In this document: piece by piece, positions 1 through 64,000 of the stretch
Numbering within the stretch: the first letter of the stretch is position 1
Layout: every line of letters starts with the position of its first letter
Assembly: GCA_036960615.1 (NCBI GenBank)
Contig: JBALXO010000004.1
Coordinates: 8,875 to 72,874, forward strand
Length of the DNA: 64,000 nt
Reading direction: 5' to 3'
DNA from: Cocleimonas sp.
Lineage (GTDB): Bacteria > Pseudomonadota > Gammaproteobacteria > Thiotrichales > Thiotrichaceae
Made by a program: the position numbers and the translations under genes
Notes under the pieces: model-generated
Told to the model about the DNA's origin: nothing
The model's database searches: none
What the model saw: the letters and a program-made list of their open reading frames with translations, nothing else

Positions 1-1241
1 CGGCCTGTGCCATGGCGATCGAGTAAGTTTTGAATTATGGAATCTGTGTTGTAGTCAGCTTGGTATTCAGTAACCGCATCTTTGCCAAGATAATCGGTTA
101 ACTGCTTGAGTTTTTCAGCGTCATTTGGATTCGCATCTTCATTTTGCAACCACTCTACCAAGTCATTGACTGGTTTGTAGTGCTGCTCTTCTTTGACGTA
201 TTCTTTGAGATCATAAAAACGATCTGGGTCAAGCAGGCGTAGACGTGCAAAATGACCTTCAACGCCTAACTGTTCTGGCGTTGCTGTTAACAATAATAAA
301 CTTGGTACTTCTAACGACAGTGATTCAACGCAAGCGTATTCATTACTGATATGTGTTTCGCTCCAGCTTAAGTGATGCGCCTCATCAACGATCATCATAT
401 CCCAACCAGCATCAACCGCTTGTTGATGACGCACTGGATTTTCACTTAAAAAATCAAGGCTACATAAAACTAGCTGCGCGCTTTCGAATGGATTGATATG
501 CGTTTCTTCATCGCCTTCGTCTTCAATCGCAAAACAACGGTCTTCATCCAAAATGGTAAATTTAAGATTGAAACGACGTAACATTTCAACCAACCACTGA
601 TGAACCAAAGTCTCAGGAACAATAACTAAAGCGCGCTTAACGCGTTCGGTTAACACTTGTTGATGTAGAATCAAACCCGCTTCAATAGTTTTACCCAAAC
701 CTACCTCATCAGCCAATAAAACACGTGGCGCATGACGACGAGCAACCTGATGTGAAATGTATAATTGGTGAGCTAAAGGCTGGATACGAGGTCCAGCCAA
801 GCCATAACTATCTGATTGCTGTTGACGGTGAATATGTTCTTGAGTCGCAACGCGTAATTCAAAATGCGCGAGCTTATCGACTTGCCCTGCAAATAAACGA
901 TCTTGCGGTTGACTAAACTGTGAAAAGCTATCGAGTTCTAGTTCATGAACCTTGACCAATTCATCAGCAGTATTAAAACCTTCATAAACGATACAGTGAT
1001 TATGTTCACCATGACCCGTAATCCGAATCTTACCTGCTTCACCTTCGGTATTGATTGTTTGCCCAATAGGATATTTAACTCTATTTAACGGCGCGTTATC
1101 CGTAGCATAAGCGCGAGTCTCATCAACAGCAGGAAAAATAATCGTCAGTAAACGACCCTCTACCTTCTCGATAAAACCAATACCTAAAGCAGATTCAGTA
1201 TTACTTACCCAACGTTGACCAGGATGAAATTCTTTATTCAT
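1..1241 (-). CDS. rapA: RNA polymerase-associated SNF2-family ATPase RapA/HepA, N-terminal ~413 codons (rest of gene lies left of the window)
   Basis: Missing from the ORF track because it runs off the window edge. My minus-strand translation from the ATG at complement(1239..1241) reads MNKEFHPGQRWVSNTESALGIGFIEKVEGR...LLADEVGLGKTIEAG...MIVDEAHHL...LLLTATPEQLG. This is the RapA N-terminal domain plus SNF2 helicase motifs I, II and III. Confidence 0.9.
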   Translation of the reverse strand, partial: MNKEFHPGQRWVSNTESALGIGFIEKVEGRLLTIIFPAVDETRAYATDNAPLNRVKYPIGQTINTEGEAGKIRITGHGEHNHCIVYEGFNTADELVKVHELELDSFSQFSQPQDRLFAGQVDKLAHFELRVATQEHIHRQQQSDSYGLAGPRIQPLAHQLYISHQVARRHAPRVLLADEVGLGKTIEAGLILHQQVLTERVKRALVIVPETLVHQWLVEMLRRFNLKFTILDEDRCFAIEDEGDEETHINPFESAQLVLCSLDFLSENPVRHQQAVDAGWDMMIVDEAHHLSWSETHISNEYACVESLSLEVPSLLLLTATPEQLGVEGHFARLRLLDPDRFYDLKEYVKEEQHYKPVNDLVEWLQNEDANPNDAEKLKQLTDYLGKDAVTEYQADYNTDSIIQNLLDRHGTG

Positions 1242-1323
1242 GTGACTCTTTCAGCAATAAAAATTTAGGGAGAGTATTTTGAATCATATAGCGCGAAGGT
1301 CAAGTAACCATCAGTGTTTAAAT

Positions 1324-1357
1324 GGGAAAAGTGCCAAAAAGGTAGGGGGGTGTCTTT
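1324..1357 (-). repeat. C-rich extragenic repeat, copy 1
   Basis: Minus strand reads AAAGACACCCCCCTACCTTTTTGGCACTTTTCCC. It lies 171 nt downstream of the glnN stop, in sense orientation. Confidence 0.9.
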
Positions 1358-1375
1358 ATATATACCTTCAAATAC

Positions 1376-1400
1376 AAAAAAAGACCGCCAAAGCAGTCTT
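1376..1400 (-). terminator. Rho-independent terminator downstream of glnN
   Basis: On the minus strand AAGACTGC-TTTG-GCGGTCTT forms an 8-bp stem (one G-U pair) followed by a T-run (plus-strand A-run 1376-1380). The equivalent plus-strand stem has a C-A mismatch. Confidence 0.6.
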
Positions 1401-1428
1401 TTCATATTCAATATTAATATTCAGGTTG

Positions 1429-1519
1429 CCCCTAGAGTTTGTGAGTTCAAGGCAGGGAATTAGGAGCTTACAAATGTAAGTAACTAAATCCCTAACGCCG
1501 AAATTGCAGACTCTAGGGG
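1429..1519. repeat. 91-nt imperfect long inverted repeat between the glnN stop codon and its terminator
   Basis: CCCCTAGAGT (1429-1438) pairs perfectly with ACTCTAGGGG (1510-1519). Internal arms partly pair (GGGAATTAGGAGCTTAC / GTAAGTAACTAAATCCC) around an apical CTTAC-AAAT-GTAAG hairpin. Confidence 0.6.
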
Positions 1520-1527
1520 TGAACTGA

Positions 1528-3699
1528 TTATTTAATATAGAGCATTTCTTGATATGTTGGTAACGGCCATAGATCATCAGCAACCACACTTTCAAGTGCA
1601 TCAACATTAGCACGCGCTTCATCCATCAAACTTCTGATAGTCTTTGCACAGAATTGCATATGCTCTTCTTCAGATCCATGATCTTCTTTAGCCATTGCAT
1701 CTTCAAGTTTACTTACTGCTGCCATCATGCCGTTGATATTTTCAGCGACACCTGCTGCTATGCTGTTATCCATTTCAATACCCATTTCAGACGCTGCTGT
1801 TGATGCCATTGCTAGGTCAGTTAGATAGCGTGTTGCTGCTGGGTAAATTGAGGTTTTAGTCATGTTAATAACAAGCTTAGCTTCAACTTCAATCGTTAGA
1901 ATATATTGCTCAGAATAAACGTCAAAACGACTCTCTAGCTCGACAGGTGATAAAACACCAGTGCTCGAAAACAGCTCTTTGATGCTAGCATCTTTAAGAT
2001 AAGGAAGCGCATCAGCTGTTGTAGGTAGATTTTTCAAACCACGCTTAACTGCTTCTTCATGCCATTCTGATGAGTAACCGTCACCGCCGAATACCGCTTG
2101 ACCATTATCAGTCATTAACTTCTTAAGCACAGCGATGGTTGCCGCTGTTGTATCACTATTACTCTTAAGCTCAGTTTCAAGCTCAGTCGCAATCCAGTTT
2201 AATGAATCAGCCAACATGGTGTTCATTGCAATCAATGGACCCGTTACTGATTGATCAGAACCTACTGCACGGAACTCAAAACGGTTGCCTGTAAATGCAA
2301 ATGGAGAGGTTCTATTACGATCACCAACATCTTTAGCGAATGGCATGATCTGCGAAAGCCCCATATCCATAACTCCGCCTTCACCAGCGTTATCTAGCTT
2401 GCCTTCTTTAATTTGATTAAATACGCCTTCGATCTGTGACCCAAGGTAAACTGATAAAATCGCTGGTGGCGCTTCATTAGCACCTAAACGATGATCATTA
2501 CCCGCTGTTGCGATAACTGCACGTAGTAATGGGCCAAATAAGTTAACACCACGAATTACTGCACCACAAAAGAGTAGGAAATTTAGGTTTTCATGAGGTG
2601 TTCTACCTGGGTCAAGTAAGTTACCTTGTGTGGCATTTCCTACAGACCAATTCACGTGTTTGCCAGAACCGTTAATGCCAGCAAATGGTTTCTCGTGCAT
2701 CAAACAAACAAAGCCATGTTTTTTTGCCGTGTTTTTAAAAACAGTCATTAATAACTGCTGATGATCAGCTGCGACGTTCGCCGCTTCATAATAAGGAGCA
2801 ATTTCAAACTGCCCTGGTGCTACTTCGTTGTGACGTGTTTTTGCTGGGATGCCTAAACGATAAAGTTGATCTTCCACATCTTGCATGAAAACCTGTACAC
2901 GAGGTGGAATTGCACCAAAATAATGATCATCAAATTCTTGACCCTTCGCTGGTGGTGCTCCGAATAAAGTACGACCCGCTAAAAGTAAGTCAGGACGAAG
3001 GTTTGCAAAGTTAGAATCAACTAGGAAATATTCTTGCTCAGCGCCACAACTTGAATTTAGTGTCGCAACATCTTCTTCGCCCATCAGTTTCAAAACTTTC
3101 TGTGCCGCATCGTTCATCGCTGAGTTTGAGCGTAATAGTGGTACTTTTTTGTCTAAAGATTCACCAGACCAAGAAATAAAGATGCACGGAATACATAAAG
3201 TTGCGCCGTTATCTGTTTGCATAATATATGCAGGACTGGTTGGATCCCATGCTGTATAACCACGAGCTGCATTAGTTACACGGATACTTCCGTTAGGAAA
3301 TGATGATCCGTCTGGCTCGCCTTTGATTAACAAGCTTCCAGTGAATTCTGTAATTGCTTTACCCGTAGAATCAGACACGATGAAACCATCATGCTTCTCT
3401 GCAGATGCGCCTGTCATTGGGTAGAAAATATGTGAGAAGTAATTAGCGCCTTTCGACATTGCCCAATCTTTCATCGCCGCTGCAATAACATCAGCCGTTC
3501 CAGCATCTAAAGCTTTTCCAGTTGCTACTGTTTTCTTGACCGCTTTAAAGGCTTTAGAAGACAATGCTTCTTCCATTTTTACTAATGTAAATACATCAGT
3601 AGCCCAAATTTTATCTAAAGGCTTAGGCTTCTTAACTGACATTGGCTCACTGTTAGTGATCTGAAAAATCGCTTGTGCGCGTGACTCACTTCCACTCAT
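1528..3699 (-). CDS. glnN: glutamine synthetase, type III (723 aa)
   Basis: The ~720-aa length is characteristic of type III GS. GS catalytic-domain motifs are present (EVAPGQFEI, NGSGKHVNWS, FEFRAVGS). A sigma-54 promoter lies upstream. Confidence 0.9.
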   Translation of the reverse strand: MSGSESRAQAIFQITNSEPMSVKKPKPLDKIWATDVFTLVKMEEALSSKAFKAVKKTVATGKALDAGTADVIAAAMKDWAMSKGANYFSHIFYPMTGASAEKHDGFIVSDSTGKAITEFTGSLLIKGEPDGSSFPNGSIRVTNAARGYTAWDPTSPAYIMQTDNGATLCIPCIFISWSGESLDKKVPLLRSNSAMNDAAQKVLKLMGEEDVATLNSSCGAEQEYFLVDSNFANLRPDLLLAGRTLFGAPPAKGQEFDDHYFGAIPPRVQVFMQDVEDQLYRLGIPAKTRHNEVAPGQFEIAPYYEAANVAADHQQLLMTVFKNTAKKHGFVCLMHEKPFAGINGSGKHVNWSVGNATQGNLLDPGRTPHENLNFLLFCGAVIRGVNLFGPLLRAVIATAGNDHRLGANEAPPAILSVYLGSQIEGVFNQIKEGKLDNAGEGGVMDMGLSQIMPFAKDVGDRNRTSPFAFTGNRFEFRAVGSDQSVTGPLIAMNTMLADSLNWIATELETELKSNSDTTAATIAVLKKLMTDNGQAVFGGDGYSSEWHEEAVKRGLKNLPTTADALPYLKDASIKELFSSTGVLSPVELESRFDVYSEQYILTIEVEAKLVINMTKTSIYPAATRYLTDLAMASTAASEMGIEMDNSIAAGVAENINGMMAAVSKLEDAMAKEDHGSEEEHMQFCAKTIRSLMDEARANVDALESVVADDLWPLPTYQEMLYIK

Positions 3700-3783
3700 T
3701 GGGTAACTCCTTAATAAACTTTAAATTTCTTTTAACTAAAATAGTATAATCTTCAGTGCGTTAGTATACGTAAGTATAATATA

Positions 3784-3799
3784 AGCAAAAGGTGTGCCA
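3784..3799 (-). promoter_or_regulatory. sigma-54 (-24/-12) promoter of glnN
   Basis: The minus strand reads TGGCAC-ACCTT-TTGCT, a perfect TGGCAC-N5-TTGC(A/T) match, ~85 nt upstream of the glnN ATG. Confidence 0.8.
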
Positions 3800-3933
3800 A
3801 GTATATGAGTGATAATTGTTTCTAAGTTCTGTTTATAAGCTAAGGATAAATAGCGTTTTTTTAGATAGTTTGTTTTATTTAATCTGAACAGTAATAACAT
3901 TTACGCACTAAATTACGGCAAATAGAGATTATA

Positions 3934-3950
3934 TGCACCTTATAAGTGCA
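3934..3950. promoter_or_regulatory. NtrC-like enhancer site (TGCACC-N5-AGTGCA)
   Basis: TGCACCTTATAAGTGCA is a 17-bp near-palindrome with TGCAC/GTGCA ends, like the NtrC consensus TGCACCnnnnnGGTGCA. It lies ~135-150 bp upstream of the sigma-54 promoter on the glnN side. Confidence 0.55.
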
Positions 3951-3972
3951 ATAAATTAGGTTTTACATAAGA

Positions 3973-4764
3973 ATGACCACAATAAACTGGGATAAAACAA
4001 TAGCCGCTAGTTGGCGAACAAGACAAGAAAAACTCAAAGTAGTGAGTGATGTTGACTTACTAGAGATGGATAAGTTGCTTTGTATTGATAGGCAAAAAAA
4101 GGCGTTTATCGGCAATATTGAAAACTTTTTAGAAGGCAAACCAACCAATCATATTTTGCTTTGGGGCGCACGTGGCACGGGTAAGTCATCCTTAGTAAAA
4201 GCCGCTTTGAATAAATATCACAAGCGTAAATTACGTGTCATAGAAATCCCTAAAGATGATTTGCGCTGGTTGATTGAGATCACCGATGAGATTCGTAATC
4301 TTGATTATCGTTTTATTATTTTTTGTGATGATTTATCGTTTGAAGAAGGTGAAACCACTTATAAAGAATTAAAAAGCACTTTGCAGGGTTCGATTGAAAA
4401 ACCACCAGAGAATGTGTTGATTATCGCCACATCGAATCGTCGCCATCTAATCCCTGAGCGCATGAGCGACAACGAACAATCTAGTTTAAACGGCGAAATA
4501 CACGCCGCTGATACAGTGCAAGAAAAAATGTCTTTGGCTGATCGCTTTGGCATGTCTTTGTCTTTTTACCCAATGACTCAGGATGAATATTTATCAATTG
4601 TGGATATGTTATTTGAAAATGAGAATATTGAAGATCTTTCTCATCTTCATGTTCTAGCAGCACGCTTTGCTGGTGAGAGAGGCAGTCGCTCAGGGCGAAT
4701 AGCCGAACAGTTTTATAATGCATGGTCGATTGATAATAGTTTTTGTAAACGTAAGATTGATTAG
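3973..4764 (+). CDS. P-loop ATPase, DUF815/AAA-like family
   Basis: Walker A GARGTGKSS and Walker B-like IIFCDDLSF. The overall layout resembles DUF815 ATP-binding proteins. Confidence 0.75.
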   Translation: MTTINWDKTIAASWRTRQEKLKVVSDVDLLEMDKLLCIDRQKKAFIGNIENFLEGKPTNHILLWGARGTGKSSLVKAALNKYHKRKLRVIEIPKDDLRWLIEITDEIRNLDYRFIIFCDDLSFEEGETTYKELKSTLQGSIEKPPENVLIIATSNRRHLIPERMSDNEQSSLNGEIHAADTVQEKMSLADRFGMSLSFYPMTQDEYLSIVDMLFENENIEDLSHLHVLAARFAGERGSRSGRIAEQFYNAWSIDNSFCKRKID

Positions 4765-4840
4765 GGGAAGGCTAGAATAATGCACAAAAACCATCACAAG
4801 CATCGCGAAACAATTATTTTAGCTTGCTCATTGGATGTAT

Positions 4841-4874
4841 TTAAAAAACACGTAAAAAGGTGGGGCTGTCTTTT
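4841..4874 (-). repeat. C-rich extragenic repeat, copy 2
   Basis: Minus strand reads AAAAGACAGCCCCACCTTTTTACGTGTTTTTTAA, 20 nt downstream of the M50-like gene stop, in sense orientation. Confidence 0.8.
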
Positions 4875-4893
4875 AATATAAAAACTAATGATA

Positions 4894-5574
4894 TTAAAAA
4901 CCAGAACCATCCTTCTGCTCTTTTTCATCCTCCCTAATCCACAGTTCGTAGTCCATTCCCGAAGAGAATAAGCATAATAGAATCCCCATACCATCGTTGG
5001 GTGTACTGCCATCTTTAGTAACAATTCCTAAAGGGATAAGATTAAGTACTGCCCCAGCCAAAGCGGCAAAAGCGAAACTTTGAAGTGCTATTCGAGTGTA
5101 ATCGTTTGTGATGGTGAATAATTGATCGAAGCCACCAAGCCAATAACTAATCATAAAAAATGCAAGTAATTCAATTCCTGGACCCGCAAAGTAAATTAAA
5201 GCATGTTTAAATCGTGCTAAGTTGACAGTTTTAGGTGCGATCTGCACAAAGCCTTCTAAGGGAATCGAACGAATTTCTACTGGTGCATTAAATAAGCGAC
5301 TGACCATCATGATTTTACCGACACCCAAGACCACTCGCTTTACCTGCCAGCCTAAAATTTTTGCCATTAAAGCATGACCAAATTCATGTATGAAAAGCAA
5401 AGGAATCCAGAACACCACAAACAATAATGCACCTAATTTTTTAGGTTCGAAGTTTGTGGATATTTCCATAAACATCATAAATAGAAAAGCGATGCTAATG
5501 ACAACAAGGAATATTTTTTCACCTTTTGAAATAGGCTTTTTATCGTTGTCGCGTTGATCAAAATACATAGGCAT
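4894..5574 (-). CDS. membrane zinc metalloprotease, M50-like (HExxH)
   Basis: HEFGHALMAK motif inside a multi-TM protein. I trimmed the start to the internal ATG (MPMYFDQ...) to remove a ~100-nt 5' overlap with the divergent gene, so the start is uncertain. Confidence 0.65.
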   Translation of the reverse strand: MPMYFDQRDNDKKPISKGEKIFLVVISIAFLFMMFMEISTNFEPKKLGALLFVVFWIPLLFIHEFGHALMAKILGWQVKRVVLGVGKIMMVSRLFNAPVEIRSIPLEGFVQIAPKTVNLARFKHALIYFAGPGIELLAFFMISYWLGGFDQLFTITNDYTRIALQSFAFAALAGAVLNLIPLGIVTKDGSTPNDGMGILLCLFSSGMDYELWIREDEKEQKDGSGF

Positions 5575-5631
5575 TTCATAAACAGTTATAATGAATTTAG
5601 GCCTTATATTATAACAGACAGAGCATTCATT

Positions 5632-6030
5632 ATGATCAGCAGAGCAAATTATCAATTACCTGAAATCAACTTAGAAGTGCCTTTAGAAACAGTTAAAGAA
5701 ATCTGTGAGGTTTATGGTTTACCTGAAATTTGGGCAAAAATTGAAAAAGATACTCCGGCTAAACCATTCGTGAGTGATGGCTGCACGATGTGGCCTGATA
5801 TCACCAGTGGCATTAGTATTTACGAGGCATGCTTTCTACATGACCTTAAATATTGGTGCGGAAATCCTGGAGAAGATGTGGATAGATTAAAAGCCGATGC
5901 CGAACTGATGATGGATGTAGCGCGCATCAGAGATTCAGTAAAAATGGCTGAAATCATGTTTCATGGTGTTCGTAGAGGTGGAACAGAACATCTCAAGCGA
6001 GCCTTCTCTTGGGGTTTTGGTCGGTTTTGA
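5632..6030 (+). CDS. hypothetical protein with a Cys/His-Asp motif (possible phospholipase-A2-like fold)
   Basis: Start moved to the ATG giving MISRANYQ (the track start is a TTG that overlaps the divergent gene). The motif SDGCTMWPD...ACFLHDLKYWCG recalls CxxHDxxY-type PLA2 active sites. This is recall only. Confidence 0.5.
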   Translation: MISRANYQLPEINLEVPLETVKEICEVYGLPEIWAKIEKDTPAKPFVSDGCTMWPDITSGISIYEACFLHDLKYWCGNPGEDVDRLKADAELMMDVARIRDSVKMAEIMFHGVRRGGTEHLKRAFSWGFGRF

Positions 6031-6070
6031 TAAGAATTTCAATTTGCTAAAACTCAGCTTTCAACTGTAT

Positions 6071-6433
6071 TTATTTAATGATATTTAATGAAAATGGGTA
6101 ATCGAAATCGCCCTCACGAAAAACCATTACTGCAGCCATCACTGCAAACACAAGTCCGCCTATTCCTGTCATGAACGCCAACGCTATAATAGGCTTTATC
6201 AAAGCGGCAAGTAATGTACATCCAAACGCGATAACCAAGATAGTTAACTGAAAATTAATCGCTTTTTTCCCTTGGATATCAAGATAGCTACTCTCATGTT
6301 TTTTTAGCATCCAAATCAATAATGGCCCAAGTGCCAATGCAAGTGGAAATAACATTCCAGCAAAAGCAGAGGCGTGGATTGCAGTTGCCCATTTGCGCTC
6401 AGTAAGATTATTTGGTTGTAATTCTTTGCTCAT
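6071..6433 (-). CDS. DUF4870-like small membrane protein
   Basis: 120 aa, 3-4 TM segments, N-terminal ERKWATAIHASAFAGMLFP...LLIWMLKK pattern typical of DUF4870 proteins. Confidence 0.65.
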   Translation of the reverse strand: MSKELQPNNLTERKWATAIHASAFAGMLFPLALALGPLLIWMLKKHESSYLDIQGKKAINFQLTILVIAFGCTLLAALIKPIIALAFMTGIGGLVFAVMAAVMVFREGDFDYPFSLNIIK

Positions 6434-6571
6434 TATTTGCCTAAATTCAAAAAGTTTTGTGGATTAAAAGTTCCATACTACTGACATCACATAGCCTTTA
6501 TCGGAAAATCATTAAGTATCAGCTACTATTTGATATAATCGAGTCAAATTCATGTTTTTCAAGGCAAATTT

Positions 6572-7189
6572 ATGAAAACCTTAGCTCCTTTATATTGTGC
6601 TCTTTTATTAATTGTATCGCAGTCGGCCGTTCATGCTGATGGTTTATATAAGTGGAAGGATGCACGAGGCAATACTCAATATGGAGACAGACCTCCTGCT
6701 AATGTTAATGCGAAGTCAATAGACCTTCCTAAGATCACTATTATTGATAACTATGCTGATCAGTGGAAACCTATTAAGTTTGATGAGCCTCAAACTGACA
6801 CAGCGGTAAAAGCAAAGCCTAAAGTAAGTAAAACCTATACTAAATTAGCCTTCTTAGCCCCAAAACAGGGACAAGGAATTCGCGCTAATAACGGCGATGT
6901 GTCTGCAATGATTAGTATTAAGCCACCATTGAAAAAAGGACATCAATTGGTTTTTTCTGTTGATGGCGAAATAATAGGTAAAGGAAAGTCACGAACTCAG
7001 AACTTTTCAAATCTAAATCGTGGAAGTCATACTATCGGCGTGAAAGTTATTGATAAAAGAGGAAAGACACTTAAAAGTAGTTCTGTAGGATTTAATGTAC
7101 TGCGTACCAATGGCTTAAGCAAGACTCAAGCAAATACTGCACCTCAAAAGCTACCGCAAGCAAGATCTTATAATGCTGCAAAGCAATAG
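6572..7189 (+). CDS. secreted DUF4124-domain protein
   Basis: Signal peptide (MKTLAPLYCALLLIVSQSAVHA) followed by LYKWKDARGNTQYGDRPP, the DUF4124 signature. Confidence 0.7.
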   Translation: MKTLAPLYCALLLIVSQSAVHADGLYKWKDARGNTQYGDRPPANVNAKSIDLPKITIIDNYADQWKPIKFDEPQTDTAVKAKPKVSKTYTKLAFLAPKQGQGIRANNGDVSAMISIKPPLKKGHQLVFSVDGEIIGKGKSRTQNFSNLNRGSHTIGVKVIDKRGKTLKSSSVGFNVLRTNGLSKTQANTAPQKLPQARSYNAAKQ

Positions 7190-7255
7190 ATAAAGATTTA
7201 ATATTGATAACAGTAATCCGTATTAACCTCTTTTAAGTACTATAATTTACAAATT

Positions 7256-7291
7256 AAAAAGACACCCCCCTACTTATTGGCTGTTTCTGAC
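7256..7291 (+). repeat. C-rich extragenic repeat, copy 3 (left arm of convergent pair)
   Basis: AAAAAGACACCCCCCTACTTATTGGCTGTTTCTGAC, 67 nt after the DUF4124 gene stop. Confidence 0.9.
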
Positions 7292-7298
7292 TAGATTA

Positions 7299-7333
7299 GT
7301 AACAAACAGTGAAAAGTAGGGGGGTGTCTTTTT
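7299..7333 (-). repeat. C-rich extragenic repeat, copy 4 (right arm of convergent pair)
   Basis: Minus strand reads AAAAAGACACCCCCCTACTTTTCACTGTTTGTTAC, 30 nt after the pilD stop. Confidence 0.9.
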
Positions 7334-7362
7334 GTATTCTAAAAAAAATTAGGGTGTTAATC

Positions 7363-8247
7363 TTAGCCGATACCGTAATAACTACTCATCGCCTGAACAA
7401 TCTCATCACGCCAAATAAATCCAATGAATCCAGCCAGCGCTAACCAAGGGCCGAATGGAATCGGCTGACTTTCTTTTTTGCGTTGAATCAACATCAAAGA
7501 GATGCCGACAATCGCGCCAATAAAGGATGAAGCAAAAATGGTGAAGGGTAAAATCTGCCATCCACCCCACGCACCTATTGCCGCAAGTATTTTGAAATCG
7601 CCATATCCCATGCCTTCTTTTCCCGTTATCAAACGGAATAAATGGAACAAACTCCATAGCGATAGATAACCGATCATTGCACCTAATACACTGCTTTGAA
7701 GATCAACAAAAAGATGCTGATAGCTAACTGCTATACCTAGCCACATCAATGGGATCGTTAGATTATCAGGAAGCAGCATAGTCTTTGCATCAATCAAAGA
7801 CAAAGTAATCAAAGTCCAAGTAAATATAAGTGCAGCAAGTGCTTGCCAACCAAATCCCACTTCTGATGCTACAAAAACAGAAATCAAAGCAGTCAATATT
7901 TCAATGATTGGATATTGTATTGATATATTGGTTTTACAGGACGAACATTTACCTCTTAAAAACAAATAGCTTATTACAGGTATATTTTCAATCGCAGTAA
8001 TCATATGTCCACAAGTAGGACACTGTGAACGCGGTACAAATAAGTTAAATTGCTTAGAAGATTCAGTGGCAGACTCGCTGTCTTCGCCCCCAAATAACTC
8101 CTGACATTCTTCACGCCAGCCTTGCTGTAACATGATAGGAATTCGATAAATAGCGGCGTTTAAAAAGCTACCGACTAATAATGAAAACAGCCCTACGACT
8201 GTTAAATAAAAGGTAGTATTCTCCCTCAGCAGAGCAATAACTTCCAT
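7363..8247 (-). CDS. pilD: prepilin peptidase / N-methyltransferase
   Basis: Four-Cys motif CPTCGH...CSSC plus the polytopic A24 peptidase layout. Adjacent to pilC and pilB. Confidence 0.92.
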   Translation of the reverse strand: MEVIALLRENTTFYLTVVGLFSLLVGSFLNAAIYRIPIMLQQGWREECQELFGGEDSESATESSKQFNLFVPRSQCPTCGHMITAIENIPVISYLFLRGKCSSCKTNISIQYPIIEILTALISVFVASEVGFGWQALAALIFTWTLITLSLIDAKTMLLPDNLTIPLMWLGIAVSYQHLFVDLQSSVLGAMIGYLSLWSLFHLFRLITGKEGMGYGDFKILAAIGAWGGWQILPFTIFASSFIGAIVGISLMLIQRKKESQPIPFGPWLALAGFIGFIWRDEIVQAMSSYYGIG

Positions 8248-8363
8248 TTAGTTGTCCCCTATTTGTATCGACATATTTGTGACTATATCGACATCCCCTA
8301 AGTTCTATTCCATTTTTAAAAATCAAATAGAGCAATAACAATTAATCCATGTTTTAAGCTATT

Positions 8364-9596
8364 TTAGCCTACTGCAGCGCCTAATTTGAATATTGGCAAG
8401 TACATTGCAATAACTAAGCCACCCACTAACACACCTAGGACCGCCATAATCATCGGCTCCATTTGTTTAGAAAGTGTATCAACTAAATCATCGACTTGTT
8501 CTTCAAAGTAATCAGCTACTTTATCTAGCATTTCTTCTAAACGACCCGACTCTTCGCCAATTTTGGTCATCTGAACCACCATGCTCGGAAATTCTTGAGT
8601 GGTAGTCATCGCTACGTGAAGCTGCACACCTTTTGACGTATCTTCTTTAATCTGAAGTGTCGCATCTTCATAAACCACATTTCCCGTAGCCCCGGCAACA
8701 GCATCCATTGCCTCAACTAAGGGTACACCCGCAGCAAACATAGTAGAAAGTGTTCTTGCAAAACGAGCCACTGAAGATTTATTAATAATCACACCCATTA
8801 AAGGTATTTTTAATGACAATCTATCAACAAAGCGATGGAATTTTTTCGAGCGACGACGCGCTTGAGTGAAAGCTGAAATTGAGCCAATGATACCAATCAA
8901 TGGTATGTACCAATATGCTTGCAACCATTCTGACAGACTTATAACCCAAAGTGTAAATGCAGGTAGGTCAGCGCCAAAACCAGCGAATATATCTTTAAAT
9001 GTTGGAATTACCCATATTAACATGATGCAAGAAACAACCATTGCAGCCATGACAACAATGACTGGATACATCATTGCCTTTTTAACTTTGGCCTTCATTC
9101 TTTCAGTTTTTTCTTTATAAGAAGCAACCTTATCGATCATATCTTCTAAAGTACCTGCTTGTTCACCAGCACGGATCAAATTTACAAATAAGCTATCGAA
9201 ATACAGAGGATGATGAGCCAATGCACCAGCTAAATCATCTCCACCTTCGATATCTTTAGTAATTTTCTTAATCAACTCACGCATCGCTGGTTTTTCATGA
9301 CCATTACTGATCAGTTCTAGCGATTGCACCATTGGTACACCGGCGCGCATCATCGTTGTCAATTGTCGAGCAAACTGTGCAATATCTATAGGCTTGGGTT
9401 TACCCCCAGTCATACGATTACTTTTCTTTTTAATCGTTTTTGGGCTAATTCCTTGACGCCTTAATTCAGCACGCAAGAAATTCTCATTCGTCGCTTGGTT
9501 TTCACCACGAATTTTTACACCATTTTTATTGGTGCCTTCCCACACAAATGTAGGTTGATCTAATTTACTGTTACTTTTTGCAGATGCGGTTGCCAT
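8364..9596 (-). CDS. pilC: type IV pilus assembly platform protein
   Basis: 410 aa with a duplicated GspF/PilC domain (FARQLTTMMRAGVP... and FARTLSTMFAAGVP...). Confidence 0.92.
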   Translation of the reverse strand: MATASAKSNSKLDQPTFVWEGTNKNGVKIRGENQATNENFLRAELRRQGISPKTIKKKSNRMTGGKPKPIDIAQFARQLTTMMRAGVPMVQSLELISNGHEKPAMRELIKKITKDIEGGDDLAGALAHHPLYFDSLFVNLIRAGEQAGTLEDMIDKVASYKEKTERMKAKVKKAMMYPVIVVMAAMVVSCIMLIWVIPTFKDIFAGFGADLPAFTLWVISLSEWLQAYWYIPLIGIIGSISAFTQARRRSKKFHRFVDRLSLKIPLMGVIINKSSVARFARTLSTMFAAGVPLVEAMDAVAGATGNVVYEDATLQIKEDTSKGVQLHVAMTTTQEFPSMVVQMTKIGEESGRLEEMLDKVADYFEEQVDDLVDTLSKQMEPMIMAVLGVLVGGLVIAMYLPIFKLGAAVG

Positions 9597-9610
9597 AACG
9601 TTTCCTATTA

Positions 9611-11320
9611 TTAATCTTTAGTGACACGCTCAAGTTCAGCCAGAGAGGTAATGCCTTCTCGTACTTTAGTTAATGCAGATTGACGTAGATCAAGGACTTT
9701 TTCTTTTTTCGCTTGAATTGCAATCTCTAAGGAGTTCGCATCATTCATAATCATGGTCTGCATTTCAGTTGAAATAGGCATAACTTGATAAATACCTACA
9801 CGCCCTTTGTAGCCGTGTGAACAATCACCACAGCCTACTGGCTCATATATTTCTATTGAGTCTACTTCTTTCTCATCGAACCCCAGCTGAACAAGTGCTT
9901 GTTTTGGGACATCTTCAACCAAGGACTTACACGTTTTACAAAGCCGACGTGCAAGACGTTGAGCAACGATTAAGTGCACCGCCGATGCAATATTAAATGC
10001 TGGAACACCCATATTGATCAAACGAGTTAATGTTTCTGGAGCGCTATTGGTATGCAGTGTAGATAAAAGTAAGTGACCAGTTTGTGCCGCTTTCACTGAA
10101 ATTTCAGCGGTTTCCAAGTCTCGAATCTCACCTACCATGATGATATCTGGATCTTGACGAAGGAAAGCTCTCAGTGCACTAGCGAAAGTTAAGCCTACCT
10201 TATTGTTAACATTAACCTGATTGATACCAGGCACTTGAATTTCCGCAGGGTCCTCCGCAGTAGAAATATTTCTCTCTGAGGTATTCAGGATATTTAAACC
10301 CGCATAAAGTGTCACAGTCTTACCACTACCGGTTGGACCTGTTACCAGAATCATTCCATCGGGCTTTTCTAAGGCACTTAACAAGTCACTCTTTTGCTTA
10401 GGATCAAAACCAAGCACATCGATACCCAAAGCTGCTGTATCAGAATCCAAAATACGCATTACGATTTTTTCACCGTATAACGTAGGCAATGTGTTCACAC
10501 GAAAATCTATATGCTTATCTTCTCCAATCCTAAAATGAATTCGTCCATCTTGAGGAATTCTGCGTTCAGAAGTATTCAGTTGAGCCATAACTTTGATACG
10601 AGAAGTCATGCGTCTCGCTAGAGACTTAGGTGGCATACTTACAACTTGTAACATGCCATCTAAACGGAATCTAACTCGAAGGATTTTTTCGTAAGGTTCG
10701 ATATGAACATCTGATACTTTTTTGTTTATTGCATGTAGTAATAATTCGTTAACAAATTGAGTGACATCTACGCCCGAATCGTCGTCTTCTTCCTCTGATT
10801 CTAAATCAGCGGTTTCAACAACCATATCCTGAGCGGCAGCATCAGAGGATATTGACATGCCCGCAGTTATCGACTCATCATTAGAGTTAGGATTGAGTAA
10901 ACTCTGTAATTTGGAATATTCAACAATTACCGGCTCAGGCATTAGCTCAGTGGCAAATCTAACATCACTCAATTTTGATAAGAAAAATGGGTCTGCAACA
11001 GCAACCGTAAGTGCTTTACCCATCCTAAATAATGGATATAACTGTGCTTTGCGCATCATGTCTTTAGGTAGCAATACCTCGACATCCATGGCAACTTCAA
11101 TTGTACTTAAGTCAATTAAACTTAAACCAAATTCTTTACTGTTATATACAGCTAAGTCAGTTTCATCAACTAGCTTACGTTGGGCTAGATGAGTAGTAAT
11201 AGATATACTCCTCTCCGTAGAGTCTATTACAGCTTTTTCTGCAACCTCTTGGGGGAGTTTGTTATCTGCTACCAATTTCTTTAACAGACTAGGAAGATTT
11301 TTACTTTGAACCGTAGACAT
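9611..11320 (-). CDS. pilB: type IV pilus assembly ATPase
   Basis: 569 aa. Walker A GPTGSGKT, Asp/His boxes and the tetracysteine CKTCK...CGDC of GspE/PilB ATPases. Confidence 0.93.
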   Translation of the reverse strand: MSTVQSKNLPSLLKKLVADNKLPQEVAEKAVIDSTERSISITTHLAQRKLVDETDLAVYNSKEFGLSLIDLSTIEVAMDVEVLLPKDMMRKAQLYPLFRMGKALTVAVADPFFLSKLSDVRFATELMPEPVIVEYSKLQSLLNPNSNDESITAGMSISSDAAAQDMVVETADLESEEEDDDSGVDVTQFVNELLLHAINKKVSDVHIEPYEKILRVRFRLDGMLQVVSMPPKSLARRMTSRIKVMAQLNTSERRIPQDGRIHFRIGEDKHIDFRVNTLPTLYGEKIVMRILDSDTAALGIDVLGFDPKQKSDLLSALEKPDGMILVTGPTGSGKTVTLYAGLNILNTSERNISTAEDPAEIQVPGINQVNVNNKVGLTFASALRAFLRQDPDIIMVGEIRDLETAEISVKAAQTGHLLLSTLHTNSAPETLTRLINMGVPAFNIASAVHLIVAQRLARRLCKTCKSLVEDVPKQALVQLGFDEKEVDSIEIYEPVGCGDCSHGYKGRVGIYQVMPISTEMQTMIMNDANSLEIAIQAKKEKVLDLRQSALTKVREGITSLAELERVTKD

Positions 11321-11559
11321 TTTTTATATTGAACTCTCTGTCTTTATTATTAGTTTTTATTAGACTAGTTATCATTCTACGATTAGTCCGATTGTTTGCA
11401 AAGAGACTCTAGATAGTCGGTAGATTTAATTCATTTAAAACATCACATTATGGCTAAATATAGGTAAATAATATATTTGAGTTGATTAGATACTTGGTTC
11501 TAGTACCTTAGTCCCTATGATAATATCATTAATATCTTTAATTTAACCTTGAGTAAAAA

Positions 11560-11724
11560 ATGAAATCGTATTTATGTATAGTATGTGGCCTTGTTTATGA
11601 CGAAGCAGAAGGCTGGCCAGACGATGGCATTGCACCAGGTACAAAGTGGGCAGATGTCCCAGAAGATTGGGAATGTCCAGATTGTGGCGTGGGTAAATCT
11701 GATTTTGAAATGCTTGAAATTTAA
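11560..11724 (+). CDS. rubredoxin (54 aa)
   Basis: Below the ORF-track size cut-off. My translation is [54 protein letters not shown], with the two CxxCG knuckles and the conserved aromatic residues of rubredoxins. Confidence 0.9.
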
Positions 11725-11852
11725 TTATTTCCGCTTATTTTCTAAAAATTAACACATGAATAATACTAAGAGAACAGTACTATTCTCACAGCATTGTTTT
11801 ATGGTATGCTTTTTGTTCGCTTTTTAATTTATCCTTATACACAGGAAGCTTC

Positions 11853-12350
11853 ATGCGCATACTTGGCATCGACCCAGGTTCACGAATTACTGGAATTGGC
11901 ATTATCGAAAGTGATGGTCGCTATAGCCAACATGTTTATAGCACCTGCATTCGTTTGGGAAATGATCCTTTCCCACTTCGCCTTGGTAAAATCTATAAAG
12001 AGATCGAACTCATTATTCGTGAGTTTCAACCACAACAAATGGCTATTGAAGATGTATTTCTGTCAAACAACCCATCATCAGCATTAAAATTAGGGCAAGC
12101 TCGTGGCGCAGCCATTTGTGCCACTGTAATGCAAGATGTTCCTGTTTTTGAATACAGCGCCAGAGAAATTAAACAAGCCGTAGTAGGCAAAGGTAATGCC
12201 GACAAATCCCAAGTACAGCACATGGTGAAGTTACTCCTGAACCTATCAGGGAAGCTTCAATCAGATACTGCAGATGGACTCGCAATTGCTCTTAGTCACG
12301 CTCATGTCGGTTCAACCAAACAACGTTTACAGGAAGCACTGTTAAAATGA
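11853..12350 (+). CDS. ruvC: Holliday junction resolvase
   Basis: MRILGIDPGSRITG N-terminus; 165 aa; overlaps the ruvA start. Confidence 0.93.
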   Translation: MRILGIDPGSRITGIGIIESDGRYSQHVYSTCIRLGNDPFPLRLGKIYKEIELIIREFQPQQMAIEDVFLSNNPSSALKLGQARGAAICATVMQDVPVFEYSAREIKQAVVGKGNADKSQVQHMVKLLLNLSGKLQSDTADGLAIALSHAHVGSTKQRLQEALLK

Positions 12351-12943
12351 TTGGATTACTAAGAGGCATTCTCCTCCAAAAACAAGCACCTGATTTATTA
12401 CTTGATGTAGGTGGTGTCGGTTATGAATTACTCGCCTCACTTACTACGTTTATTGAACTACCAGAGATCAATAACGAAGTAACACTCTACACGCATCTCA
12501 TTGTTCGTGAAGATGCACATACACTTTTTGCATTTAGTTCAATTGCAGAACGCGCCTTGTTTCGACTCCTTTTAAAAGTTAATGGTGTTGGCCCAAAAAT
12601 GGCGTTGGCTATCGTTTCGGGTATGACTGCCAATGAGTTTGCTCAACGAGTGCATAATAATGATATTTCAGGTTTAACAAAATTGCCCGGTGTTGGTAAA
12701 AAGACCGCTGAACGTCTCATTATAGAAATGCGGGATCGTTTACCAGAGCCATCAGATCAGGTAGAAATTGATGGTATTAACGCAACCCCAAGCATCCGTA
12801 ATCTTGAAGATGAAGCAGTATCAGCATTACTTGCATTGGGTTACAAACCCACACAAGCGAGTCAGATGGTGGCTAAACATTCAAGCGGCGGGTTATCTGT
12901 AGAAGAAATTTTACGTAAGGCATTGAAGGCGAGTCTTGGATGA
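12347..12943 (+). CDS. ruvA: Holliday junction branch migration complex subunit A
   Basis: MIGLLRG...L.VGGVGYE N-terminus, HhH motifs ([21 protein letters not shown]). Confidence 0.93.
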
Positions 12944-14019
12944 TAGATTACAGCGATAATGAAAATAACAACGATAATAGTAGCTTTTACAACGACCGGA
13001 TTATCTCACCCGTTGCAGGTTTAGACGATGCCGCTAAAGATATCGAAGAAAAAATTCGCCCACAAACACTTAAAGACTATGTTGGTCAGCCAGCTGTTCG
13101 CGAACAGATGGAAATATTTATTCCTGCAGCAAAAGCTCGAGGCGAAGCATTAGATCATGTCTTAATTTTTGGTCCACCTGGATTAGGTAAAACAACTTTA
13201 TCGCACATCATTGCCAATGAACTAAACGCAAATTTACGCCAAACCTCAGGACCTGTATTAGAAAAAGCAGGTGATTTGGCCGCGTTACTGACCAATCTTG
13301 AAGAAAACGATGTGCTGTTTGTGGATGAAATTCATCGTCTCAGTCCGGTTATCGAAGAAATTCTTTATCCTGCTATGGAAGATTTTCAACTAGATATTAT
13401 GATTGGCGAAGGTCCTGCAGCGCGTTCTATTAAATTAGATTTACCCCCATTCACCTTGGTCGGTGCAACTACTCGAGCAGGTTTACTTACCTCCCCACTA
13501 CGTGACCGTTTTGGTATCGTGCAAAGATTAGAGTTTTATAATGTAAAGGACTTAACTCATATCGTGACGCGTGCTGCAGGTATTTTGAATGTCAGTATTG
13601 ATAGCCGAGGTGCTGAAGAAATCGCCAGGCGCTCACGTGGAACTCCTCGAATTGCGAATAGATTATTAAGACGTGTGCGTGATTATGCTCAAGTAAAGTC
13701 AGACGGCAAGATAAACAAAGAAATTTCTGACCTTGCACTCAATATGTTAAATGTCGACGATCTAGGGTTCGATCATATGGATCGTCGTGTATTACTAGCT
13801 ATTATGGAAAAATTTGATGGTGGCCCTGTTGGAGTTGAAAGTATTGCAGCAGCCATTGGTGAAGAAAGAGGCACGATTGAAGATGTAATCGAACCCTTTT
13901 TAATACAACAAGGTTTTTTAATGCGCACTCCACGCGGCAGAACAGCAACGCGCCATGCCTGGCAACACTTTGGTTTAAAGCAACCTAAACATTTAAGAAA
14001 TGCTGAAAATCAAGATTGA
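12940..14019 (+). CDS. ruvB: Holliday junction branch migration ATPase
   Basis: GPPGLGKTT Walker A, DEIHRL Walker [17 protein letters not shown] sensor region. Confidence 0.95.
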
Positions 14020-14038
14020 AACGTAATTAATAAATAAT

Positions 14039-14070
14039 AAAGACACCCCTACCTTTTTCCCTGTTTTCCC
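14039..14070 (+). repeat. C-rich extragenic repeat, copy 5
   Basis: AAAGACACCCCTACCTTTTTCCCTGTTTTCCC, 20 nt after the ruvB stop. Confidence 0.85.
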
Positions 14071-14105
14071 AATAAATAAACTCTTTCATAAGCTATTATT
14101 AGCTT

Positions 14106-15509
14106 ATGCCAAGCAAAAATAACTATTCAGTATCACGCAGAGCGTTTATTTTCATTTGGAAAAAACTCTGCAAACTCACGATGAAGGTTTTCTATCGGAG
14201 TTATGAAGTGAGTGGCGAAGAATACATACCTGAAAACACAGGAATTATCCTCTGCGTTAATCACGTTAATGCGCTAATTGATGCAGCAGTATTACAAGCC
14301 TCAACCGATAAAGACATTCGTGCGCTTGCTCGGGATGGTTTATTCAAAAACCCTTTCTTAAAGCCCATCTTACAGATGATCGGAACTGTTCCGATTTATC
14401 GACGTGAAACAGAACAATCCGATACTTCTAAAAACCAAGATACCTTCTCTAGATGTTATGAGTTACTAGCCGAAAACCAAACTCTAGTTATCTTTCCAGA
14501 GGGACAAAGCCATTCAAAGTCATTCGTTCAAGAAATAAAAACAGGAGCTGCAAGAATGGCTTTAGGGGCCATTCAAACAAACGGGGTTGCTCCTGTCGTT
14601 CTTCCAGTCGGCATGACATTCAATCGTCAAAAAAGGGCAAGAACCGAAGTCTTAGTTCATTATGGCGATCCTATAGATTTAACTGTACCTGAAGGTATGA
14701 GTGAATATGATGCGGTTCATTTAATCACTGACCGAGTACAACAGGGTATTGAAGGTGTCACGCTTAACACTAAATCATGGCAAGATTTAGACCTTGTAAA
14801 ACGCCTTGAACAATTCTTTTCTCTTCGCACCAGTAAAACAGAAGGAAAAATTCCAGAACAATCTCACAAATCTAGGAAAAAATTAAGTGAGCGTTTTCAA
14901 GCATTACAACAACTCATCGAAGTACAAGAATTATTAAAGCAGCACGAACCAGAAAAAATACGCAGCCTAATGAGCAAACTACGCGTTTTCGAACGGCTCT
15001 GTCAAGCCTGTGGTATCAGCAATTACCATCTAGCTATCAAATACCAGCCTTTGCTATTAACACTTTATACACTGCGTACTTTAGGTATCGTCCTTATTGG
15101 TTTCCCTATCGCAATATGGGGCCTCATCAACAGTATTATCCCTTATTCACTAACTCATTCTGTTACTAAAAAAATATCTAAAAAGGTTGATCAACACGAT
15201 ACGGCATGGGTAATGCTCGGCATGCTATTTTTTGGTGTCTTTTGGGGCATTCAGTGCAATTATATATTCAGAAATTACGGTTTTTATTGGTCATTATTTT
15301 ATTTGAGTTCGATTATTTTAGGCAGTGCCTTAGCGCTTAATTTGAAAGGCGAATACCAAAGAACCATTGCCAACCTTAAAGTCTTTTTCCTGTTTATGCG
15401 TAAACAAGATCTGCGCAGCTACTTAGAAACCAAACGTCGTGAATTAGAAGTTGAACTCGCACATATGGTTCGTATCGCAAAACGCTTGTCTAAAGCTAAT
15501 AACGACTAA
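14106..15509 (+). CDS. PlsC-family acyltransferase with C-terminal membrane domain
   Basis: HxxxxD motif (NHVNALID) and FPEGQSH block of lysophospholipid acyltransferases. The C-terminal half has several TM helices. Confidence 0.7.
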   Translation: MPSKNNYSVSRRAFIFIWKKLCKLTMKVFYRSYEVSGEEYIPENTGIILCVNHVNALIDAAVLQASTDKDIRALARDGLFKNPFLKPILQMIGTVPIYRRETEQSDTSKNQDTFSRCYELLAENQTLVIFPEGQSHSKSFVQEIKTGAARMALGAIQTNGVAPVVLPVGMTFNRQKRARTEVLVHYGDPIDLTVPEGMSEYDAVHLITDRVQQGIEGVTLNTKSWQDLDLVKRLEQFFSLRTSKTEGKIPEQSHKSRKKLSERFQALQQLIEVQELLKQHEPEKIRSLMSKLRVFERLCQACGISNYHLAIKYQPLLLTLYTLRTLGIVLIGFPIAIWGLINSIIPYSLTHSVTKKISKKVDQHDTAWVMLGMLFFGVFWGIQCNYIFRNYGFYWSLFYLSSIILGSALALNLKGEYQRTIANLKVFFLFMRKQDLRSYLETKRRELEVELAHMVRIAKRLSKANND

Positions 15510-15540
15510 TAATTTAGCATTTATTCATTAGATAAAATTA

Positions 15541-15570
15541 AAAAACACCACAGCCTTTTGGGCTGTCTTC
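15541..15570 (+). repeat. C-rich extragenic repeat, degenerate copy (also a small hairpin)
   Basis: AAAAACACCACAGCCTTTTGGGCTGTCTTC aligns with copy 9 (AAAGACACCCCCCACCTTTTGGGCAC). ACAGCC/GGCTGT can pair. 32 nt after the acyltransferase stop. Confidence 0.5.
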
Positions 15571-15687
15571 AGTGCGACCCAACAAATTATCTCTCATTAT
15601 TTTATTGTGGGTATCGTTCTCACTCTTCTTGATTCCAGAGGAGTCTAAGTAAGCACTTTTTACCTAACACTGTGATAGCATTAAACT

Positions 15688-16149
15688 ATGAAAGAACATA
15701 CTCCAGATCAAGAAAAAGCTCCTAGTTTTAAAATTCCCGTCCGCGTTTATTACGAAGATACTGATGCAGGCGGCGTAGTTTACCATTCGAATTATATTAA
15801 CTTTTTTGAACGTGCTAGAACCGAATGGTTAAGAGCTTTAGGTTTAGAACAAGATTATTTGATAGCAGCACATCAATTAGTCTTCGTAGTTCGTGCCCTT
15901 AATTGTGAATATTTAAAGCCTGCACTATTTAATGATGAACTTTTTGTAACAGCAGACATCAGAGAGTTGGGGAAGACGAGTGTTGTTTTTAAACAACAGG
16001 TTATTCGAGCCACGCAAAATGAAGAAAAAAGTAAGCATGGAGATCATATAGTTTTGGCAGAAGGTAATGTAACTGTCGTTGCTGTAGATTCGATCAAGTT
16101 AAGACCCAAACGACTGCCAGCGTTTTTACTAGAAAAAATAAACAAATAA
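15688..16149 (+). CDS. ybgC: tol-pal associated acyl-CoA thioesterase
   Basis: 4HBT hot-dog fold N-terminus (VRVYYEDTDAGGVVYHSNY), immediately upstream of tolQ. Confidence 0.88.
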   Translation: MKEHTPDQEKAPSFKIPVRVYYEDTDAGGVVYHSNYINFFERARTEWLRALGLEQDYLIAAHQLVFVVRALNCEYLKPALFNDELFVTADIRELGKTSVVFKQQVIRATQNEEKSKHGDHIVLAEGNVTVVAVDSIKLRPKRLPAFLLEKINK

Positions 16150-16159
16150 GGAAAACTCA

Positions 16160-16846
16160 ATGACATTTGATCAAACCATACTCACGCTAATTTTGGATGC
16201 CAGCCTAATTGTTAAGGCAGTCATGGTGATCTTAGTATTAGCTTCTCTCGCATCGTGGACGTTAATGTTTATCAAACGAGGGCAATTACGAAAAGCGGAG
16301 AAAAGATTAGAAGTATTTGAAGATCGTTTTTGGAGTGGCATTTCCTTAAATAAACTCTATGGCGATCTTGCTAATCGACCTGATAGAGATGGCATGTCTG
16401 CGATATTTTTTAATGGTTACCACGAATATGCAAGACTCAACAAAGGTGAAACGCCACGTTTATTACCCGTGACTGATACAGCTCAAAGAGCCATGCGCGT
16501 CGCAGAAACACGTGAAATGGACAAACTTGAACAAAATTTATCATTCCTTGCCACAGTCGGCTCAACCAGCCCTTATATAGGATTATTTGGTACAGTATGG
16601 GGCATTATGAATTCATTTATCTCTTTAAGCCAAATGAAGCAAGCCACACTTGCTGTCGTTGCCCCAGGAATAGCAGAGGCTTTGATTGCTACTGCAATTG
16701 GACTATTTGCCGCTATCCCCGCAGTCATTGCCTATAACCGTTTCGCCGATAAAGTTGATCGTATTGGAGTACGTTACGAAAACTTCCGTGAAGAATTCAC
16801 TACGCTACTCGAACGCCAAGCCATTCTAACTAAGGACAAAGCTTAA
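16160..16846 (+). CDS. tolQ: Tol-Pal system protein TolQ
   Basis: MotA/TolQ/ExbB layout (3 TM), C-terminal GIAEALIATAIGLFAAIPAVIAYN. Confidence 0.93.
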   Translation: MTFDQTILTLILDASLIVKAVMVILVLASLASWTLMFIKRGQLRKAEKRLEVFEDRFWSGISLNKLYGDLANRPDRDGMSAIFFNGYHEYARLNKGETPRLLPVTDTAQRAMRVAETREMDKLEQNLSFLATVGSTSPYIGLFGTVWGIMNSFISLSQMKQATLAVVAPGIAEALIATAIGLFAAIPAVIAYNRFADKVDRIGVRYENFREEFTTLLERQAILTKDKA

Positions 16847-16848
16847 AC

Positions 16849-17271
16849 ATGTCACGCCGTAATAAAAAACGCCGCGCGATGGCAGAGATGAATGTCGTTC
16901 CTTATATCGACGTTATGCTCGTGTTACTGGTTATTTTTATGGTCACTGCACCAATGATGCAATCGGGTGTTAATGTGAACATGCCAGATGCGGACGCAGC
17001 TTTGCTAGAAAGTGATAGTAATCAACCTCCATTATTCATTGCTATTCGTGAGAATGGCGACATTAGCCTAGGTAATTCAGAAGAAGTGATTAGCACCGAA
17101 GAACTCACCCAACAAATGCAAGGCCAACTTGGCGAAACAGGCAATCGTCCTGTTTATATTCGTGCCGATGGCAATGCTATTCATACACACGTCACGCGCG
17201 CCATGATTGCTGCACAAAATGCAGGCGCAAAGAAAATTAGCTGGATGACTGAACCAGTCTCCGTTCAGTAA
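16849..17271 (+). CDS. tolR: Tol-Pal system protein TolR
   Basis: ExbD/TolR N-terminus MAEMNVVPYIDVMLVLLVIFMV. Gene order supports the call. Confidence 0.92.
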   Translation: MSRRNKKRRAMAEMNVVPYIDVMLVLLVIFMVTAPMMQSGVNVNMPDADAALLESDSNQPPLFIAIRENGDISLGNSEEVISTEELTQQMQGQLGETGNRPVYIRADGNAIHTHVTRAMIAAQNAGAKKISWMTEPVSVQ

Positions 17272-17277
17272 TAGAAC

Positions 17278-18609
17278 ATGTTTAAACTTATTGCCAAACA
17301 TCCTGGAGCAGTTATCGGTGCAGTGATTTTTCACCTACTGATTGTTGGTTTATTTTTTCTTAGCTTCGATTGGACTAAAAAGCCTGAAGTCGCAGATGCA
17401 GGCATTCCAATTTCTTTAGTCTCTTCTGATTCGCTAGAACCTCAGGCAAATAATGTCGCTGAGGAAGAATCTGCAAAGCCTTCTGAAAAGGATCTTTTGA
17501 AAGAGCAGGAAATAAAAGAGACATTAAAGCAGGAGAAGCTTTCACAAGAAAAACGTGCTGAAGAGAAAAAAGTAGAAACAGAAAAACTAGCACAGGAAAC
17601 CTTAGAAGAGGAAAACAAACAAGCTGAAAAAACAAGAAAACTAGAAGTTTTAAAATTAGCAGCATTGAAGGCGCAAAACCTCAAAAAAGAAAATGATGCA
17701 AAAGTACTAGAGCAACAAAAATTAGTTAAAGCTCAAGAACAGAAACAACTAGAAGAAAAAGCTGCCTTAGCTGAAGAACAGGAACTTGCCGAGAAAAAAG
17801 CTCAAGAAGAAGTAAACGAAGAAAGAAAAATCGCGGAAACAAAGAAACTAGCAGAACAAAAGCGCACTGCTGAAGTTGAGGCTAAAAAACGTAGAGCCGA
17901 TGCTGCTGCATTAGCCAAGAAACAATCTGAAGAAAAGAAAAAGATCGCAGATGAGAAGGCGAATAAAGAGAAAGCTGCAGAAAAAGAACGTCTTGCGGAA
18001 AAAGTTGCTCAGGAGAAGGCAGAGAAAGAAGCAAAACGGAAAGCCGAGGAAGAAAAACTAGCACAAGAGAAACGCGAAAATGAACAAGCCGAACGCCTAG
18101 TTAAAAAGAAAGCAAAGGAAAAAGCGGCGGCTAAAATAGCAAAAGCAAAAGCGGCCAAAGAAAAAGCAGAAAAAGATACAGCAGAGAAACTGGCCGCTAA
18201 AAAAGCAGAATATCAGCGTAAATGGCAAGAAGCACAAATAAAAAAGAAAGCTGATGCGGCCGCCGCTGATGCAAAACAAAAATCAGATGCTGTTGCTGCA
18301 GCACGTCAAATATCCTTAGAAAAAGAACGCAAAGGTGCACAAATTTCTTGGGGAAGTCGTGTGCAAAAGCACGTAGATCGCCGCTGGCATCCACCGCCAG
18401 GAACTAAGGGCAAGCAAGCGAAAGTTAAAATTACTATTTCTAATAGCGGTTTTATTGCAAATGGTATAAATATCCAATCTTGTACGGGGAGTGTTGAATT
18501 TTGCTCATCGGTAGAAGAGGCTTTCGAACGCTCTGAACCTTTACCCAGACCACCCGGCAAATATAATTTTAGTAAATCAGATCGAACTATTACGTTTAAA
18601 ATGGACTAA
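17278..18609 (+). CDS. tolA: Tol-Pal system protein TolA
   Basis: N-terminal TM anchor, very long Lys/Glu/Ala-rich helical domain II, globular C-terminal domain. Position between tolR and tolB. Confidence 0.88.
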   Translation: MFKLIAKHPGAVIGAVIFHLLIVGLFFLSFDWTKKPEVADAGIPISLVSSDSLEPQANNVAEEESAKPSEKDLLKEQEIKETLKQEKLSQEKRAEEKKVETEKLAQETLEEENKQAEKTRKLEVLKLAALKAQNLKKENDAKVLEQQKLVKAQEQKQLEEKAALAEEQELAEKKAQEEVNEERKIAETKKLAEQKRTAEVEAKKRRADAAALAKKQSEEKKKIADEKANKEKAAEKERLAEKVAQEKAEKEAKRKAEEEKLAQEKRENEQAERLVKKKAKEKAAAKIAKAKAAKEKAEKDTAEKLAAKKAEYQRKWQEAQIKKKADAAAADAKQKSDAVAAARQISLEKERKGAQISWGSRVQKHVDRRWHPPPGTKGKQAKVKITISNSGFIANGINIQSCTGSVEFCSSVEEAFERSEPLPRPPGKYNFSKSDRTITFKMD

Positions 18610-18614
18610 TAACT

Positions 18615-19889
18615 ATGATTAATAAATTCATTCCAAAAACTATTCACAGAGTCATCGTTAAAGCTTTGAGCATATTTTTATTATTCGCCGTTTCTCTGCC
18701 GTCAATGGCAGAACTAGAACTGCGTATTTCAAAAACCAGTGATGACGGTATTCCAATCTATTTAGCGAATATCGCTGGTGGCGCTAATGGCATTATCGAA
18801 GCTGACCTCAAACGCAGTGGCCGTTTTACCGTAATCGACCGAAGTAAGATCAATAATCTACCGGCCTATGGTGCACCTCTCAATGCAGGTGCCTATTCGA
18901 ATATTGCAGATTACATTGTGCGTGGAAAGACATTAAACGGTGGCTTAGAAGTTGAGTTAACCAGTACTTCAGATAATGCTAAAACAATTTATAATATTTC
19001 ATCTAACAGTAATAACAGACGTGTTGCACACCAAGCGGCAGACAAAATCTACGAAAAAGTGACTCGTGAAAGAGGCGCTTTTGATACTCGCCTTGCTTAT
19101 GTGACAGTAACAAATAAAACCAGTAACAATCGGATGTTTAGGTTGTATGTTTCAGATTCTGATGGTCATAGGCCTAAAGCGATACTGTCTTCACGTTTAC
19201 CGGTTATGTCACCAGCATGGTCACCTGATGCGCAAAAATTAGCGTACGTATCATTTGAGGAAAACACCTCTGCGATTTACGTACAGAATATTTTTACTGG
19301 AAAAAAACGTAAGATATCCGCACGTGATGGTATCAACGGCGCTCCTGCTTGGTCTCCAGACGGCAATCGTTTAGCGATGAGTTTATCCATTAGCGGCAGC
19401 CCTGATATTTATGTCGCCAACGTCAACAATGGTGAATTAACTCGGGTAACGACTTCTTCTGCAATTGATACCGAACCTTCTTGGAGTGGCACTAATTCAA
19501 TTGTATTCACATCAAATCGTGGTGGTAGTCCGCAGTTATACCGTACCTCGGCATCAGGTGGTTCTGCTCAACGCTTAACGTTTGATGGTAAATATAATAG
19601 TGCTGCAGATATCGCTAATAATAAATTGGCCTATGTTACGGGCAATCGAGGCGCTTTTCATATTGCGCTTAGATCAGTGAATAATTCTGGTTCAGACAGA
19701 CTATCAAATGGCCAGTTAGATGAATCACCCACACTTTCACCTAATGGTGCAATGGTGGCTTATACCACTTTAAAAAATGGCGATAATACCCTCGCTGTTG
19801 TGAGTGATAACGCCAAAGCAAGACAGTTTTTAACTTCCCCTGTGGGCGATGTACGTGAGCCTGCTTGGTCACCCTATTTAAACCAATAG
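18615..19889 (+). CDS. tolB: Tol-Pal system beta-propeller protein TolB
   Basis: Signal peptide, then repeated WSPDG-type propeller blades (PAWSPDAQKLAYV, PAWSPDGNRLA, EPSWSG, SPTLSPNG, EPAWSP). Confidence 0.93.
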   Translation: MINKFIPKTIHRVIVKALSIFLLFAVSLPSMAELELRISKTSDDGIPIYLANIAGGANGIIEADLKRSGRFTVIDRSKINNLPAYGAPLNAGAYSNIADYIVRGKTLNGGLEVELTSTSDNAKTIYNISSNSNNRRVAHQAADKIYEKVTRERGAFDTRLAYVTVTNKTSNNRMFRLYVSDSDGHRPKAILSSRLPVMSPAWSPDAQKLAYVSFEENTSAIYVQNIFTGKKRKISARDGINGAPAWSPDGNRLAMSLSISGSPDIYVANVNNGELTRVTTSSAIDTEPSWSGTNSIVFTSNRGGSPQLYRTSASGGSAQRLTFDGKYNSAADIANNKLAYVTGNRGAFHIALRSVNNSGSDRLSNGQLDESPTLSPNGAMVAYTTLKNGDNTLAVVSDNAKARQFLTSPVGDVREPAWSPYLNQ

Positions 19890-19920
19890 TACCTAAAACA
19901 CCAATCAAAAGGATTTAGTT

Positions 19921-20529
19921 ATGAGAACAACAACGATACGATCTGTATTTACTTTATTATTTAGCACTTTGGTATTAACAGCCTGTAGTAGTCAAAATGT
20001 AAAAGATGACACTGTCGGTAGTGGTGGCGATAAACCCACTGTTACTAGCGATACTTTGAAAACCGATGGTAACTCCAAGATAGTCACTTCGGAGCAAGAT
20101 GGAAGTGAATTCAATTATTTACCAGGTACAAATAACGATCCAAATAACACCCAAGACATCAGCTTGGCTGGTCTGAGTGACCCTAATAACTTATTGTCGC
20201 AACGTGTTATTTATTTCGATTATGATAAAGCGGCGATTCGCCCAGAATACATGGTGCTCATTAATACTCACTCAAAGTTACTGTCAAAGTATCCTAATTT
20301 AAAAATGCGCCTAGAAGGTCATGCAGATGAACGTGGATCACGCGAATACAATGTGGCATTATCAGATGCGCGATCTCAATCCGTTAAGAATATTATGGTT
20401 GCACAAGGGCCGGACAGCAACCAAATGAGGACCATCGGTTTTGGTGAAGAAATACCTATAGTTAGTGGTCATAATTCATCATCATGGCAAAAAAACCGTC
20501 GTGTTGAGATTAAATATGATGATTACTAA
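19921..20529 (+). CDS. pal: peptidoglycan-associated lipoprotein
   Basis: Lipobox LTAC and a C-terminal OmpA-like domain (LEGHADERGSREYNVALSDARSQSV...NRRVEI). Confidence 0.93.
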   Translation: MRTTTIRSVFTLLFSTLVLTACSSQNVKDDTVGSGGDKPTVTSDTLKTDGNSKIVTSEQDGSEFNYLPGTNNDPNNTQDISLAGLSDPNNLLSQRVIYFDYDKAAIRPEYMVLINTHSKLLSKYPNLKMRLEGHADERGSREYNVALSDARSQSVKNIMVAQGPDSNQMRTIGFGEEIPIVSGHNSSSWQKNRRVEIKYDDY

Positions 20530-20565
20530 AAACTTCACATAACATCATTAGCAAAAATATAAATA

Positions 20566-20586
20566 CAGCCCTTGATAAGAGGGCTG
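20566..20586 (+). other. hairpin downstream of pal (CAGCCCT-N7-AGGGCTG)
   Basis: 7-bp GC-rich stem 37 nt after the pal stop. No U-tract, so it may act as an attenuator or RNA-stability element rather than a full terminator. Confidence 0.4.
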
Positions 20587-20610
20587 GTAATAATAAAACA
20601 AGGATAAAAT

Positions 20611-21525
20611 ATGTATAAACGTAACTTAGGGTTTTTAGGCTATCTCCTTAGTTCAGGCTTATGTTTGATGATTATGATTACACCTGCGTCCGCTGAAGTG
20701 AACCCACAATCTATTATTCAAATATTCCAACGCTTAGAGATTTTAGAGAAAAGATCACGTGAATTAACAGGTGAAAATGAAGTTTTAAAACATCAAATTG
20801 GGCAGCTTAAAAAAGTGCAAAAACAAGGCTTTTTGAATGTAGATGAGCAGATTGATGAAGTGCGTCAGAGCATGAAAGAAAAAAAGACCGCTCAAACTAC
20901 TCCAATAATTGAGCCAACAGCAATTGAAACACCCGTCGTAAAACCAGCACCAGCAGTACCTGTTAAACCAGAAACTCCGGCAGCTAAACCAGCGGCAACG
21001 GATGATAAAAAAGAAACGACTAATACTAAGCCAGAAACCTCTCTACCGATAGTTAAGACCGATGGGGTAAAGACTATCCCTCCAACGGCTGAAGAACTGG
21101 CAGAAGTAGAATCAAAAGGAAAAATCAGAGCGCCAACTGCGTATGAAAAAGAGACTTATCAAGCAGCATTTAACACCATGAGTGCTTCGCCTTCGGCGGC
21201 GACAAAAGCGTTTAAAGAATATATTAAACTCCAACCTAAAAGCCCTTTAGCGGCAAATGCTCAATATTGGATTGGGGAGATTATGTATTCACATAATAAT
21301 TACAAAGGTGCAGTGCAAGAGTTCATTAAGGTTTTACAACAATATAAAACTAGTAGCAAAGCTCCTGATGCTGCAATTAAACTGGGATATAGTTTTTATG
21401 CCCTTAAGAATTGGACCTATGCCCGCAGAACATTTGAAGATGTTTTAAAATACTTTCCTGATAATAAGAATGCAGTCAGCTTAGCAACTAAGCGTTTAGA
21501 GAAGATGAAGGCAGCAGGTAACTAA
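20611..21525 (+). CDS. cpoB: cell division coordinator CpoB (YbgF)
   Basis: Signal peptide, N-terminal coiled coil, Pro/Ala/Thr linker, C-terminal TPR domain (AQYWIGEIMYSHNNYKGAVQEF...). Last gene of the tol-pal cluster. Confidence 0.88.
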   Translation: MYKRNLGFLGYLLSSGLCLMIMITPASAEVNPQSIIQIFQRLEILEKRSRELTGENEVLKHQIGQLKKVQKQGFLNVDEQIDEVRQSMKEKKTAQTTPIIEPTAIETPVVKPAPAVPVKPETPAAKPAATDDKKETTNTKPETSLPIVKTDGVKTIPPTAEELAEVESKGKIRAPTAYEKETYQAAFNTMSASPSAATKAFKEYIKLQPKSPLAANAQYWIGEIMYSHNNYKGAVQEFIKVLQQYKTSSKAPDAAIKLGYSFYALKNWTYARRTFEDVLKYFPDNKNAVSLATKRLEKMKAAGN

Positions 21526-21554
21526 TAAGTAACTAAGCAGCTGTTTTATTCTTT

Positions 21555-21587
21555 AAAAAGACAACCCCACCTTTTTGCCACTTTTTC
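21555..21587 (+). repeat. C-rich extragenic repeat, copy 7
   Basis: AAAAAGACAACCCCACCTTTTTGCCACTTTTTC, 30 nt after the cpoB stop. Confidence 0.85.
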
Positions 21588-21598
21588 TTTTAACTACC

Positions 21599-22108
21599 TC
21601 AGTTTGGTTTATAAATAACCAAGCTACTTTTCACATAAGGGTTATTAGGATAACGACGGACTACTTTGTCCTGAACCGCAATCGCTTCTGGCTTGTGCGT
21701 ATAAGGTCCTAAACGTACTTTATACAATCTACTGTTATCACTTGCACTAGCCACTACAAAAGCAGAATAACCATCACGAGCGAAATCATTCATTATTCCT
21801 TTTGCTTGCTCTAATTGCTTAGTTGCAACAAGCTGCACGCCATAACCGCTGAAATCACTACTTCCTGAAGTTGATTTGCCCGAGACTTTATCCGATAAAT
21901 TGCTAACGAAAGTTTGCGTTTTATCTAAAGAGATTAAGCCTTTATTTTTAGCAATAAAAGCTCCGTAACCCAAGCCACCTATGATGAATATCATCAATAA
22001 TTGATTTATAGCGCCAGTTTGTTTACTGAGTCTTTTTTTACCATCATTACTAAGGAACTGAGAATTGCCAAAGCTAATTGGCTTCGTTTGATAGGTTTTA
22101 TTTTTCAT
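21599..22108 (-). CDS. SPOR-domain (septal peptidoglycan-binding) membrane protein
   Basis: C-terminal SPOR domain (YGVQLVATKQLEQAKG...YKVRLGPY...A). Start moved to the ATG giving MKNKTYQ, which has an AGGGA Shine-Dalgarno upstream. Confidence 0.75.
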   Translation of the reverse strand: MKNKTYQTKPISFGNSQFLSNDGKKRLSKQTGAINQLLMIFIIGGLGYGAFIAKNKGLISLDKTQTFVSNLSDKVSGKSTSGSSDFSGYGVQLVATKQLEQAKGIMNDFARDGYSAFVVASASDNSRLYKVRLGPYTHKPEAIAVQDKVVRRYPNNPYVKSSLVIYKPN

Positions 22109-22227
22109 TATTATTTCCCTAATGTTATCTCTTAAAATGAAAAGAGAATATCCATTAGGCAATTATAGATCAGCAAACATTTATCCAGCATGAATACTAA
22201 TTAGCGAATGTCGACGCTAATGAGCCT

Positions 22228-22581
22228 TTAGCCTTTTGGATCTTCGAAGAAAATGTAAGAAGTTGAGTAATCACTAAACTCAAAATAGATTTTCTTTTTT
22301 TCATTCTTATCAATCACATTATTCAAATTAGCATCTAAAAACCCATACCCATAGCGATAAGGACGATCTTTTTCATTGCTCGTTCCTAAAGCTGTTGTTA
22401 ACTTATCTATTTTCATAAAGCGCTTTACGAGAGTACTACCCGCATATACTTCAAGAATACCGTTTGTACCTGTCCAGTTATTTATAGCTCGTCCAATCTG
22501 GTTTTGGCTTTCTTGTGTACAGCCCACTAATCCCGTAATTATGGCAAATGAAGCTGCCAATAGTAGTTTCTGTTTCATCAT
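22228..22581 (-). CDS. small lipoprotein, unknown function
   Basis: Lipoprotein signal MMKQKLLLAASFAIITGLVGC. No family recognised. Confidence 0.65.
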   Translation of the reverse strand: MMKQKLLLAASFAIITGLVGCTQESQNQIGRAINNWTGTNGILEVYAGSTLVKRFMKIDKLTTALGTSNEKDRPYRYGYGFLDANLNNVIDKNEKKKIYFEFSDYSTSYIFFEDPKG

Positions 22582-22601
22582 CTATCTCCTATAATCAATG
22601 C

Positions 22602-23213
22602 ATGATACTTTACTATGTGCACGACCCAATGTGTAGCTGGTGTTGGGGTTTTCGCCCAACATGGGCTGAAATAAAAGCTAATTTGCCTGAAGCAGTAGAA
22701 GTGAAATACTTATTAGGCGGTTTAGCACCTGATTCTAGCGAAACTATGCCAGAGTCGATGCAATCTGATATCGTAGGTTATTGGCGTCGTATTCAACAGC
22801 ATATTCCTGGGACTCAATTCAATTTCGATTTCTGGGACAAATGCGAACCACGTCGTTCAACCTATCCTGCCTGTCGTGCTGTTATTGCAACACGTAAACA
22901 AAACCCTGAGCTTGAATTGGAGATGATTGAAGCGATTCAACAAGCTTATTATATGGGTGCGCAAAACCCTTCGAATGAGAGTACTTTGATTACCTTAGCA
23001 GGGGCACTGGGGTTAGATGAGCAACAGTTTGCCTCAGATTTAAATAGCGCTGAAACTCAGCAAATATTAGAAGCTGAAATGATGACAGGTCGTCGATTAG
23101 GCGCTCAGGGCTTCCCGAGTTTGATTTTAGCAAAAGATGGACAAGCTCAGTATTTGCCGTTGGATTACAACAGTGCTGATAATGTGCTGAATTTGATTAA
23201 GAGTGCTATTTAG
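22602..23213 (+). CDS. DsbA-family thiol:disulfide oxidoreductase-like protein
   Basis: N-terminal YYVHDPMCSWCWGF (CxxC in a thioredoxin-fold context). Start moved to the ATG giving MILYYV to avoid overlap with the divergent lipoprotein gene. Confidence 0.75.
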   Translation: MILYYVHDPMCSWCWGFRPTWAEIKANLPEAVEVKYLLGGLAPDSSETMPESMQSDIVGYWRRIQQHIPGTQFNFDFWDKCEPRRSTYPACRAVIATRKQNPELELEMIEAIQQAYYMGAQNPSNESTLITLAGALGLDEQQFASDLNSAETQQILEAEMMTGRRLGAQGFPSLILAKDGQAQYLPLDYNSADNVLNLIKSAI

Positions 23214-23237
23214 GATTTTTAATCAGTCTAAATATAT

Positions 23238-23272
23238 AAAAAGACACCCCCCACCTTTTTATCACTTTTTCC
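23238..23272 (+). repeat. C-rich extragenic repeat, copy 8
   Basis: AAAAAGACACCCCCCACCTTTTTATCACTTTTTCC, 25 nt after the DsbA-like gene stop. Confidence 0.9.
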
Positions 23273-23308
23273 AAGAGATGAAATATTCAATGTAAGTGAA
23301 TGGCTTAC

Positions 23309-24163
23309 TTATGCATCAGTCAGATAGCTATCCCAAGCAACATCATTGTTCCCAATAGCGAAGAAATAAGGATTCAACAACGAATCTTTAGTGTTATATA
23401 AAAGTGGCGTCATATCCGTTTTCACGATACTACCGCCCGCTTCATCGACAATACAATGTGCAGCCGCAGTATCCCATTCTGAGGTCAACCACAAACGAGG
23501 ATAGAGATCAGCGGTGCCTTCTGCAACCATACACATTTTTAAAGAGCTGCCCATGCTCTGTAAATCATATTCACCAAGATCTGCTTTAAAGTTATCTAAA
23601 AATTTCTGCATCGCATCACCCGAATGCGCTCGACTACCAACAAAAACGGCTTGATCTTTAGTAAATCCGCGTGCTTGAATTGAATGGGCCTCAGAAGTGT
23701 AGATTTTACCTTCTTGTTTAAAACTTCCATGCCCTTTAAAAGCGAAATAGCTCAACTCAAGTGCGGGTGCATAGATCACACCTAGTATCGATTTGTTTTT
23801 ATGGATCAAGGCTATATTTACAGTAAAACTGTCACCACGATTAATGAATTCCTTAGTCCCATCTAAAGGATCAACTAACCAGTAAGTTTCAAGCTTAGAA
23901 CGCTCCACAAAAGATAAATGTGCTGATTCCTCTGAAAGAAAAGGAAATTGCGTCGTAAGGTTTTTTAGCTCTTTTTCAATATGTGCATTCGCGGCTAAGT
24001 CTGCGGTCGTGACTGGGGAATCATCTGATTTAATTTCAATATCAAAATCGGTCTCGTAAACGGCCATGATTTTTCCACCTGCTTCAATAGCGATCCGACG
24101 GATTTCTGGTAACAATTCTGGCAATAGATTTAGTATTTCAATCGTAGATAATAGTTGAGTCAT
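23309..24163 (-). CDS. cysQ: 3'(2'),5'-bisphosphate nucleotidase
   Basis: Close end-to-end resemblance to E. coli CysQ (SPVTTADLAA, YWLVDPLDGTKEFI, FTVNIALI, GSSLKMCMVAEG, WDTAAAH). ATG with a GGGA Shine-Dalgarno preferred over the upstream GTG at 24187. Confidence 0.9.
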   Translation of the reverse strand: MTQLLSTIEILNLLPELLPEIRRIAIEAGGKIMAVYETDFDIEIKSDDSPVTTADLAANAHIEKELKNLTTQFPFLSEESAHLSFVERSKLETYWLVDPLDGTKEFINRGDSFTVNIALIHKNKSILGVIYAPALELSYFAFKGHGSFKQEGKIYTSEAHSIQARGFTKDQAVFVGSRAHSGDAMQKFLDNFKADLGEYDLQSMGSSLKMCMVAEGTADLYPRLWLTSEWDTAAAHCIVDEAGGSIVKTDMTPLLYNTKDSLLNPYFFAIGNNDVAWDSYLTDA

Positions 24164-24211
24164 TTTTCCCTTTTCTTTTTTTAACACGGATGCTAAAGAA
24201 TCGTTTTCTAA

Positions 24212-24769
24212 TTAACGCTTATCTAATAAGTTTTTCACTAAATACAAAGCCGCAATACTTCGACCTTCAGTGAAGTCTTCTTGTATCAATAACTCATCTA
24301 TTTCACTGATTTTCCATTCAATCACTTCAAGTTCTTCCGGCTCATCACCTTCTTCACGGCGGACCTTTAGATCTTCCGCAAGAATAATACTGGTCACATG
24401 ACCCATATAACTGGGCGCAAGACTCAAACCTTTCAAGAAAGTGAGATTAGCGGATTCATATCCCGCTTCTTCCATTAACTCTCTATTCGCTGCATCTAGC
24501 AATCCTTCTCCTAGGTCAACCTTACCTTTTGGGAAACCTAACTCGTAGCGTTCCGTACCTGCACCATATTCACGAATTAGTAATAAGCGGTCTTCTTGTC
24601 CTTCGGTACGTAAAACTGGCACGACTAAAACGGCGCCAACTCCGGTACTAGCAACGCGTTCGTATTCGACTTTTACGCCGTTTGAAAACTCTAAATCAAG
24701 TGCTTCAATTTTAAATAATCGGCTAGTGGCAACGACTCGTGTTTGGTGTATGGTTGGCTTTTGTTTCAT
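24212..24769 (-). CDS. nudE: ADP compounds hydrolase (Nudix)
   Basis: Collinear with E. coli NudE (SRLFKIEALDLEFSNGV..YER, LIREYGAGTERYELGFPKG, Nudix box ANRELMEEAG, GDEPE). Confidence 0.88.
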   Translation of the reverse strand: MKQKPTIHQTRVVATSRLFKIEALDLEFSNGVKVEYERVASTGVGAVLVVPVLRTEGQEDRLLLIREYGAGTERYELGFPKGKVDLGEGLLDAANRELMEEAGYESANLTFLKGLSLAPSYMGHVTSIILAEDLKVRREEGDEPEELEVIEWKISEIDELLIQEDFTEGRSIAALYLVKNLLDKR

Positions 24770-24785
24770 ATGTGGAGTCTACCTC

Positions 24786-25454
24786 TTGGCGCACGCAATT
24801 CCCATTGATTGGCAATCTATTCATACCGTTTTTTTAGACATGGATGGTACATTGCTCGATTTACACTTCGATAATTACTTTTGGCTGGAACATATGCCAA
24901 AACGTTATGCTGAAAAAAATAAGTTACCTTATCAACAAGGTAAAGATATTCTGATGAAACATTCAGAGTCTACCCAAGGCTCTTTAGATTGGTATTGTTT
25001 AGATCATTGGACGAATACTGTTGAAATGGATGTGGTGGCATTAAAACATGAAGTCGCTGATAAAATTTCTATCCGTGAAAATGTAATCCCATTTTTAAAT
25101 CATTTAAGAACACTTAAAAAACGCGTTGTGTTATTGACTAATGCGCATAGCAATAGCGTTAAACTTAAGTTTGCTTATGTCGAAATCGAAAAATATTTTG
25201 ATGAAATAATCACCTCACATGATATCGGTCTCGCCAAGGAAGAGATGGGATTTTGGGAAGCATTAACTAAACATGAAAATTACGATAAAAATAACAGCCT
25301 ATTTATTGATGACAACTTTGATGTGTTAAATAACGCGCGTGAATACGGCATAAAACACTTACTAACAATAAGTAAACCAGATTCACAAAAACCCATTAAA
25401 GATACGCTAGATTATGTAGCTATTGATGACTATCAACAGTTGATTAATGAATAG
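24786..25454 (+). CDS. yrfG: HAD-family GMP/IMP nucleotidase YrfG-like
   Basis: IDWQSIHTVFLDMDGTLLDLHFDNYFW matches the E. coli YrfG N-terminus. I propose the in-frame TTG at 24786, which has a GGAG 9 nt upstream, because the track start (GTG 24726) overlaps the nudE start. The start is uncertain. Confidence 0.8.
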   Translation: MAHAIPIDWQSIHTVFLDMDGTLLDLHFDNYFWLEHMPKRYAEKNKLPYQQGKDILMKHSESTQGSLDWYCLDHWTNTVEMDVVALKHEVADKISIRENVIPFLNHLRTLKKRVVLLTNAHSNSVKLKFAYVEIEKYFDEIITSHDIGLAKEEMGFWEALTKHENYDKNNSLFIDDNFDVLNNAREYGIKHLLTISKPDSQKPIKDTLDYVAIDDYQQLINE

Positions 25455-25464
25455 CGTTAATAAC

Positions 25465-25498
25465 AAAGACACCCCCCACCTTTTGGGCACTTCTCGCC
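25465..25498 (+). repeat. C-rich extragenic repeat, copy 9
   Basis: AAAGACACCCCCCACCTTTTGGGCACTTCTCGCC, 11 nt after the yrfG stop. Confidence 0.9.
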
Positions 25499-25548
25499 AA
25501 TATTCTGCTAGAATAGAGCAAAAATAAGACTTAAGTTTAGGACGACTT

Positions 25549-26406
25549 ATGAATAAACAGGCTGTTTCTTTTACCTTCTCAAAGGCTCTTATGAGTGTCA
25601 GTAAAATAAAAAATATCTCGCTTTTCATTGCAGGCATATTGTTTAGTTTAAACGCTCAGGCAAATCAAAATATTCTACTCGATTCAAATGGCATTCCTCT
25701 ATCAGATGAGGTTTTGCTTTTATTGAGTACTGGTTCTGAAAGAATTGACCAAAGTAAAGAATCTATATCTAAAAAACCGATGTCTAAAAAAGACGTCTCG
25801 GAATCAAAAAAGAAGAAAACAAAAAAAGTAAAACGCGAACCTAACCCTCTATTAGAAGAGGAATTGCTCGATGCGATGAAGGCTGGACAAATCCCACGCG
25901 TTAAACAGCTACTAAGGGCAGGTATCTCACCAACTTTCAAAAACTATAAAGGTGAAACGCCTTTAGGCATTGCGGTATCACGTGGCTGGGCTTCAATGGT
26001 AATTAGCTTACTTGAAAAAGGCGCAGATATTAATGAAGAAGGCGCTAAAGGCGTGACTTTAATGCATGTCGCCAGTGCCAAAGGCTTAATCGATGTGGCC
26101 AAAGTATTAGTTAAAAATGGTTTGAGCTCATCACAAAAAACCGATAAAAATTGGACTCCATTACATGTTGCAGCACGTTATAACCACTGGCAATTAGTGC
26201 AGTATTACGTCGCGCAAGGAGTTGACCCTGATATCCGTAATTCGGATGGACAAACAGCACTTGGACTAGCGAGACATTTACGTTATCCAAGTATTATTAA
26301 GATACTTTCGCAAGTAACAAGCAGAAGCTCATTAGACTTTGCCGATTTAAAATCTCGCAAGAAGAAGAGAAAGAAAAGACGCAAAAAACGTAAATCTAAA
26401 ACATAG
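25549..26406 (+). CDS. secreted ankyrin-repeat protein with two poly-basic tracts
   Basis: Signal peptide ending AQA-NQ, then 3-4 ANK repeats (GETPLGIAVSRGWASMVISLLEKGADIN; TLMHVASAKGLIDVAKVLVKNG; WTPLHVAARYNHWQLVQYYVAQGVDPD; GQTALGLA). Basic tracts are SKKKKTKKVKR and the C-terminal SRKKKRKKRRKKRKSKT. Confidence 0.85.
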   Translation: MNKQAVSFTFSKALMSVSKIKNISLFIAGILFSLNAQANQNILLDSNGIPLSDEVLLLLSTGSERIDQSKESISKKPMSKKDVSESKKKKTKKVKREPNPLLEEELLDAMKAGQIPRVKQLLRAGISPTFKNYKGETPLGIAVSRGWASMVISLLEKGADINEEGAKGVTLMHVASAKGLIDVAKVLVKNGLSSSQKTDKNWTPLHVAARYNHWQLVQYYVAQGVDPDIRNSDGQTALGLARHLRYPSIIKILSQVTSRSSLDFADLKSRKKKRKKRRKKRKSKT

Positions 26407-26414
26407 AGTCCTGA

Positions 26415-27083
26415 CTAAACTGCTAGTATTAATTGTGCCAATTTTGCGATTGAATCTGATTTTTCCTGATTGTAGTCGAAGCGTATAACTTCGCAATCCA
26501 CTCGCTTTTGGATATCTGAAAAATTATCCATCGCTTTATCTGTTTGATCTACATTTGGTCTATTCAAAGCAATAGCGCTTAAATTCAAACCTTGCTTCGC
26601 TATCGCTTCTACATTCAACAAAGCTTGATTGATACAACCCAAGCGATTCTCGACGACAAGTAATATAGGTAAACCTAGAGATACTGCGAGATCAGCGTTT
26701 AAGCCATCATTACAAATAGGTGAATAAAAACCACCAGCGCCTTCGACGTAAAGAAAATCTGTTTCATCCACTCCTATCAAGCAATCTTGATAAAGTTGCT
26801 CCAAGGTGATTATTTCACCCTCAAGCATAGCTGCTCTATCTGGAGAAAGCGCCGCTGAAAAACGATTAGGGCAAACAATATCCAATTCATCCGTTTGCCC
26901 CATTGCACTGGCTAACTTCCAAGCATCTGTCTCGCTTACATCAGCTGATATGGGCCAGCCTGATTCAATAGGCTTTCTAGCCTGAACGTTCATTTTTAGT
27001 TTTTTAAGTTCGGTAATCAATCGAGAACCTAGCCATGTTTTACCAACATTGGTATCGGTTGCAGTTACAAACAAACCTTTCAT
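26415..27083 (-). CDS. bioD: dethiobiotin synthetase
   Basis: FVTATDTNVGKT P-loop, VEGAGGFYSP, RLGCINQALL; collinear with E. coli BioD. Confidence 0.88.
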   Translation of the reverse strand: MKGLFVTATDTNVGKTWLGSRLITELKKLKMNVQARKPIESGWPISADVSETDAWKLASAMGQTDELDIVCPNRFSAALSPDRAAMLEGEIITLEQLYQDCLIGVDETDFLYVEGAGGFYSPICNDGLNADLAVSLGLPILLVVENRLGCINQALLNVEAIAKQGLNLSAIALNRPNVDQTDKAMDNFSDIQKRVDCEVIRFDYNQEKSDSIAKLAQLILAV

Positions 27084-27667
27084 TTTATTTCATTACCCGA
27101 TCTATTATTAACGCCATACAAAATACCTGATGCTTTGGCAAAGATTTCATCTTTAGAAATAGCTCCAAAGATGCGGCTATCTGCACTATTGTCTCGATTA
27201 TCACCCATCACGAAAACATGGTTTTGAGGAATCGTCATTAACTTCATTTTTAATGAGTAAGATGTCTTACTATTACTTGGCAACACATAGCTTTCATTAA
27301 CCATTTTTTTATTTACGAACAGCTTCCCATTTTTCAATTGAACATTGTCGCCCGCAATCGCAATGACTCTTTTGATGTACTGAACTTTTGACTTAACTTG
27401 ATTTTTCTTAGACTGATGAAACACAACCACATCTTTTCTCTGTGGCGATTTTTCAGCATAAGCAAGATTAGAAACGCTTATAAAATCACCTGGGAATAAT
27501 AGCGGCTGCATAGACTTGCTAGGTATTTGATAAATATCAAAGCCAAACACTCTTGGTCGGATATTATCTGTTTTTAAGCCGTAAGGGTTTATATAATAAA
27601 CCAACACAACACCCGCACTAATGATAAAAATCATAGCAATAAGAAATAAGCTTATGCGTTTAATCAT
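27080..27667 (-). CDS. lepB: signal peptidase I (short, 195 aa)
   Basis: S26 boxes: IPSKSMQPLL (catalytic Ser), KRVIAIAGD (Lys box), VMGDNRDNSADSR. One N-terminal TM. 4-nt overlap with the bioD start. Confidence 0.82.
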   Translation of the reverse strand: MIKRISLFLIAMIFIISAGVVLVYYINPYGLKTDNIRPRVFGFDIYQIPSKSMQPLLFPGDFISVSNLAYAEKSPQRKDVVVFHQSKKNQVKSKVQYIKRVIAIAGDNVQLKNGKLFVNKKMVNESYVLPSNSKTSYSLKMKLMTIPQNHVFVMGDNRDNSADSRIFGAISKDEIFAKASGILYGVNNRSGNEIK

Positions 27668-27733
27668 TTGTTACAAAACGGTGTAAAATTAACATATTCC
27701 AATATTAGCATTAAACAAATATTAAAGAATTAA

Positions 27734-28678
<945 letters not shown>

Positions 28679-28692
28679 AGTAATCGATTAAA

Positions 28693-28723
28693 TAGAAATA
28701 GGGAAAAGGTAGGGGGTGTCTTA
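28693..28723 (-). repeat. C-rich extragenic repeat, copy 10 (begins in the subtilase stop codon)
   Basis: Minus strand reads TAAGACACCCCCTACCTTTTCCCTATTTCTA. The leading TAA is the stop codon of the S8 protease gene. Confidence 0.85.
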
Positions 28724-29959
28724 TTTTATAAGAGAAAGCGCGCGACTAGCACTAATCAAACCATCACCATATTCTTGATCACGACCCGGCTTACCTAAAT
28801 CAACAGCCGTTCTTTTCAATATAGTATTAATGTTTTGATTACCTTTTCGAGATAAAAGTAAAGCGGCAACACCGCTAACATGCGCCGATGAAATAGACGT
28901 ACCGGTTGCTAATTTATATTTACCACCGGGAGCAATAGTTAAAATATTCACCCCTGGCGCTGCATAGTCAATGAAGCGACCTTTATCAGCCATATCAAAT
29001 AGCTTTTTATTTTGATCAACAGCCGTAGCCGTTAATACCCCGGGAATCAATGCGGGATAAATTGTACTTCCCCATTTGCCACCATTACCTGCTGCTGCAA
29101 CAACGATGATGCCCTTATTAACTGCTTTTTTAACCATTTTTTCTACTAATGAATCTTTGCCACCAGTAAAACTTAAATTGATCACATCTACATTACGTTG
29201 AATACAAGCATCTAGTGCCTTAGCAACATCTGAAGACGAACCTTTCAAATTATTTGGTCGACCTGCTTCAGCCTTAAATGCCCCAACTGCAAATAGTTTT
29301 GCCTTAGGAGCTATACCAATATGTTTATTTTGGCTTACCAGAACTCCTGCCACAGTGGTACCGTGAAGCATTGACGCAGGACTATTTTCATCAATATCAA
29401 ACAAATCTAGAGTTTCAATGAGCGCTTCTGATAGAGAAGGGTGGAAAATATCAACCGGTGTATCTACCATACAAATAGTAATACCTTTGCCTTTGGTAGT
29501 CTCGTGCACATAACTTACGCCAGTTTCATACATCGAATAAGCGTTAGTAAAGGTTGTTGCTGCTGGCTTATATATATTGTTGGTCGCCGCTTCAACTTCC
29601 TTTTCTTTTTGATTGATCGTTTTACTTAAACTAAGTGGATTTTGTCCTTTAGTTTTTGCAACCAACATTCCGGTATTAACAGAAGATAAAATAATTTTAC
29701 TGCTAGTCTCTAATCCATATTTATCGGCAATACTATTTACTGAATCACCCTTGTCAGCAGGATAAAGAAAAATAATTTCATCTTTTACAAAGTTAGTTCT
29801 TGGCGGTATTGGGCGATCTGGCTCGTAAACAAAATCAAAATAAAGCGGTTCCGAATCCTCATCTTCTATAAGATAATTTTGCGCACCGACAAAACTCACT
29901 AAAGTAGTGCTAAAAAGCGTGAGTAATACTTTATTTAAATTAAAATTCTTCACCAGCAA
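28721..29959 (-). CDS. secreted subtilisin-like serine protease (peptidase S8)
   Basis: Asp (ICMVDTPVD), His (HGTTVAGVL) and Ser (GTSISSAHVSG) triad blocks; N-terminal signal anchor and a pro-region. The start overlaps the anti-sigma stop by 20 nt. Confidence 0.85.
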   Translation of the reverse strand: MLVKNFNLNKVLLTLFSTTLVSFVGAQNYLIEDEDSEPLYFDFVYEPDRPIPPRTNFVKDEIIFLYPADKGDSVNSIADKYGLETSSKIILSSVNTGMLVAKTKGQNPLSLSKTINQKEKEVEAATNNIYKPAATTFTNAYSMYETGVSYVHETTKGKGITICMVDTPVDIFHPSLSEALIETLDLFDIDENSPASMLHGTTVAGVLVSQNKHIGIAPKAKLFAVGAFKAEAGRPNNLKGSSSDVAKALDACIQRNVDVINLSFTGGKDSLVEKMVKKAVNKGIIVVAAAGNGGKWGSTIYPALIPGVLTATAVDQNKKLFDMADKGRFIDYAAPGVNILTIAPGGKYKLATGTSISSAHVSGVAALLLSRKGNQNINTILKRTAVDLGKPGRDQEYGDGLISASRALSLIK

Positions 29960-30686
29960 ACCAAATTAATTCATCTTGTTTCATGAGCGCGCCAATTATC
30001 TGTGTAGTTTCTTCACTATTTAAAACTTGCTTGAAACTAATTTGATAAACGCCTTCTTTATTAGGCACGCTTTCGATTTTTGAAAGCTTACCTTTTAATA
30101 CTTTATTATTTCCTAAATCTGTTGAAGAGCCATTAAACCCAACCAACAATACTGTCTGCGAAGCATTAATAAGCGTAGTTTTTTGATCAAGTGGTTGAGT
30201 TACAGCAGAAGCAGGAATGAATTCACTTGATTGTGTAAACAATGGCGCAACAAATGCAGTTAGCACAGCTACAGACAAAACCAATATACCAACACTAGCT
30301 ATTCGTGCATATTGCGGAACACCAGCGGGTATCAAAGTATCAATGGTGTTTTTAAATTTTTCTAGTAAAGAACCAGTTTGATTTACTTGTTCTCGCTCTT
30401 TTGTTTTATTTAATTTCTCTGCAACATCAATCATAATGAAGACTGACTTTAGACGTTCATCTGCAGGTGGTATTAAGCTTTTATGTAGAACAGAACTATT
30501 TGCAGAGACTTTAGAAATCACCTTCTGCTCTTCTTCTAGCTGAAATTGTAGTGAAGGATAGGTTACCAACATTTTTTCAAAAAATGCCTGATCATCTACT
30601 GAAAGCTTGCCAATAGCGTACCATGGTAATAGTTCCAATACCTCATCGGGTATCTCACTTTCACTGTTTTTAGTATTTTTATTCAT
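29940..30686 (-). CDS. membrane-spanning anti-sigma factor (cysteine-free)
   Basis: Lies directly downstream of the ECF sigma gene. N-terminal LLPWYAIGKLSVDDQAFFEKML anti-sigma-like helix, one TM (IASVGILVLSVAVLTAFVAPLF), ~95-aa periplasmic domain. The protein contains no Cys. Confidence 0.7.
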   Translation of the reverse strand: MNKNTKNSESEIPDEVLELLPWYAIGKLSVDDQAFFEKMLVTYPSLQFQLEEEQKVISKVSANSSVLHKSLIPPADERLKSVFIMIDVAEKLNKTKEREQVNQTGSLLEKFKNTIDTLIPAGVPQYARIASVGILVLSVAVLTAFVAPLFTQSSEFIPASAVTQPLDQKTTLINASQTVLLVGFNGSSTDLGNNKVLKGKLSKIESVPNKEGVYQISFKQVLNSEETTQIIGALMKQDELIWFAGEEF

Positions 30687-30688
30687 AG

Positions 30689-31285
30689 TTACATTAATAG
30701 ACCTTCGTTGCTCAAAATGGCTTTTAAATGTTTTCTAGCATAGAACATACGAGTTTTAACCGTATTTTCTGAAACATCTAACATCCCTGAGATTTCTTTA
30801 ATTGATAGTTCGCGAAAATAAACTAGCTCTATTACTTCCTTATGTTTTTCGCTTAACTTCCCAATACTTTCAACTAATTGTTCATCTCTTTCTGTAGCTG
30901 CCATTTCTTCATATGGCAGAAGGTCTGTATCCTCAATATTTAATTGTTCAAAATTATCATCTTGTAAAACTTCTTTACTCTTTCGCAAATAACCAATCAT
31001 GCGGAATCTTGCAATCGAATGTATCCAAGTTGAAGGTTGTGACAAACCAGAAAACGTACCTGCTGATTTCCAAACCTCAATCATTGCTTCATCTGCCATA
31101 TCTGACGCCAGTGCAATGTCATTTTTCAACATACGGCAACAAAATTTAATTAACCTCGGTTGAAAAATTTTATACAACTCGGTGAATGCGTCTCGATCAC
31201 CGTCTGCAATCCTTTTCAACAACAGAGCATGATGCTCTGCACCGTTATCTTTCGATTGCTTATTACCGTTATTTTCTGCATTCAT
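30689..31285 (-). CDS. ECF-type RNA polymerase sigma-70 family factor
   Basis: Region 2 (DAFTELYKIFQPRLIKFCCRML...) and region 4 HTH (ELSIKEISGMLDVSENTVKTRMFYARKHLK). Confidence 0.88.
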   Translation of the reverse strand: MNAENNGNKQSKDNGAEHHALLLKRIADGDRDAFTELYKIFQPRLIKFCCRMLKNDIALASDMADEAMIEVWKSAGTFSGLSQPSTWIHSIARFRMIGYLRKSKEVLQDDNFEQLNIEDTDLLPYEEMAATERDEQLVESIGKLSEKHKEVIELVYFRELSIKEISGMLDVSENTVKTRMFYARKHLKAILSNEGLLM

Positions 31286-31531
31286 TTACTGAGTGTTCTC
31301 TGTACAAAAAAATGTTCATAAAAGTTATACAAATTTTAAACATTAAAGATAATCGGCAATTTTACACTTTTGCATGAACCTTTACCAAGTCTATTAACAC
31401 ATACCCTGTGAGAGACGCTGATGATGGGCTTAATTGGTCAAAGGGGATTTTGTTTACCAATATAATAACTAACCAGATTAAAAAGGCGCTATAACGGTAG
31501 CTTCTTTTAAACCGGCTCCCTCGCAACTTTA

Positions 31532-31557
31532 GGCGGACTTTATGTCCGCTTTTTTTT
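31532..31557 (+). terminator. strong orphan Rho-independent terminator (plus strand)
   Basis: GCGGAC-TTTAT-GTCCGC followed by T8. There is no annotated plus-strand gene upstream for >2.8 kb. Confidence 0.7.
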
Positions 31558-31583
31558 GCATAAAATAAATTTCAGCATACAAT
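31556..31583 (+). promoter_or_regulatory. sigma-70 promoter of gshB (TTGCAT-N16-TACAAT)
   Basis: The -35 TTGCAT (31556-31561) and -10 TACAAT (31578-31583) are separated by 16 nt. The -10 overlaps the first ATG of the ORF, which argues for the second ATG as the start. Confidence 0.55.
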
Positions 31584-31611
31584 GCTTGCACAATCACCAG
31601 AGCCCCCTGCT

Positions 31612-32577
31612 ATGCAAGACAATATCAGTTTAGGATTCGTTATGGATCCAATCAGCAATATCAATGTTAAAAAAGACAGCACTTTTGCGATGATGCTAGA
31701 AGCACAACGCAGAAATCATTCTATCTTTTATATGACTCAATCAGACTTATTCTTAAAAGATGACACCGTGTACGCCAATATGACCCCTGTAAAGGTCATG
31801 GACAATTCAGATAAATGGTATGAACCTGGAGAGTCTCAAATCAGGCCATTGCATGAATTATCCTGTGTTTCGATGCGTAAAGATCCGCCATTTGATATGG
31901 AATATATATATTCGACCTATCTTCTGGAGTTAGCAGAGGAAAAAGGCTGTCTCGTTATCAACAAACCTTCCAGCGTTCGCTCTGCAAATGAAAAACTATT
32001 TACTGCTTGGTTTCCTGGTTGTGGCCCAGAGATTTTAGTTACAAGAGATATGGATCGCCTTAAGAAATTTCATGATGAGTTAAAGCATATCGTCGTTAAA
32101 CCTTTAGATGGTATGGGTGGCTCAATGATTTTCCAGATTCTTGAAGGTGATGCTAATCGAAGTGTCATTCTTGAAGCTATTACTCAAAATGGTACACAAA
32201 CTGTAATGGCACAGCGTTATCTGCCTGAATTCAAAGATGGTGATAAGCGTATTTTGATGATTAATGGCAAACCATTTCCACACGGTTTGTCACGTATTCC
32301 TGCTAAAGGCGAAAGTCGTGGTAATTTAGCTGCAGGCGCCACTTCAGAAGGCAGAGATCTAACTGAACGTGAACTAGAAATTTGTGCAATTGTCGGCCCA
32401 AAACTAAAAGAAATGGGTCTTATGTTTGTTGGCTTAGACGTGATAGGAGATTATTTAACTGAAATCAATGTGACTAGCCCAACCTGTATTCGTGAATTGG
32501 ATACAATTTATTCAGCAAATATTGCAGGCTTATTAATCGACGAAATAGAAAAAGAATTAGCAGGAGCAAGCTCATGA
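31612..32577 (+). CDS. gshB: glutathione synthetase
   Basis: Collinear with E. coli GshB from MQDNISLGFVMDPISNINVKKDSTFAMMLEAQRR onward (MRKDPPFD, NEKLFTAWF, KPLDGMGG, GDKRIL, EINVTSPTCIRE). The start is set at 31612 because ATG 31582 lies inside the predicted -10 element. Confidence 0.92.
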   Translation: MQDNISLGFVMDPISNINVKKDSTFAMMLEAQRRNHSIFYMTQSDLFLKDDTVYANMTPVKVMDNSDKWYEPGESQIRPLHELSCVSMRKDPPFDMEYIYSTYLLELAEEKGCLVINKPSSVRSANEKLFTAWFPGCGPEILVTRDMDRLKKFHDELKHIVVKPLDGMGGSMIFQILEGDANRSVILEAITQNGTQTVMAQRYLPEFKDGDKRILMINGKPFPHGLSRIPAKGESRGNLAAGATSEGRDLTERELEICAIVGPKLKEMGLMFVGLDVIGDYLTEINVTSPTCIRELDTIYSANIAGLLIDEIEKELAGASS

Positions 32578-32984
32578 ACACACGTGTTAAATGGTTAGAT
32601 AATATGACCTTTGTTGGCGAATCACCCAGCGGACACTCTGTCGTTATGGATGGTCCTCCTGAGGCTGGTGGACGTAACCTTGGGGTTCGCCCAATGGAAA
32701 TGATATTACTAGGCCTTGGTGGTTGTGCTTCTTTTGATATTGTTTCAATGCTGAAAAAAGGTAAACAAGATTTAGTTGATTGCGAAGTTGAAATCAATGC
32801 CGAACGTGCCGACTCAGATCCGAAAGTATTCACTAAAATACATATGCACTTTATTATCTCTGGCAATGACTTATCTGAAAAGCGTGTTGCTAGGGCAATT
32901 GAGCTTTCAGCGGAAAAATATTGCTCTGCTTCTATCATGCTCGGTAAAGCCGCAGAAATAAGCCATAACTACGAACTTAAATAA
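32574..32984 (+). CDS. OsmC-family peroxiredoxin-like protein
   Basis: 136 aa. GGCASFDIVSMLKK and EKYCSAS contain the two conserved OsmC cysteines. Confidence 0.8.
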   Translation: MNTRVKWLDNMTFVGESPSGHSVVMDGPPEAGGRNLGVRPMEMILLGLGGCASFDIVSMLKKGKQDLVDCEVEINAERADSDPKVFTKIHMHFIISGNDLSEKRVARAIELSAEKYCSASIMLGKAAEISHNYELK

Positions 32985-33106
32985 GCTAGATACTACCTAT
33001 GATCAGAAGAATTCGCTTAGGTATGAGTTTTACAATACAGTTGCGCGCTTCAAACCGTTTTTCAAATAAAAATAACTAAATAATAAAAATAAGCTAAGAT
33101 TTAGGC

Positions 33107-33679
33107 ATGAAATCGTTTTATAAAATAACGCTTTGTTTACTGTGTATCAGTATTCAAACAAATGCTTTTGCGGCAAAACAAACTTCTGAGCAAGAACTGA
33201 TTCATGCTTATAATGTTTTAGTTAAAAAAACTCCAGCTAAACAAGCACCAGCTAAAAAACATATTGCTGCTAAACAATATGTAAAAACTACTAAACAGAC
33301 GAAAAGAACACCGCAAATTAACGCCGTGTTGATGGCAAAAAAGCAGATCAACAAAAAGTATCGTTGGGGTGGGACCGATCCATATAATGGTTTTGATTGC
33401 AGTGGCTTAATGCAATATGTCTATAAAGCTTCGCGAGTACATATTCCAAGAACTGCGGCAGCTCAATTCAAACATACAAAACGTATTTCGATGAAAAACC
33501 TAAAAGTGGGTGACTTAATTTTCTTTCATACGCGCAGAACTCGCGCAAAAGTGAATCATGTAGGTATTTATCTGGGTGGTGGGAAATTTATTCACGCTCC
33601 ACGTCGTGGAAAACTGGTCTCAATTACTGATCTGAATAGCTACTGGCGAAGAAAAGCTGTAGGTGCTGGACGCGTTTAA
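33107..33679 (+). CDS. NlpC/P60 family peptidoglycan endopeptidase
   Basis: Signal peptide, basic linker, YRWGGTDPYNGFDCSGLMQYVY catalytic Cys block, HVGIYLGGGKFIHAP His block. Confidence 0.88.
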   Translation: MKSFYKITLCLLCISIQTNAFAAKQTSEQELIHAYNVLVKKTPAKQAPAKKHIAAKQYVKTTKQTKRTPQINAVLMAKKQINKKYRWGGTDPYNGFDCSGLMQYVYKASRVHIPRTAAAQFKHTKRISMKNLKVGDLIFFHTRRTRAKVNHVGIYLGGGKFIHAPRRGKLVSITDLNSYWRRKAVGAGRV

Positions 33680-33729
33680 TATTAGTTAGGTATTAGATAG
33701 CCTAAGGACTTAAAGTTTCTTTTATATAT

Positions 33730-33761
33730 AAAAGATACCCCTTATTTTTTGCCTATTTCTC
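33730..33761 (+). repeat. C-rich extragenic repeat, degenerate copy
   Basis: AAAAGATACCCCTTATTTTTTGCCTATTTCTC, 51 nt after the NlpC/P60 stop. Confidence 0.6.
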
Positions 33762-33791
33762 TTTTAAGCAAGGCTAATTAAACCAGTAAAA

Positions 33792-34133
33792 TTAATTAGT
33801 AGTTTTACTCTCAGTAGGCGTTTCTTCGCTTGGAGCTGCTTCTTCTGTAGTTATCGTTTCTGTAGTAGCCGCCTCTGAAGAACTTTCTTCGGTAACTGGC
33901 GCGTCTACTTCTGTAGATGTTGTTTCAGTAGGAGTCGCTTCGCTTTCTATATTTTCAGTAACAACTTCTGCACTAGCGTCTGAAGCTGCCATTTCACTAC
34001 TCATTGGTACACCCAAGTTCATTGCATTGCCATCGACTACAGGGCGCATTACCATAAGAACAAACACGGTAGTGGCTAAAGCTATAAAAATTAGCATTCC
34101 AATTGAATTGTTTGAAAGTTTCATAAGTTCCAA
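33792..34133 (-). CDS. membrane-anchored acidic Thr/Glu/Ser-rich low-complexity protein
   Basis: One N-terminal TM (IGMLIFIALATTVFVLMV), then ~70 aa of T/E/S/A-rich sequence. Coding status is plausible but unproven. Confidence 0.45.
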   Translation of the reverse strand: MELMKLSNNSIGMLIFIALATTVFVLMVMRPVVDGNAMNLGVPMSSEMAASDASAEVVTENIESEATPTETTSTEVDAPVTEESSSEAATTETITTEEAAPSEETPTESKTTN

Positions 34134-34227
34134 TTCCTTAAATTTGAATAAGTTTTAAAGTATTTTATCATTTTTTGTGACTTCCTGTTTAGTAGCCTCG
34201 GCTCAATGATAGGTTTCAATTGTTTAA

Positions 34228-35208
34228 CTAAGTCGTGCGACTCAATGAGTAATTAGCCAATTCGATTAGAGCCGTTTTGAATTCGTTATCAGGAAGATCA
34301 GTTAAACTCTGATTCGCAAGCTGTGTTTCTCTTTTAGCTGCTTCAATCGTATATTCTAAAGCCTGTGTTTTCTCGATAATTTTCATGACATCATCAATAT
34401 ACTCAAGTCCGCCTTCTTCGATTGCACCTCTAACAAGAGCTGCATCTTCGGCTTCATTATTCTCTATACTTCTACGCATTGCATAAATTAGAGGTAATGT
34501 CGGCTTACCTTCGGCTAAATCATCGCCTACATTTTTGCCCATTTCTTCACTATCGGCAATGTAATCGAGAATATCGTCAACTAACTGAAACGCCGTACCT
34601 AAATGCACACCGTATTGAGCCACGGCTTTTTCTTGTTCTTCTGAGAGACCTGCGAGAACTGCGCCTAATTGACAGGCTGCTTGAAATAACTTGGCTGTTT
34701 TAGAGTAAATAACTTCAAAATATCGTTCTTCACTGGTATCAGCATCGTTGATATTGAGAAGCTGTAGTACTTCGCCTTCGGCAATAGTGTTGGTCGTTTG
34801 AGCCATAATACTCATGACACGCATTTCATTCACGTCGACCATCATCTCAAAGGCACGTGAATATAAGAAATCACCGACTAATACTGCGGCTTGATTTCCC
34901 CAGACGTTATTTGCCGTTTCTTTGCCACGACGCATATCAGACTCATCAACTACATCATCATGCAATAAAGTCGCGGTATGAATAAATTCGACGATTGCTG
35001 CAACATCAACGTGTTTATCGCCTTCATAGCCGCAAGCGCGCGCCATTAACAAGGCAAGCATCGGGCGTAAACGCTTGCCACCACTATTAATAATGTAATT
35101 GCTTAATTGATTAACCAGAACCACGTCTGATTGCAATCTGCGAGTGATTAACACATCTACAGCCTGCATATCCGTTTCAACTAATGATTGTATCTCTTTA
35201 TAATCCAC
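34228..35208 (-). CDS. ispB: octaprenyl diphosphate synthase
   Basis: Two polyprenyl synthase DDxxD motifs (LLHDDVVDESDMRRG and QLVDDILDY). Divergent from the rpmA operon, as in E. coli. Confidence 0.92.
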   Translation of the reverse strand: MDYKEIQSLVETDMQAVDVLITRRLQSDVVLVNQLSNYIINSGGKRLRPMLALLMARACGYEGDKHVDVAAIVEFIHTATLLHDDVVDESDMRRGKETANNVWGNQAAVLVGDFLYSRAFEMMVDVNEMRVMSIMAQTTNTIAEGEVLQLLNINDADTSEERYFEVIYSKTAKLFQAACQLGAVLAGLSEEQEKAVAQYGVHLGTAFQLVDDILDYIADSEEMGKNVGDDLAEGKPTLPLIYAMRRSIENNEAEDAALVRGAIEEGGLEYIDDVMKIIEKTQALEYTIEAAKRETQLANQSLTDLPDNEFKTALIELANYSLSRTT

Positions 35209-35348
35209 GCTTTATTTTATACTCTAATATTATTGCTAGTTACGAACTAGCGAATGCTAGGTAGATGCGCCTTATCTGTCAAGCTCCATAGCTAAAAACA
35301 TATGCTTAGTCACTGATGTATAATCATCACTATAGAAGTGATTAAGAT

Positions 35349-35377
35349 TTGACTAACGCGCAGACTGCTTGTAGAAT
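35349..35377 (+). promoter_or_regulatory. sigma-70 promoter upstream of rpmA (TTGACT-N17-TAGAAT) with GC-rich discriminator
   Basis: TTGACT at 35349-35354, a 17-nt spacer, TAGAAT at 35372-35377, then CGCGCGG. It lies ~130 nt upstream of the rpmA ATG. The leader contains two hairpins (GTTGAA...TTCAAC; TCTTTATA...TATAAAGA). Confidence 0.6.
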
Positions 35378-35506
35378 CGCGCGGCTTAAAACTAAATTAT
35401 TAAGTGGTTGAACTCCTAGCTTCAACTGCGATGTTTGGTAGTTCTTTATACAGCTCTCTTATAAAGAATACTAACAGGCATACACTATAGAATAGAGGTT
35501 ATTCAA

Positions 35507-35764
35507 ATGGCTCATAAAAAAGCAGCGGGTAGTACAAGAAACGGTCGCGATTCAAATGCAAACCGCCTTGGTGTTAAACGCTTCGGTGGCGAAACAGTTA
35601 AAGCAGGCAACATTATTGTTCGTCAACGTGGTACACACTTTCACCCAGGTACAAACATGGGTTGTGGCAAAGACCACACATTATTTGCAAAATCTGACGG
35701 CGTTGTACTTTTCGAAGTAAAAGGCCCTAAGAACCGCAAATTTGTTAGTATCGTAGCGGCGTAA
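35507..35764 (+). CDS. rpmA: 50S ribosomal protein L27
   Basis: [28 protein letters not shown]... is the canonical L27 sequence. Confidence 0.97.
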
Positions 35765-35800
35765 ATATATAATAATTAAGAAATCATTCTTAATTATATA

Positions 35801-35829
35801 AAAAAGCTCCGCTAGTCGGAGCTTTTTTA
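35801..35829 (+). terminator. Rho-independent terminator after rpmA
   Basis: AGCTCCG-CTAGT-CGGAGCT followed by a T-run. It is preceded by an 11-bp AT-rich hairpin at 35772-35797. Confidence 0.75.
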
Positions 35830-35904
35830 TTGCCTCCTTTTATTAGAAGGTATCAACACCTTTTTGACTAGCCCTTAGTTATATTTTCTTAACAAACCAG
35901 ATAA

Positions 35905-37032
<1,128 letters not shown>

Positions 37033-37078
37033 TTATTAGTTATCAGAAACTAATTACTAAATAAAACTTTATAACACC

Positions 37079-38203
37079 ATGAATCGAACCGCTTACACAC
37101 AACTAGCAAAACGCTGGGTAATCAAAATCGGCAGTGCATTGCTCACTAAAGATGGCAAGGGCTTAGATTACATTGCCATGGCTAAGTGGACCAAACAAAT
37201 AGCGAGTTTACGCCAGCAAAATATTGAAGTTATTTTAGTCTCATCAGGTGCAGTTGCAGAAGGCATGAGTAGAATGGGCTGGACTTCTCGCCCTACCGAT
37301 TTAGCAGAACTTCAGGCCGCTGCAGCTATCGGTCAAACAGGCTTAATAGAAGCCTACGAAACCGAATTCAAAAAATACCAAATTCAAGCCGCGCAAGTGC
37401 TACTCACACATGATGAAGTTAGTAACCGCAAGCGCTACCTCAACGCCCGTAACACTCTACGTGCATTACTTAAATTCAAAGCATTACCCATCATTAATGA
37501 AAATGACACGGTTGCGCTCGAAGAAATGCGCCTTGGAGATAATGATACTCTCGCTGCGCTAGTAGCAAACATCACTGAAGCAGATTTACTTTTAATTCTG
37601 ACTGATCAACAAGGTCTATTTACGAAAGATCCTCGTCATAATAATGATGCAGAACTCATCAGCGAAGAATCTGCCAGTAATGCCGACTTGCTTTCTTACG
37701 TTGGAAAAATCGCAACCACACTTGGCAGTGGAGGCATGGCAACCAAACTAATCGCTGCACAACGTGCTGCAAAATCAGGTTGCGCAACTATTATCGCCTC
37801 AGGCAGAGAAAGTGAAGTTATTTCACGGATCGCCAATGGCGAAAGCATCGGAACCTTTCTAAAACCTGACGAATCTCATCTCAGTGCTAGAAAGCAATGG
37901 ATAGCCAGCCAAGTTCAAGCAAGTGGCTCACTTGATCTCGATAGCGGCGCAAGCAAAGCCATTCAAACTCAAGGCACTAGCTTATTGCCAATTGGAGTAG
38001 AAAGCGCGATAGGTAACTTTAAACGCGGTGATGTAGTTGATTGTAAAAACACTAAAGGTGAAGTTATTGCACGCGGACTTATTAATTATTCCAGTATAGA
38101 AGTATCAAAACTCGTCAAACAACCCAGTAATATGATCAGTGAAATAGTAGGTTATTCAGGCGATACTGAATTGATACATCGAGATAACCTCGTTGTACTC
38201 TAG
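37079..38203 (+). CDS. proB: glutamate 5-kinase (with PUA domain)
   Basis: WVIKIGSALLT, VSSGAV, NENDTV and GSGGMATKL blocks, plus a C-terminal PUA domain. Confidence 0.93.
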   Translation: MNRTAYTQLAKRWVIKIGSALLTKDGKGLDYIAMAKWTKQIASLRQQNIEVILVSSGAVAEGMSRMGWTSRPTDLAELQAAAAIGQTGLIEAYETEFKKYQIQAAQVLLTHDEVSNRKRYLNARNTLRALLKFKALPIINENDTVALEEMRLGDNDTLAALVANITEADLLLILTDQQGLFTKDPRHNNDAELISEESASNADLLSYVGKIATTLGSGGMATKLIAAQRAAKSGCATIIASGRESEVISRIANGESIGTFLKPDESHLSARKQWIASQVQASGSLDLDSGASKAIQTQGTSLLPIGVESAIGNFKRGDVVDCKNTKGEVIARGLINYSSIEVSKLVKQPSNMISEIVGYSGDTELIHRDNLVVL

Positions 38204-38235
38204 GTTGTACTTTAACTAGATGATAAATATCTTTT

Positions 38236-38259
38236 AAAAAACCCTCCTTTTTAGTGAGC
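38236..38259 (+). repeat. C-rich extragenic repeat, degenerate copy
   Basis: AAAAAACCCTCCTTTTTAGTGAGC, 33 nt after the proB stop. It keeps only the CCTCCTTTTT half of the element. Confidence 0.4.
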
Positions 38260-38368
38260 TTATCATTTTGTTTTTAAAAACGACTAACTCAATTATTTGC
38301 CTAAGCATTGACACTTTTCATTTATAATCATTCCATTATTCAAATAGCTCGTTTTCTAAAGGAAATTT

Positions 38369-39472
38369 TTGACCTTCGCTAATTTCATTTTTGTGATTTT
38401 TATATTAGTTTCGATAGTGATTTTTATCGTGCTGGTATTGCTCATGCGCCAAATAAAAAAAGATGGGCGCTTGCCACAAGAAAAAATGACGACCCTTGCC
38501 GCAGTGTTATTTATTCCTGCGATTGTCATTTTCGCCTTACTGTTTAAAAGCATTTCAAATTGGCGCACTGATATTCGTCAAGAACAGAATCGCATCGAAA
38601 TCGAATCCTTTATCGCTAGTGTTTATGAGCCCTTAGCAAATTCGCGCTCGACATTACGTACGAATTTATTGGAGATGCAAACGCTAATTCAAAAAGTAGA
38701 GACGATGGAACTGATACACCCGAATCATATTGATCTGATTCGTATGGTCCGACAGCAGTGGTCATTAGGCCATGCCTCCTTGTATCAAGCATATACCGAA
38801 ACAGACAAAGAAGTGCGGCGTGCCTGGATTGCTCATAACACTATGGATAGGCAAGATGTGTTGTTGAAGTTTTCTAAGCAAGCGGTACAAATAGAAGCGC
38901 AGATTAAGAAAGCTCAAACTAACTATCAAACACATCTATATAGCGTGCAGGGTGAGATGGTAAAGATGTTGGATCGCGCAAGAAAGCTCTTAAGTTCAAA
39001 TCGCAGTCCGCCAAAATCTAAACAACAAATAGCGATTAACCAACAGCTTCGTGAAAAAATCAGACCATTAAACCCAGGCGTAACAACTGACCTTTTGAAC
39101 TTCATTGGCTCTTTAGATATGAGCTTAAAAGGTGATATGGAAATACTGCATGAGTTGATACGAGTGGCTAGTCAGCAATCTGCCATTATTCGTGACCATC
39201 TCTATAAAAACCGTGATTTAGAACAACCACTAACCAAAATCATCAACGATTGGAAGTTGCTAGAAGACAAAACCAACAAAAGCTTACAGCAAATTTATTA
39301 TGCGATTGAAGCAGAATATGTGGTGCTTAGATTAGGCCTACTTCAAGATAGTCCTTCAATTAAGGCTATGAATCAAACCTTGTTAAAAACTATTCCTGCT
39401 ATTAAAGGTGAAGGTTTGAAACAGAAAAAAAGAATTGATCAGAGTTATAGTATTAACTTGAGTGGCAATTAG
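38369..39472 (+). CDS. hypothetical membrane-anchored coiled-coil protein (TTG start)
   Basis: Two N-terminal TM helices, then ~300 aa of helical, Gln/Lys-rich sequence. AGGA lies 5 nt upstream of the TTG. No family recognised. Confidence 0.55.
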   Translation: MTFANFIFVIFILVSIVIFIVLVLLMRQIKKDGRLPQEKMTTLAAVLFIPAIVIFALLFKSISNWRTDIRQEQNRIEIESFIASVYEPLANSRSTLRTNLLEMQTLIQKVETMELIHPNHIDLIRMVRQQWSLGHASLYQAYTETDKEVRRAWIAHNTMDRQDVLLKFSKQAVQIEAQIKKAQTNYQTHLYSVQGEMVKMLDRARKLLSSNRSPPKSKQQIAINQQLREKIRPLNPGVTTDLLNFIGSLDMSLKGDMEILHELIRVASQQSAIIRDHLYKNRDLEQPLTKIINDWKLLEDKTNKSLQQIYYAIEAEYVVLRLGLLQDSPSIKAMNQTLLKTIPAIKGEGLKQKKRIDQSYSINLSGN

Positions 39473-39476
39473 TTTT

Positions 39477-39508
39477 AAAGACACCCACTACCTTTTTGCC
39501 TATCCTTC
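39477..39508 (+). repeat. C-rich extragenic repeat, copy 13
   Basis: AAAGACACCCACTACCTTTTTGCCTATCCTTC, 5 nt after the stop of the coiled-coil protein gene. Confidence 0.85.
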
Positions 39509-39512
39509 GGTT

Positions 39513-40142
39513 TTAACACTCTTTTATTTTTATTCTCTTCAAAAGAAAACTATGCACTTGACCAGCCTTTGCTTGTTTCAATATCTGTAACCCAAAGTCA
39601 CTCCAATCGAAATTCGCTTCGGATTCATGCTCTAAATAGATCAAACTATTTTCATCAATTATGCTTTCGGCAAATAAATAGTTTAGAGATTTTTCGATTA
39701 AGTCTTGTCGATAAGGCGGGTCTAAAAAAACAATATCAAGTGCCGTATCTGGTTTTTCTATTAGACTTAGAAAACCCAAAGCATCACTTTGAATGACTCT
39801 TGCTTCGGCATTTAGTAATGCCAGATTAGCATTAAGCTGTGCGGCGCACGCAACATTTTTCTCGACAAATATAACGTCTTTTGCACCACGAGATAAAGCC
39901 TCAAAACCCAAGGCTCCACTGCCTGCAAACATATCTATACAATTTGCTCCGTGGATATTTCCTTGAAGCCAATTAAACAACGTTTCTCTAATTCTATCTG
40001 GAGTGGGACGTAAACCCGGCGCATCAACAAAAGGTAATTTACGACTGCGCCATTCACCCCCAATAATTCTGAGGGTGTTATTACTCTTAGCGTTGCGTGT
40101 ATTAATTTGTGCTTTGTTTTTTGCCACTGCTTTCTTCGCCAT
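39513..40142 (-). CDS. rsmD: 16S rRNA (guanine966-N2)-methyltransferase
   Basis: LRIIGGEWRSRKL, GLRPTPDRIRETLFNWL, DMFAGSGALGFEALSRGA, FLDPPY. The start is either ATG 40142 or the upstream TTG 40175. Confidence 0.88.
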   Translation of the reverse strand: MAKKAVAKNKAQINTRNAKSNNTLRIIGGEWRSRKLPFVDAPGLRPTPDRIRETLFNWLQGNIHGANCIDMFAGSGALGFEALSRGAKDVIFVEKNVACAAQLNANLALLNAEARVIQSDALGFLSLIEKPDTALDIVFLDPPYRQDLIEKSLNYLFAESIIDENSLIYLEHESEANFDWSDFGLQILKQAKAGQVHSFLLKRIKIKEC

Positions 40143-41514
40143 CGGTTTTTGCAATATCAGCTTCGCCACCAACAATAATAGTTAATAGTTTGTCTAAATC
40201 AACGCGACGCTGAAAAGCATCAATTACTTCATCACGAGTCGTTTCGTTAACTACTTTAGTAAAGGTATCTAAATAATCAAGTGGCAAGCCATACATGCCG
40301 ATCATTTCGATATAGCCCATAATATCGCTATTACTGGCTGTGCGTAATGGAAAGCCACCCGTAATATTAAGTTTAGATGCTGTTAAATTTTCTATTGATG
40401 GACCTTCTTTCTGGAAAGTTGTTAACACTTCTCTTGCTACTTTAATCGCTTCATCGGTCTGTGATAGTTTAGTTTGTAGACCCACCATAAATGGCCCCTT
40501 TTCTTTCATAGGAATAAAGTAACTATAAACACTGTATGAAAGCCCGCGTTTAACGCGTATTTCTTTCATTAAACGAGAAGTAAAACCACTACCGCCCAAT
40601 TCGTGATTACCTAAATAAAGCGGAAAATAATCTTTATCGCCACGTTTATTACCAGGTTGACCAATAAAGATATGCGCTTGTGATGACGGATATGGAATTC
40701 GGATGGTTTTTGCTGCAATTAATGGTTTAACTTCAGGTATGGCTGCGGCTTTCTCACCTAAACCTTTATCGCCACCTAAAAGAGCCATTGATACTTTTTC
40801 AGCAATTTCCATTGCCTGCTTTTTATCTATTGAACCAACTAATGCTATCTGCCCGTTTTTATTTACAAAAAATTGTTTATAAAAAGCTTTTAAGTCGTCC
40901 GTAGACATTGCATTAATAGTTTCTTCATTGCCGTTTTGCGACTGACCATACGGATGATCTGGATACAGGTTTTCATAAAAGGCTTTATTCGCAATCGAAC
41001 CTGGATTTTGTTTTTCAGCTTGTAGTCCAATTAATGCTTGTTTTTTCAAACGTGAAAAATCCGCTTCAGGAAATTCTGGCTTCTCAATTACTTTTAACCA
41101 ACTCGACAATGCCGTTTCCATTTGCTCTTCAAGCGTCAAAGTTCGCAGGCTAATTGAAGCTGTGTCTCTACCTGCATTAGCTGAATAATTTGCACCCACA
41201 GATTCAAATGTTTCTGCAATTTGGTCGGCGTTTAATCCAGCAGCACCTTTGCTGAGCATGCTAGTAGTCATACCCGCAACACCAAGCTTATTGCCATCAT
41301 AGGCACTACCTGCAGCGAACGTGAGGCTCAAATCTAGCATTGGAAGCTCTGGCACATTAACGAAATAAACGCGCAAACCAGATGATGTTTCCCAGTTTTC
41401 AATTTTAGGCGCTGCTTGGCTTATTTGACTGACAATAATTAATACCGTTGCTACTACAAACTTTGATGAATTTAATTTCATAAAATCGAATTGTAATTTA
41501 TTTAAAAATGACAT
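40102..41514 (-). CDS. M16-family peptidase subunit lacking the HxxEH motif (non-catalytic type)
   Basis: Signal peptide and the two-domain M16 layout, but no HxxEH. Paired with the catalytic M16 gene upstream. Confidence 0.8.
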   Translation of the reverse strand: MSFLNKLQFDFMKLNSSKFVVATVLIIVSQISQAAPKIENWETSSGLRVYFVNVPELPMLDLSLTFAAGSAYDGNKLGVAGMTTSMLSKGAAGLNADQIAETFESVGANYSANAGRDTASISLRTLTLEEQMETALSSWLKVIEKPEFPEADFSRLKKQALIGLQAEKQNPGSIANKAFYENLYPDHPYGQSQNGNEETINAMSTDDLKAFYKQFFVNKNGQIALVGSIDKKQAMEIAEKVSMALLGGDKGLGEKAAAIPEVKPLIAAKTIRIPYPSSQAHIFIGQPGNKRGDKDYFPLYLGNHELGGSGFTSRLMKEIRVKRGLSYSVYSYFIPMKEKGPFMVGLQTKLSQTDEAIKVAREVLTTFQKEGPSIENLTASKLNITGGFPLRTASNSDIMGYIEMIGMYGLPLDYLDTFTKVVNETTRDEVIDAFQRRVDLDKLLTIIVGGEADIAKTDGEESSGKKQSTN

Positions 41515-42938
41515 TATTGCTTCTCCTGCTTTTCGCCAAGTGGCAACGGGATCAGTTCCGCAACGGTCAAATGGTTTTCGATTAGGTATTTTTTCGCCAC
41601 ATCCTGAATTTGTTCTGCAGTAACAGCAAGAACACCAGGTACATATTGGTCGATGTATTTATGTCCTAGGCCAACCGTTTCTAGTGAGCCGAGTAAAGTA
41701 GCCATGTGTTCAATTGAATCTCTTTCAAAAACCTCACCTGCAATCACTTGGGCTTTGACTCGTTTGAGTTCAGCTTCGCTCACCAATTCAGTTTTTAAGG
41801 TTTCAACTTCAGCAAGTATTAATTCTTTTAGCTTCTGTGTAGGAATACCTTTAGCTGGTGTGCCAGAAATAACTAATAGATTCTCTAAACGACCATAGCC
41901 GTAATAACCCGCATAAGCATTTGCAGCAACTTCTTTTCCTCGGACTAAATTCTTCGCAAAGCGTGCACTGTCTCCACCACTTAGAATATTGGCTAACACT
42001 TCAAGCGCATAAGGCTCCCATGCAGGAACTTTTCCTTGTTTCGCGCTTATCATTGCTGGTGTTTTGAAACCCAGGCGAAGACTAGCAAGTTTGGCAGGAA
42101 GCTTAAGCGTTATATTTCGAATACCTTTTTGCTCTACTTCTGTTCTGGCTTTTACAACGGGTAATGGATTACTTTTATAGTCACCAAAGTATTTTTTTGC
42201 CATGGCATGCACAGCATCAGGCTCAACATCACCCACAACAACTAAAGTAGCATTGTTCGGCGTGTACCATTTTTTATACCAAATTTTGGCATCATCTAAT
42301 GTCATTCCTTCTAAATCGACCATCCAACCAATCACTGGTGCACGATAAGGACTGTTTAAAAAAGCGATCGCGTTAAACTGCTCACGTGTCAGCGAACTCG
42401 GTTTGTCATCTGTTCTCCATCGACGTTCTTCTTTAACTACTTCAATCTCTTTTTCAAATTCTTTTTCATCAAAAACTAGATTACGCATACGATCAGCTTC
42501 AATTTCAATTGCTTGCTCTAATTTATCGTTGGCTAATACTTCGTAATAAGCTGTGTAGTCTTGAGAGGTGAAAGCATTATTCTTTGCACCTATAGCAGAC
42601 ACGAGCTTCTCAAACTCACCAGACTTTCGAGTTTTAGTGCCTTTAAACATCATGTGTTCTAAAGCATGCGAGAGACCGGTAATACCTTCATGCTCGTAAC
42701 TAGTACCGACTTTATACCAAACTTGAATCACGGCAACGGGAGCACGTTTATCCTGTTTGACGATAACTTTTAAGCCATTCTCTAAATCATATTCATGGAC
42801 TGGATTTTTATTCATTCCATCATCTGCAGCATTAGCGGAAAAACTAAAAACAGAAAGTAAAATAACGGTGGAAAATAAAAAACTAATACGGCTACGTGTT
42901 GCAGGTGATAAACTTCTAATCATTATTTTTTTGCCCAT
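41514..42938 (-). CDS. M16-family zinc peptidase (pitrilysin-like, catalytic subunit)
   Basis: Inverted zinc motif GLSHALEHMMFKGT (HxxEH), a downstream E-rich block, and a signal peptide. Confidence 0.85.
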   Translation of the reverse strand: MGKKIMIRSLSPATRSRISFLFSTVILLSVFSFSANAADDGMNKNPVHEYDLENGLKVIVKQDKRAPVAVIQVWYKVGTSYEHEGITGLSHALEHMMFKGTKTRKSGEFEKLVSAIGAKNNAFTSQDYTAYYEVLANDKLEQAIEIEADRMRNLVFDEKEFEKEIEVVKEERRWRTDDKPSSLTREQFNAIAFLNSPYRAPVIGWMVDLEGMTLDDAKIWYKKWYTPNNATLVVVGDVEPDAVHAMAKKYFGDYKSNPLPVVKARTEVEQKGIRNITLKLPAKLASLRLGFKTPAMISAKQGKVPAWEPYALEVLANILSGGDSARFAKNLVRGKEVAANAYAGYYGYGRLENLLVISGTPAKGIPTQKLKELILAEVETLKTELVSEAELKRVKAQVIAGEVFERDSIEHMATLLGSLETVGLGHKYIDQYVPGVLAVTAEQIQDVAKKYLIENHLTVAELIPLPLGEKQEKQ

Positions 42939-42962
42939 AAACCTAAAAAGTTAAGTATAACA

Positions 42963-44183
42963 ATGTTCCGACTATTTAAGAAAAAAAAGCCGAGCGATGA
43001 ATCAGTTAGTAAAGACCTCGTTGAAAATCTAGTTGAAGATCTCGCGGACGACGATAAAGTCGACCAACTTGACAATGAAATCAGTGCTGATATTAAAACA
43101 GAACTAGATACGCATATCGAAGTCGATGGGATCCAAAATTTAGAACCTCAAGCTACAGAAGAAGTTCCTGTAAGTATTGAAAATAAGCCTGAAGTAGAAA
43201 TGACTACAGAGGCTATCGTAGAAGCTGAAGTGCAACTTGCACAAGAGCAACCAGAAAAGAAAGGGCTTTTTCAACGCTTAAAATCTGGCCTAGCTAAAAC
43301 CAGTAATACCTTAACCGAAGGCATGAGTTCTTTAGTGTTAGGTAAGAAAAAAATAGACGAAGAAGTACTAGAAGAATTAGAAACTCGTTTGTTAATGGCT
43401 GATGTTGGGATGGAAGCGACTCAACGTATTATCAACGACTTAACGCAACGATCTTCGCGCAATGAACTCAATGATGTCGACGCCCTAATGGCCGCCTTGA
43501 ATGACGAAATGGTCAAGATTCTACGTCCTGTATCAAAACCTTTAGATTTAGATGACGTCGATGGCCCTGCTGTAATTCTAATGGTTGGCATTAATGGCGC
43601 AGGAAAAACGACTACAATAGGAAAACTTGCTAAACAATTTCAAAATGATGGTATGTCCGTCATGCTGGCAGCAGGTGACACTTTCCGAGCAGCAGCAGTT
43701 GAGCAGTTACAAGTATGGGGCGAGCGCAATGATATTCCTGTGGTTGCACAAGGCACTGGTGCTGATAGTGCTTCGGTTATTTACGATGCGATGGAATCAG
43801 CCAAGGCAAAAAATATAGATATCCTTTTAGCAGACACCGCTGGACGTTTGCACACTCAAACCAACTTAATGGAAGAACTAAAAAAAGTTAAGCGTGTAAT
43901 GCAAAAAATAAATCCTGATGCACCTCATGAAATTATGCTGATTGTTGATGCAAGCATTGGACAAAATGCCTTAGTGCAAGCTAAAGAGTTTGATGCAGCA
44001 TTAGGCTTAACAGGTATTACAGTCACTAAATTAGACGGTACAGCAAAAGGTGGAATATTATTTGCAATGGCAGAAAAAACAGGTATTCCAGTCAGGTTTA
44101 TAGGCGTTGGAGAATCTATAGATGATTTACAAGAGTTTGATGCTTACGAATTTACGGGTGCTTTACTTGCAAACGAAGACTAA
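42963..44183 (+). CDS. ftsY: signal recognition particle receptor
   Basis: Acidic N-terminal A domain, then the NG domain (GINGAGKTTTIGKLA, DTFRAAA, DTAGRL, TKLDGTAKGG). Confidence 0.95.
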   Translation: MFRLFKKKKPSDESVSKDLVENLVEDLADDDKVDQLDNEISADIKTELDTHIEVDGIQNLEPQATEEVPVSIENKPEVEMTTEAIVEAEVQLAQEQPEKKGLFQRLKSGLAKTSNTLTEGMSSLVLGKKKIDEEVLEELETRLLMADVGMEATQRIINDLTQRSSRNELNDVDALMAALNDEMVKILRPVSKPLDLDDVDGPAVILMVGINGAGKTTTIGKLAKQFQNDGMSVMLAAGDTFRAAAVEQLQVWGERNDIPVVAQGTGADSASVIYDAMESAKAKNIDILLADTAGRLHTQTNLMEELKKVKRVMQKINPDAPHEIMLIVDASIGQNALVQAKEFDAALGLTGITVTKLDGTAKGGILFAMAEKTGIPVRFIGVGESIDDLQEFDAYEFTGALLANED

Positions 44184-44341
44184 TTAACCGCTCTATTTAC
44201 ATCAATATCCTATGGCTTGTTTATTGAAGATATAAGTTCATACGATACGGTAACAGCAACTCAGTTACTTATTCAAAATATTTAGTTGCCACATAATTTC
44301 TCATTATTAATACATATGAGACTGCTTGCAGTAATTATTCG

Positions 44342-44761
44342 ATGAATTCCGAAAACATTAAAAAAATAGCATACACCGACAAAGAGCTGAATAATAAAGG
44401 GCTTCGATATAAACAGTTACAAGAGTTTGACACTGAAGTTAACTGGAGTGGATTAGTTGAGTTAATTGTACGCCACTACGTTGAATCCGGTATTGGTATG
44501 CTAAAAGTACCTGTAGAAACTATGATTCGAGTATATTTTTTGCAATTAAGATATAACCTTAATGCTCGTGAAGCAGCTATCGCTTTATCCAAAATCGATG
44601 TCTTAAGAAATTTTGCGATAATCAACATTAAAACTGATGTTTTGCCTGAAGAAGATTCCATCGACACTTTTAGATCTCTTGTTGAATTAACCGATCTAGC
44701 AAATAAATTTTCAGCTGCTTTTAATATTCAACCCATGAAACAAATAGTCAAAGAGGTTTAA
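44342..44761 (+). pseudogene. IS5/IS1182-like transposase remnant (N-terminal InsH-type domain only, 139 aa)
   Basis: W..L..LI.......G....P.ETMIRVYFLQLRYNLNAREAAIAL......RNF......LPEEDSIDTFRSLV matches the pattern of the transposase InsH N-terminal domain. There is no DDE catalytic domain and I recognised no terminal inverted repeats. Confidence 0.6.
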
Positions 44762-44763
44762 TA

Positions 44764-46365
44764 TTATCTTTTGATTGCCATCTGAATACCGTCCCATACC
44801 TTTTGGCTAATTTCAGTATTACCCAGAAATCGAACAATGATTGATTTACCGTTTTTCTCGAAATCAGGATTCTGGGCAGCGATCTCTTTAAGTTCGCGTT
44901 TGGCTTTAATATTATCACCCAATTGCGTATATGCGATACATCGAAAAATGCAGCCGTTCATTAATCCTGGCGCAACTATTTTCTCAGCCTCCATTAATGC
45001 CTTTTTATATTTTTCTTCTCGGTAATAAGCTAAAGATAAAATCATATGATACCAAGAGGGATAATTATTAGACATATTCATCGCTTTTTTGACTAAGGGT
45101 AGTCCTTCGTCCCATCTGTTCATGAGACAGAAAAAGAATCCACATGCATATTCTATAACTGCGTTAAATTTGTTAATACTCCTGGTAATGCGGAATTCCT
45201 CTAAGCATCGATCCCATTCACCTTGGCTGAATAATATTTGGCCTAAAGTAAAATGCGCCTCATGTGAATCCTGACGTAAATGAATTGCTCTTTCTGCATA
45301 TCGCAACCCTTTATCTAATGATGACTCGATTAAATTGAAGTTATGAACATAGTCTCTACGACAAAGATCAGACATCAAAATATTTGCAATAACATCATCA
45401 GAATTCCTTTCTAGCGAAGACTCACCAGCTTCAATAGCTTTAGCAAGTGTCTCAGAATTTAAAGTGTCGTAAAATTGCCTATAATAAGCGAAGACTTTCA
45501 ATTTATCAGGGATATTATCTTTATTCAGCAACAATACTCTAGCCCAGTCCAAAAGGAGCTTGCCTTGATGAATATCAACAATAGTGGTTATGATTCTTGC
45601 AAATATATTTTCTTGATCCAACAATGGGATTTCAGATTGTATTTCGAAGCTTTCAGACCAAACTACCTCTTCTTTAACATCTGTTAAGCGGCAAAGTAAT
45701 TCATATTTGCCTTTTGTGAGATCCTGCATATATAAATATAATCTATATACTGAATCTATCTCTTGATGCATGCTTGATGATTCGCACTTATCGGAATAAG
45801 GATTAAAAACGACAAATTTAGTAAGAACAAAATTACTAAGTTCTTTAGCCAAACAATCAGTCGTTCGAAGTAGTAAACGATTACTAAGCTTACTTTGTGT
45901 TACGTCAGTGAAACTAACTAAAGCAATTTTTGGGCCAGAAGACGCTTCTATTTCAGCGCTTTCACGCTTAAAATCTGTTCTGTTAAAATTTGAATTTACG
46001 GAACACCTTATTAAATCCGGCGTATATGTCCCCTTTGGGATTGTAATGACAACCTTATTATCATCCGTATTGTTATAAAACTCATTTAAACGTTTACGGA
46101 CTCTACCACCCATAATTCTTACAACAGGATTACTGTCAGAATCAAAATCGTCAGGCAAATCTAAAGCTTCAACACCAATTGTGTATTGCTTTAGCAGTTT
46201 GCCTTCACCGACAAGTGTTTTTTTAACTACGTACTCTAGGAAATGCTTCATCTGTTTCGCAGAGTTAAAATAAATGCTCGCTAGGATTGTTGCTAATTGG
46301 TTTTCAACTAATTGCTTTTCTTCCTCACTCATTTCTGATGGAACTAGACGTTTATCAGCCTCCAT
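44764..46365 (-). CDS. TPR-repeat protein with a conserved N-terminal regulator-like domain
   Basis: The C-terminal ~200 aa are TPR-like. The N-terminal ~120 aa (ILASIYFNSAKQMKHFLEYVVKKTL...YTIGVEAL..PDDFDSDSNPVVRIMGGRVRKRLNEFY...ITIPKGTYTPD) resemble, from memory, the domain preceding TPRs in some cyclase/regulator proteins. Confidence 0.6.
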   Translation of the reverse strand: MEADKRLVPSEMSEEEKQLVENQLATILASIYFNSAKQMKHFLEYVVKKTLVGEGKLLKQYTIGVEALDLPDDFDSDSNPVVRIMGGRVRKRLNEFYNNTDDNKVVITIPKGTYTPDLIRCSVNSNFNRTDFKRESAEIEASSGPKIALVSFTDVTQSKLSNRLLLRTTDCLAKELSNFVLTKFVVFNPYSDKCESSSMHQEIDSVYRLYLYMQDLTKGKYELLCRLTDVKEEVVWSESFEIQSEIPLLDQENIFARIITTIVDIHQGKLLLDWARVLLLNKDNIPDKLKVFAYYRQFYDTLNSETLAKAIEAGESSLERNSDDVIANILMSDLCRRDYVHNFNLIESSLDKGLRYAERAIHLRQDSHEAHFTLGQILFSQGEWDRCLEEFRITRSINKFNAVIEYACGFFFCLMNRWDEGLPLVKKAMNMSNNYPSWYHMILSLAYYREEKYKKALMEAEKIVAPGLMNGCIFRCIAYTQLGDNIKAKRELKEIAAQNPDFEKNGKSIIVRFLGNTEISQKVWDGIQMAIKR

Positions 46366-46552
46366 TTTTGGTTAACCTCGAGCCAACTTTTTCTTGCACA
46401 ACTATTAAATATATTTTAGAGCTTGATAGTTATAGTCTATCAAGACGATATATTCATAATTAGTTTATTTTTTGTAAAATTAATTATTTGACCATGCCTA
46501 GAGTAATCTATTTGAACTTTTGATAGCACTACTTTGCATTATATTTTCTATA

Positions 46553-47665
46553 TCAGTAAGCAAAAATATCAACATCTATACCTGTTTCTCTAATACTATC
46601 AGCTCTTGCTGAAATATATCTTTGAAAATTGGCTTCAGTTTTATAAGCACCCGACAATACATAATCGAAGACTGATTGAACATGAAAAGTTCTTAATTGA
46701 GTATCGACACGCATAATTTGACTGCCATCATTATTGAAGAAAATCATTGCAGGTAAATATTCCACGCCTAAATCTGTTGCCCATTGTTTAGCCGTTGTAT
46801 TATCACCATTGGGAGTTATCAACTTGATATCTGAATAACGATCTAGTTGGACTGCTATAAATTTTTCGACTAAAGCTAAAGTAGTTTCATCTTCTAAAGT
46901 TTTTTGATGAAGTAAATCACAATTTTCACAGTTTTCAGCTTCAAAAAAAACAGCTGTATATTTATCATCCGAATCTTGGATGTTTCTTCTGTCAAGATTA
47001 AAAGCTGGGGTAATAAAAAAGTCTTGTTTATTCAACCCTGACTTGGTTTTAGGGATTATATTTTTATTTTCTATCATAGAAAATTCACTAAATTTAACGC
47101 TTTTCTCATGCTTCCCAGAAACATAATTCATACTTTTTTGAAAGTTCTCTATGGGAACATACCCATTAAGTTGATGTATGATTTTTCGATTCTCATCAAA
47201 GAATAATAATGTTGGGGTGTATTTAATACCAAGGGCTTCAGCAAAGCTTTTTTCACTGTAGGCGGTGCCACCAACATTAACTATTTCACGATCACCCCAC
47301 ATATTTAAAGCAACTATATCGAAGTTTTGCCGAAACTCATCCACGACTTTTTGATCAGCAAAATTATCATCCCATAACTGATCACAATAGGGACAACCAG
47401 GTTGCCAAAAATAAACAACTAAGCGTTTTTTATTTTCTGTTGCTTCAGCAATATCTTCTTCAAGATCTAAAAAACTTTCTTTGAACCAAGTAGGATGAGT
47501 AGCATCTTTCGCACCACGGAATTCACCTACTTTTTCAATATGAGCAGCTTTTACCTCTACCTTATTTTCATCTGCAATGACCACAGCTTGACCACAAAAA
47601 CAAAATAACAATAGTGTCAGAATAAACTTAGTTACTGTAATCATTCCTATCCTCATCTTTAACAT
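46553..47665 (-). CDS. periplasmic protein with two thioredoxin-like domains
   Basis: Signal peptide. First domain has WQPGCPYCDQLW (CxxC) and the second has EAENCENCDLL (CxxC). Confidence 0.72.
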   Translation of the reverse strand: MLKMRIGMITVTKFILTLLLFCFCGQAVVIADENKVEVKAAHIEKVGEFRGAKDATHPTWFKESFLDLEEDIAEATENKKRLVVYFWQPGCPYCDQLWDDNFADQKVVDEFRQNFDIVALNMWGDREIVNVGGTAYSEKSFAEALGIKYTPTLLFFDENRKIIHQLNGYVPIENFQKSMNYVSGKHEKSVKFSEFSMIENKNIIPKTKSGLNKQDFFITPAFNLDRRNIQDSDDKYTAVFFEAENCENCDLLHQKTLEDETTLALVEKFIAVQLDRYSDIKLITPNGDNTTAKQWATDLGVEYLPAMIFFNNDGSQIMRVDTQLRTFHVQSVFDYVLSGAYKTEANFQRYISARADSIRETGIDVDIFAY

Positions 47666-47792
47666 AATTTATCTCATCTAATTGTATATATACCGAAATT
47701 AATATACATAATAATTCAAGAAGCTCAGATTGCGTTCAGAGATAATATGGGTAAACTGTATCGCTCAAACGGGCATAAAATCAAAACTTATA

Positions 47793-48440
47793 ATGATTGA
47801 ATTTAAAACAGTCAGCAAACAATATCCAACAGGGCAATTGGCGTTATATAACGTTAACGTACAGTTGCAACAAGGAGAAATGGCTTTTTTAACAGGCCAT
47901 TCTGGTGCTGGCAAAAGTACCTTATTGAAGCTCATTGCATTACTCGACAAACCTTCAAAGGGTGAAGTCATCGTAGCTGGACAGAATACGCAAAAAATTA
48001 AGCCACGTAAAATTCCCGCATTTCGCCGCAATATCGGCATGATTTTCCAAGACCATCATTTACTTGCAGATCGTACTGTTTTTGACAATATTGCCTTACC
48101 TTTAAAAATTGAAGGTATGCGACCACAAGATATTAAACGAAGAGTTCGTGCTGCTTTAGATAAAGTTAATCTGTTAGAAAAAGAAAAACAATATCCCCAA
48201 ATGCTATCTGCAGGTGAAAAACAACGTATTGGGATTGCACGTGCAGTGGTCAATAAGCCTGCAATAATTTTAGCAGATGAGCCTACAGGAAATCTCGACC
48301 CTGATCTTGCAACTGATATTATGCATACTTTTAAGCAGTTCAATGATTACGGCTCTACAGTATTAATTGCCAGCCATGACCACGCACTGATTAAAGAGAT
48401 GAAAAAGCGCATCATCGTTTTACGTAAGGTCAAAACCTAA
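47793..48440 (+). CDS. ftsE: cell division ABC transporter ATP-binding protein
   Basis: MIEFKTVSKQYPTG... is collinear with E. coli FtsE (FLTGHSGAGKSTLLKLI, IGMIFQDHHLL, LSAGEKQRIGIARA, LADEPTGNLD). The track's TTG start at 47730 adds 21 residues with no FtsE counterpart. Confidence 0.93.
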   Translation: MIEFKTVSKQYPTGQLALYNVNVQLQQGEMAFLTGHSGAGKSTLLKLIALLDKPSKGEVIVAGQNTQKIKPRKIPAFRRNIGMIFQDHHLLADRTVFDNIALPLKIEGMRPQDIKRRVRAALDKVNLLEKEKQYPQMLSAGEKQRIGIARAVVNKPAIILADEPTGNLDPDLATDIMHTFKQFNDYGSTVLIASHDHALIKEMKKRIIVLRKVKT

Positions 48441-49396
48441 TGGGGGCAAAATATAATCAGTCTGGCTCACTCGTAGGCACTCATGTTGGGCATCACAAAG
48501 AAGCTATAAGTTATAGTTTAAAGCGCTTATGGCAATCTAATTTATCTACGTGGATTACGCTTGCGGTGATTGGTATTGCTTTGTGTCTTCCAAGTAGCTT
48601 GTATCTGCTGTTACAAAACCTTAAATCACTAACAGATGATAAGCGTGAAGTACCAACAATATCTTTATTCATTAAACAAGATATCTCAGAACAACAAGCA
48701 CGTGATCGTGGTGAATTGATTGAAGAGCTATCACAAATAGACAAAGTCATTTTAGTACCTCGCGATGAAGCGCTGGCTGACTTTCGTAAAATTACGGGAT
48801 TTGCAGAAACCCTAGAGACTCTCGATGAAAACCCTTTACCGCATGTATTGGTGGTTACACCTCGTATTGATCTGATTGGTAAACCAACAGAAGACATGCA
48901 GCAGCTAGCGGAAAAATTAGAGAGCTATCCAGAGATTGATTTAGTCCAAATGGATCTCGAATGGGTAAGTCGTTTACGCAGTATTTTACGTATTACAGAG
49001 AGAGCTATTTTTATAATCTCTGGCTTACTCGCGCTTACCGTATTGTTAGTTATTGGCAACACAATTAAGTTAAATATTGAGAACCGTAAAGAAGAAATAG
49101 AAGTGTCAAAGTTAATTGGTGCTAGTGCCGCATATATCCGTAGACCCTTTTTATATACCGGTATCTGGTATGGATTATTCGGAGGCGTTATTAGTTTAGT
49201 TTTGGTGCACTTAGCTTTGATTAGTTTTGTTGGTCCCGTAAACGAATTGGCTAAACTCTATGGCAGCACTTTTATTATCACTGGCTTAAGCCTTGCAACT
49301 ACGCTTTATATTTTACTGGCTAGTAGCGCCTTGGGTTTAATCGGTGCATGGCTTGCGGTTGGTCGACATTTGCGTGATTCATCCATCCCAAGCTAA
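48440..49396 (+). CDS. ftsX: cell division ABC transporter permease
   Basis: FtsX layout with a periplasmic loop after TM1 and three C-terminal TMs. ATG overlaps the ftsE stop (TAATG). Confidence 0.9.
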   Translation: MGAKYNQSGSLVGTHVGHHKEAISYSLKRLWQSNLSTWITLAVIGIALCLPSSLYLLLQNLKSLTDDKREVPTISLFIKQDISEQQARDRGELIEELSQIDKVILVPRDEALADFRKITGFAETLETLDENPLPHVLVVTPRIDLIGKPTEDMQQLAEKLESYPEIDLVQMDLEWVSRLRSILRITERAIFIISGLLALTVLLVIGNTIKLNIENRKEEIEVSKLIGASAAYIRRPFLYTGIWYGLFGGVISLVLVHLALISFVGPVNELAKLYGSTFIITGLSLATTLYILLASSALGLIGAWLAVGRHLRDSSIPS

Positions 49397-49409
49397 ACCA
49401 TAGAATAAT

Positions 49410-50162
49410 ATGCCAGCTGCCGATCCGTTTAATTTTATCATCCTTGCGATTGTGGGTGCTGTAGCAGGTTTTCTAAACGTACTCGCAGGTGGAGGTTCAG
49501 CCTTAACCATTCCGCTAATGATCTTTTTGGGTTACGACGCAACCGTTGCAAATGGCTCCAATCGCATCGCAATTCAGGTCGAAGCATTAACTGCTGTGGC
49601 AGCGTATAAAAAAGAAAAACATTCAGATTTTCCTTTCAGTTTAAAACTTTCATTAATGACTCTACCTGGTGGAATCCTGGGTGCGTTTTATGCAGTAAAA
49701 ATTGATGATGCACTTTTTACCAAAGTTTTAGGCGTGGTGATGTTATTGATTATTGTCACCCTCATGTTCCCTAAATCAGAAGTCATTGCACACGCAAAAA
49801 ATCATAAATGGAGCAGTTGGTTGCAATGGCCAGTTATGTTCGCTGTAGGGTTTTATGGTGGCTTTATTCAGGCAGGCGTGGGCTTTGTTATCATGGCAAC
49901 TCTACTTCATTTGTACGGAATGGATCTAATTAAGATCAATATGCACAAGGTATTTATCGTGATGGTGTTTACCGTGCCTGCGGTAATTATGTTTATCTGG
50001 ACTGATAATGTGAACTGGTTCGCTGCTGTAGCTTTATCTATCGGGATGATGGCGGGAACCTTAGTGGCCGTAAAAATATCCTTGAACAAGGGTGAGAAGT
50101 TTGTACGGATGATATTGGGAATTTCTCTATTGATTATTGCAGCAAAACTGTTTTTATTGTAA
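49410..50162 (+). CDS. TauE/SafE-family anion exporter membrane protein
   Basis: 250 aa, ~8 TM, duplicated GGGS/GGF motifs (LAGGGSALTIPLMIF; GFYGGFIQAGVG). Confidence 0.78.
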   Translation: MPAADPFNFIILAIVGAVAGFLNVLAGGGSALTIPLMIFLGYDATVANGSNRIAIQVEALTAVAAYKKEKHSDFPFSLKLSLMTLPGGILGAFYAVKIDDALFTKVLGVVMLLIIVTLMFPKSEVIAHAKNHKWSSWLQWPVMFAVGFYGGFIQAGVGFVIMATLLHLYGMDLIKINMHKVFIVMVFTVPAVIMFIWTDNVNWFAAVALSIGMMAGTLVAVKISLNKGEKFVRMILGISLLIIAAKLFLL

Positions 50163-50177
50163 TTGAAGTTCCAGCTA

Positions 50178-50209
50178 GGAATAGCCAAAAAGGTAGGGGG
50201 TGTCATTTT
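50178..50209 (-). repeat. C-rich extragenic repeat, copy 14 (left arm of head-to-head pair)
   Basis: Minus strand reads AAAATGACACCCCCTACCTTTTTGGCTATTCC. On the plus strand it is the G-rich arm that can pair with copy 15. Confidence 0.85.
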
Positions 50210-50275
50210 ATTGTTTAATAACTGAATCAAAAACTCCCCGCCCATAACCCATATACAACATACGAAAATAACGAT

Positions 50276-50311
50276 AAAAATGACACCCACCACCTTTTTA
50301 TGAGTTTTTAC
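50276..50311 (+). repeat. C-rich extragenic repeat, copy 15 (right arm of head-to-head pair)
   Basis: AAAAATGACACCCACCACCTTTTTATGAGTTTTTAC, 114 nt after the tauE-like stop. Confidence 0.85.
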
Positions 50312-50417
50312 AAAACTCACCCTTTGGGTAATTGTCTCTACGCTCCAACATTATCTCACTAGCTCGGCTGAAACTTTCTACCAAAACATTGATCTAGATC
50401 CATAAATTATTCTGTTT

Positions 50418-50445
50418 CTTGAATAGTATTAGCTTGTCCATATCT
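50418..50445 (+). promoter_or_regulatory. sigma-32 (RpoH)-like heat-shock promoter of clpB
   Basis: CTTGAAT-N13-CCATATCT compared with the consensus CTTGAAA-N13-15-CCCCATNT, ~70 nt upstream of the clpB ATG. Confidence 0.55.
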
Positions 50446-50513
50446 TATTACCATCTGTGAGCAATTTTCGCTCACCCAAAAAAACTAGTTAGATAACAAA
50501 TTTAGGTAACACC

Positions 50514-53144
50514 ATGAGAACAGATAAATTAACCAGTAAGTTTCAATTGGCATTGCAAGATGCTCAGTCGCTTGCCTTAGGTCGTGATCATCAATTTATA
50601 GAGCCTAATCATTTAATGATCGCTTTACTCGATCAAGAAGGTGGCAGTGCGCGAAGTTTGCTTATGCAGGCTGGAGTAAATGTTAATATGTTGCGTTCTC
50701 AATTAGGAGAAGCATTGGATCGAATGCCTAGCGTTTCCGGTGGGGATGCTGGAGATATTCATATATCAAATGACTTAACACGCGTCTTAAACGTAACGGA
50801 TAAATTAGCTCAAAAAAGAAATGACCAATATATTTCTTCAGATCTATTTATCCTTGCTGCGCTAGACGACAAAGGTGAACTAGGAACTATTTTAAAAAAT
50901 AATGGTGGGACTAAAGCGGCATTAGAGAAAGCAGTAGAAACGGTTCGTGGTGGGCAATCAGTTGATGACCCAAATGCTGAAGATCAACGTGAAGCCTTAA
51001 AAAAATACACGATTGATCTCACCGAACGTGCAGAACAAGGCAAGATTGATCCTATTATTGGGCGTGATGAAGAAATCCGTCGTATGGTGCAAATCCTTCA
51101 ACGTCGCACCAAGAACAACCCAGTAATTATTGGCGAACCTGGTGTGGGTAAAACTGCTTTAGTAGAAGGTTTAGCTCAACGTATCGTAAATGGTGAAGTA
51201 CCTGATAGCTTTAAAAATAAGCGTCTACTATCACTCGATCTCGCAGCACTGCTAGCCGGTGCTAAATTCCGCGGTGATTTTGAAGAGCGTCTTAAGGCAG
51301 TGCTGGCAGATATAGCAAAGTCTGAAGGCAATGTGATTCTTTTTATCGATGAACTTCACACCATGGTCGGCGCAGGTGCAGCCGAAGGTTCGATGGATGC
51401 TGGCAATATGCTAAAACCAGCCTTAGCGCGTGGTGAATTACATTGTGTTGGTGCAACGACCTTAGACGAGCATAGAAAGTACATCGAAAAAGATGCCGCC
51501 CTAGAACGCCGTTTCCAAAAAATTATTGTTGATGAGCCTACTGTTGAAGATACGATTGCGATCTTACGTGGTTTAAAAGAAAAGTATGAGGCGCATCACG
51601 GGGTCGAAATTACCGACCCTGCAATTGTAGCTGCTGCAACACTTTCACATCGTTACATTACTGATCGTCAATTGCCTGATAAGGCGATTGACCTGATTGA
51701 TGAAGCGGCATCTCGCATCCGTTTAGAAATCGACTCAAAACCTGAAGCAATGGATAAACTAGAGCGCAAATTAATCCAATACAAAATCGAACGTGAAGCC
51801 TTAAAGAAAGAAAGTGATGATGCCTCGAAGAAGCGTTTGAGTGAGATTGAAGAGAAAATTGCAATCCAAGAAAAGGAATTTTCTGACTTGGAAGAAATAT
51901 GGAAATCAGAAAAATCTGCAGTTCAAGGTACCGCACATATTAAAGAAGCACTCGACCAAGCACGTATTGAGTTAGAAACAGCTCATCGTGCGAGTGATTT
52001 GCAGCGTATGTCTGAATTACAATACGGACGTATTCCTGAGCTAGAAAAGCAAATAGAAGCTGCCAGTGATGTAGATGAAAATGAACATTTTCAACTATTG
52101 CGTAATAAAGTCACCGAAGAAGAAATTGCTGAAATTGTTGCGATGTGGACAGGAATTCCAGTATCAAAAATGCTTGAAGGCGAACGCGACAAATTGTTAC
52201 GCATGGAAGATGAATTACGTAAGCAGGTGATTGGACAAGAAGAAGCGGTAATTTCTGTTTCTAATGCGATCAGACGCTCACGTGCAGGCTTATCTGACCC
52301 GAATCGACCTAATGGGTCGTTCTTGTTCCTCGGCCCGACGGGTGTTGGTAAAACTGAATTAACCAAAGCCTTAGCTAATTTCTTGTTTGATACGCCTGAT
52401 GCAATGGTTCGGATTGATATGTCTGAATTCATGGAAAAACATTCAGTTGCTAGATTGATAGGAGCACCTCCAGGTTATGTTGGTTATGAGGAAGGTGGTT
52501 ATTTAACTGAACTCGTGCGTCGCAAGCCTTATTCGGTCGTGCTGCTAGATGAAGTTGAAAAAGCACATCCCGATGTGTTCAATATTTTATTACAGGTTTT
52601 AGATGATGGCCGTTTAACCGATGGCCAAGGACGCACCGTTGATTTTAAAAATACAGTAATTGTCATGACGTCTAACTTAGGTTCGGATGTGATTCAACAA
52701 ATGTCGACCTTGGAAGGCTATGCAGATGATACTGCGACTGATGATGGTAAGACTGCTTCAGATAGTTATACCTTAATGAAAGCTGCAGTGATGGCAAAAG
52801 TCGGAACCCATTTCCGCCCTGAATTTATCAATCGTATTGACGATAGCGTGGTATTTAAACCATTAGGTAAAACTGAGATCCGTCAGATTGCTGCTATTCA
52901 ATTGCAGATATTAAATAAACGTTTAGCTGAAAATGATATCAACATCGAATTTAGTGAAGCAGCACTTGATCTGATTGGCGCTGAAGGATTTGATCCTGTT
53001 TACGGCGCACGTCCATTAAAACGTGCGATTCAAAGTGAATTGGAAAATCCATTGGCGCAGAAGTTATTGGGCGGTGAATTTGCCGCAGGCGATACCATCA
53101 AGGTAGATGTTAAAAATGGTGAGGTTGTTTTCACTAAGGCTTAA
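50514..53144 (+). CDS. clpB: protein disaggregase ClpB
   Basis: 876 aa with a Clp N domain, two AAA modules (GEPGVGKTA; GPTGVGKTE) and the long middle coiled coil. Confidence 0.97.
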
Positions 53145-53170
53145 TTTGTAAATATGGTAAAAAATAGATG

Positions 53171-53199
53171 TCTCCTTGATTCACTAGGAATCAGGGAGA
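53171..53199 (+). terminator. 12-bp hairpin downstream of clpB
   Basis: TCTCCTTGATTC-ACTAG-GAATCAGGGAGA (one G-U pair), 27 nt after the stop. There is no adjacent U-tract, so terminator function is tentative. Confidence 0.45.
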
Positions 53200-53264
53200 T
53201 AGTAGAGCTATTTTCGAAAGGTAAGTGCCGGAGAAGGTCGAAACATTGCACTGATATATTATAT

Positions 53265-53297
53265 AAAGACACCCCCCTCCTTTTTGCCTGTTTTAAA
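53265..53297 (+). repeat. C-rich extragenic repeat, copy 16
   Basis: AAAGACACCCCCCTCCTTTTTGCCTGTTTTAAA, 121 nt after the clpB stop. It abuts the zapD stop codon on the other strand. Confidence 0.9.
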
Positions 53298-54059
53298 TTA
53301 GAAACTATACAATCTCAAAGTAAAATCAACGTCTTCAACAATCTGCTTACCTTTGTCTTCCAGGTTACTCGCATCGACAAAGCGTACGGAAAAACGTTGT
53401 TTACCCGCACTGATTTCAGGATAGAGTTTGGCGTTCTCTTCTAGTCCAATAGAAATAATTTGATAATCTATTTCATGACTTAAAGTGGCTTGATAGAAAC
53501 CACCTGGAGCAATTTCTTGGCTGGTTTGGATGCCTTGATAGATTAAATCCATCAGCAACTCTACCGCTTCAAACGCAATTTCATAAGGTCTTGCCCAACT
53601 TCGCAAATCCTCCACTCGTTTCTCTTCAGTAAGATTTAACCAATGATTGAATAGAGGTACATCAAGATCGTTAACGCCCCCCGCTATTGAACCACGCTGC
53701 TTGAGAATATTTAGAAAATTATGTGTTTTTAAATGTTGCCCTAACTGCCCACGAAAACTATAGAGTCGCTTACTTTTTTCTTCAAGTTTTTCAAGAATGC
53801 GTCGGACACGTCCCATATCGACTCCCTCAACACCTTCAGCCATTCTGACGGCTTGAGTTTGCACATCTAACACATGCAAAGCGGCATTTTTTACGTCTAA
53901 ACGTGAAGACAGATTGTAGAGCTCTAACAACACTACAATGGCTGCCTGACAATTCTCAGGAGTTGGATTATCTAAATGAAAGTTGAAACGTCTTATTAAA
54001 TAACTTAGCCGCATAAACAGGCGAGTTTTTTCGTTAAGTGGGTGTTCGTAAACTGCCAT
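53298..54059 (-). CDS. zapD: cell division protein ZapD
   Basis: YEHPLNEKTRLFMRLSYL N-terminus and overall collinearity with E. coli ZapD/YacF. Located downstream of coaE, as in E. coli. Confidence 0.88.
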   Translation of the reverse strand: MAVYEHPLNEKTRLFMRLSYLIRRFNFHLDNPTPENCQAAIVVLLELYNLSSRLDVKNAALHVLDVQTQAVRMAEGVEGVDMGRVRRILEKLEEKSKRLYSFRGQLGQHLKTHNFLNILKQRGSIAGGVNDLDVPLFNHWLNLTEEKRVEDLRSWARPYEIAFEAVELLMDLIYQGIQTSQEIAPGGFYQATLSHEIDYQIISIGLEENAKLYPEISAGKQRFSVRFVDASNLEDKGKQIVEDVDFTLRLYSF

Positions 54060-54140
54060 AGAAACTTGGTTACTAGTTAAGGTTGCTGATTAAGTTGAAA
54101 GCAATCGAATTAGGTGATCTTGTTAGTAAGTATAACAGAG

Positions 54141-54776
54141 CTATTGATCCGATAAACTCACAAACTGCTGATGTAACTGTTTAACTTGCGATAATAAATG
54201 CTCAACATCTTTACTGTTATCTAAGATATCAGTAGCAACTTCTTGCCTTTGTTCTCTCGTTGCTTGCTGTTCTATTATCTTTAAAATGGTTTCTTCATCC
54301 ATACCATCACGATTCTTTACTCGATTAAGTTGCTGTTCTGCCGAACAATCCACAACCACAATACGATCAAATAATGACTCATATTCCTTTTCAACTAAGA
54401 GCGGAATATCAACCAAAATGTAGGGGTATTTTATTGTTTGAGTATCCGCCCAATCCATCATTGATTTGATTTCTTCACTAATTATAGGGTGAGTGATTTT
54501 TTCTAGATTGGCCAAGGCTTGCTCGGCCTCTTTGGTTGGCGCAAAAATGATTTTTTTTAGCTTTGCTCTATCTAAAGCACCATTTAATAAAAGAATATCA
54601 TGACCGAAGAGTTCAGCTATTTCAGTTAATGCTTTTGTACCAGGTTCTACAATATCCCGAGCGACTTGGTCCGCATCAAGAATCATTGCACCCAAAGCGC
54701 GAAATTCATCAACGGCAGTACTTTTACCGCAACCTATTCCACCTGTTAAACCTACCTTTAGCAAATTTTTCCCCAT
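54141..54776 (-). CDS. coaE: dephospho-CoA kinase
   Basis: VGLTGGIGCGKST P-loop, 211 aa. Confidence 0.92.
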   Translation of the reverse strand: MGKNLLKVGLTGGIGCGKSTAVDEFRALGAMILDADQVARDIVEPGTKALTEIAELFGHDILLLNGALDRAKLKKIIFAPTKEAEQALANLEKITHPIISEEIKSMMDWADTQTIKYPYILVDIPLLVEKEYESLFDRIVVVDCSAEQQLNRVKNRDGMDEETILKIIEQQATREQRQEVATDILDNSKDVEHLLSQVKQLHQQFVSLSDQ

Positions 54777-54894
54777 TTCTTAATCGGTTTTTAGAATTTA
54801 AAACCGTCATGATTCATACATCAAATATTACGGCAAGTATGACAACAAAATTTCTGACTTGTTACACTTTATTAATAGAAATCTATAAATGGGA

Positions 54895-56856
54895 CTAACT
54901 TAAAAGCTCAGATCTACCTCGGTATTCATCTAAAGCTTCTGGATTCGCGAGGGATTCGCTATTTTTAATCGCTTCATTATGAATGCAGCATCTGACCGCA
55001 ATTTCGACAATTTTACCGCTTTTAGTTCGTGGTATATCACTTACCTGCAACACTTTAGCGGGTACATGACGAGGCGTAGTGTTACTGCGAATCTGTAACT
55101 TTATCTTTTTACTTAGTTCGTCATTCAATAACAATCCATCACTCAATTTTACAAAGAGCACCACTCTAATATCATCCTGCCAGTCTTGTCCTACAACGAT
55201 TGATTCTTGAACTTCATCGAGCTTTTCTACTTGGCGATAGATTTCTGCGGTTCCAATGCGCACGCCACCGGGGTTCAATACTGTATCCGAACGTCCATAA
55301 AAAATCAGACCACCATTATCGGTTTCGCTAACATAATCACCATGGCACCAGATGTTTTCGTATTTAGCAAAATACGCATCGTGGTATTTTTTATTTTCAG
55401 GATCATTCCAAAAGTAAATAGGCATGGCAGGAAATGGTTTAGTACAAACTAACTCTCCTTTGCTATTGATAACAGCATCGGCTTTATCATTCCAAACTTC
55501 AACAGCCATACCCAAACCTTTGGTTTGTAATTCACCCCGATGAACAGGCAAAGCTACAGCGCCTAATGCGAAACAAGAAACAATGTCTGTACCTCCTGAG
55601 ATAGATGATAAACAAACATCACTTTTGATATTTTTATAAGCATAATCAAAACTTTCTGGAACCAGTACTGAGCCAGTCGACAGAATACATTTTAAGTTTT
55701 TTAGCTCGTGTGTTTGAGTAAAGTCGATGCCAGCTTTGCGTAAACCATCAATATATTTAGCTGATGTCCCAAATACACTGATATTTTCCTTTTGAGCATA
55801 ATCCAACAAAATAGTCTCATCAGGGTAAAACGGCGAGCCATCATAAAGCATCAATGTTGCACCTGTAGCTAAGCAACTAACTAGCCAATTCCACATCATC
55901 CAACCGCAGGTAGTGAAATAGAACACTTTATCCTCTGGCTTTACATCTGCATGCAGAATATGTTCTTTTAAGTGTTGTAGCAGTGTTCCGCCAATGCCGT
56001 GAACTATACATTTGGGAACACCTGTCGTGCCCGAAGAATACATAATGTACAAGGGTGCATTGAAAGGCATGCGCGTGTATTCAATCTCTGCTTGAGTGTA
56101 TTCAGATAGGATTTGAGGATAGTATGTAGAACCTTCTAGCTTATCTTCATTCGCATAAGGCACAACTATAGTGTTTTCGATTGAATCTAAAGAAGTACAT
56201 ATAGTTTTAATTTTATCTAAACAATCATGTGTCTTGCCGTTATAAAAATAGGCATTACAAGTAATCAGTAGCTTAGGTTTTACTTGGCCAAAGCGATCTA
56301 AAACGCCTTGAACGCCAAAGTCAGGAGAACATGATGTCCAAACAGCGCCGATACTGCTGGTTGCTAACATGGCGACAACGGCTTCTGGCATATTCGGCAT
56401 AAAACCTGCAACTACATCACCGGCTTTTATATCCTTATCTCGAAGATATTGACTTAGGCTTGCTACCTGTTGTTTTAGATTTGAAAAATTGAGTTTAAGC
56501 TTTTGTTGGTCTTCACCCCAAAAAACAATAGCCTCAGAATGTTGCTCTCTATTCTTTTCATTTAACAAATTTTCAGCAAAATTAACTTTTGAATCAGAAA
56601 ACCAAACAGCTCCTGGCATTAGATTTTCGTTATCAAGTATCTGAGTTCCCTTATCACCAATGACATCGGTAAAGTACCAGAGCTCTTCCCAGAATAACTT
56701 AGGATTATCTATCGACCAAGCATGTAAACTTTGAAAAGAACTTAACCTTAAGTCGAACTTATCATTTAAGTGATTAGTAAATTTTGTGCTATTGGCTTGT
56801 TCAACTTGCTCTTCAGTAGGTGACCAGAGAATATTATTCTTAATAGTTTGATTCAT
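54895..56856 (-). CDS. acetoacetyl-CoA synthetase (acetoacetate-CoA ligase)
   Basis: 653 aa. The N-terminus (ILWSPTEE...F...L.....S...LH.WSI.NP..FW..LW) and AMP-binding blocks (YIMYSSGTTGVPKCIVH, YGRSDTVLNPGGVRIGTAEIY, PRTKSGK) are typical of acetoacetyl-CoA synthetases rather than Acs. Confidence 0.82.
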   Translation of the reverse strand: MNQTIKNNILWSPTEEQVEQANSTKFTNHLNDKFDLRLSSFQSLHAWSIDNPKLFWEELWYFTDVIGDKGTQILDNENLMPGAVWFSDSKVNFAENLLNEKNREQHSEAIVFWGEDQQKLKLNFSNLKQQVASLSQYLRDKDIKAGDVVAGFMPNMPEAVVAMLATSSIGAVWTSCSPDFGVQGVLDRFGQVKPKLLITCNAYFYNGKTHDCLDKIKTICTSLDSIENTIVVPYANEDKLEGSTYYPQILSEYTQAEIEYTRMPFNAPLYIMYSSGTTGVPKCIVHGIGGTLLQHLKEHILHADVKPEDKVFYFTTCGWMMWNWLVSCLATGATLMLYDGSPFYPDETILLDYAQKENISVFGTSAKYIDGLRKAGIDFTQTHELKNLKCILSTGSVLVPESFDYAYKNIKSDVCLSSISGGTDIVSCFALGAVALPVHRGELQTKGLGMAVEVWNDKADAVINSKGELVCTKPFPAMPIYFWNDPENKKYHDAYFAKYENIWCHGDYVSETDNGGLIFYGRSDTVLNPGGVRIGTAEIYRQVEKLDEVQESIVVGQDWQDDIRVVLFVKLSDGLLLNDELSKKIKLQIRSNTTPRHVPAKVLQVSDIPRTKSGKIVEIAVRCCIHNEAIKNSESLANPEALDEYRGRSELLS

Positions 56857-56859
56857 CTA

Positions 56860-57684
56860 TTACCAATCCGGTCGCATAATGTCAGCAGCTTCAGCAAAAT
56901 TTGCACTATGTAGATTATTATTTTTCAAGTGTTGAGCTATTTGATTTATCAAAGACGCATTATCTTCAGCTTCTGAACCATCCGCCAATACACTATTATT
57001 TTCGAAGCCAATTCTTATATGCCCACCTAGACTTGCTGCGAGCTTTGCGGCAGAGAACTCGTTCTCACCAAATGCACAAATCATCCAACTCGATGCTTGT
57101 AAGTTTTTTACATTCTCATCGTTGAGATAACTATTTTCAAAACTTCCTTCGGGCGTTGGTTTACCAATAACCAGCAGAATAGGATAAGTGTTCCCGGGCA
57201 ATACTTTTCTGGCTAACCAATCATGGTAATTATTCAGATCATATTCATTGTAGAGAATAATTTGAGGATGAATATTTGCTGCTTTCATCTTGATAAAATG
57301 TTCATGAATCACATTTTCATCAAGACTTTTGATTTCTCTTAAACCAATAGAAACTGCTCCCGGCTTGAGTAAATGAATCATTTCAAATTGTTCGTCAGGG
57401 GTATAAATACCTACGGCTTCAGAAGTGACCTGAACAAACATTTGTTGCTGACATGAACTATCAATTGCATCAATTGCCTTTTGATAAAGTTCGGCTGAAA
57501 GACTATGCGAATTATCGTCAGGATTACGCACATGCAAATGGATCATGCTTGCGCCCACAGTCATACAGTCGTTAGCTGTTTGAGCAGTTTCAGCTGAACT
57601 TAACGGTATCATTGGATGATCACTTTTTGTTTTGCGCGCCCCATTGGGAGCAACCGCTACTAATATGTTTCCTTTTCTGTTCAT
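56860..57684 (-). CDS. beta-keto acid cleavage enzyme (BKACE / DUF849, 3-keto-5-aminohexanoate cleavage enzyme family)
   Basis: VAPNGARKTKSDHPMIPLSSAETAQTANDCMTVGASMIHLHVRNPDDNSHS is the BKACE N-terminal signature; 274 aa TIM-barrel size. Confidence 0.8.
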   Translation of the reverse strand: MNRKGNILVAVAPNGARKTKSDHPMIPLSSAETAQTANDCMTVGASMIHLHVRNPDDNSHSLSAELYQKAIDAIDSSCQQQMFVQVTSEAVGIYTPDEQFEMIHLLKPGAVSIGLREIKSLDENVIHEHFIKMKAANIHPQIILYNEYDLNNYHDWLARKVLPGNTYPILLVIGKPTPEGSFENSYLNDENVKNLQASSWMICAFGENEFSAAKLAASLGGHIRIGFENNSVLADGSEAEDNASLINQIAQHLKNNNLHSANFAEAADIMRPDW

Positions 57685-59051
57685 AGTATTTCCTGAAGTA
57701 CCGTTCTAATCGTACTACTTAGACGCTCAGTTATTTGAGCCACATTATTTTCGTCAATAATAAATGGCGGAGCGAGCAAAATATGATCACCATTAACACC
57801 GTCTACCGTGCCACCCATAGGATAAATCATCAAGCGATTTTCCATCGCTTTCTTCTTTATTTTTGCATGAAGTTTTAGGCTTGGATCGAACGCCTTTTTA
57901 CTGTTTTTATCAGCAACCAATTCAATACCGATAAACAAACCACGTCCACGAATGTCGCCCACGTGGTCTGCTAAAATTGGGTCAGCGTTAAAAGATTCAT
58001 TTAATGATTGCTTGAGGTTTGCCCCTTGCTTTTTCACATTACTCAGCAAGTCTCGTTCTTGAATTTCCAATTGCGTTGCTAAGCCCGCTGCACAAGAACT
58101 TGGGTGACCGATATAGGTATGGCCATGCTGGAAAAACCCACTGCCATTATCAATAGCGTTGACTATTTTTTCACTAATTAAGACTGCACCCAATGGTTGA
58201 TAACCTGCAGAAACCCCTTTGGCGATAGTTTGTAAATCCCCTTGAATACTTTCTTGCTCACAAGCATGTAAAGACCCTGTTCGACCCATACCACACATAA
58301 TTTCATCGAGTATTAACAACACATCATATTGATCACAGATCTCGCGAATACGTTTAAAATAACCTGCGGGAGAAGTTAGACAACCAGCCGTAGCACCACC
58401 AACAGTTTCTGCGACGAAAGCAGCAACATTTTCTACACCCAATTCTAAAATTTTAGTTTCTAGTTCATTGGCAATTCGTTGGCCATATTCAAATACTGTT
58501 TCACTTTCCTGCTTATCGCGATATTCATTACATGCCGAAATATGATGTCCTTCAACCAAGATTGAGTCAAAAGGTTTGCGCCGCCATAGATTGCCGCCAA
58601 TCGCAAGAGCACCTAAGGTATTGCCATGGTAACTTTGCTTTCTCGCGATAAAGAGTTTTTTCTCAGTTTTACCTTGCTCAAAGAAGTACTGTCTGGCTAA
58701 TTTTAAAGAGGCTTCAATCGCTTCAGAACCGCCCGTGAGAAAATAAACTTGAGAGAATTCTCCGTAAGCATGTGAGAGTAAATGTTTAGCTAATTGTTCT
58801 TGAGCATTATTAGTGAAAAAGCTGGTATGCGCATACGGGATTTCATTGACCTGATCAATAATCGCTTGTTTAACACGTTGATTTGAATGCCCTAAACAAG
58901 AAACTGCAGCCCCACCGCAAGCATCTAAATATCGATTGCCTTGCTTATCTATTAAATAAACACCATCACCACCTGCAATCGTTGCAAGGTTTGGCTTACT
59001 GGTTCGTTGCATAACCTTTTCATTCGGCATTACCATAATATTCTCAATCAT
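57681..59051 (-). CDS. class III (omega-type) PLP-dependent aminotransferase
   Basis: LDACGGAAVSCLGH, FLTGGSEAIEASLKLAR, LILDEIMCGMGRTG, and the PLP lysine context (TIAKGVSAGYQPLG). Confidence 0.85.
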   Translation of the reverse strand: MIENIMVMPNEKVMQRTSKPNLATIAGGDGVYLIDKQGNRYLDACGGAAVSCLGHSNQRVKQAIIDQVNEIPYAHTSFFTNNAQEQLAKHLLSHAYGEFSQVYFLTGGSEAIEASLKLARQYFFEQGKTEKKLFIARKQSYHGNTLGALAIGGNLWRRKPFDSILVEGHHISACNEYRDKQESETVFEYGQRIANELETKILELGVENVAAFVAETVGGATAGCLTSPAGYFKRIREICDQYDVLLILDEIMCGMGRTGSLHACEQESIQGDLQTIAKGVSAGYQPLGAVLISEKIVNAIDNGSGFFQHGHTYIGHPSSCAAGLATQLEIQERDLLSNVKKQGANLKQSLNESFNADPILADHVGDIRGRGLFIGIELVADKNSKKAFDPSLKLHAKIKKKAMENRLMIYPMGGTVDGVNGDHILLAPPFIIDENNVAQITERLSSTIRTVLQEIL

Positions 59052-59144
59052 CTGTAGAAAATGAATAACTAGCGATAACTTTACTATAAGTCATATGAAG
59101 TGAATAATAGAATTTTTTAGTCATCCATCTAATAAAGGCATAAC

Positions 59145-60050
59145 ATGCTTTACTCTCAACTACCTCCTTTAAATTCTATTAAAGCCTTTGATGCGGTTGT
59201 CAGGCATGGTTCGATCAGTGAGGCTGCGAGAATACTTTTCGTTAGTCAAAGCGCCGTAAGTCGACATATTATTAAATTAGAAGACTTTTTAGGCAGCCAA
59301 TTGTTATATCGCGGTAAACAAGGTGCATCCGTGACCAAAGAAGGACAAGAGTTTTTTGACCGTATTAGTCATTCATTAAACGGAATTTTAGATGCAACAG
59401 TCAATATCAAGGCTACTCAGTCAGGTGTGAATATTGTCAGGGTCAGCTCATTATCAAGCTTTGCCTTAAAATGGTTTGTACCAAAACTCAGCATATTTCA
59501 ATCGCTTCATCCTGATATTATTTTAGATATATCTATTGCCGATGACTTGCCTGACTTTGAATATAGCCAAAAAGACTGCGCAATAGTCTCTCAACAGCGT
59601 AATTTATTTGATATACATACTGAAGAACTTTTTGAAGAAGAGCTCATCGTCGTAGCCTCTCCTTCAATGTTAATAAAATCAACGATTACAGAACCAGACC
59701 ATTTAATAGGCATTCCTTTAATCCATACAACTTCTCGCCCAGAGTTATGGCATCTTTGGAATGATCAAAACAACTCAGCAAGTGATGACGCACTTGTTGG
59801 TCTCACCTTTCAAGATTTTTATATTTCAATAGCGGCTTGTGTTGCTGGCAGTGGTGTTGGGCTCATACCTTCTTTTTTAGTCAAACAAGAGCTTGAAAAT
59901 AAAACATTGGCTCAACCTCTAAAACAATCATTAAAGACGGGCAAACATTATGGTATTGCTATTTCCCCTTCCAGAAAAAAGAACGATGCCGTTATTGCTT
60001 TTCGTGATTGGTTAATAAAAGAAACTGCCAACGAAAGTACTAATCCTTAG
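59145..60050 (+). CDS. LysR-family transcriptional regulator
   Basis: N-terminal HTH LNSIKAFDAVVRHGSISEAARILFVSQSAVSRHIIKLE. Divergent from the aminotransferase operon. Confidence 0.9.
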   Translation: MLYSQLPPLNSIKAFDAVVRHGSISEAARILFVSQSAVSRHIIKLEDFLGSQLLYRGKQGASVTKEGQEFFDRISHSLNGILDATVNIKATQSGVNIVRVSSLSSFALKWFVPKLSIFQSLHPDIILDISIADDLPDFEYSQKDCAIVSQQRNLFDIHTEELFEEELIVVASPSMLIKSTITEPDHLIGIPLIHTTSRPELWHLWNDQNNSASDDALVGLTFQDFYISIAACVAGSGVGLIPSFLVKQELENKTLAQPLKQSLKTGKHYGIAISPSRKKNDAVIAFRDWLIKETANESTNP

Positions 60051-60125
60051 CTCTTATCTCTTTTTAAATAACTATATTTCAGCTAAATAGCTAAATATGT
60101 ACTAAATTTATTTAATGGAGAAATT

Positions 60126-60542
60126 ATGAAAAAAAGTGCAGGCAGTTGTTTATGCGGCGAAGTACATTACGAAATCACAGGTAGCCTAGGGGTATTCCAA
60201 TACTGTCATTGTTCACGTTGTCGAAAATTTACTGGCAGCGCACATGCAGCAAATATCATTGTAGCACCAGATCAATTTGAATGGATTGAAGGTGAAGAGT
60301 TTTTAGGTCGGTTTGAAGTAAAAGGTGCACGACATTTTGCTACATCTTTTTGTTCTCAATGTGGTTCGTCGATGCCTTGGAAGGCACAAAGCGGTAAGGC
60401 AGTTATCATTCCAGCAGGAACTCTAGACGATGATCCAGATATTCGTCCATTCCAGAATATCTTTTATGGCTCAAAAGCTGAGTGGTACCAAGAAGCGAGT
60501 GACTTGATTAAATACGATGAACTGCCAACCAAAAAATGTTGA
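60126..60542 (+). CDS. GFA-family (CENP-V/glutathione-dependent formaldehyde-activating-like) zinc protein
   Basis: CLCGEV...CHCSRCRK...CSQCGS cysteine pattern of the GFA family, 138 aa. Confidence 0.82.
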   Translation: MKKSAGSCLCGEVHYEITGSLGVFQYCHCSRCRKFTGSAHAANIIVAPDQFEWIEGEEFLGRFEVKGARHFATSFCSQCGSSMPWKAQSGKAVIIPAGTLDDDPDIRPFQNIFYGSKAEWYQEASDLIKYDELPTKKC

Positions 60543-60590
60543 TATTGAATTAGCAAAAGACAAATACCTTAGTCAGTCTTCTTATTATAA

Positions 60591-60627
60591 AAAATGAAAA
60601 CAGCCAAAAAGGTGGGGGGTGTCTTTT
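60591..60627 (-). repeat. C-rich extragenic repeat, copy 17
   Basis: Minus strand reads AAAAGACACCCCCCACCTTTTTGGCTGTTTTCATTTT, 57 nt after the folE2 stop, in sense orientation. Confidence 0.9.
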
Positions 60628-60683
60628 CAGTCTTTCAAATGGGTTTAATCATAATTCCATTTGAAATAAATAAGTATAAGTAA

Positions 60684-61658
60684 TCAGTGTGGGAACTCAC
60701 GAGGGTCGTCTCGGTAACCGCCATCAACGCCTTTGGTTACAATAGCAACAGCATCATGAGGATGCAGGCTTTCTAAGTGATTTACTCGAACCCAAAAGTC
60801 TTCAAAGTGTTGATCATTAACTAATATCGCTTGCACACGACGAGCCGCATCTTCACAGAACATTAAGTTAGCAGCATTTAATCTGGCAAATTCTTGTTCG
60901 TCTTCACGCTTTACAGCAGCTTGTACCGGCGTAGCCAAAGCATCTTCGACTTTGTCTATTAGAGCTGAAATTGGAATGTCTTTTACTTGATCAGAAAGTC
61001 TCACTCGAACTTGAGCAATACTCCGTTGGCTATGTGGAGTCGCCGAAATACCTTCAGTTGTGCCAAGCCAAGCATGAACTGTTGCAAGATCAACATCGCC
61101 ACTTTCACCAAACTTATCTTGGAAGCCCTGCTGGATAATATCGCGCGCTAATGCCGCCGAACATGGACAAGTCGACGAGTAAGGAATCTCAATACTTAGC
61201 TCAGTTGATATTTCACCTTGGCGAACACTGGATGAAATGCGCGTTTTATAACTTTTCCAACCCGTATTATCACTAATCAGTGAATCGCGACGTTCAAAAA
61301 ATTGTAAACGACACTCGAGGTAGGCGCTGTCGCTAATGCCTTCTTGCGATTCTGCAAAATGAGTTACAACTTCTTTCAATAATGCTGGTGTGATGGTGTG
61401 ATCGCTTAAGATCTGATCAATCACCAAATACAAACGCGACATGTGAATGCCTTTCGCTTTGGGGTCAGTCAAATTTACATAGGCTTGAACGCTAGCAACC
61501 GTCTGAATCTGCTGACCTTTACCATTAAGGACATGCACTGGCAGTTCGATCTCGCTCATTCCTACCCAATTTAGTGTGGCATTTGGGCCAGAATGTGGTT
61601 CGTTAGCTATGTCAGGTAAATCGCAGTTATTGTCATCACAACTTTCAGTGGTACTCAT
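60684..61658 (-). CDS. folE2: GTP cyclohydrolase I type 2 (FolE2 / GCYH-IB)
   Basis: LPDIANE......L.WVGMSEIELPV and GIHMSRL...SSTCPCSAALAR... blocks are typical of FolE2. Confidence 0.85.
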   Translation of the reverse strand: MSTTESCDDNNCDLPDIANEPHSGPNATLNWVGMSEIELPVHVLNGKGQQIQTVASVQAYVNLTDPKAKGIHMSRLYLVIDQILSDHTITPALLKEVVTHFAESQEGISDSAYLECRLQFFERRDSLISDNTGWKSYKTRISSSVRQGEISTELSIEIPYSSTCPCSAALARDIIQQGFQDKFGESGDVDLATVHAWLGTTEGISATPHSQRSIAQVRVRLSDQVKDIPISALIDKVEDALATPVQAAVKREDEQEFARLNAANLMFCEDAARRVQAILVNDQHFEDFWVRVNHLESLHPHDAVAIVTKGVDGGYRDDPREFPH

Positions 61659-61885
61659 GGTAAATCCTGAATCTATTCTATAATAGATAATGTAATAGGT
61701 AGTTTAATAAATAATTCAACTCAAATTAGTCGATAAATTATACAGAAAGGCGACTGTACCAGCTATAAAATAATAGTTAAGTGACCTTAGGTGCTACTAT
61801 GGGGTTGATAATGACAAATTCCAAGGCTTAACACCTTGATTTATTTGATCAATCTTCATGTAAGCAATACTGAGCATGAAATCAT

Positions 61886-61919
61886 GAAAAACCATTGAAA
61901 AGGTAGGGGGTGTGCTTAT
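61886..61919 (-). repeat. C-rich extragenic repeat, copy 18 (in a divergent promoter region)
   Basis: Minus strand reads ATAAGCACACCCCCTACCTTTTCAATGGTTTTTC. It lies between the folE2 and moxR starts, with no upstream co-oriented gene. Confidence 0.75.
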
Positions 61920-62051
61920 ATTATAAAGAGCATCTTTCACAGTAATAGTGACGAATAAAAACGAATTAATGACATAAAAACTAATAAGAACCACTACTTC
62001 GCCAACAGCAACTAAATGATAGAAAATAGCATAGAAAAATTTAAGGAATTT

Positions 62052-63077
62052 ATGAGTACAGAAACACCAGTCAATAAACCCCCCAAAGTAGCAATGAAAG
62101 CTGTCGAGACTAGCACTTATGCGGCTTTTTCTCAGGTAAGAAAACATCTACAAACTAAAATTATCGGTCAAACTCTGTTAGTCGATAGACTATTAATAGC
62201 CCTTTTAGCTGATGGACATTTATTAGTTGAAGGTGCTCCGGGTTTAGCAAAAACAACTGCGATCAAAGAACTCTCAGCTGTTTTAGATGGCGACTTTCAT
62301 CGATTACAATTTACTCCTGACCTTTTACCAGGTGACCTTACAGGAAGTGATGTTTATCGCCCTGAAACAGGTGAGTTTGTTTTCCAAAAAGGTCCCCTAT
62401 TTCATAATCTAATTCTGGCAGATGAAATAAACCGTGCACCAGCAAAAGTCCAATCTGCGTTACTTGAAGCGATGGGCGAACATCAAATTACTGTTGGTAG
62501 TACAACCTATCAATTACCACGCCCGTTTTTAGTTATGGCAACACAAAACCCGATTGAGCAAGAGGGAACCTATCCTCTACCAGAAGCTCAATTAGATCGC
62601 TTTTTAATGCATGTATTTATTGATTATCCGGATGCAAAGTCCGAAAACCTAATCTTACAATTAGCTCGTGAGCAAGCAAAAGAAACATATAGTAAAGCTT
62701 CAAAGGCTCCTTTTCAGCTTAGCAAAAGCGATGTAGAAAATGCCCAACAAGCTGTGCTTAATATTCATATGGCAGAACCTGTGCAAGAGTATTTAGTACA
62801 ACTTATTTTAGCGAGTCGAACCCCTGCAAAATACAGTGATGAGCTAGCGCGTTGGATTAGTTATGGCGGCAGTCCAAGAGCGACTATTTCACTCGACCGT
62901 TGTGCACGTGCACATGCGTGGCTTCACGAACGTGATTATGTTTCTCCTGAAGATGTGCAAGCGGTTGCTTATGAAGTATTACGCCATCGCTTATTGATTT
63001 CTTATGAAGCCGAAGCTGAAGGTATTACTGCTGACAATGTTATAGAGGAACTGATTAGACAAGTACCTGTCTCATAA
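62052..63077 (+). CDS. MoxR-family AAA+ ATPase
   Basis: IIGQTLLVDRLLIALLADGHLLVEGAPGLAKT, ILADEINRAP, ATQNPIEQEGTYPLPEAQLDRF. The start is set at the ATG with an AAGGAA Shine-Dalgarno (62052) rather than 62016. Confidence 0.92.
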   Translation: MSTETPVNKPPKVAMKAVETSTYAAFSQVRKHLQTKIIGQTLLVDRLLIALLADGHLLVEGAPGLAKTTAIKELSAVLDGDFHRLQFTPDLLPGDLTGSDVYRPETGEFVFQKGPLFHNLILADEINRAPAKVQSALLEAMGEHQITVGSTTYQLPRPFLVMATQNPIEQEGTYPLPEAQLDRFLMHVFIDYPDAKSENLILQLAREQAKETYSKASKAPFQLSKSDVENAQQAVLNIHMAEPVQEYLVQLILASRTPAKYSDELARWISYGGSPRATISLDRCARAHAWLHERDYVSPEDVQAVAYEVLRHRLLISYEAEAEGITADNVIEELIRQVPVS

Positions 63078-63183
63078 GCTGTATAAGCTAGCTTTACACA
63101 GAACTATCAGATTAGTTTTATCCTAGCTTACAGTCGAAATAGATAGAGATCAGAGTCGTTGTTGTTTTGTTAAGAGTATCGAA

Positions 63184-64000
63184 ATGAATTTTTTTAGTCG
63201 CTGGTTTAAAATCCAAGAAAATAAATCAACTGCTCAAACTGTAGTTAATTCGGCTACGCACGTCACAACCAAAGAGCTTATCTCTCTTAAACAACAAGCG
63301 CATAAACTTGATATGAGTCGTCGATCATACGCACGCTCATCTTCTACTGGTTCGCATCATTCACAATTTCGTGGTCGCGGCATGGATTACCAAGAGTCGC
63401 GAATTTATCAAGCCGGTGATGATATTCGTAATATGGATTGGCGTGTCACTGCGCGTGCAGGAAAACCGCATACCAAACTCTACCAAGAAGAACGTGAACG
63501 CCCGGTCGTGCTAGTGGTTGATTTTAATCCTGGAATGTTTTTTGGCTCGACTAAGTCACTAAAATCAGTGCTAGCAGCAAAAGTTGCGACTCTCATTGCA
63601 TGGTCTGTTGCCGCGAAAGGCGATCGTATTGGTGGCTTGATTATAAATTCATCTCATCACGAATTACCTCCCAAAACTGGTAAACGAGGCGTACTACAAT
63701 TAATTAGAGAATTAGTGATTCATAGTGACCCACGCAACGGTTTAGATCAATCTTCAACAACAAAGCATACACGCATGAATGACGAACTAAAACGTTTACG
63801 TCGCTTAGCTAAGCCAGGGTCTTTGATTTTTTTGATTAGTGACTTCTATGATATAGACGAAGAAACAGCCGCGCATTTACGACAAATATCTCGTCATAAC
63901 GATATCCAAGCCATTCAAATTGTTGATCCATTAGAACTATCTCCACCCCCACCTGATAGCTATGCGGTAACTGATGGAGAAGCTACTGGCGTAGTAAGTA
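63184..64000 (+). CDS. DUF58-domain protein (MoxR partner), 3' end beyond the window
   Basis: Missing from the ORF track because it is open at the window edge. My translation is MNFFSRWFKIQ...HHSQFRGRGMDYQESRIYQAGDDIRNMDWRVTARAGKPHTKLYQEERERPVVLVVD..., the DUF58 signature downstream of moxR. Confidence 0.85.
   Translation, partial: MNFFSRWFKIQENKSTAQTVVNSATHVTTKELISLKQQAHKLDMSRRSYARSSSTGSHHSQFRGRGMDYQESRIYQAGDDIRNMDWRVTARAGKPHTKLYQEERERPVVLVVDFNPGMFFGSTKSLKSVLAAKVATLIAWSVAAKGDRIGGLIINSSHHELPPKTGKRGVLQLIRELVIHSDPRNGLDQSSTTKHTRMNDELKRLRRLAKPGSLIFLISDFYDIDEETAAHLRQISRHNDIQAIQIVDPLELSPPPPDSYAVTDGEATGVVS

Follow-up and report, generated by a model that had tools for sequence, protein, structure and literature searches.

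The window, a 64,000-nt stretch of DNA from a marine Cocleimonas-like bacterium, is 90.4% coding. Between its genes recurs a 35-nt, C-rich, non-palindromic repeat, here termed the C-box, at about one copy per 3.6 kb. Its consensus in the window is (T)WAAAAA-GACACCCCCC(T)ACC-TTTTT-N5-TTTT; a 13-bp core, GACAC6(T)ACC, is flanked by an A-tract on one side and by two T-tracts on the other. There are 15 clear and three degenerate copies, all intergenic. Coordinates, strand and setting are as follows.

1327-1361, minus strand: C-box copy, GACACCCCCCTACC-T5-GGCAC-T4 (anchor 1354; 29.8 bits); tandem gap, sense, 173 nt past the stop of a glnN-like gene
1378-1403: canonical terminator, about 25 nt before the copy at 1327-1361 (minus strand)
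4844-4878, minus strand: C-box copy with weak core GACAGCCCCACC (anchor 4870; 19.7 bits); convergent gap, 23 nt past an M50-peptidase stop
7254-7335: facing inverted C-box pair between convergent genes, comprising 7254-7288 (plus strand, anchor 7261) and 7301-7335 (minus strand, anchor 7328)
14034-14068, plus strand: C-box copy (anchor 14042); tandem gap, sense, 22 nt past the ruvB stop
15540-15570, plus strand: degenerate copy, A6-CACCACAGCC-T4-GGGCTG-TCTTC, past an acyltransferase gene
21552-21586, plus strand: C-box copy GACAACCCCACC (anchor 21561); convergent gap, 35 nt past the cpoB/ybgF stop
23236-23270, plus strand: consensus copy (anchor 23243; 49.6 bits); convergent gap past a dsbA-like gene
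25461-25495, plus strand: C-box copy (anchor 25468); tandem gap, sense, 13 nt past a HAD-hydrolase stop
28693-28727, minus strand: C-box copy (anchor 28720) forming an entire 42-nt convergent gap; the core directly follows the TAA of an S8-protease gene
33730-33761, plus strand: degenerate copy, AAAAGATACCCCTTA-T6-GCCTA-TTTC; convergent gap
38236-38301, plus strand: degenerate core, A6-CCCTCC-T5, with a famC module fused directly to it; tandem gap, sense
39473-39507, plus strand: C-box copy (anchor 39480) taking up a 40-nt convergent gap
50177-50211, minus strand: C-box copy (anchor 50204), antisense, 25 nt past a TauE-like stop; half of a back-to-back pair
50275-50387, plus strand: C-box copy (50275-50309, anchor 50282) and adjoining famB module (to 50387), sense, upstream of the clpB promoter
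53261-53295, plus strand: C-box copy, CCCCCCTCC variant (anchor 53268); clpB/zapD convergent gap
60596-60630, minus strand: consensus copy (anchor 60623; 50.2 bits); convergent gap, 60 nt past the folE2 (GCHY-1) stop
61887-61921, minus strand: copy without the leading GA, CACACCCCCTACC (anchor 61914); in a divergent gap or within a doubtful 65-aa ORF

A 35-column position weight matrix (PWM), trained exclusively on copies from other contigs, recovers 15 window sites at 16.6-50.2 bits; the maximum in shuffled sequence is 0.0. The degenerate copies (15540-15570, 33730-33761 and 38236-38301, all plus strand) were located by reading copy-free gaps. Together these match the 15 clear and three degenerate copies, and the span 1324-61919, given by an earlier sequence-only reading. 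GACACCCCCC with at most one mismatch occurs 10 times in the window versus 0.62 expected, and none of 100 shuffles reaches 10. That reading could match the element to no named repeat family, and this is supported: there is no Rfam match, and a literature motif search returned nothing relevant. The C-box is found in mosaic association with other repeat modules, resembling BIMEs in this respect, and it meets the mobile-looking modules famB and famC at a fixed junction.

Conservation over 182 unique copies is 85-100% at core positions (92-100% in the C-run), 88-100% in T-tract 1 and 80-91% in T-tract 2, even though the latter lay outside the search pattern. The 5-nt spacer between the tracts and all sequence beyond the 35 nt are near background; a kept core and kept phased T-tracts beside free spacer and outer flanks suggest that a sequence-specific reader exerts selection or drive. 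The start-to-start distance of the T-tracts is 10 nt despite changed tract and spacer lengths (T5-N5-T4 in the window, T3-N7-T5 in Cocleimonas flava), a signature of helical-phase constraint on DNA. The GGCAC tail is about 30-fold over-represented (13 seen versus 0.4 expected), and the G-rich strand carries GT(A/G)G. On the sense strand the G-poor tract extends over about 16-28 nt, and the composition of the 182 copies reveals no extended C-over-G excess around it. Mimicry of the anti-Shine-Dalgarno sequence, one of the initial suggestions, is rejected; CCTCC is present in only two of the 18 copies, the consensus being CACC or TACC.

Related contigs carry lineage-specific variants, or 'dialects', at the same gene ends. 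The window, the metagenome set, L245 and L246 share GACAC6(T)ACC-T5; L243, L244 and L249 have GACAC6-7(T/C)AC-T4-5, Cocleimonas flava GCCAC6TAC-T3, and L241 and L251 GGCAC7-8-T7-GAWGATTG. Three more distant loci (L247, L248 and the Leucothrix-like L250) contain no copies. Copies occupy the same 3' gaps in as many as six lineages, namely those behind ruvB, the acyltransferase gene, cpoB, dsbA and the HAD gene together with the S8-protease/coproporphyrinogen-oxidase gap, while the surrounding non-promoter spacer is unalignable between these lineages. The ruvB site is also occupied in L131, L244, L243 and L241, and at the acyltransferase site L244, L240, L241 and L245 have an intact copy in their own dialect. 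Occupancy and orientation are not fixed, with gains, losses and flips between relatives that are about 82% identical. The copy in the cpoB/ybgF gap lies on the plus strand in L243 and L244 and on the minus strand in L240, L241 and L246, and L160 and L206 lack, at the orthologous position, the copy seen at 50177-50211.

The chance of all 15 copies being intergenic in so densely coding a window is about 5e-16, which bears out the claim of a strictly intergenic element. Six of 193 unique copies were flagged as coding, but four are ORF-calling artefacts, one lies upstream of a sulfatase domain and one, on an unrelated-looking contig, matches without flanks, so that no genuine copy in coding DNA exists among the 193. 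Nor do the roughly 56 kb of coding sequence contain any core-like sequence of at least 9 bits; scores are distributed bimodally. Within the window, the C-box is present in nine of nine convergent gaps (of at least 42 nt), six of 19 tandem gaps and one of 11 divergent gaps (chi-square p = 1e-4), which confirms the proposed concentration at 3' ends. Convergent gaps as a rule have a single copy. Convergent gene pairs without a C-box abut, with gaps of 2, 8 and 40 nt; the element is thus not indispensable, and the 'nine of nine' partly reflects the element itself acting as the spacer. Two convergent gaps, of 42 and 40 nt, consist of the C-box alone.

These patterns bear on two alternatives. The first is that the C-box is a DNA uptake signal, preferred by a type IV pilus machinery and accumulated and homogenised by biased uptake and recombination, with pairs co-opted as terminators. 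The architecture matches this strikingly, and pilBCD are encoded in the window. DNA uptake sequence dialects track lineages in Neisseriaceae (PMC3630211), as those of the C-box do here, and in Neisseria and Pasteurellaceae inverted uptake-sequence pairs give rise to terminators that have A/T flanks and cluster in tail-to-tail gaps (PMC1852404), as the facing pair does. Homogenisation in place at orthologous sites, equal numbers on both strands and zero matches in viral contigs agree as well. However, 1302 of 2000 H. influenzae uptake signal sequences lie inside genes, whereas coding DNA has neither a copy nor a core-like excess here. Gaps made of the C-box alone fit insertion better than point-mutation drive, and the orientation bias described below is not predicted. 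We consider this explanation, one of those first put forward, unlikely.

The second alternative is a selfish element that spreads by copy-and-paste, akin to REP/REPINs or miniature transposons, mobilised by a transposase in trans and tolerated only in 3' spacers, with no host function. The turnover and flips between relatives and the GGCAC over-representation do suggest some copy-and-paste history. The gaps consisting of nothing else next to abutting C-box-free pairs, the junction with famB and famC, the GT(A/G)G motif, and the inverted pairs and mosaic clusters, like those of REP/BIMEs, are in keeping with it. Yet the core is fixed next to an internal 5-nt spacer that varies freely, and orthologous copies are intact amid change-saturated flanks; neutral insertions would have decayed with those flanks. 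A REP/RAYT origin, also raised at the outset, is disfavoured because single copies lack a stable palindrome and because 600 ORFs (530 kb of C-box-enriched DNA) yielded neither a RAYT-like ORF nor a transposase or multi-copy ORF, although for RAYT this is a weak test. We regard a purely selfish element as quite unlikely.

Orientation is less strict than the term 'strand-specific' had suggested. It is correct that 16 of 18 copies lie 0-173 nt past a stop codon of the same orientation, but for 10 of these 16 the gap is convergent and either orientation satisfies such a rule; only tandem gaps are therefore informative. In these, six window copies are sense and one is antisense. The annotated loci (window plus eight relatives) give a sense:antisense ratio of 18:4 (p = 0.004), and a metagenome sample gives 27:11 or 21:7 depending on the ORF-length filter, about 2.5-3:1. 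The sense bias is real but not absolute, with an antisense share of 20-30%. Convergent-gap copies are not nearer the co-oriented stop (17 versus 9, p = 0.17), and some copies lie in divergent gaps. In the metagenome sample, sense copies have a median distance of 32 nt past the stop codon; antisense copies lack such proximity.

About 80% of copies are single and form no hairpin. Single copies fold at -0.5 to -6.3 kcal/mol (z-scores -1.75 to +1.2), in line with the initial description of a non-palindromic element with a weak AAAAAG/CTTTTT stem. Core plus tail has a mean minimum free energy of -0.78 kcal/mol, with 123 of 182 copies at about zero, and no decayed partner arms were found next to single copies. 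The facing pair at 7254-7335, by contrast, folds at -47.3 kcal/mol (z = -9.5) into a long hairpin with A5 and T5 flanks and is, as judged from this predicted fold, a bidirectional intrinsic terminator. Canonical terminators are not enriched: three 20-kb blocks contain 19, 24 and 18 terminator-like sites versus 16.1, 16.4 and 14.5 in shuffles, as the earlier remark on their scarcity had it.

Scarce terminators, the tandem-gap sense bias and the short distance from stop codons to sense copies bring in an RNA-level 3'-UTR element. In sense orientation its G-free, C-rich tract followed by U-tracts would terminate transcription by loading Rho or another C-binding factor, or would block 3'-to-5' exonucleases so that the mRNA 3' end is set and stabilised with no hairpin. 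Rho binds poly(C) by preference, and RNase II is slowed by C clusters. The bias and the stop-codon proximity fit such a role better than a DNA-level one. On the other hand, the antisense and divergent-gap copies and the single, arbitrarily oriented copy that serves most convergent gaps speak against it. Rut sites are far longer than the C-rich tract, which lies in no extended C-over-G excess, and this weakens the earlier proposal of a rut-like Rho site; the loose specificity of Rho or exonucleases would leave the 13-nt core with its 97-100% conservation, the dialects and the 10-nt phasing unexplained. An RNA-level role of this kind seems improbable.

The interpretation that we tentatively favour, as plausible but short of probable, is that of an extragenic cis-element specific to the Cocleimonas clade of Thiotrichaceae, kept intact by selection or homogenising drive via a sequence-specific reader; that is, a REP/BIME-like 3'-boundary element read on DNA. 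Arbitrary orientation in convergent gaps, one copy per such gap and the antisense tandem copies all argue for reading at the DNA level. We infer that a protein reads the element on DNA. It would most likely recognise the double-stranded form, contacting the 13-bp core, the A-tract and two T-tracts one helical turn apart, and may bend it. At transcription-unit ends the element would work as an architectural or boundary site, like E. coli REP/BIME, with termination, insulation or topological buffering as the possible consequence. A single copy would offer a reader site plus T/U tracts and nothing more; two facing copies would form a canonical bidirectional hairpin terminator. This DNA-level model is complicated by the sense bias, which it can explain only with a further assumption: that the complex is polar, or that the Shine-Dalgarno-like G-rich strand is selected against in mRNA. 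To our knowledge, bacteria have no genome-wide sequence-specific boundary proteins besides REP/BIME binders, which also counts against it.

Compared with known systems, the C-box fits neither REP/RAYT elements (no palindrome, and no RAYT gene among the ORFs searched), nor classic uptake sequences (none in coding DNA), nor rut sites (a short tract and too specific a core). It resembles the REP/BIMEs of Enterobacteria and Pseudomonas, which are linked to RAYT, in its length of about 35 nt, its probably hundreds of strictly extragenic copies, and its concentration past gene ends and between convergent genes. Further likenesses are the occurrence as singles, inverted pairs and mosaic clusters with other short modules, the lineage-specific sequence and GT(A/G)G on one strand. 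It differs in lacking a GC-rich palindrome, its sole self-complementarity being AAAAAG/CTTTTT around an 11-13 nt loop, in its two phased T-tracts with a free spacer, and in that the sample yielded no RAYT gene.

With Haemophilus USS and Neisseria DUS it shares the order of initial As, GC-rich core and two helically phased T-tracts on one side, as well as lineage dialects, A/T-flanked bidirectional terminator pairs in tail-to-tail gaps and single copies common in intergenic DNA. Its core is longer (13 bp versus 9-12 bp) and its density lower; it has a tandem-gap sense bias, and the roughly 65% of H. influenzae USS located in genes have no counterpart. Facing pairs resemble intrinsic terminators in their long GC-containing stem with A5 and T5 flanks, and single copies do so in ending in a T/U-tract 0-60 nt past stop codons, but most copies are hairpin-free, and sequence rather than structure is conserved. 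The sense RNA is C-rich, G-poor and unstructured like that of rut sites; these span about 60-80 nt without consensus, whereas the tract of the C-box is far shorter and its consensus is fixed, with dialects. Correia, BOX, ERIC and other miniature inverted-repeat elements are likewise dispersed, intergenic and modular. The C-box is much shorter, with no terminal inverted repeats above 6 bp and no visible target-site duplication, and it is the neighbouring famB module that behaves more like this class.

The C-box, a C-rich, non-palindromic repeat of about 35 nt, is a genuine repeat family, undescribed as far as we could check, and is confined to a Cocleimonas clade. In the window, GACACCCCCC is found ten times with at most one mismatch, against 0.62 expected, and the consensus, obtained by listing every copy with its flanks, is aaaGACACCCCCC(T)ACCTTTTT-N5-TTTT: an A-tract, a 13-nt core, a first T-tract, a five-base tail and a second T-tract. 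A 35-column position weight matrix (PWM), trained on copies from other contigs only, locates 15 sites scoring 16.6-50.2 bits, none of them inside called genes; locally shuffled sequence scores 0.0 at best. With 90.4% of the window coding, the probability that all 15 elements are intergenic by chance is about 5e-16. Inspection by eye of copy-free gaps adds three degenerate copies (15540-15570, 33730-33761 and 38236-38301), and the 15 clear plus three degenerate copies counted in the sequence-only reading are thus reproduced. The block 44001-48000 was rightly described there as free of C-boxes; its GC content is 0.335-0.344 versus ~0.39 elsewhere (window ~39%), and with just three gaps of useful size in it the absence is not significant alone. 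The CpoB/YbgF protein of the window shows 100% identity with the NCBI protein entry 'MAG: Cocleimonas sp.', by which the window is assigned to the Thiotrichaceae; its ClpB protein is also present on Saanich Inlet metagenome contigs.

A 20-base pattern search of metagenome contigs returned at least 120 loci (423 kb), the majority of them supplied by a single GenBank metagenome project; several are orthologous to parts of the window, with ~80% nucleotide identity. A fuzzy search for the core finds 207 copies in 487 kb, 193 of them unique, and none in the reversed sequence used as a control. By crude gene calling, 187 of the 193 are intergenic. The remaining six 'coding' copies are artefacts or doubtful: four arise from ORF calling, the sulfatase domain in L161 starts just 3' of the element, and the match in L171 has no flanks and lies on an unrelated-looking contig. 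The logo of 182 copies reads (T)(W)AAAAA GACACCCCCC ACC TTTTT R-NNN-G TTTT(T). Although the second T-tract was no part of what was searched for, its positions carry T in 80-91% of copies, at a constant phase of 10 nt; the five intervening bases are nearly free, and beyond the 35 nt there is neither a conserved position nor a duplication. The tail GGCAC occurs in 13 copies against 0.4 expected, one of the signs of turnover. Viral contigs gave no match, an uninformative result, and a rather unspecific 14-base pattern gave just single chance matches in unrelated taxa among genome contigs. Rfam assigns no family to the C-box, or to three other short modules joined to or near it (famB, famC and famD), at the gathering threshold in the window or at E <= 0.1 in 11 repeat-rich loci. 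A literature search with the motif on both strands returned just unrelated eukaryotic and primer matches, and papers that mention Cocleimonas do not speak of repeats.

Loci of relatives carry their own lineage-specific versions, or 'dialects', four of them across nine loci; three more distant loci are without copies.

Dialects of the C-box in the window, in the C-box-bearing metagenome contigs (L120-L239) and in 20-kb loci of relatives centred on cpoB or zapD
Window, metagenome contigs, L245, L246: GACAC6(T)ACC-T5-N5-T4
L243, L244, L249: (T)GACAC6-7(T/C)AC-T4-5
L240 (cultured Cocleimonas flava): AGCCAC6TAC-T3-N7-T4-6
L241, L251: TATGGCAC7-8-T7-GAWGATTG
L247, L248, L250 (Leucothrix-like): no C-box seen

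Several gene ends are occupied in more than one lineage, namely those after ruvB, the acyltransferase gene, cpoB, dsbA and the HAD gene, and likewise the gap between the S8-protease and coproporphyrinogen-oxidase genes. At these ends no alignment between lineages is possible for the spacer that separates stop codon and element, and most positions of the 5-nt tail vary; downstream promoter segments are alignable. In C. flava the 10-nt start-to-start phase of the T-tracts is retained despite different tract and spacer lengths. Occupied gene ends, a drifting spacer and tail, and a retained phase together point to purifying selection, or to a homogenising drive, on the core and the phased tracts. 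The helical phasing of the T-tracts favours recognition of the C-box as duplex DNA by a putative reader. There is turnover too: after cpoB, the copy in L240, L241 and L246 sits on the other strand.

Placement depends on the type of gap (chi-square p = 1e-4). In the window, a C-box sits in each of the nine convergent gaps that measure 42 nt or more (eight clear, one degenerate), in 6 of 19 tandem gaps and in 1 of 11 divergent ones. The three C-box-free convergent pairs abut, with gaps of 2 nt (44762-44763), 8 nt (26407-26414) and 40 nt (6031-6070), which leave no space for any terminator; this suggests that much transcription there ends within the opposing gene or is Rho-dependent. Two gaps, 28679-28720 and 39473-39512, consist of a C-box and nothing else. 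Since C-box-free convergent pairs abut and these gaps are element only, the C-box is itself the spacer, and 'nine of nine' is therefore no proof that it is indispensable.

Orientation is informative in tandem gaps only. There, the window has six copies in sense, that is with the C-rich strand in the direction of the preceding gene, and one antisense. Pooling the window with nine loci from eight relatives (precomputed gene calls; the back-to-back pair 50204/50282 of the window excluded) gives 18:4 (p = 0.004), and the metagenome sample, analysed with a crude ORF caller, gives 38:17, 27:11 and 21:7 as the ORF-length filter is made stricter. In that sample the median distance from the stop codon to a sense copy 3' of it is 32 nt; antisense copies are not similarly close. 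In convergent gaps the co-oriented stop is not significantly the nearer one (17 vs 9, p = 0.17). Of the earlier description as 'strand-specific', a sense preference of 3-4:1 in tandem gaps stands and a strict rule does not; the '16 of 18' copies said to follow a co-oriented stop are mostly in convergent gaps, where either orientation counts.

The sense preference and the position shortly after stop codons are what an RNA-level element, loading Rho or affecting stability, has in its favour; we consider it an improbable reading. The rut-like Rho site proposed from the sequence alone is a weak candidate: for such a site the tract rich in C is not long enough and is conserved with far too much specificity, and 20-30% of informative copies are antisense. 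Whereas rut is ~60-80 nt of unstructured RNA with C in excess of G, C enrichment here is limited to the 13-nt core, and flanking positions have C at ~0.15-0.25 and G at ~0.1-0.25. Mimicry of the anti-Shine-Dalgarno sequence, another earlier suggestion, applies to only 2 of 18 copies. A promoter reading also fails: GACA is 17 nt 5' of NGTTTT, without a -10-like hexamer or a conserved -35 region, and in convergent gaps the copies point towards gene ends. Nor is TGGCAC-N5 a sigma-54 site, as no TTGC follows it and GGCAC tails are a minority.

Single C-boxes do not fold significantly. The minimum free energy (MFE) of core plus tail averages -0.78 kcal/mol, with 123 of 182 copies at ~0, and seven window copies with their flanks reach -0.5 to -6.3 kcal/mol (z-scores -1.75 to +1.2). 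The tail is G-enriched and the MFE slightly below that of controls (-0.78 vs -0.38 kcal/mol); a C5/G5 stem is present in two of five C. flava copies. A hairpin between C-run and G-rich tail is not a family-wide feature, only ~12% of copies reaching -3 kcal/mol. About 20% of copies form inverted pairs, of which that at 7254-7335 in the window (-47.3 kcal/mol, z = -9.5, flanked by A5 and T5) is predicted to be a 'textbook' bidirectional terminator. Single copies are not decayed pairs; a partial inverted partner accompanies just 2-3 of 147, equal to controls.

The window shows no enrichment of canonical terminator-like sites (19, 24 and 18 vs 16.1, 16.4 and 14.5 in shuffles), which agrees with the earlier impression that most of these gene ends lack an obvious one; neither are they clearly enriched in the C-box-free relatives L247 and L248, so that the comparison lends no support to C-boxes having replaced them. 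Strong hairpins with a T-tract were seen in the intergenic DNA of the window only at 1378-1403 (-), 31531-31551 (+) and 35800-35828 (+); the first is ~25 nt upstream of a C-box, so both signals can coexist. In L248, the terminator after pal at 9957-9976 (+) reads GCACCCC-AAAAAA-GGGGTGC followed by ATTTTT and resembles two facing minimal cores; it could be a relic of the family, a precursor or a coincidence. No tRNA gene occurs in the 120 C-box-bearing metagenome loci (423 kb), where a rough estimate predicts ~5; this may be an assembly artefact, contigs breaking at repeats, or avoidance.

Three further modules accompany the C-box.

Modules joined to or near C-boxes, with window coordinates and other loci
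famB: 50300-50387 (+); L123, L132, L152, L162, L188, L194, L225, L230; L243 near 17150
famC: 38253-38301 (+); L243 near 13780; L126, L140, L153, L157, L158, L161, L209
famD: 15619-15656 (+); L136, L142, L165, L193

The first, famB (~75 nt; ...CGCCCTTCGGGTCGTCGTCACTRCGTTCCAACGTTGTCTCGC...), lies 3' of 31 of the 193 C-boxes in the same orientation, and its short hairpin shows compensatory changes among copies. The window copy is an insertion between ACAAAAC...CCAAAAC that is missing from the orthologous site in L160 and L206, and famB thus behaves like a miniature transposon. In famC (..ACGTTTTGTTGTTTAAAACG..GAATTTATGCA), found in ~7% of copies, the module is fused to the first T-tract in place of the usual tail. 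A hairpin of the type ..CTACTACCTCCTTG.TCCTAGG..TAAGGAGGCA defines famD, which occurs in the same mosaic arrays; its search signature performed no better than the control. Also upstream of clpB, a sigma-32-like promoter, CTTGAA-N14-CCATATCT (50418-50445, +), is kept in L160 and L206 and would fit heat-shock control of clpB. The 532-nt 'divergent' pilB-ruvC gap holds a rubredoxin gene of 54 aa (11560-11724, +), overlooked by ORF lists cut at 90 aa; it is conserved in L191, L240, L243 and L244, and L243-L246 and L248 carry a Pfam Rubredoxin annotation.

C-boxes themselves come and go: upstream of clpB, the window has, besides the famB insertion, an extra antisense C-box within a ~95-nt insertion, neither of which L160 and L206 have. 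A purely selfish copy-and-paste element would be in keeping with such insertions, and we regard this as unlikely. Orthologous gene ends keep their C-boxes in several lineages, and among 600 ORFs (530 kb) there is no RAYT match (phmmer with an E. coli YafM query, a weak test; HUH/Y-motif scan), no transposase and no transposase-like multi-copy ORF family. MITEs differ too, since the inverted termini of the C-box are just AAAAAG/CTTTTT, and beyond its 35 nt neither a conserved stretch nor a duplication is seen.

Tentatively, and at rather less than even confidence, we read the C-box as a 3'-end boundary element maintained by selection and read as DNA, similar to REP/BIME elements, its inverted pairs doubling as terminators. 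Like REP/BIME, it is extragenic and 3'-biased, occurs as singles and inverted pairs, forms mosaics with other modules and is lineage-specific. It differs from REP/REPIN in that its units lack the defining palindrome or stable stem-loop. Most dialects, though not that of L241, carry GTAG or GTGG on the G-rich strand, and no stem follows it. Only inverted pairs resemble intrinsic terminators in having a hairpin, single copies offering a U-tract without one.

Uptake signals are the other close parallel. The Haemophilus uptake signal sequence (USS) is built of leading As, a core and a pair of T-tracts in helical phase (PMC3458573), a layout shared by the C-box logo A5-core-T5-N5-T4. Its dialects parallel those of uptake sequences in Neisseriaceae (PMC3630211), and, as with uptake-sequence pairs (PMC1852404), C-box pairs form A/T-flanked terminators between tail-to-tail genes. 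Uptake sequences are, however, abundant within genes (1302 of 2000 USS in H. influenzae), whereas C-box accumulation excludes coding regions: a PWM of the core finds no match of at least 9 bits in ~56 kb of coding sequence, all 12 matches of at least 14 bits are full intergenic elements, and the score distribution is bimodal. The uptake-related genes visible in the window are pilBCD only. On balance an uptake signal is a minority prospect. It is unlikely, too, that the C-box is a third, independently evolved uptake-signal family, the first outside Neisseriaceae/Pasteurellaceae, in marine Thiotrichaceae; specificity would then demand the full 35-bp architecture, which is possible only between genes.

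The core is nearly invariant while spacer and flanks drift, dialects follow lineages and every roomy convergent gap of the window is filled, a pattern that requires a putative sequence-specific reader. If this reader is the uptake machinery, self-DNA recognition would extend to a new bacterial family; if it is a DNA- or RNA-binding factor at gene ends, the boundaries of transcription units would be marked independently of hairpins. Cultured C. flava, with its own dialect, makes the question experimentally approachable and offers a system for finding the reader of the core. Short extragenic repeats are normally of two kinds, palindromes such as REP and uptake signals such as USS/DUS, which spread into genes as well; the C-box, non-palindromic, 35 bp long and strictly intergenic, is neither.
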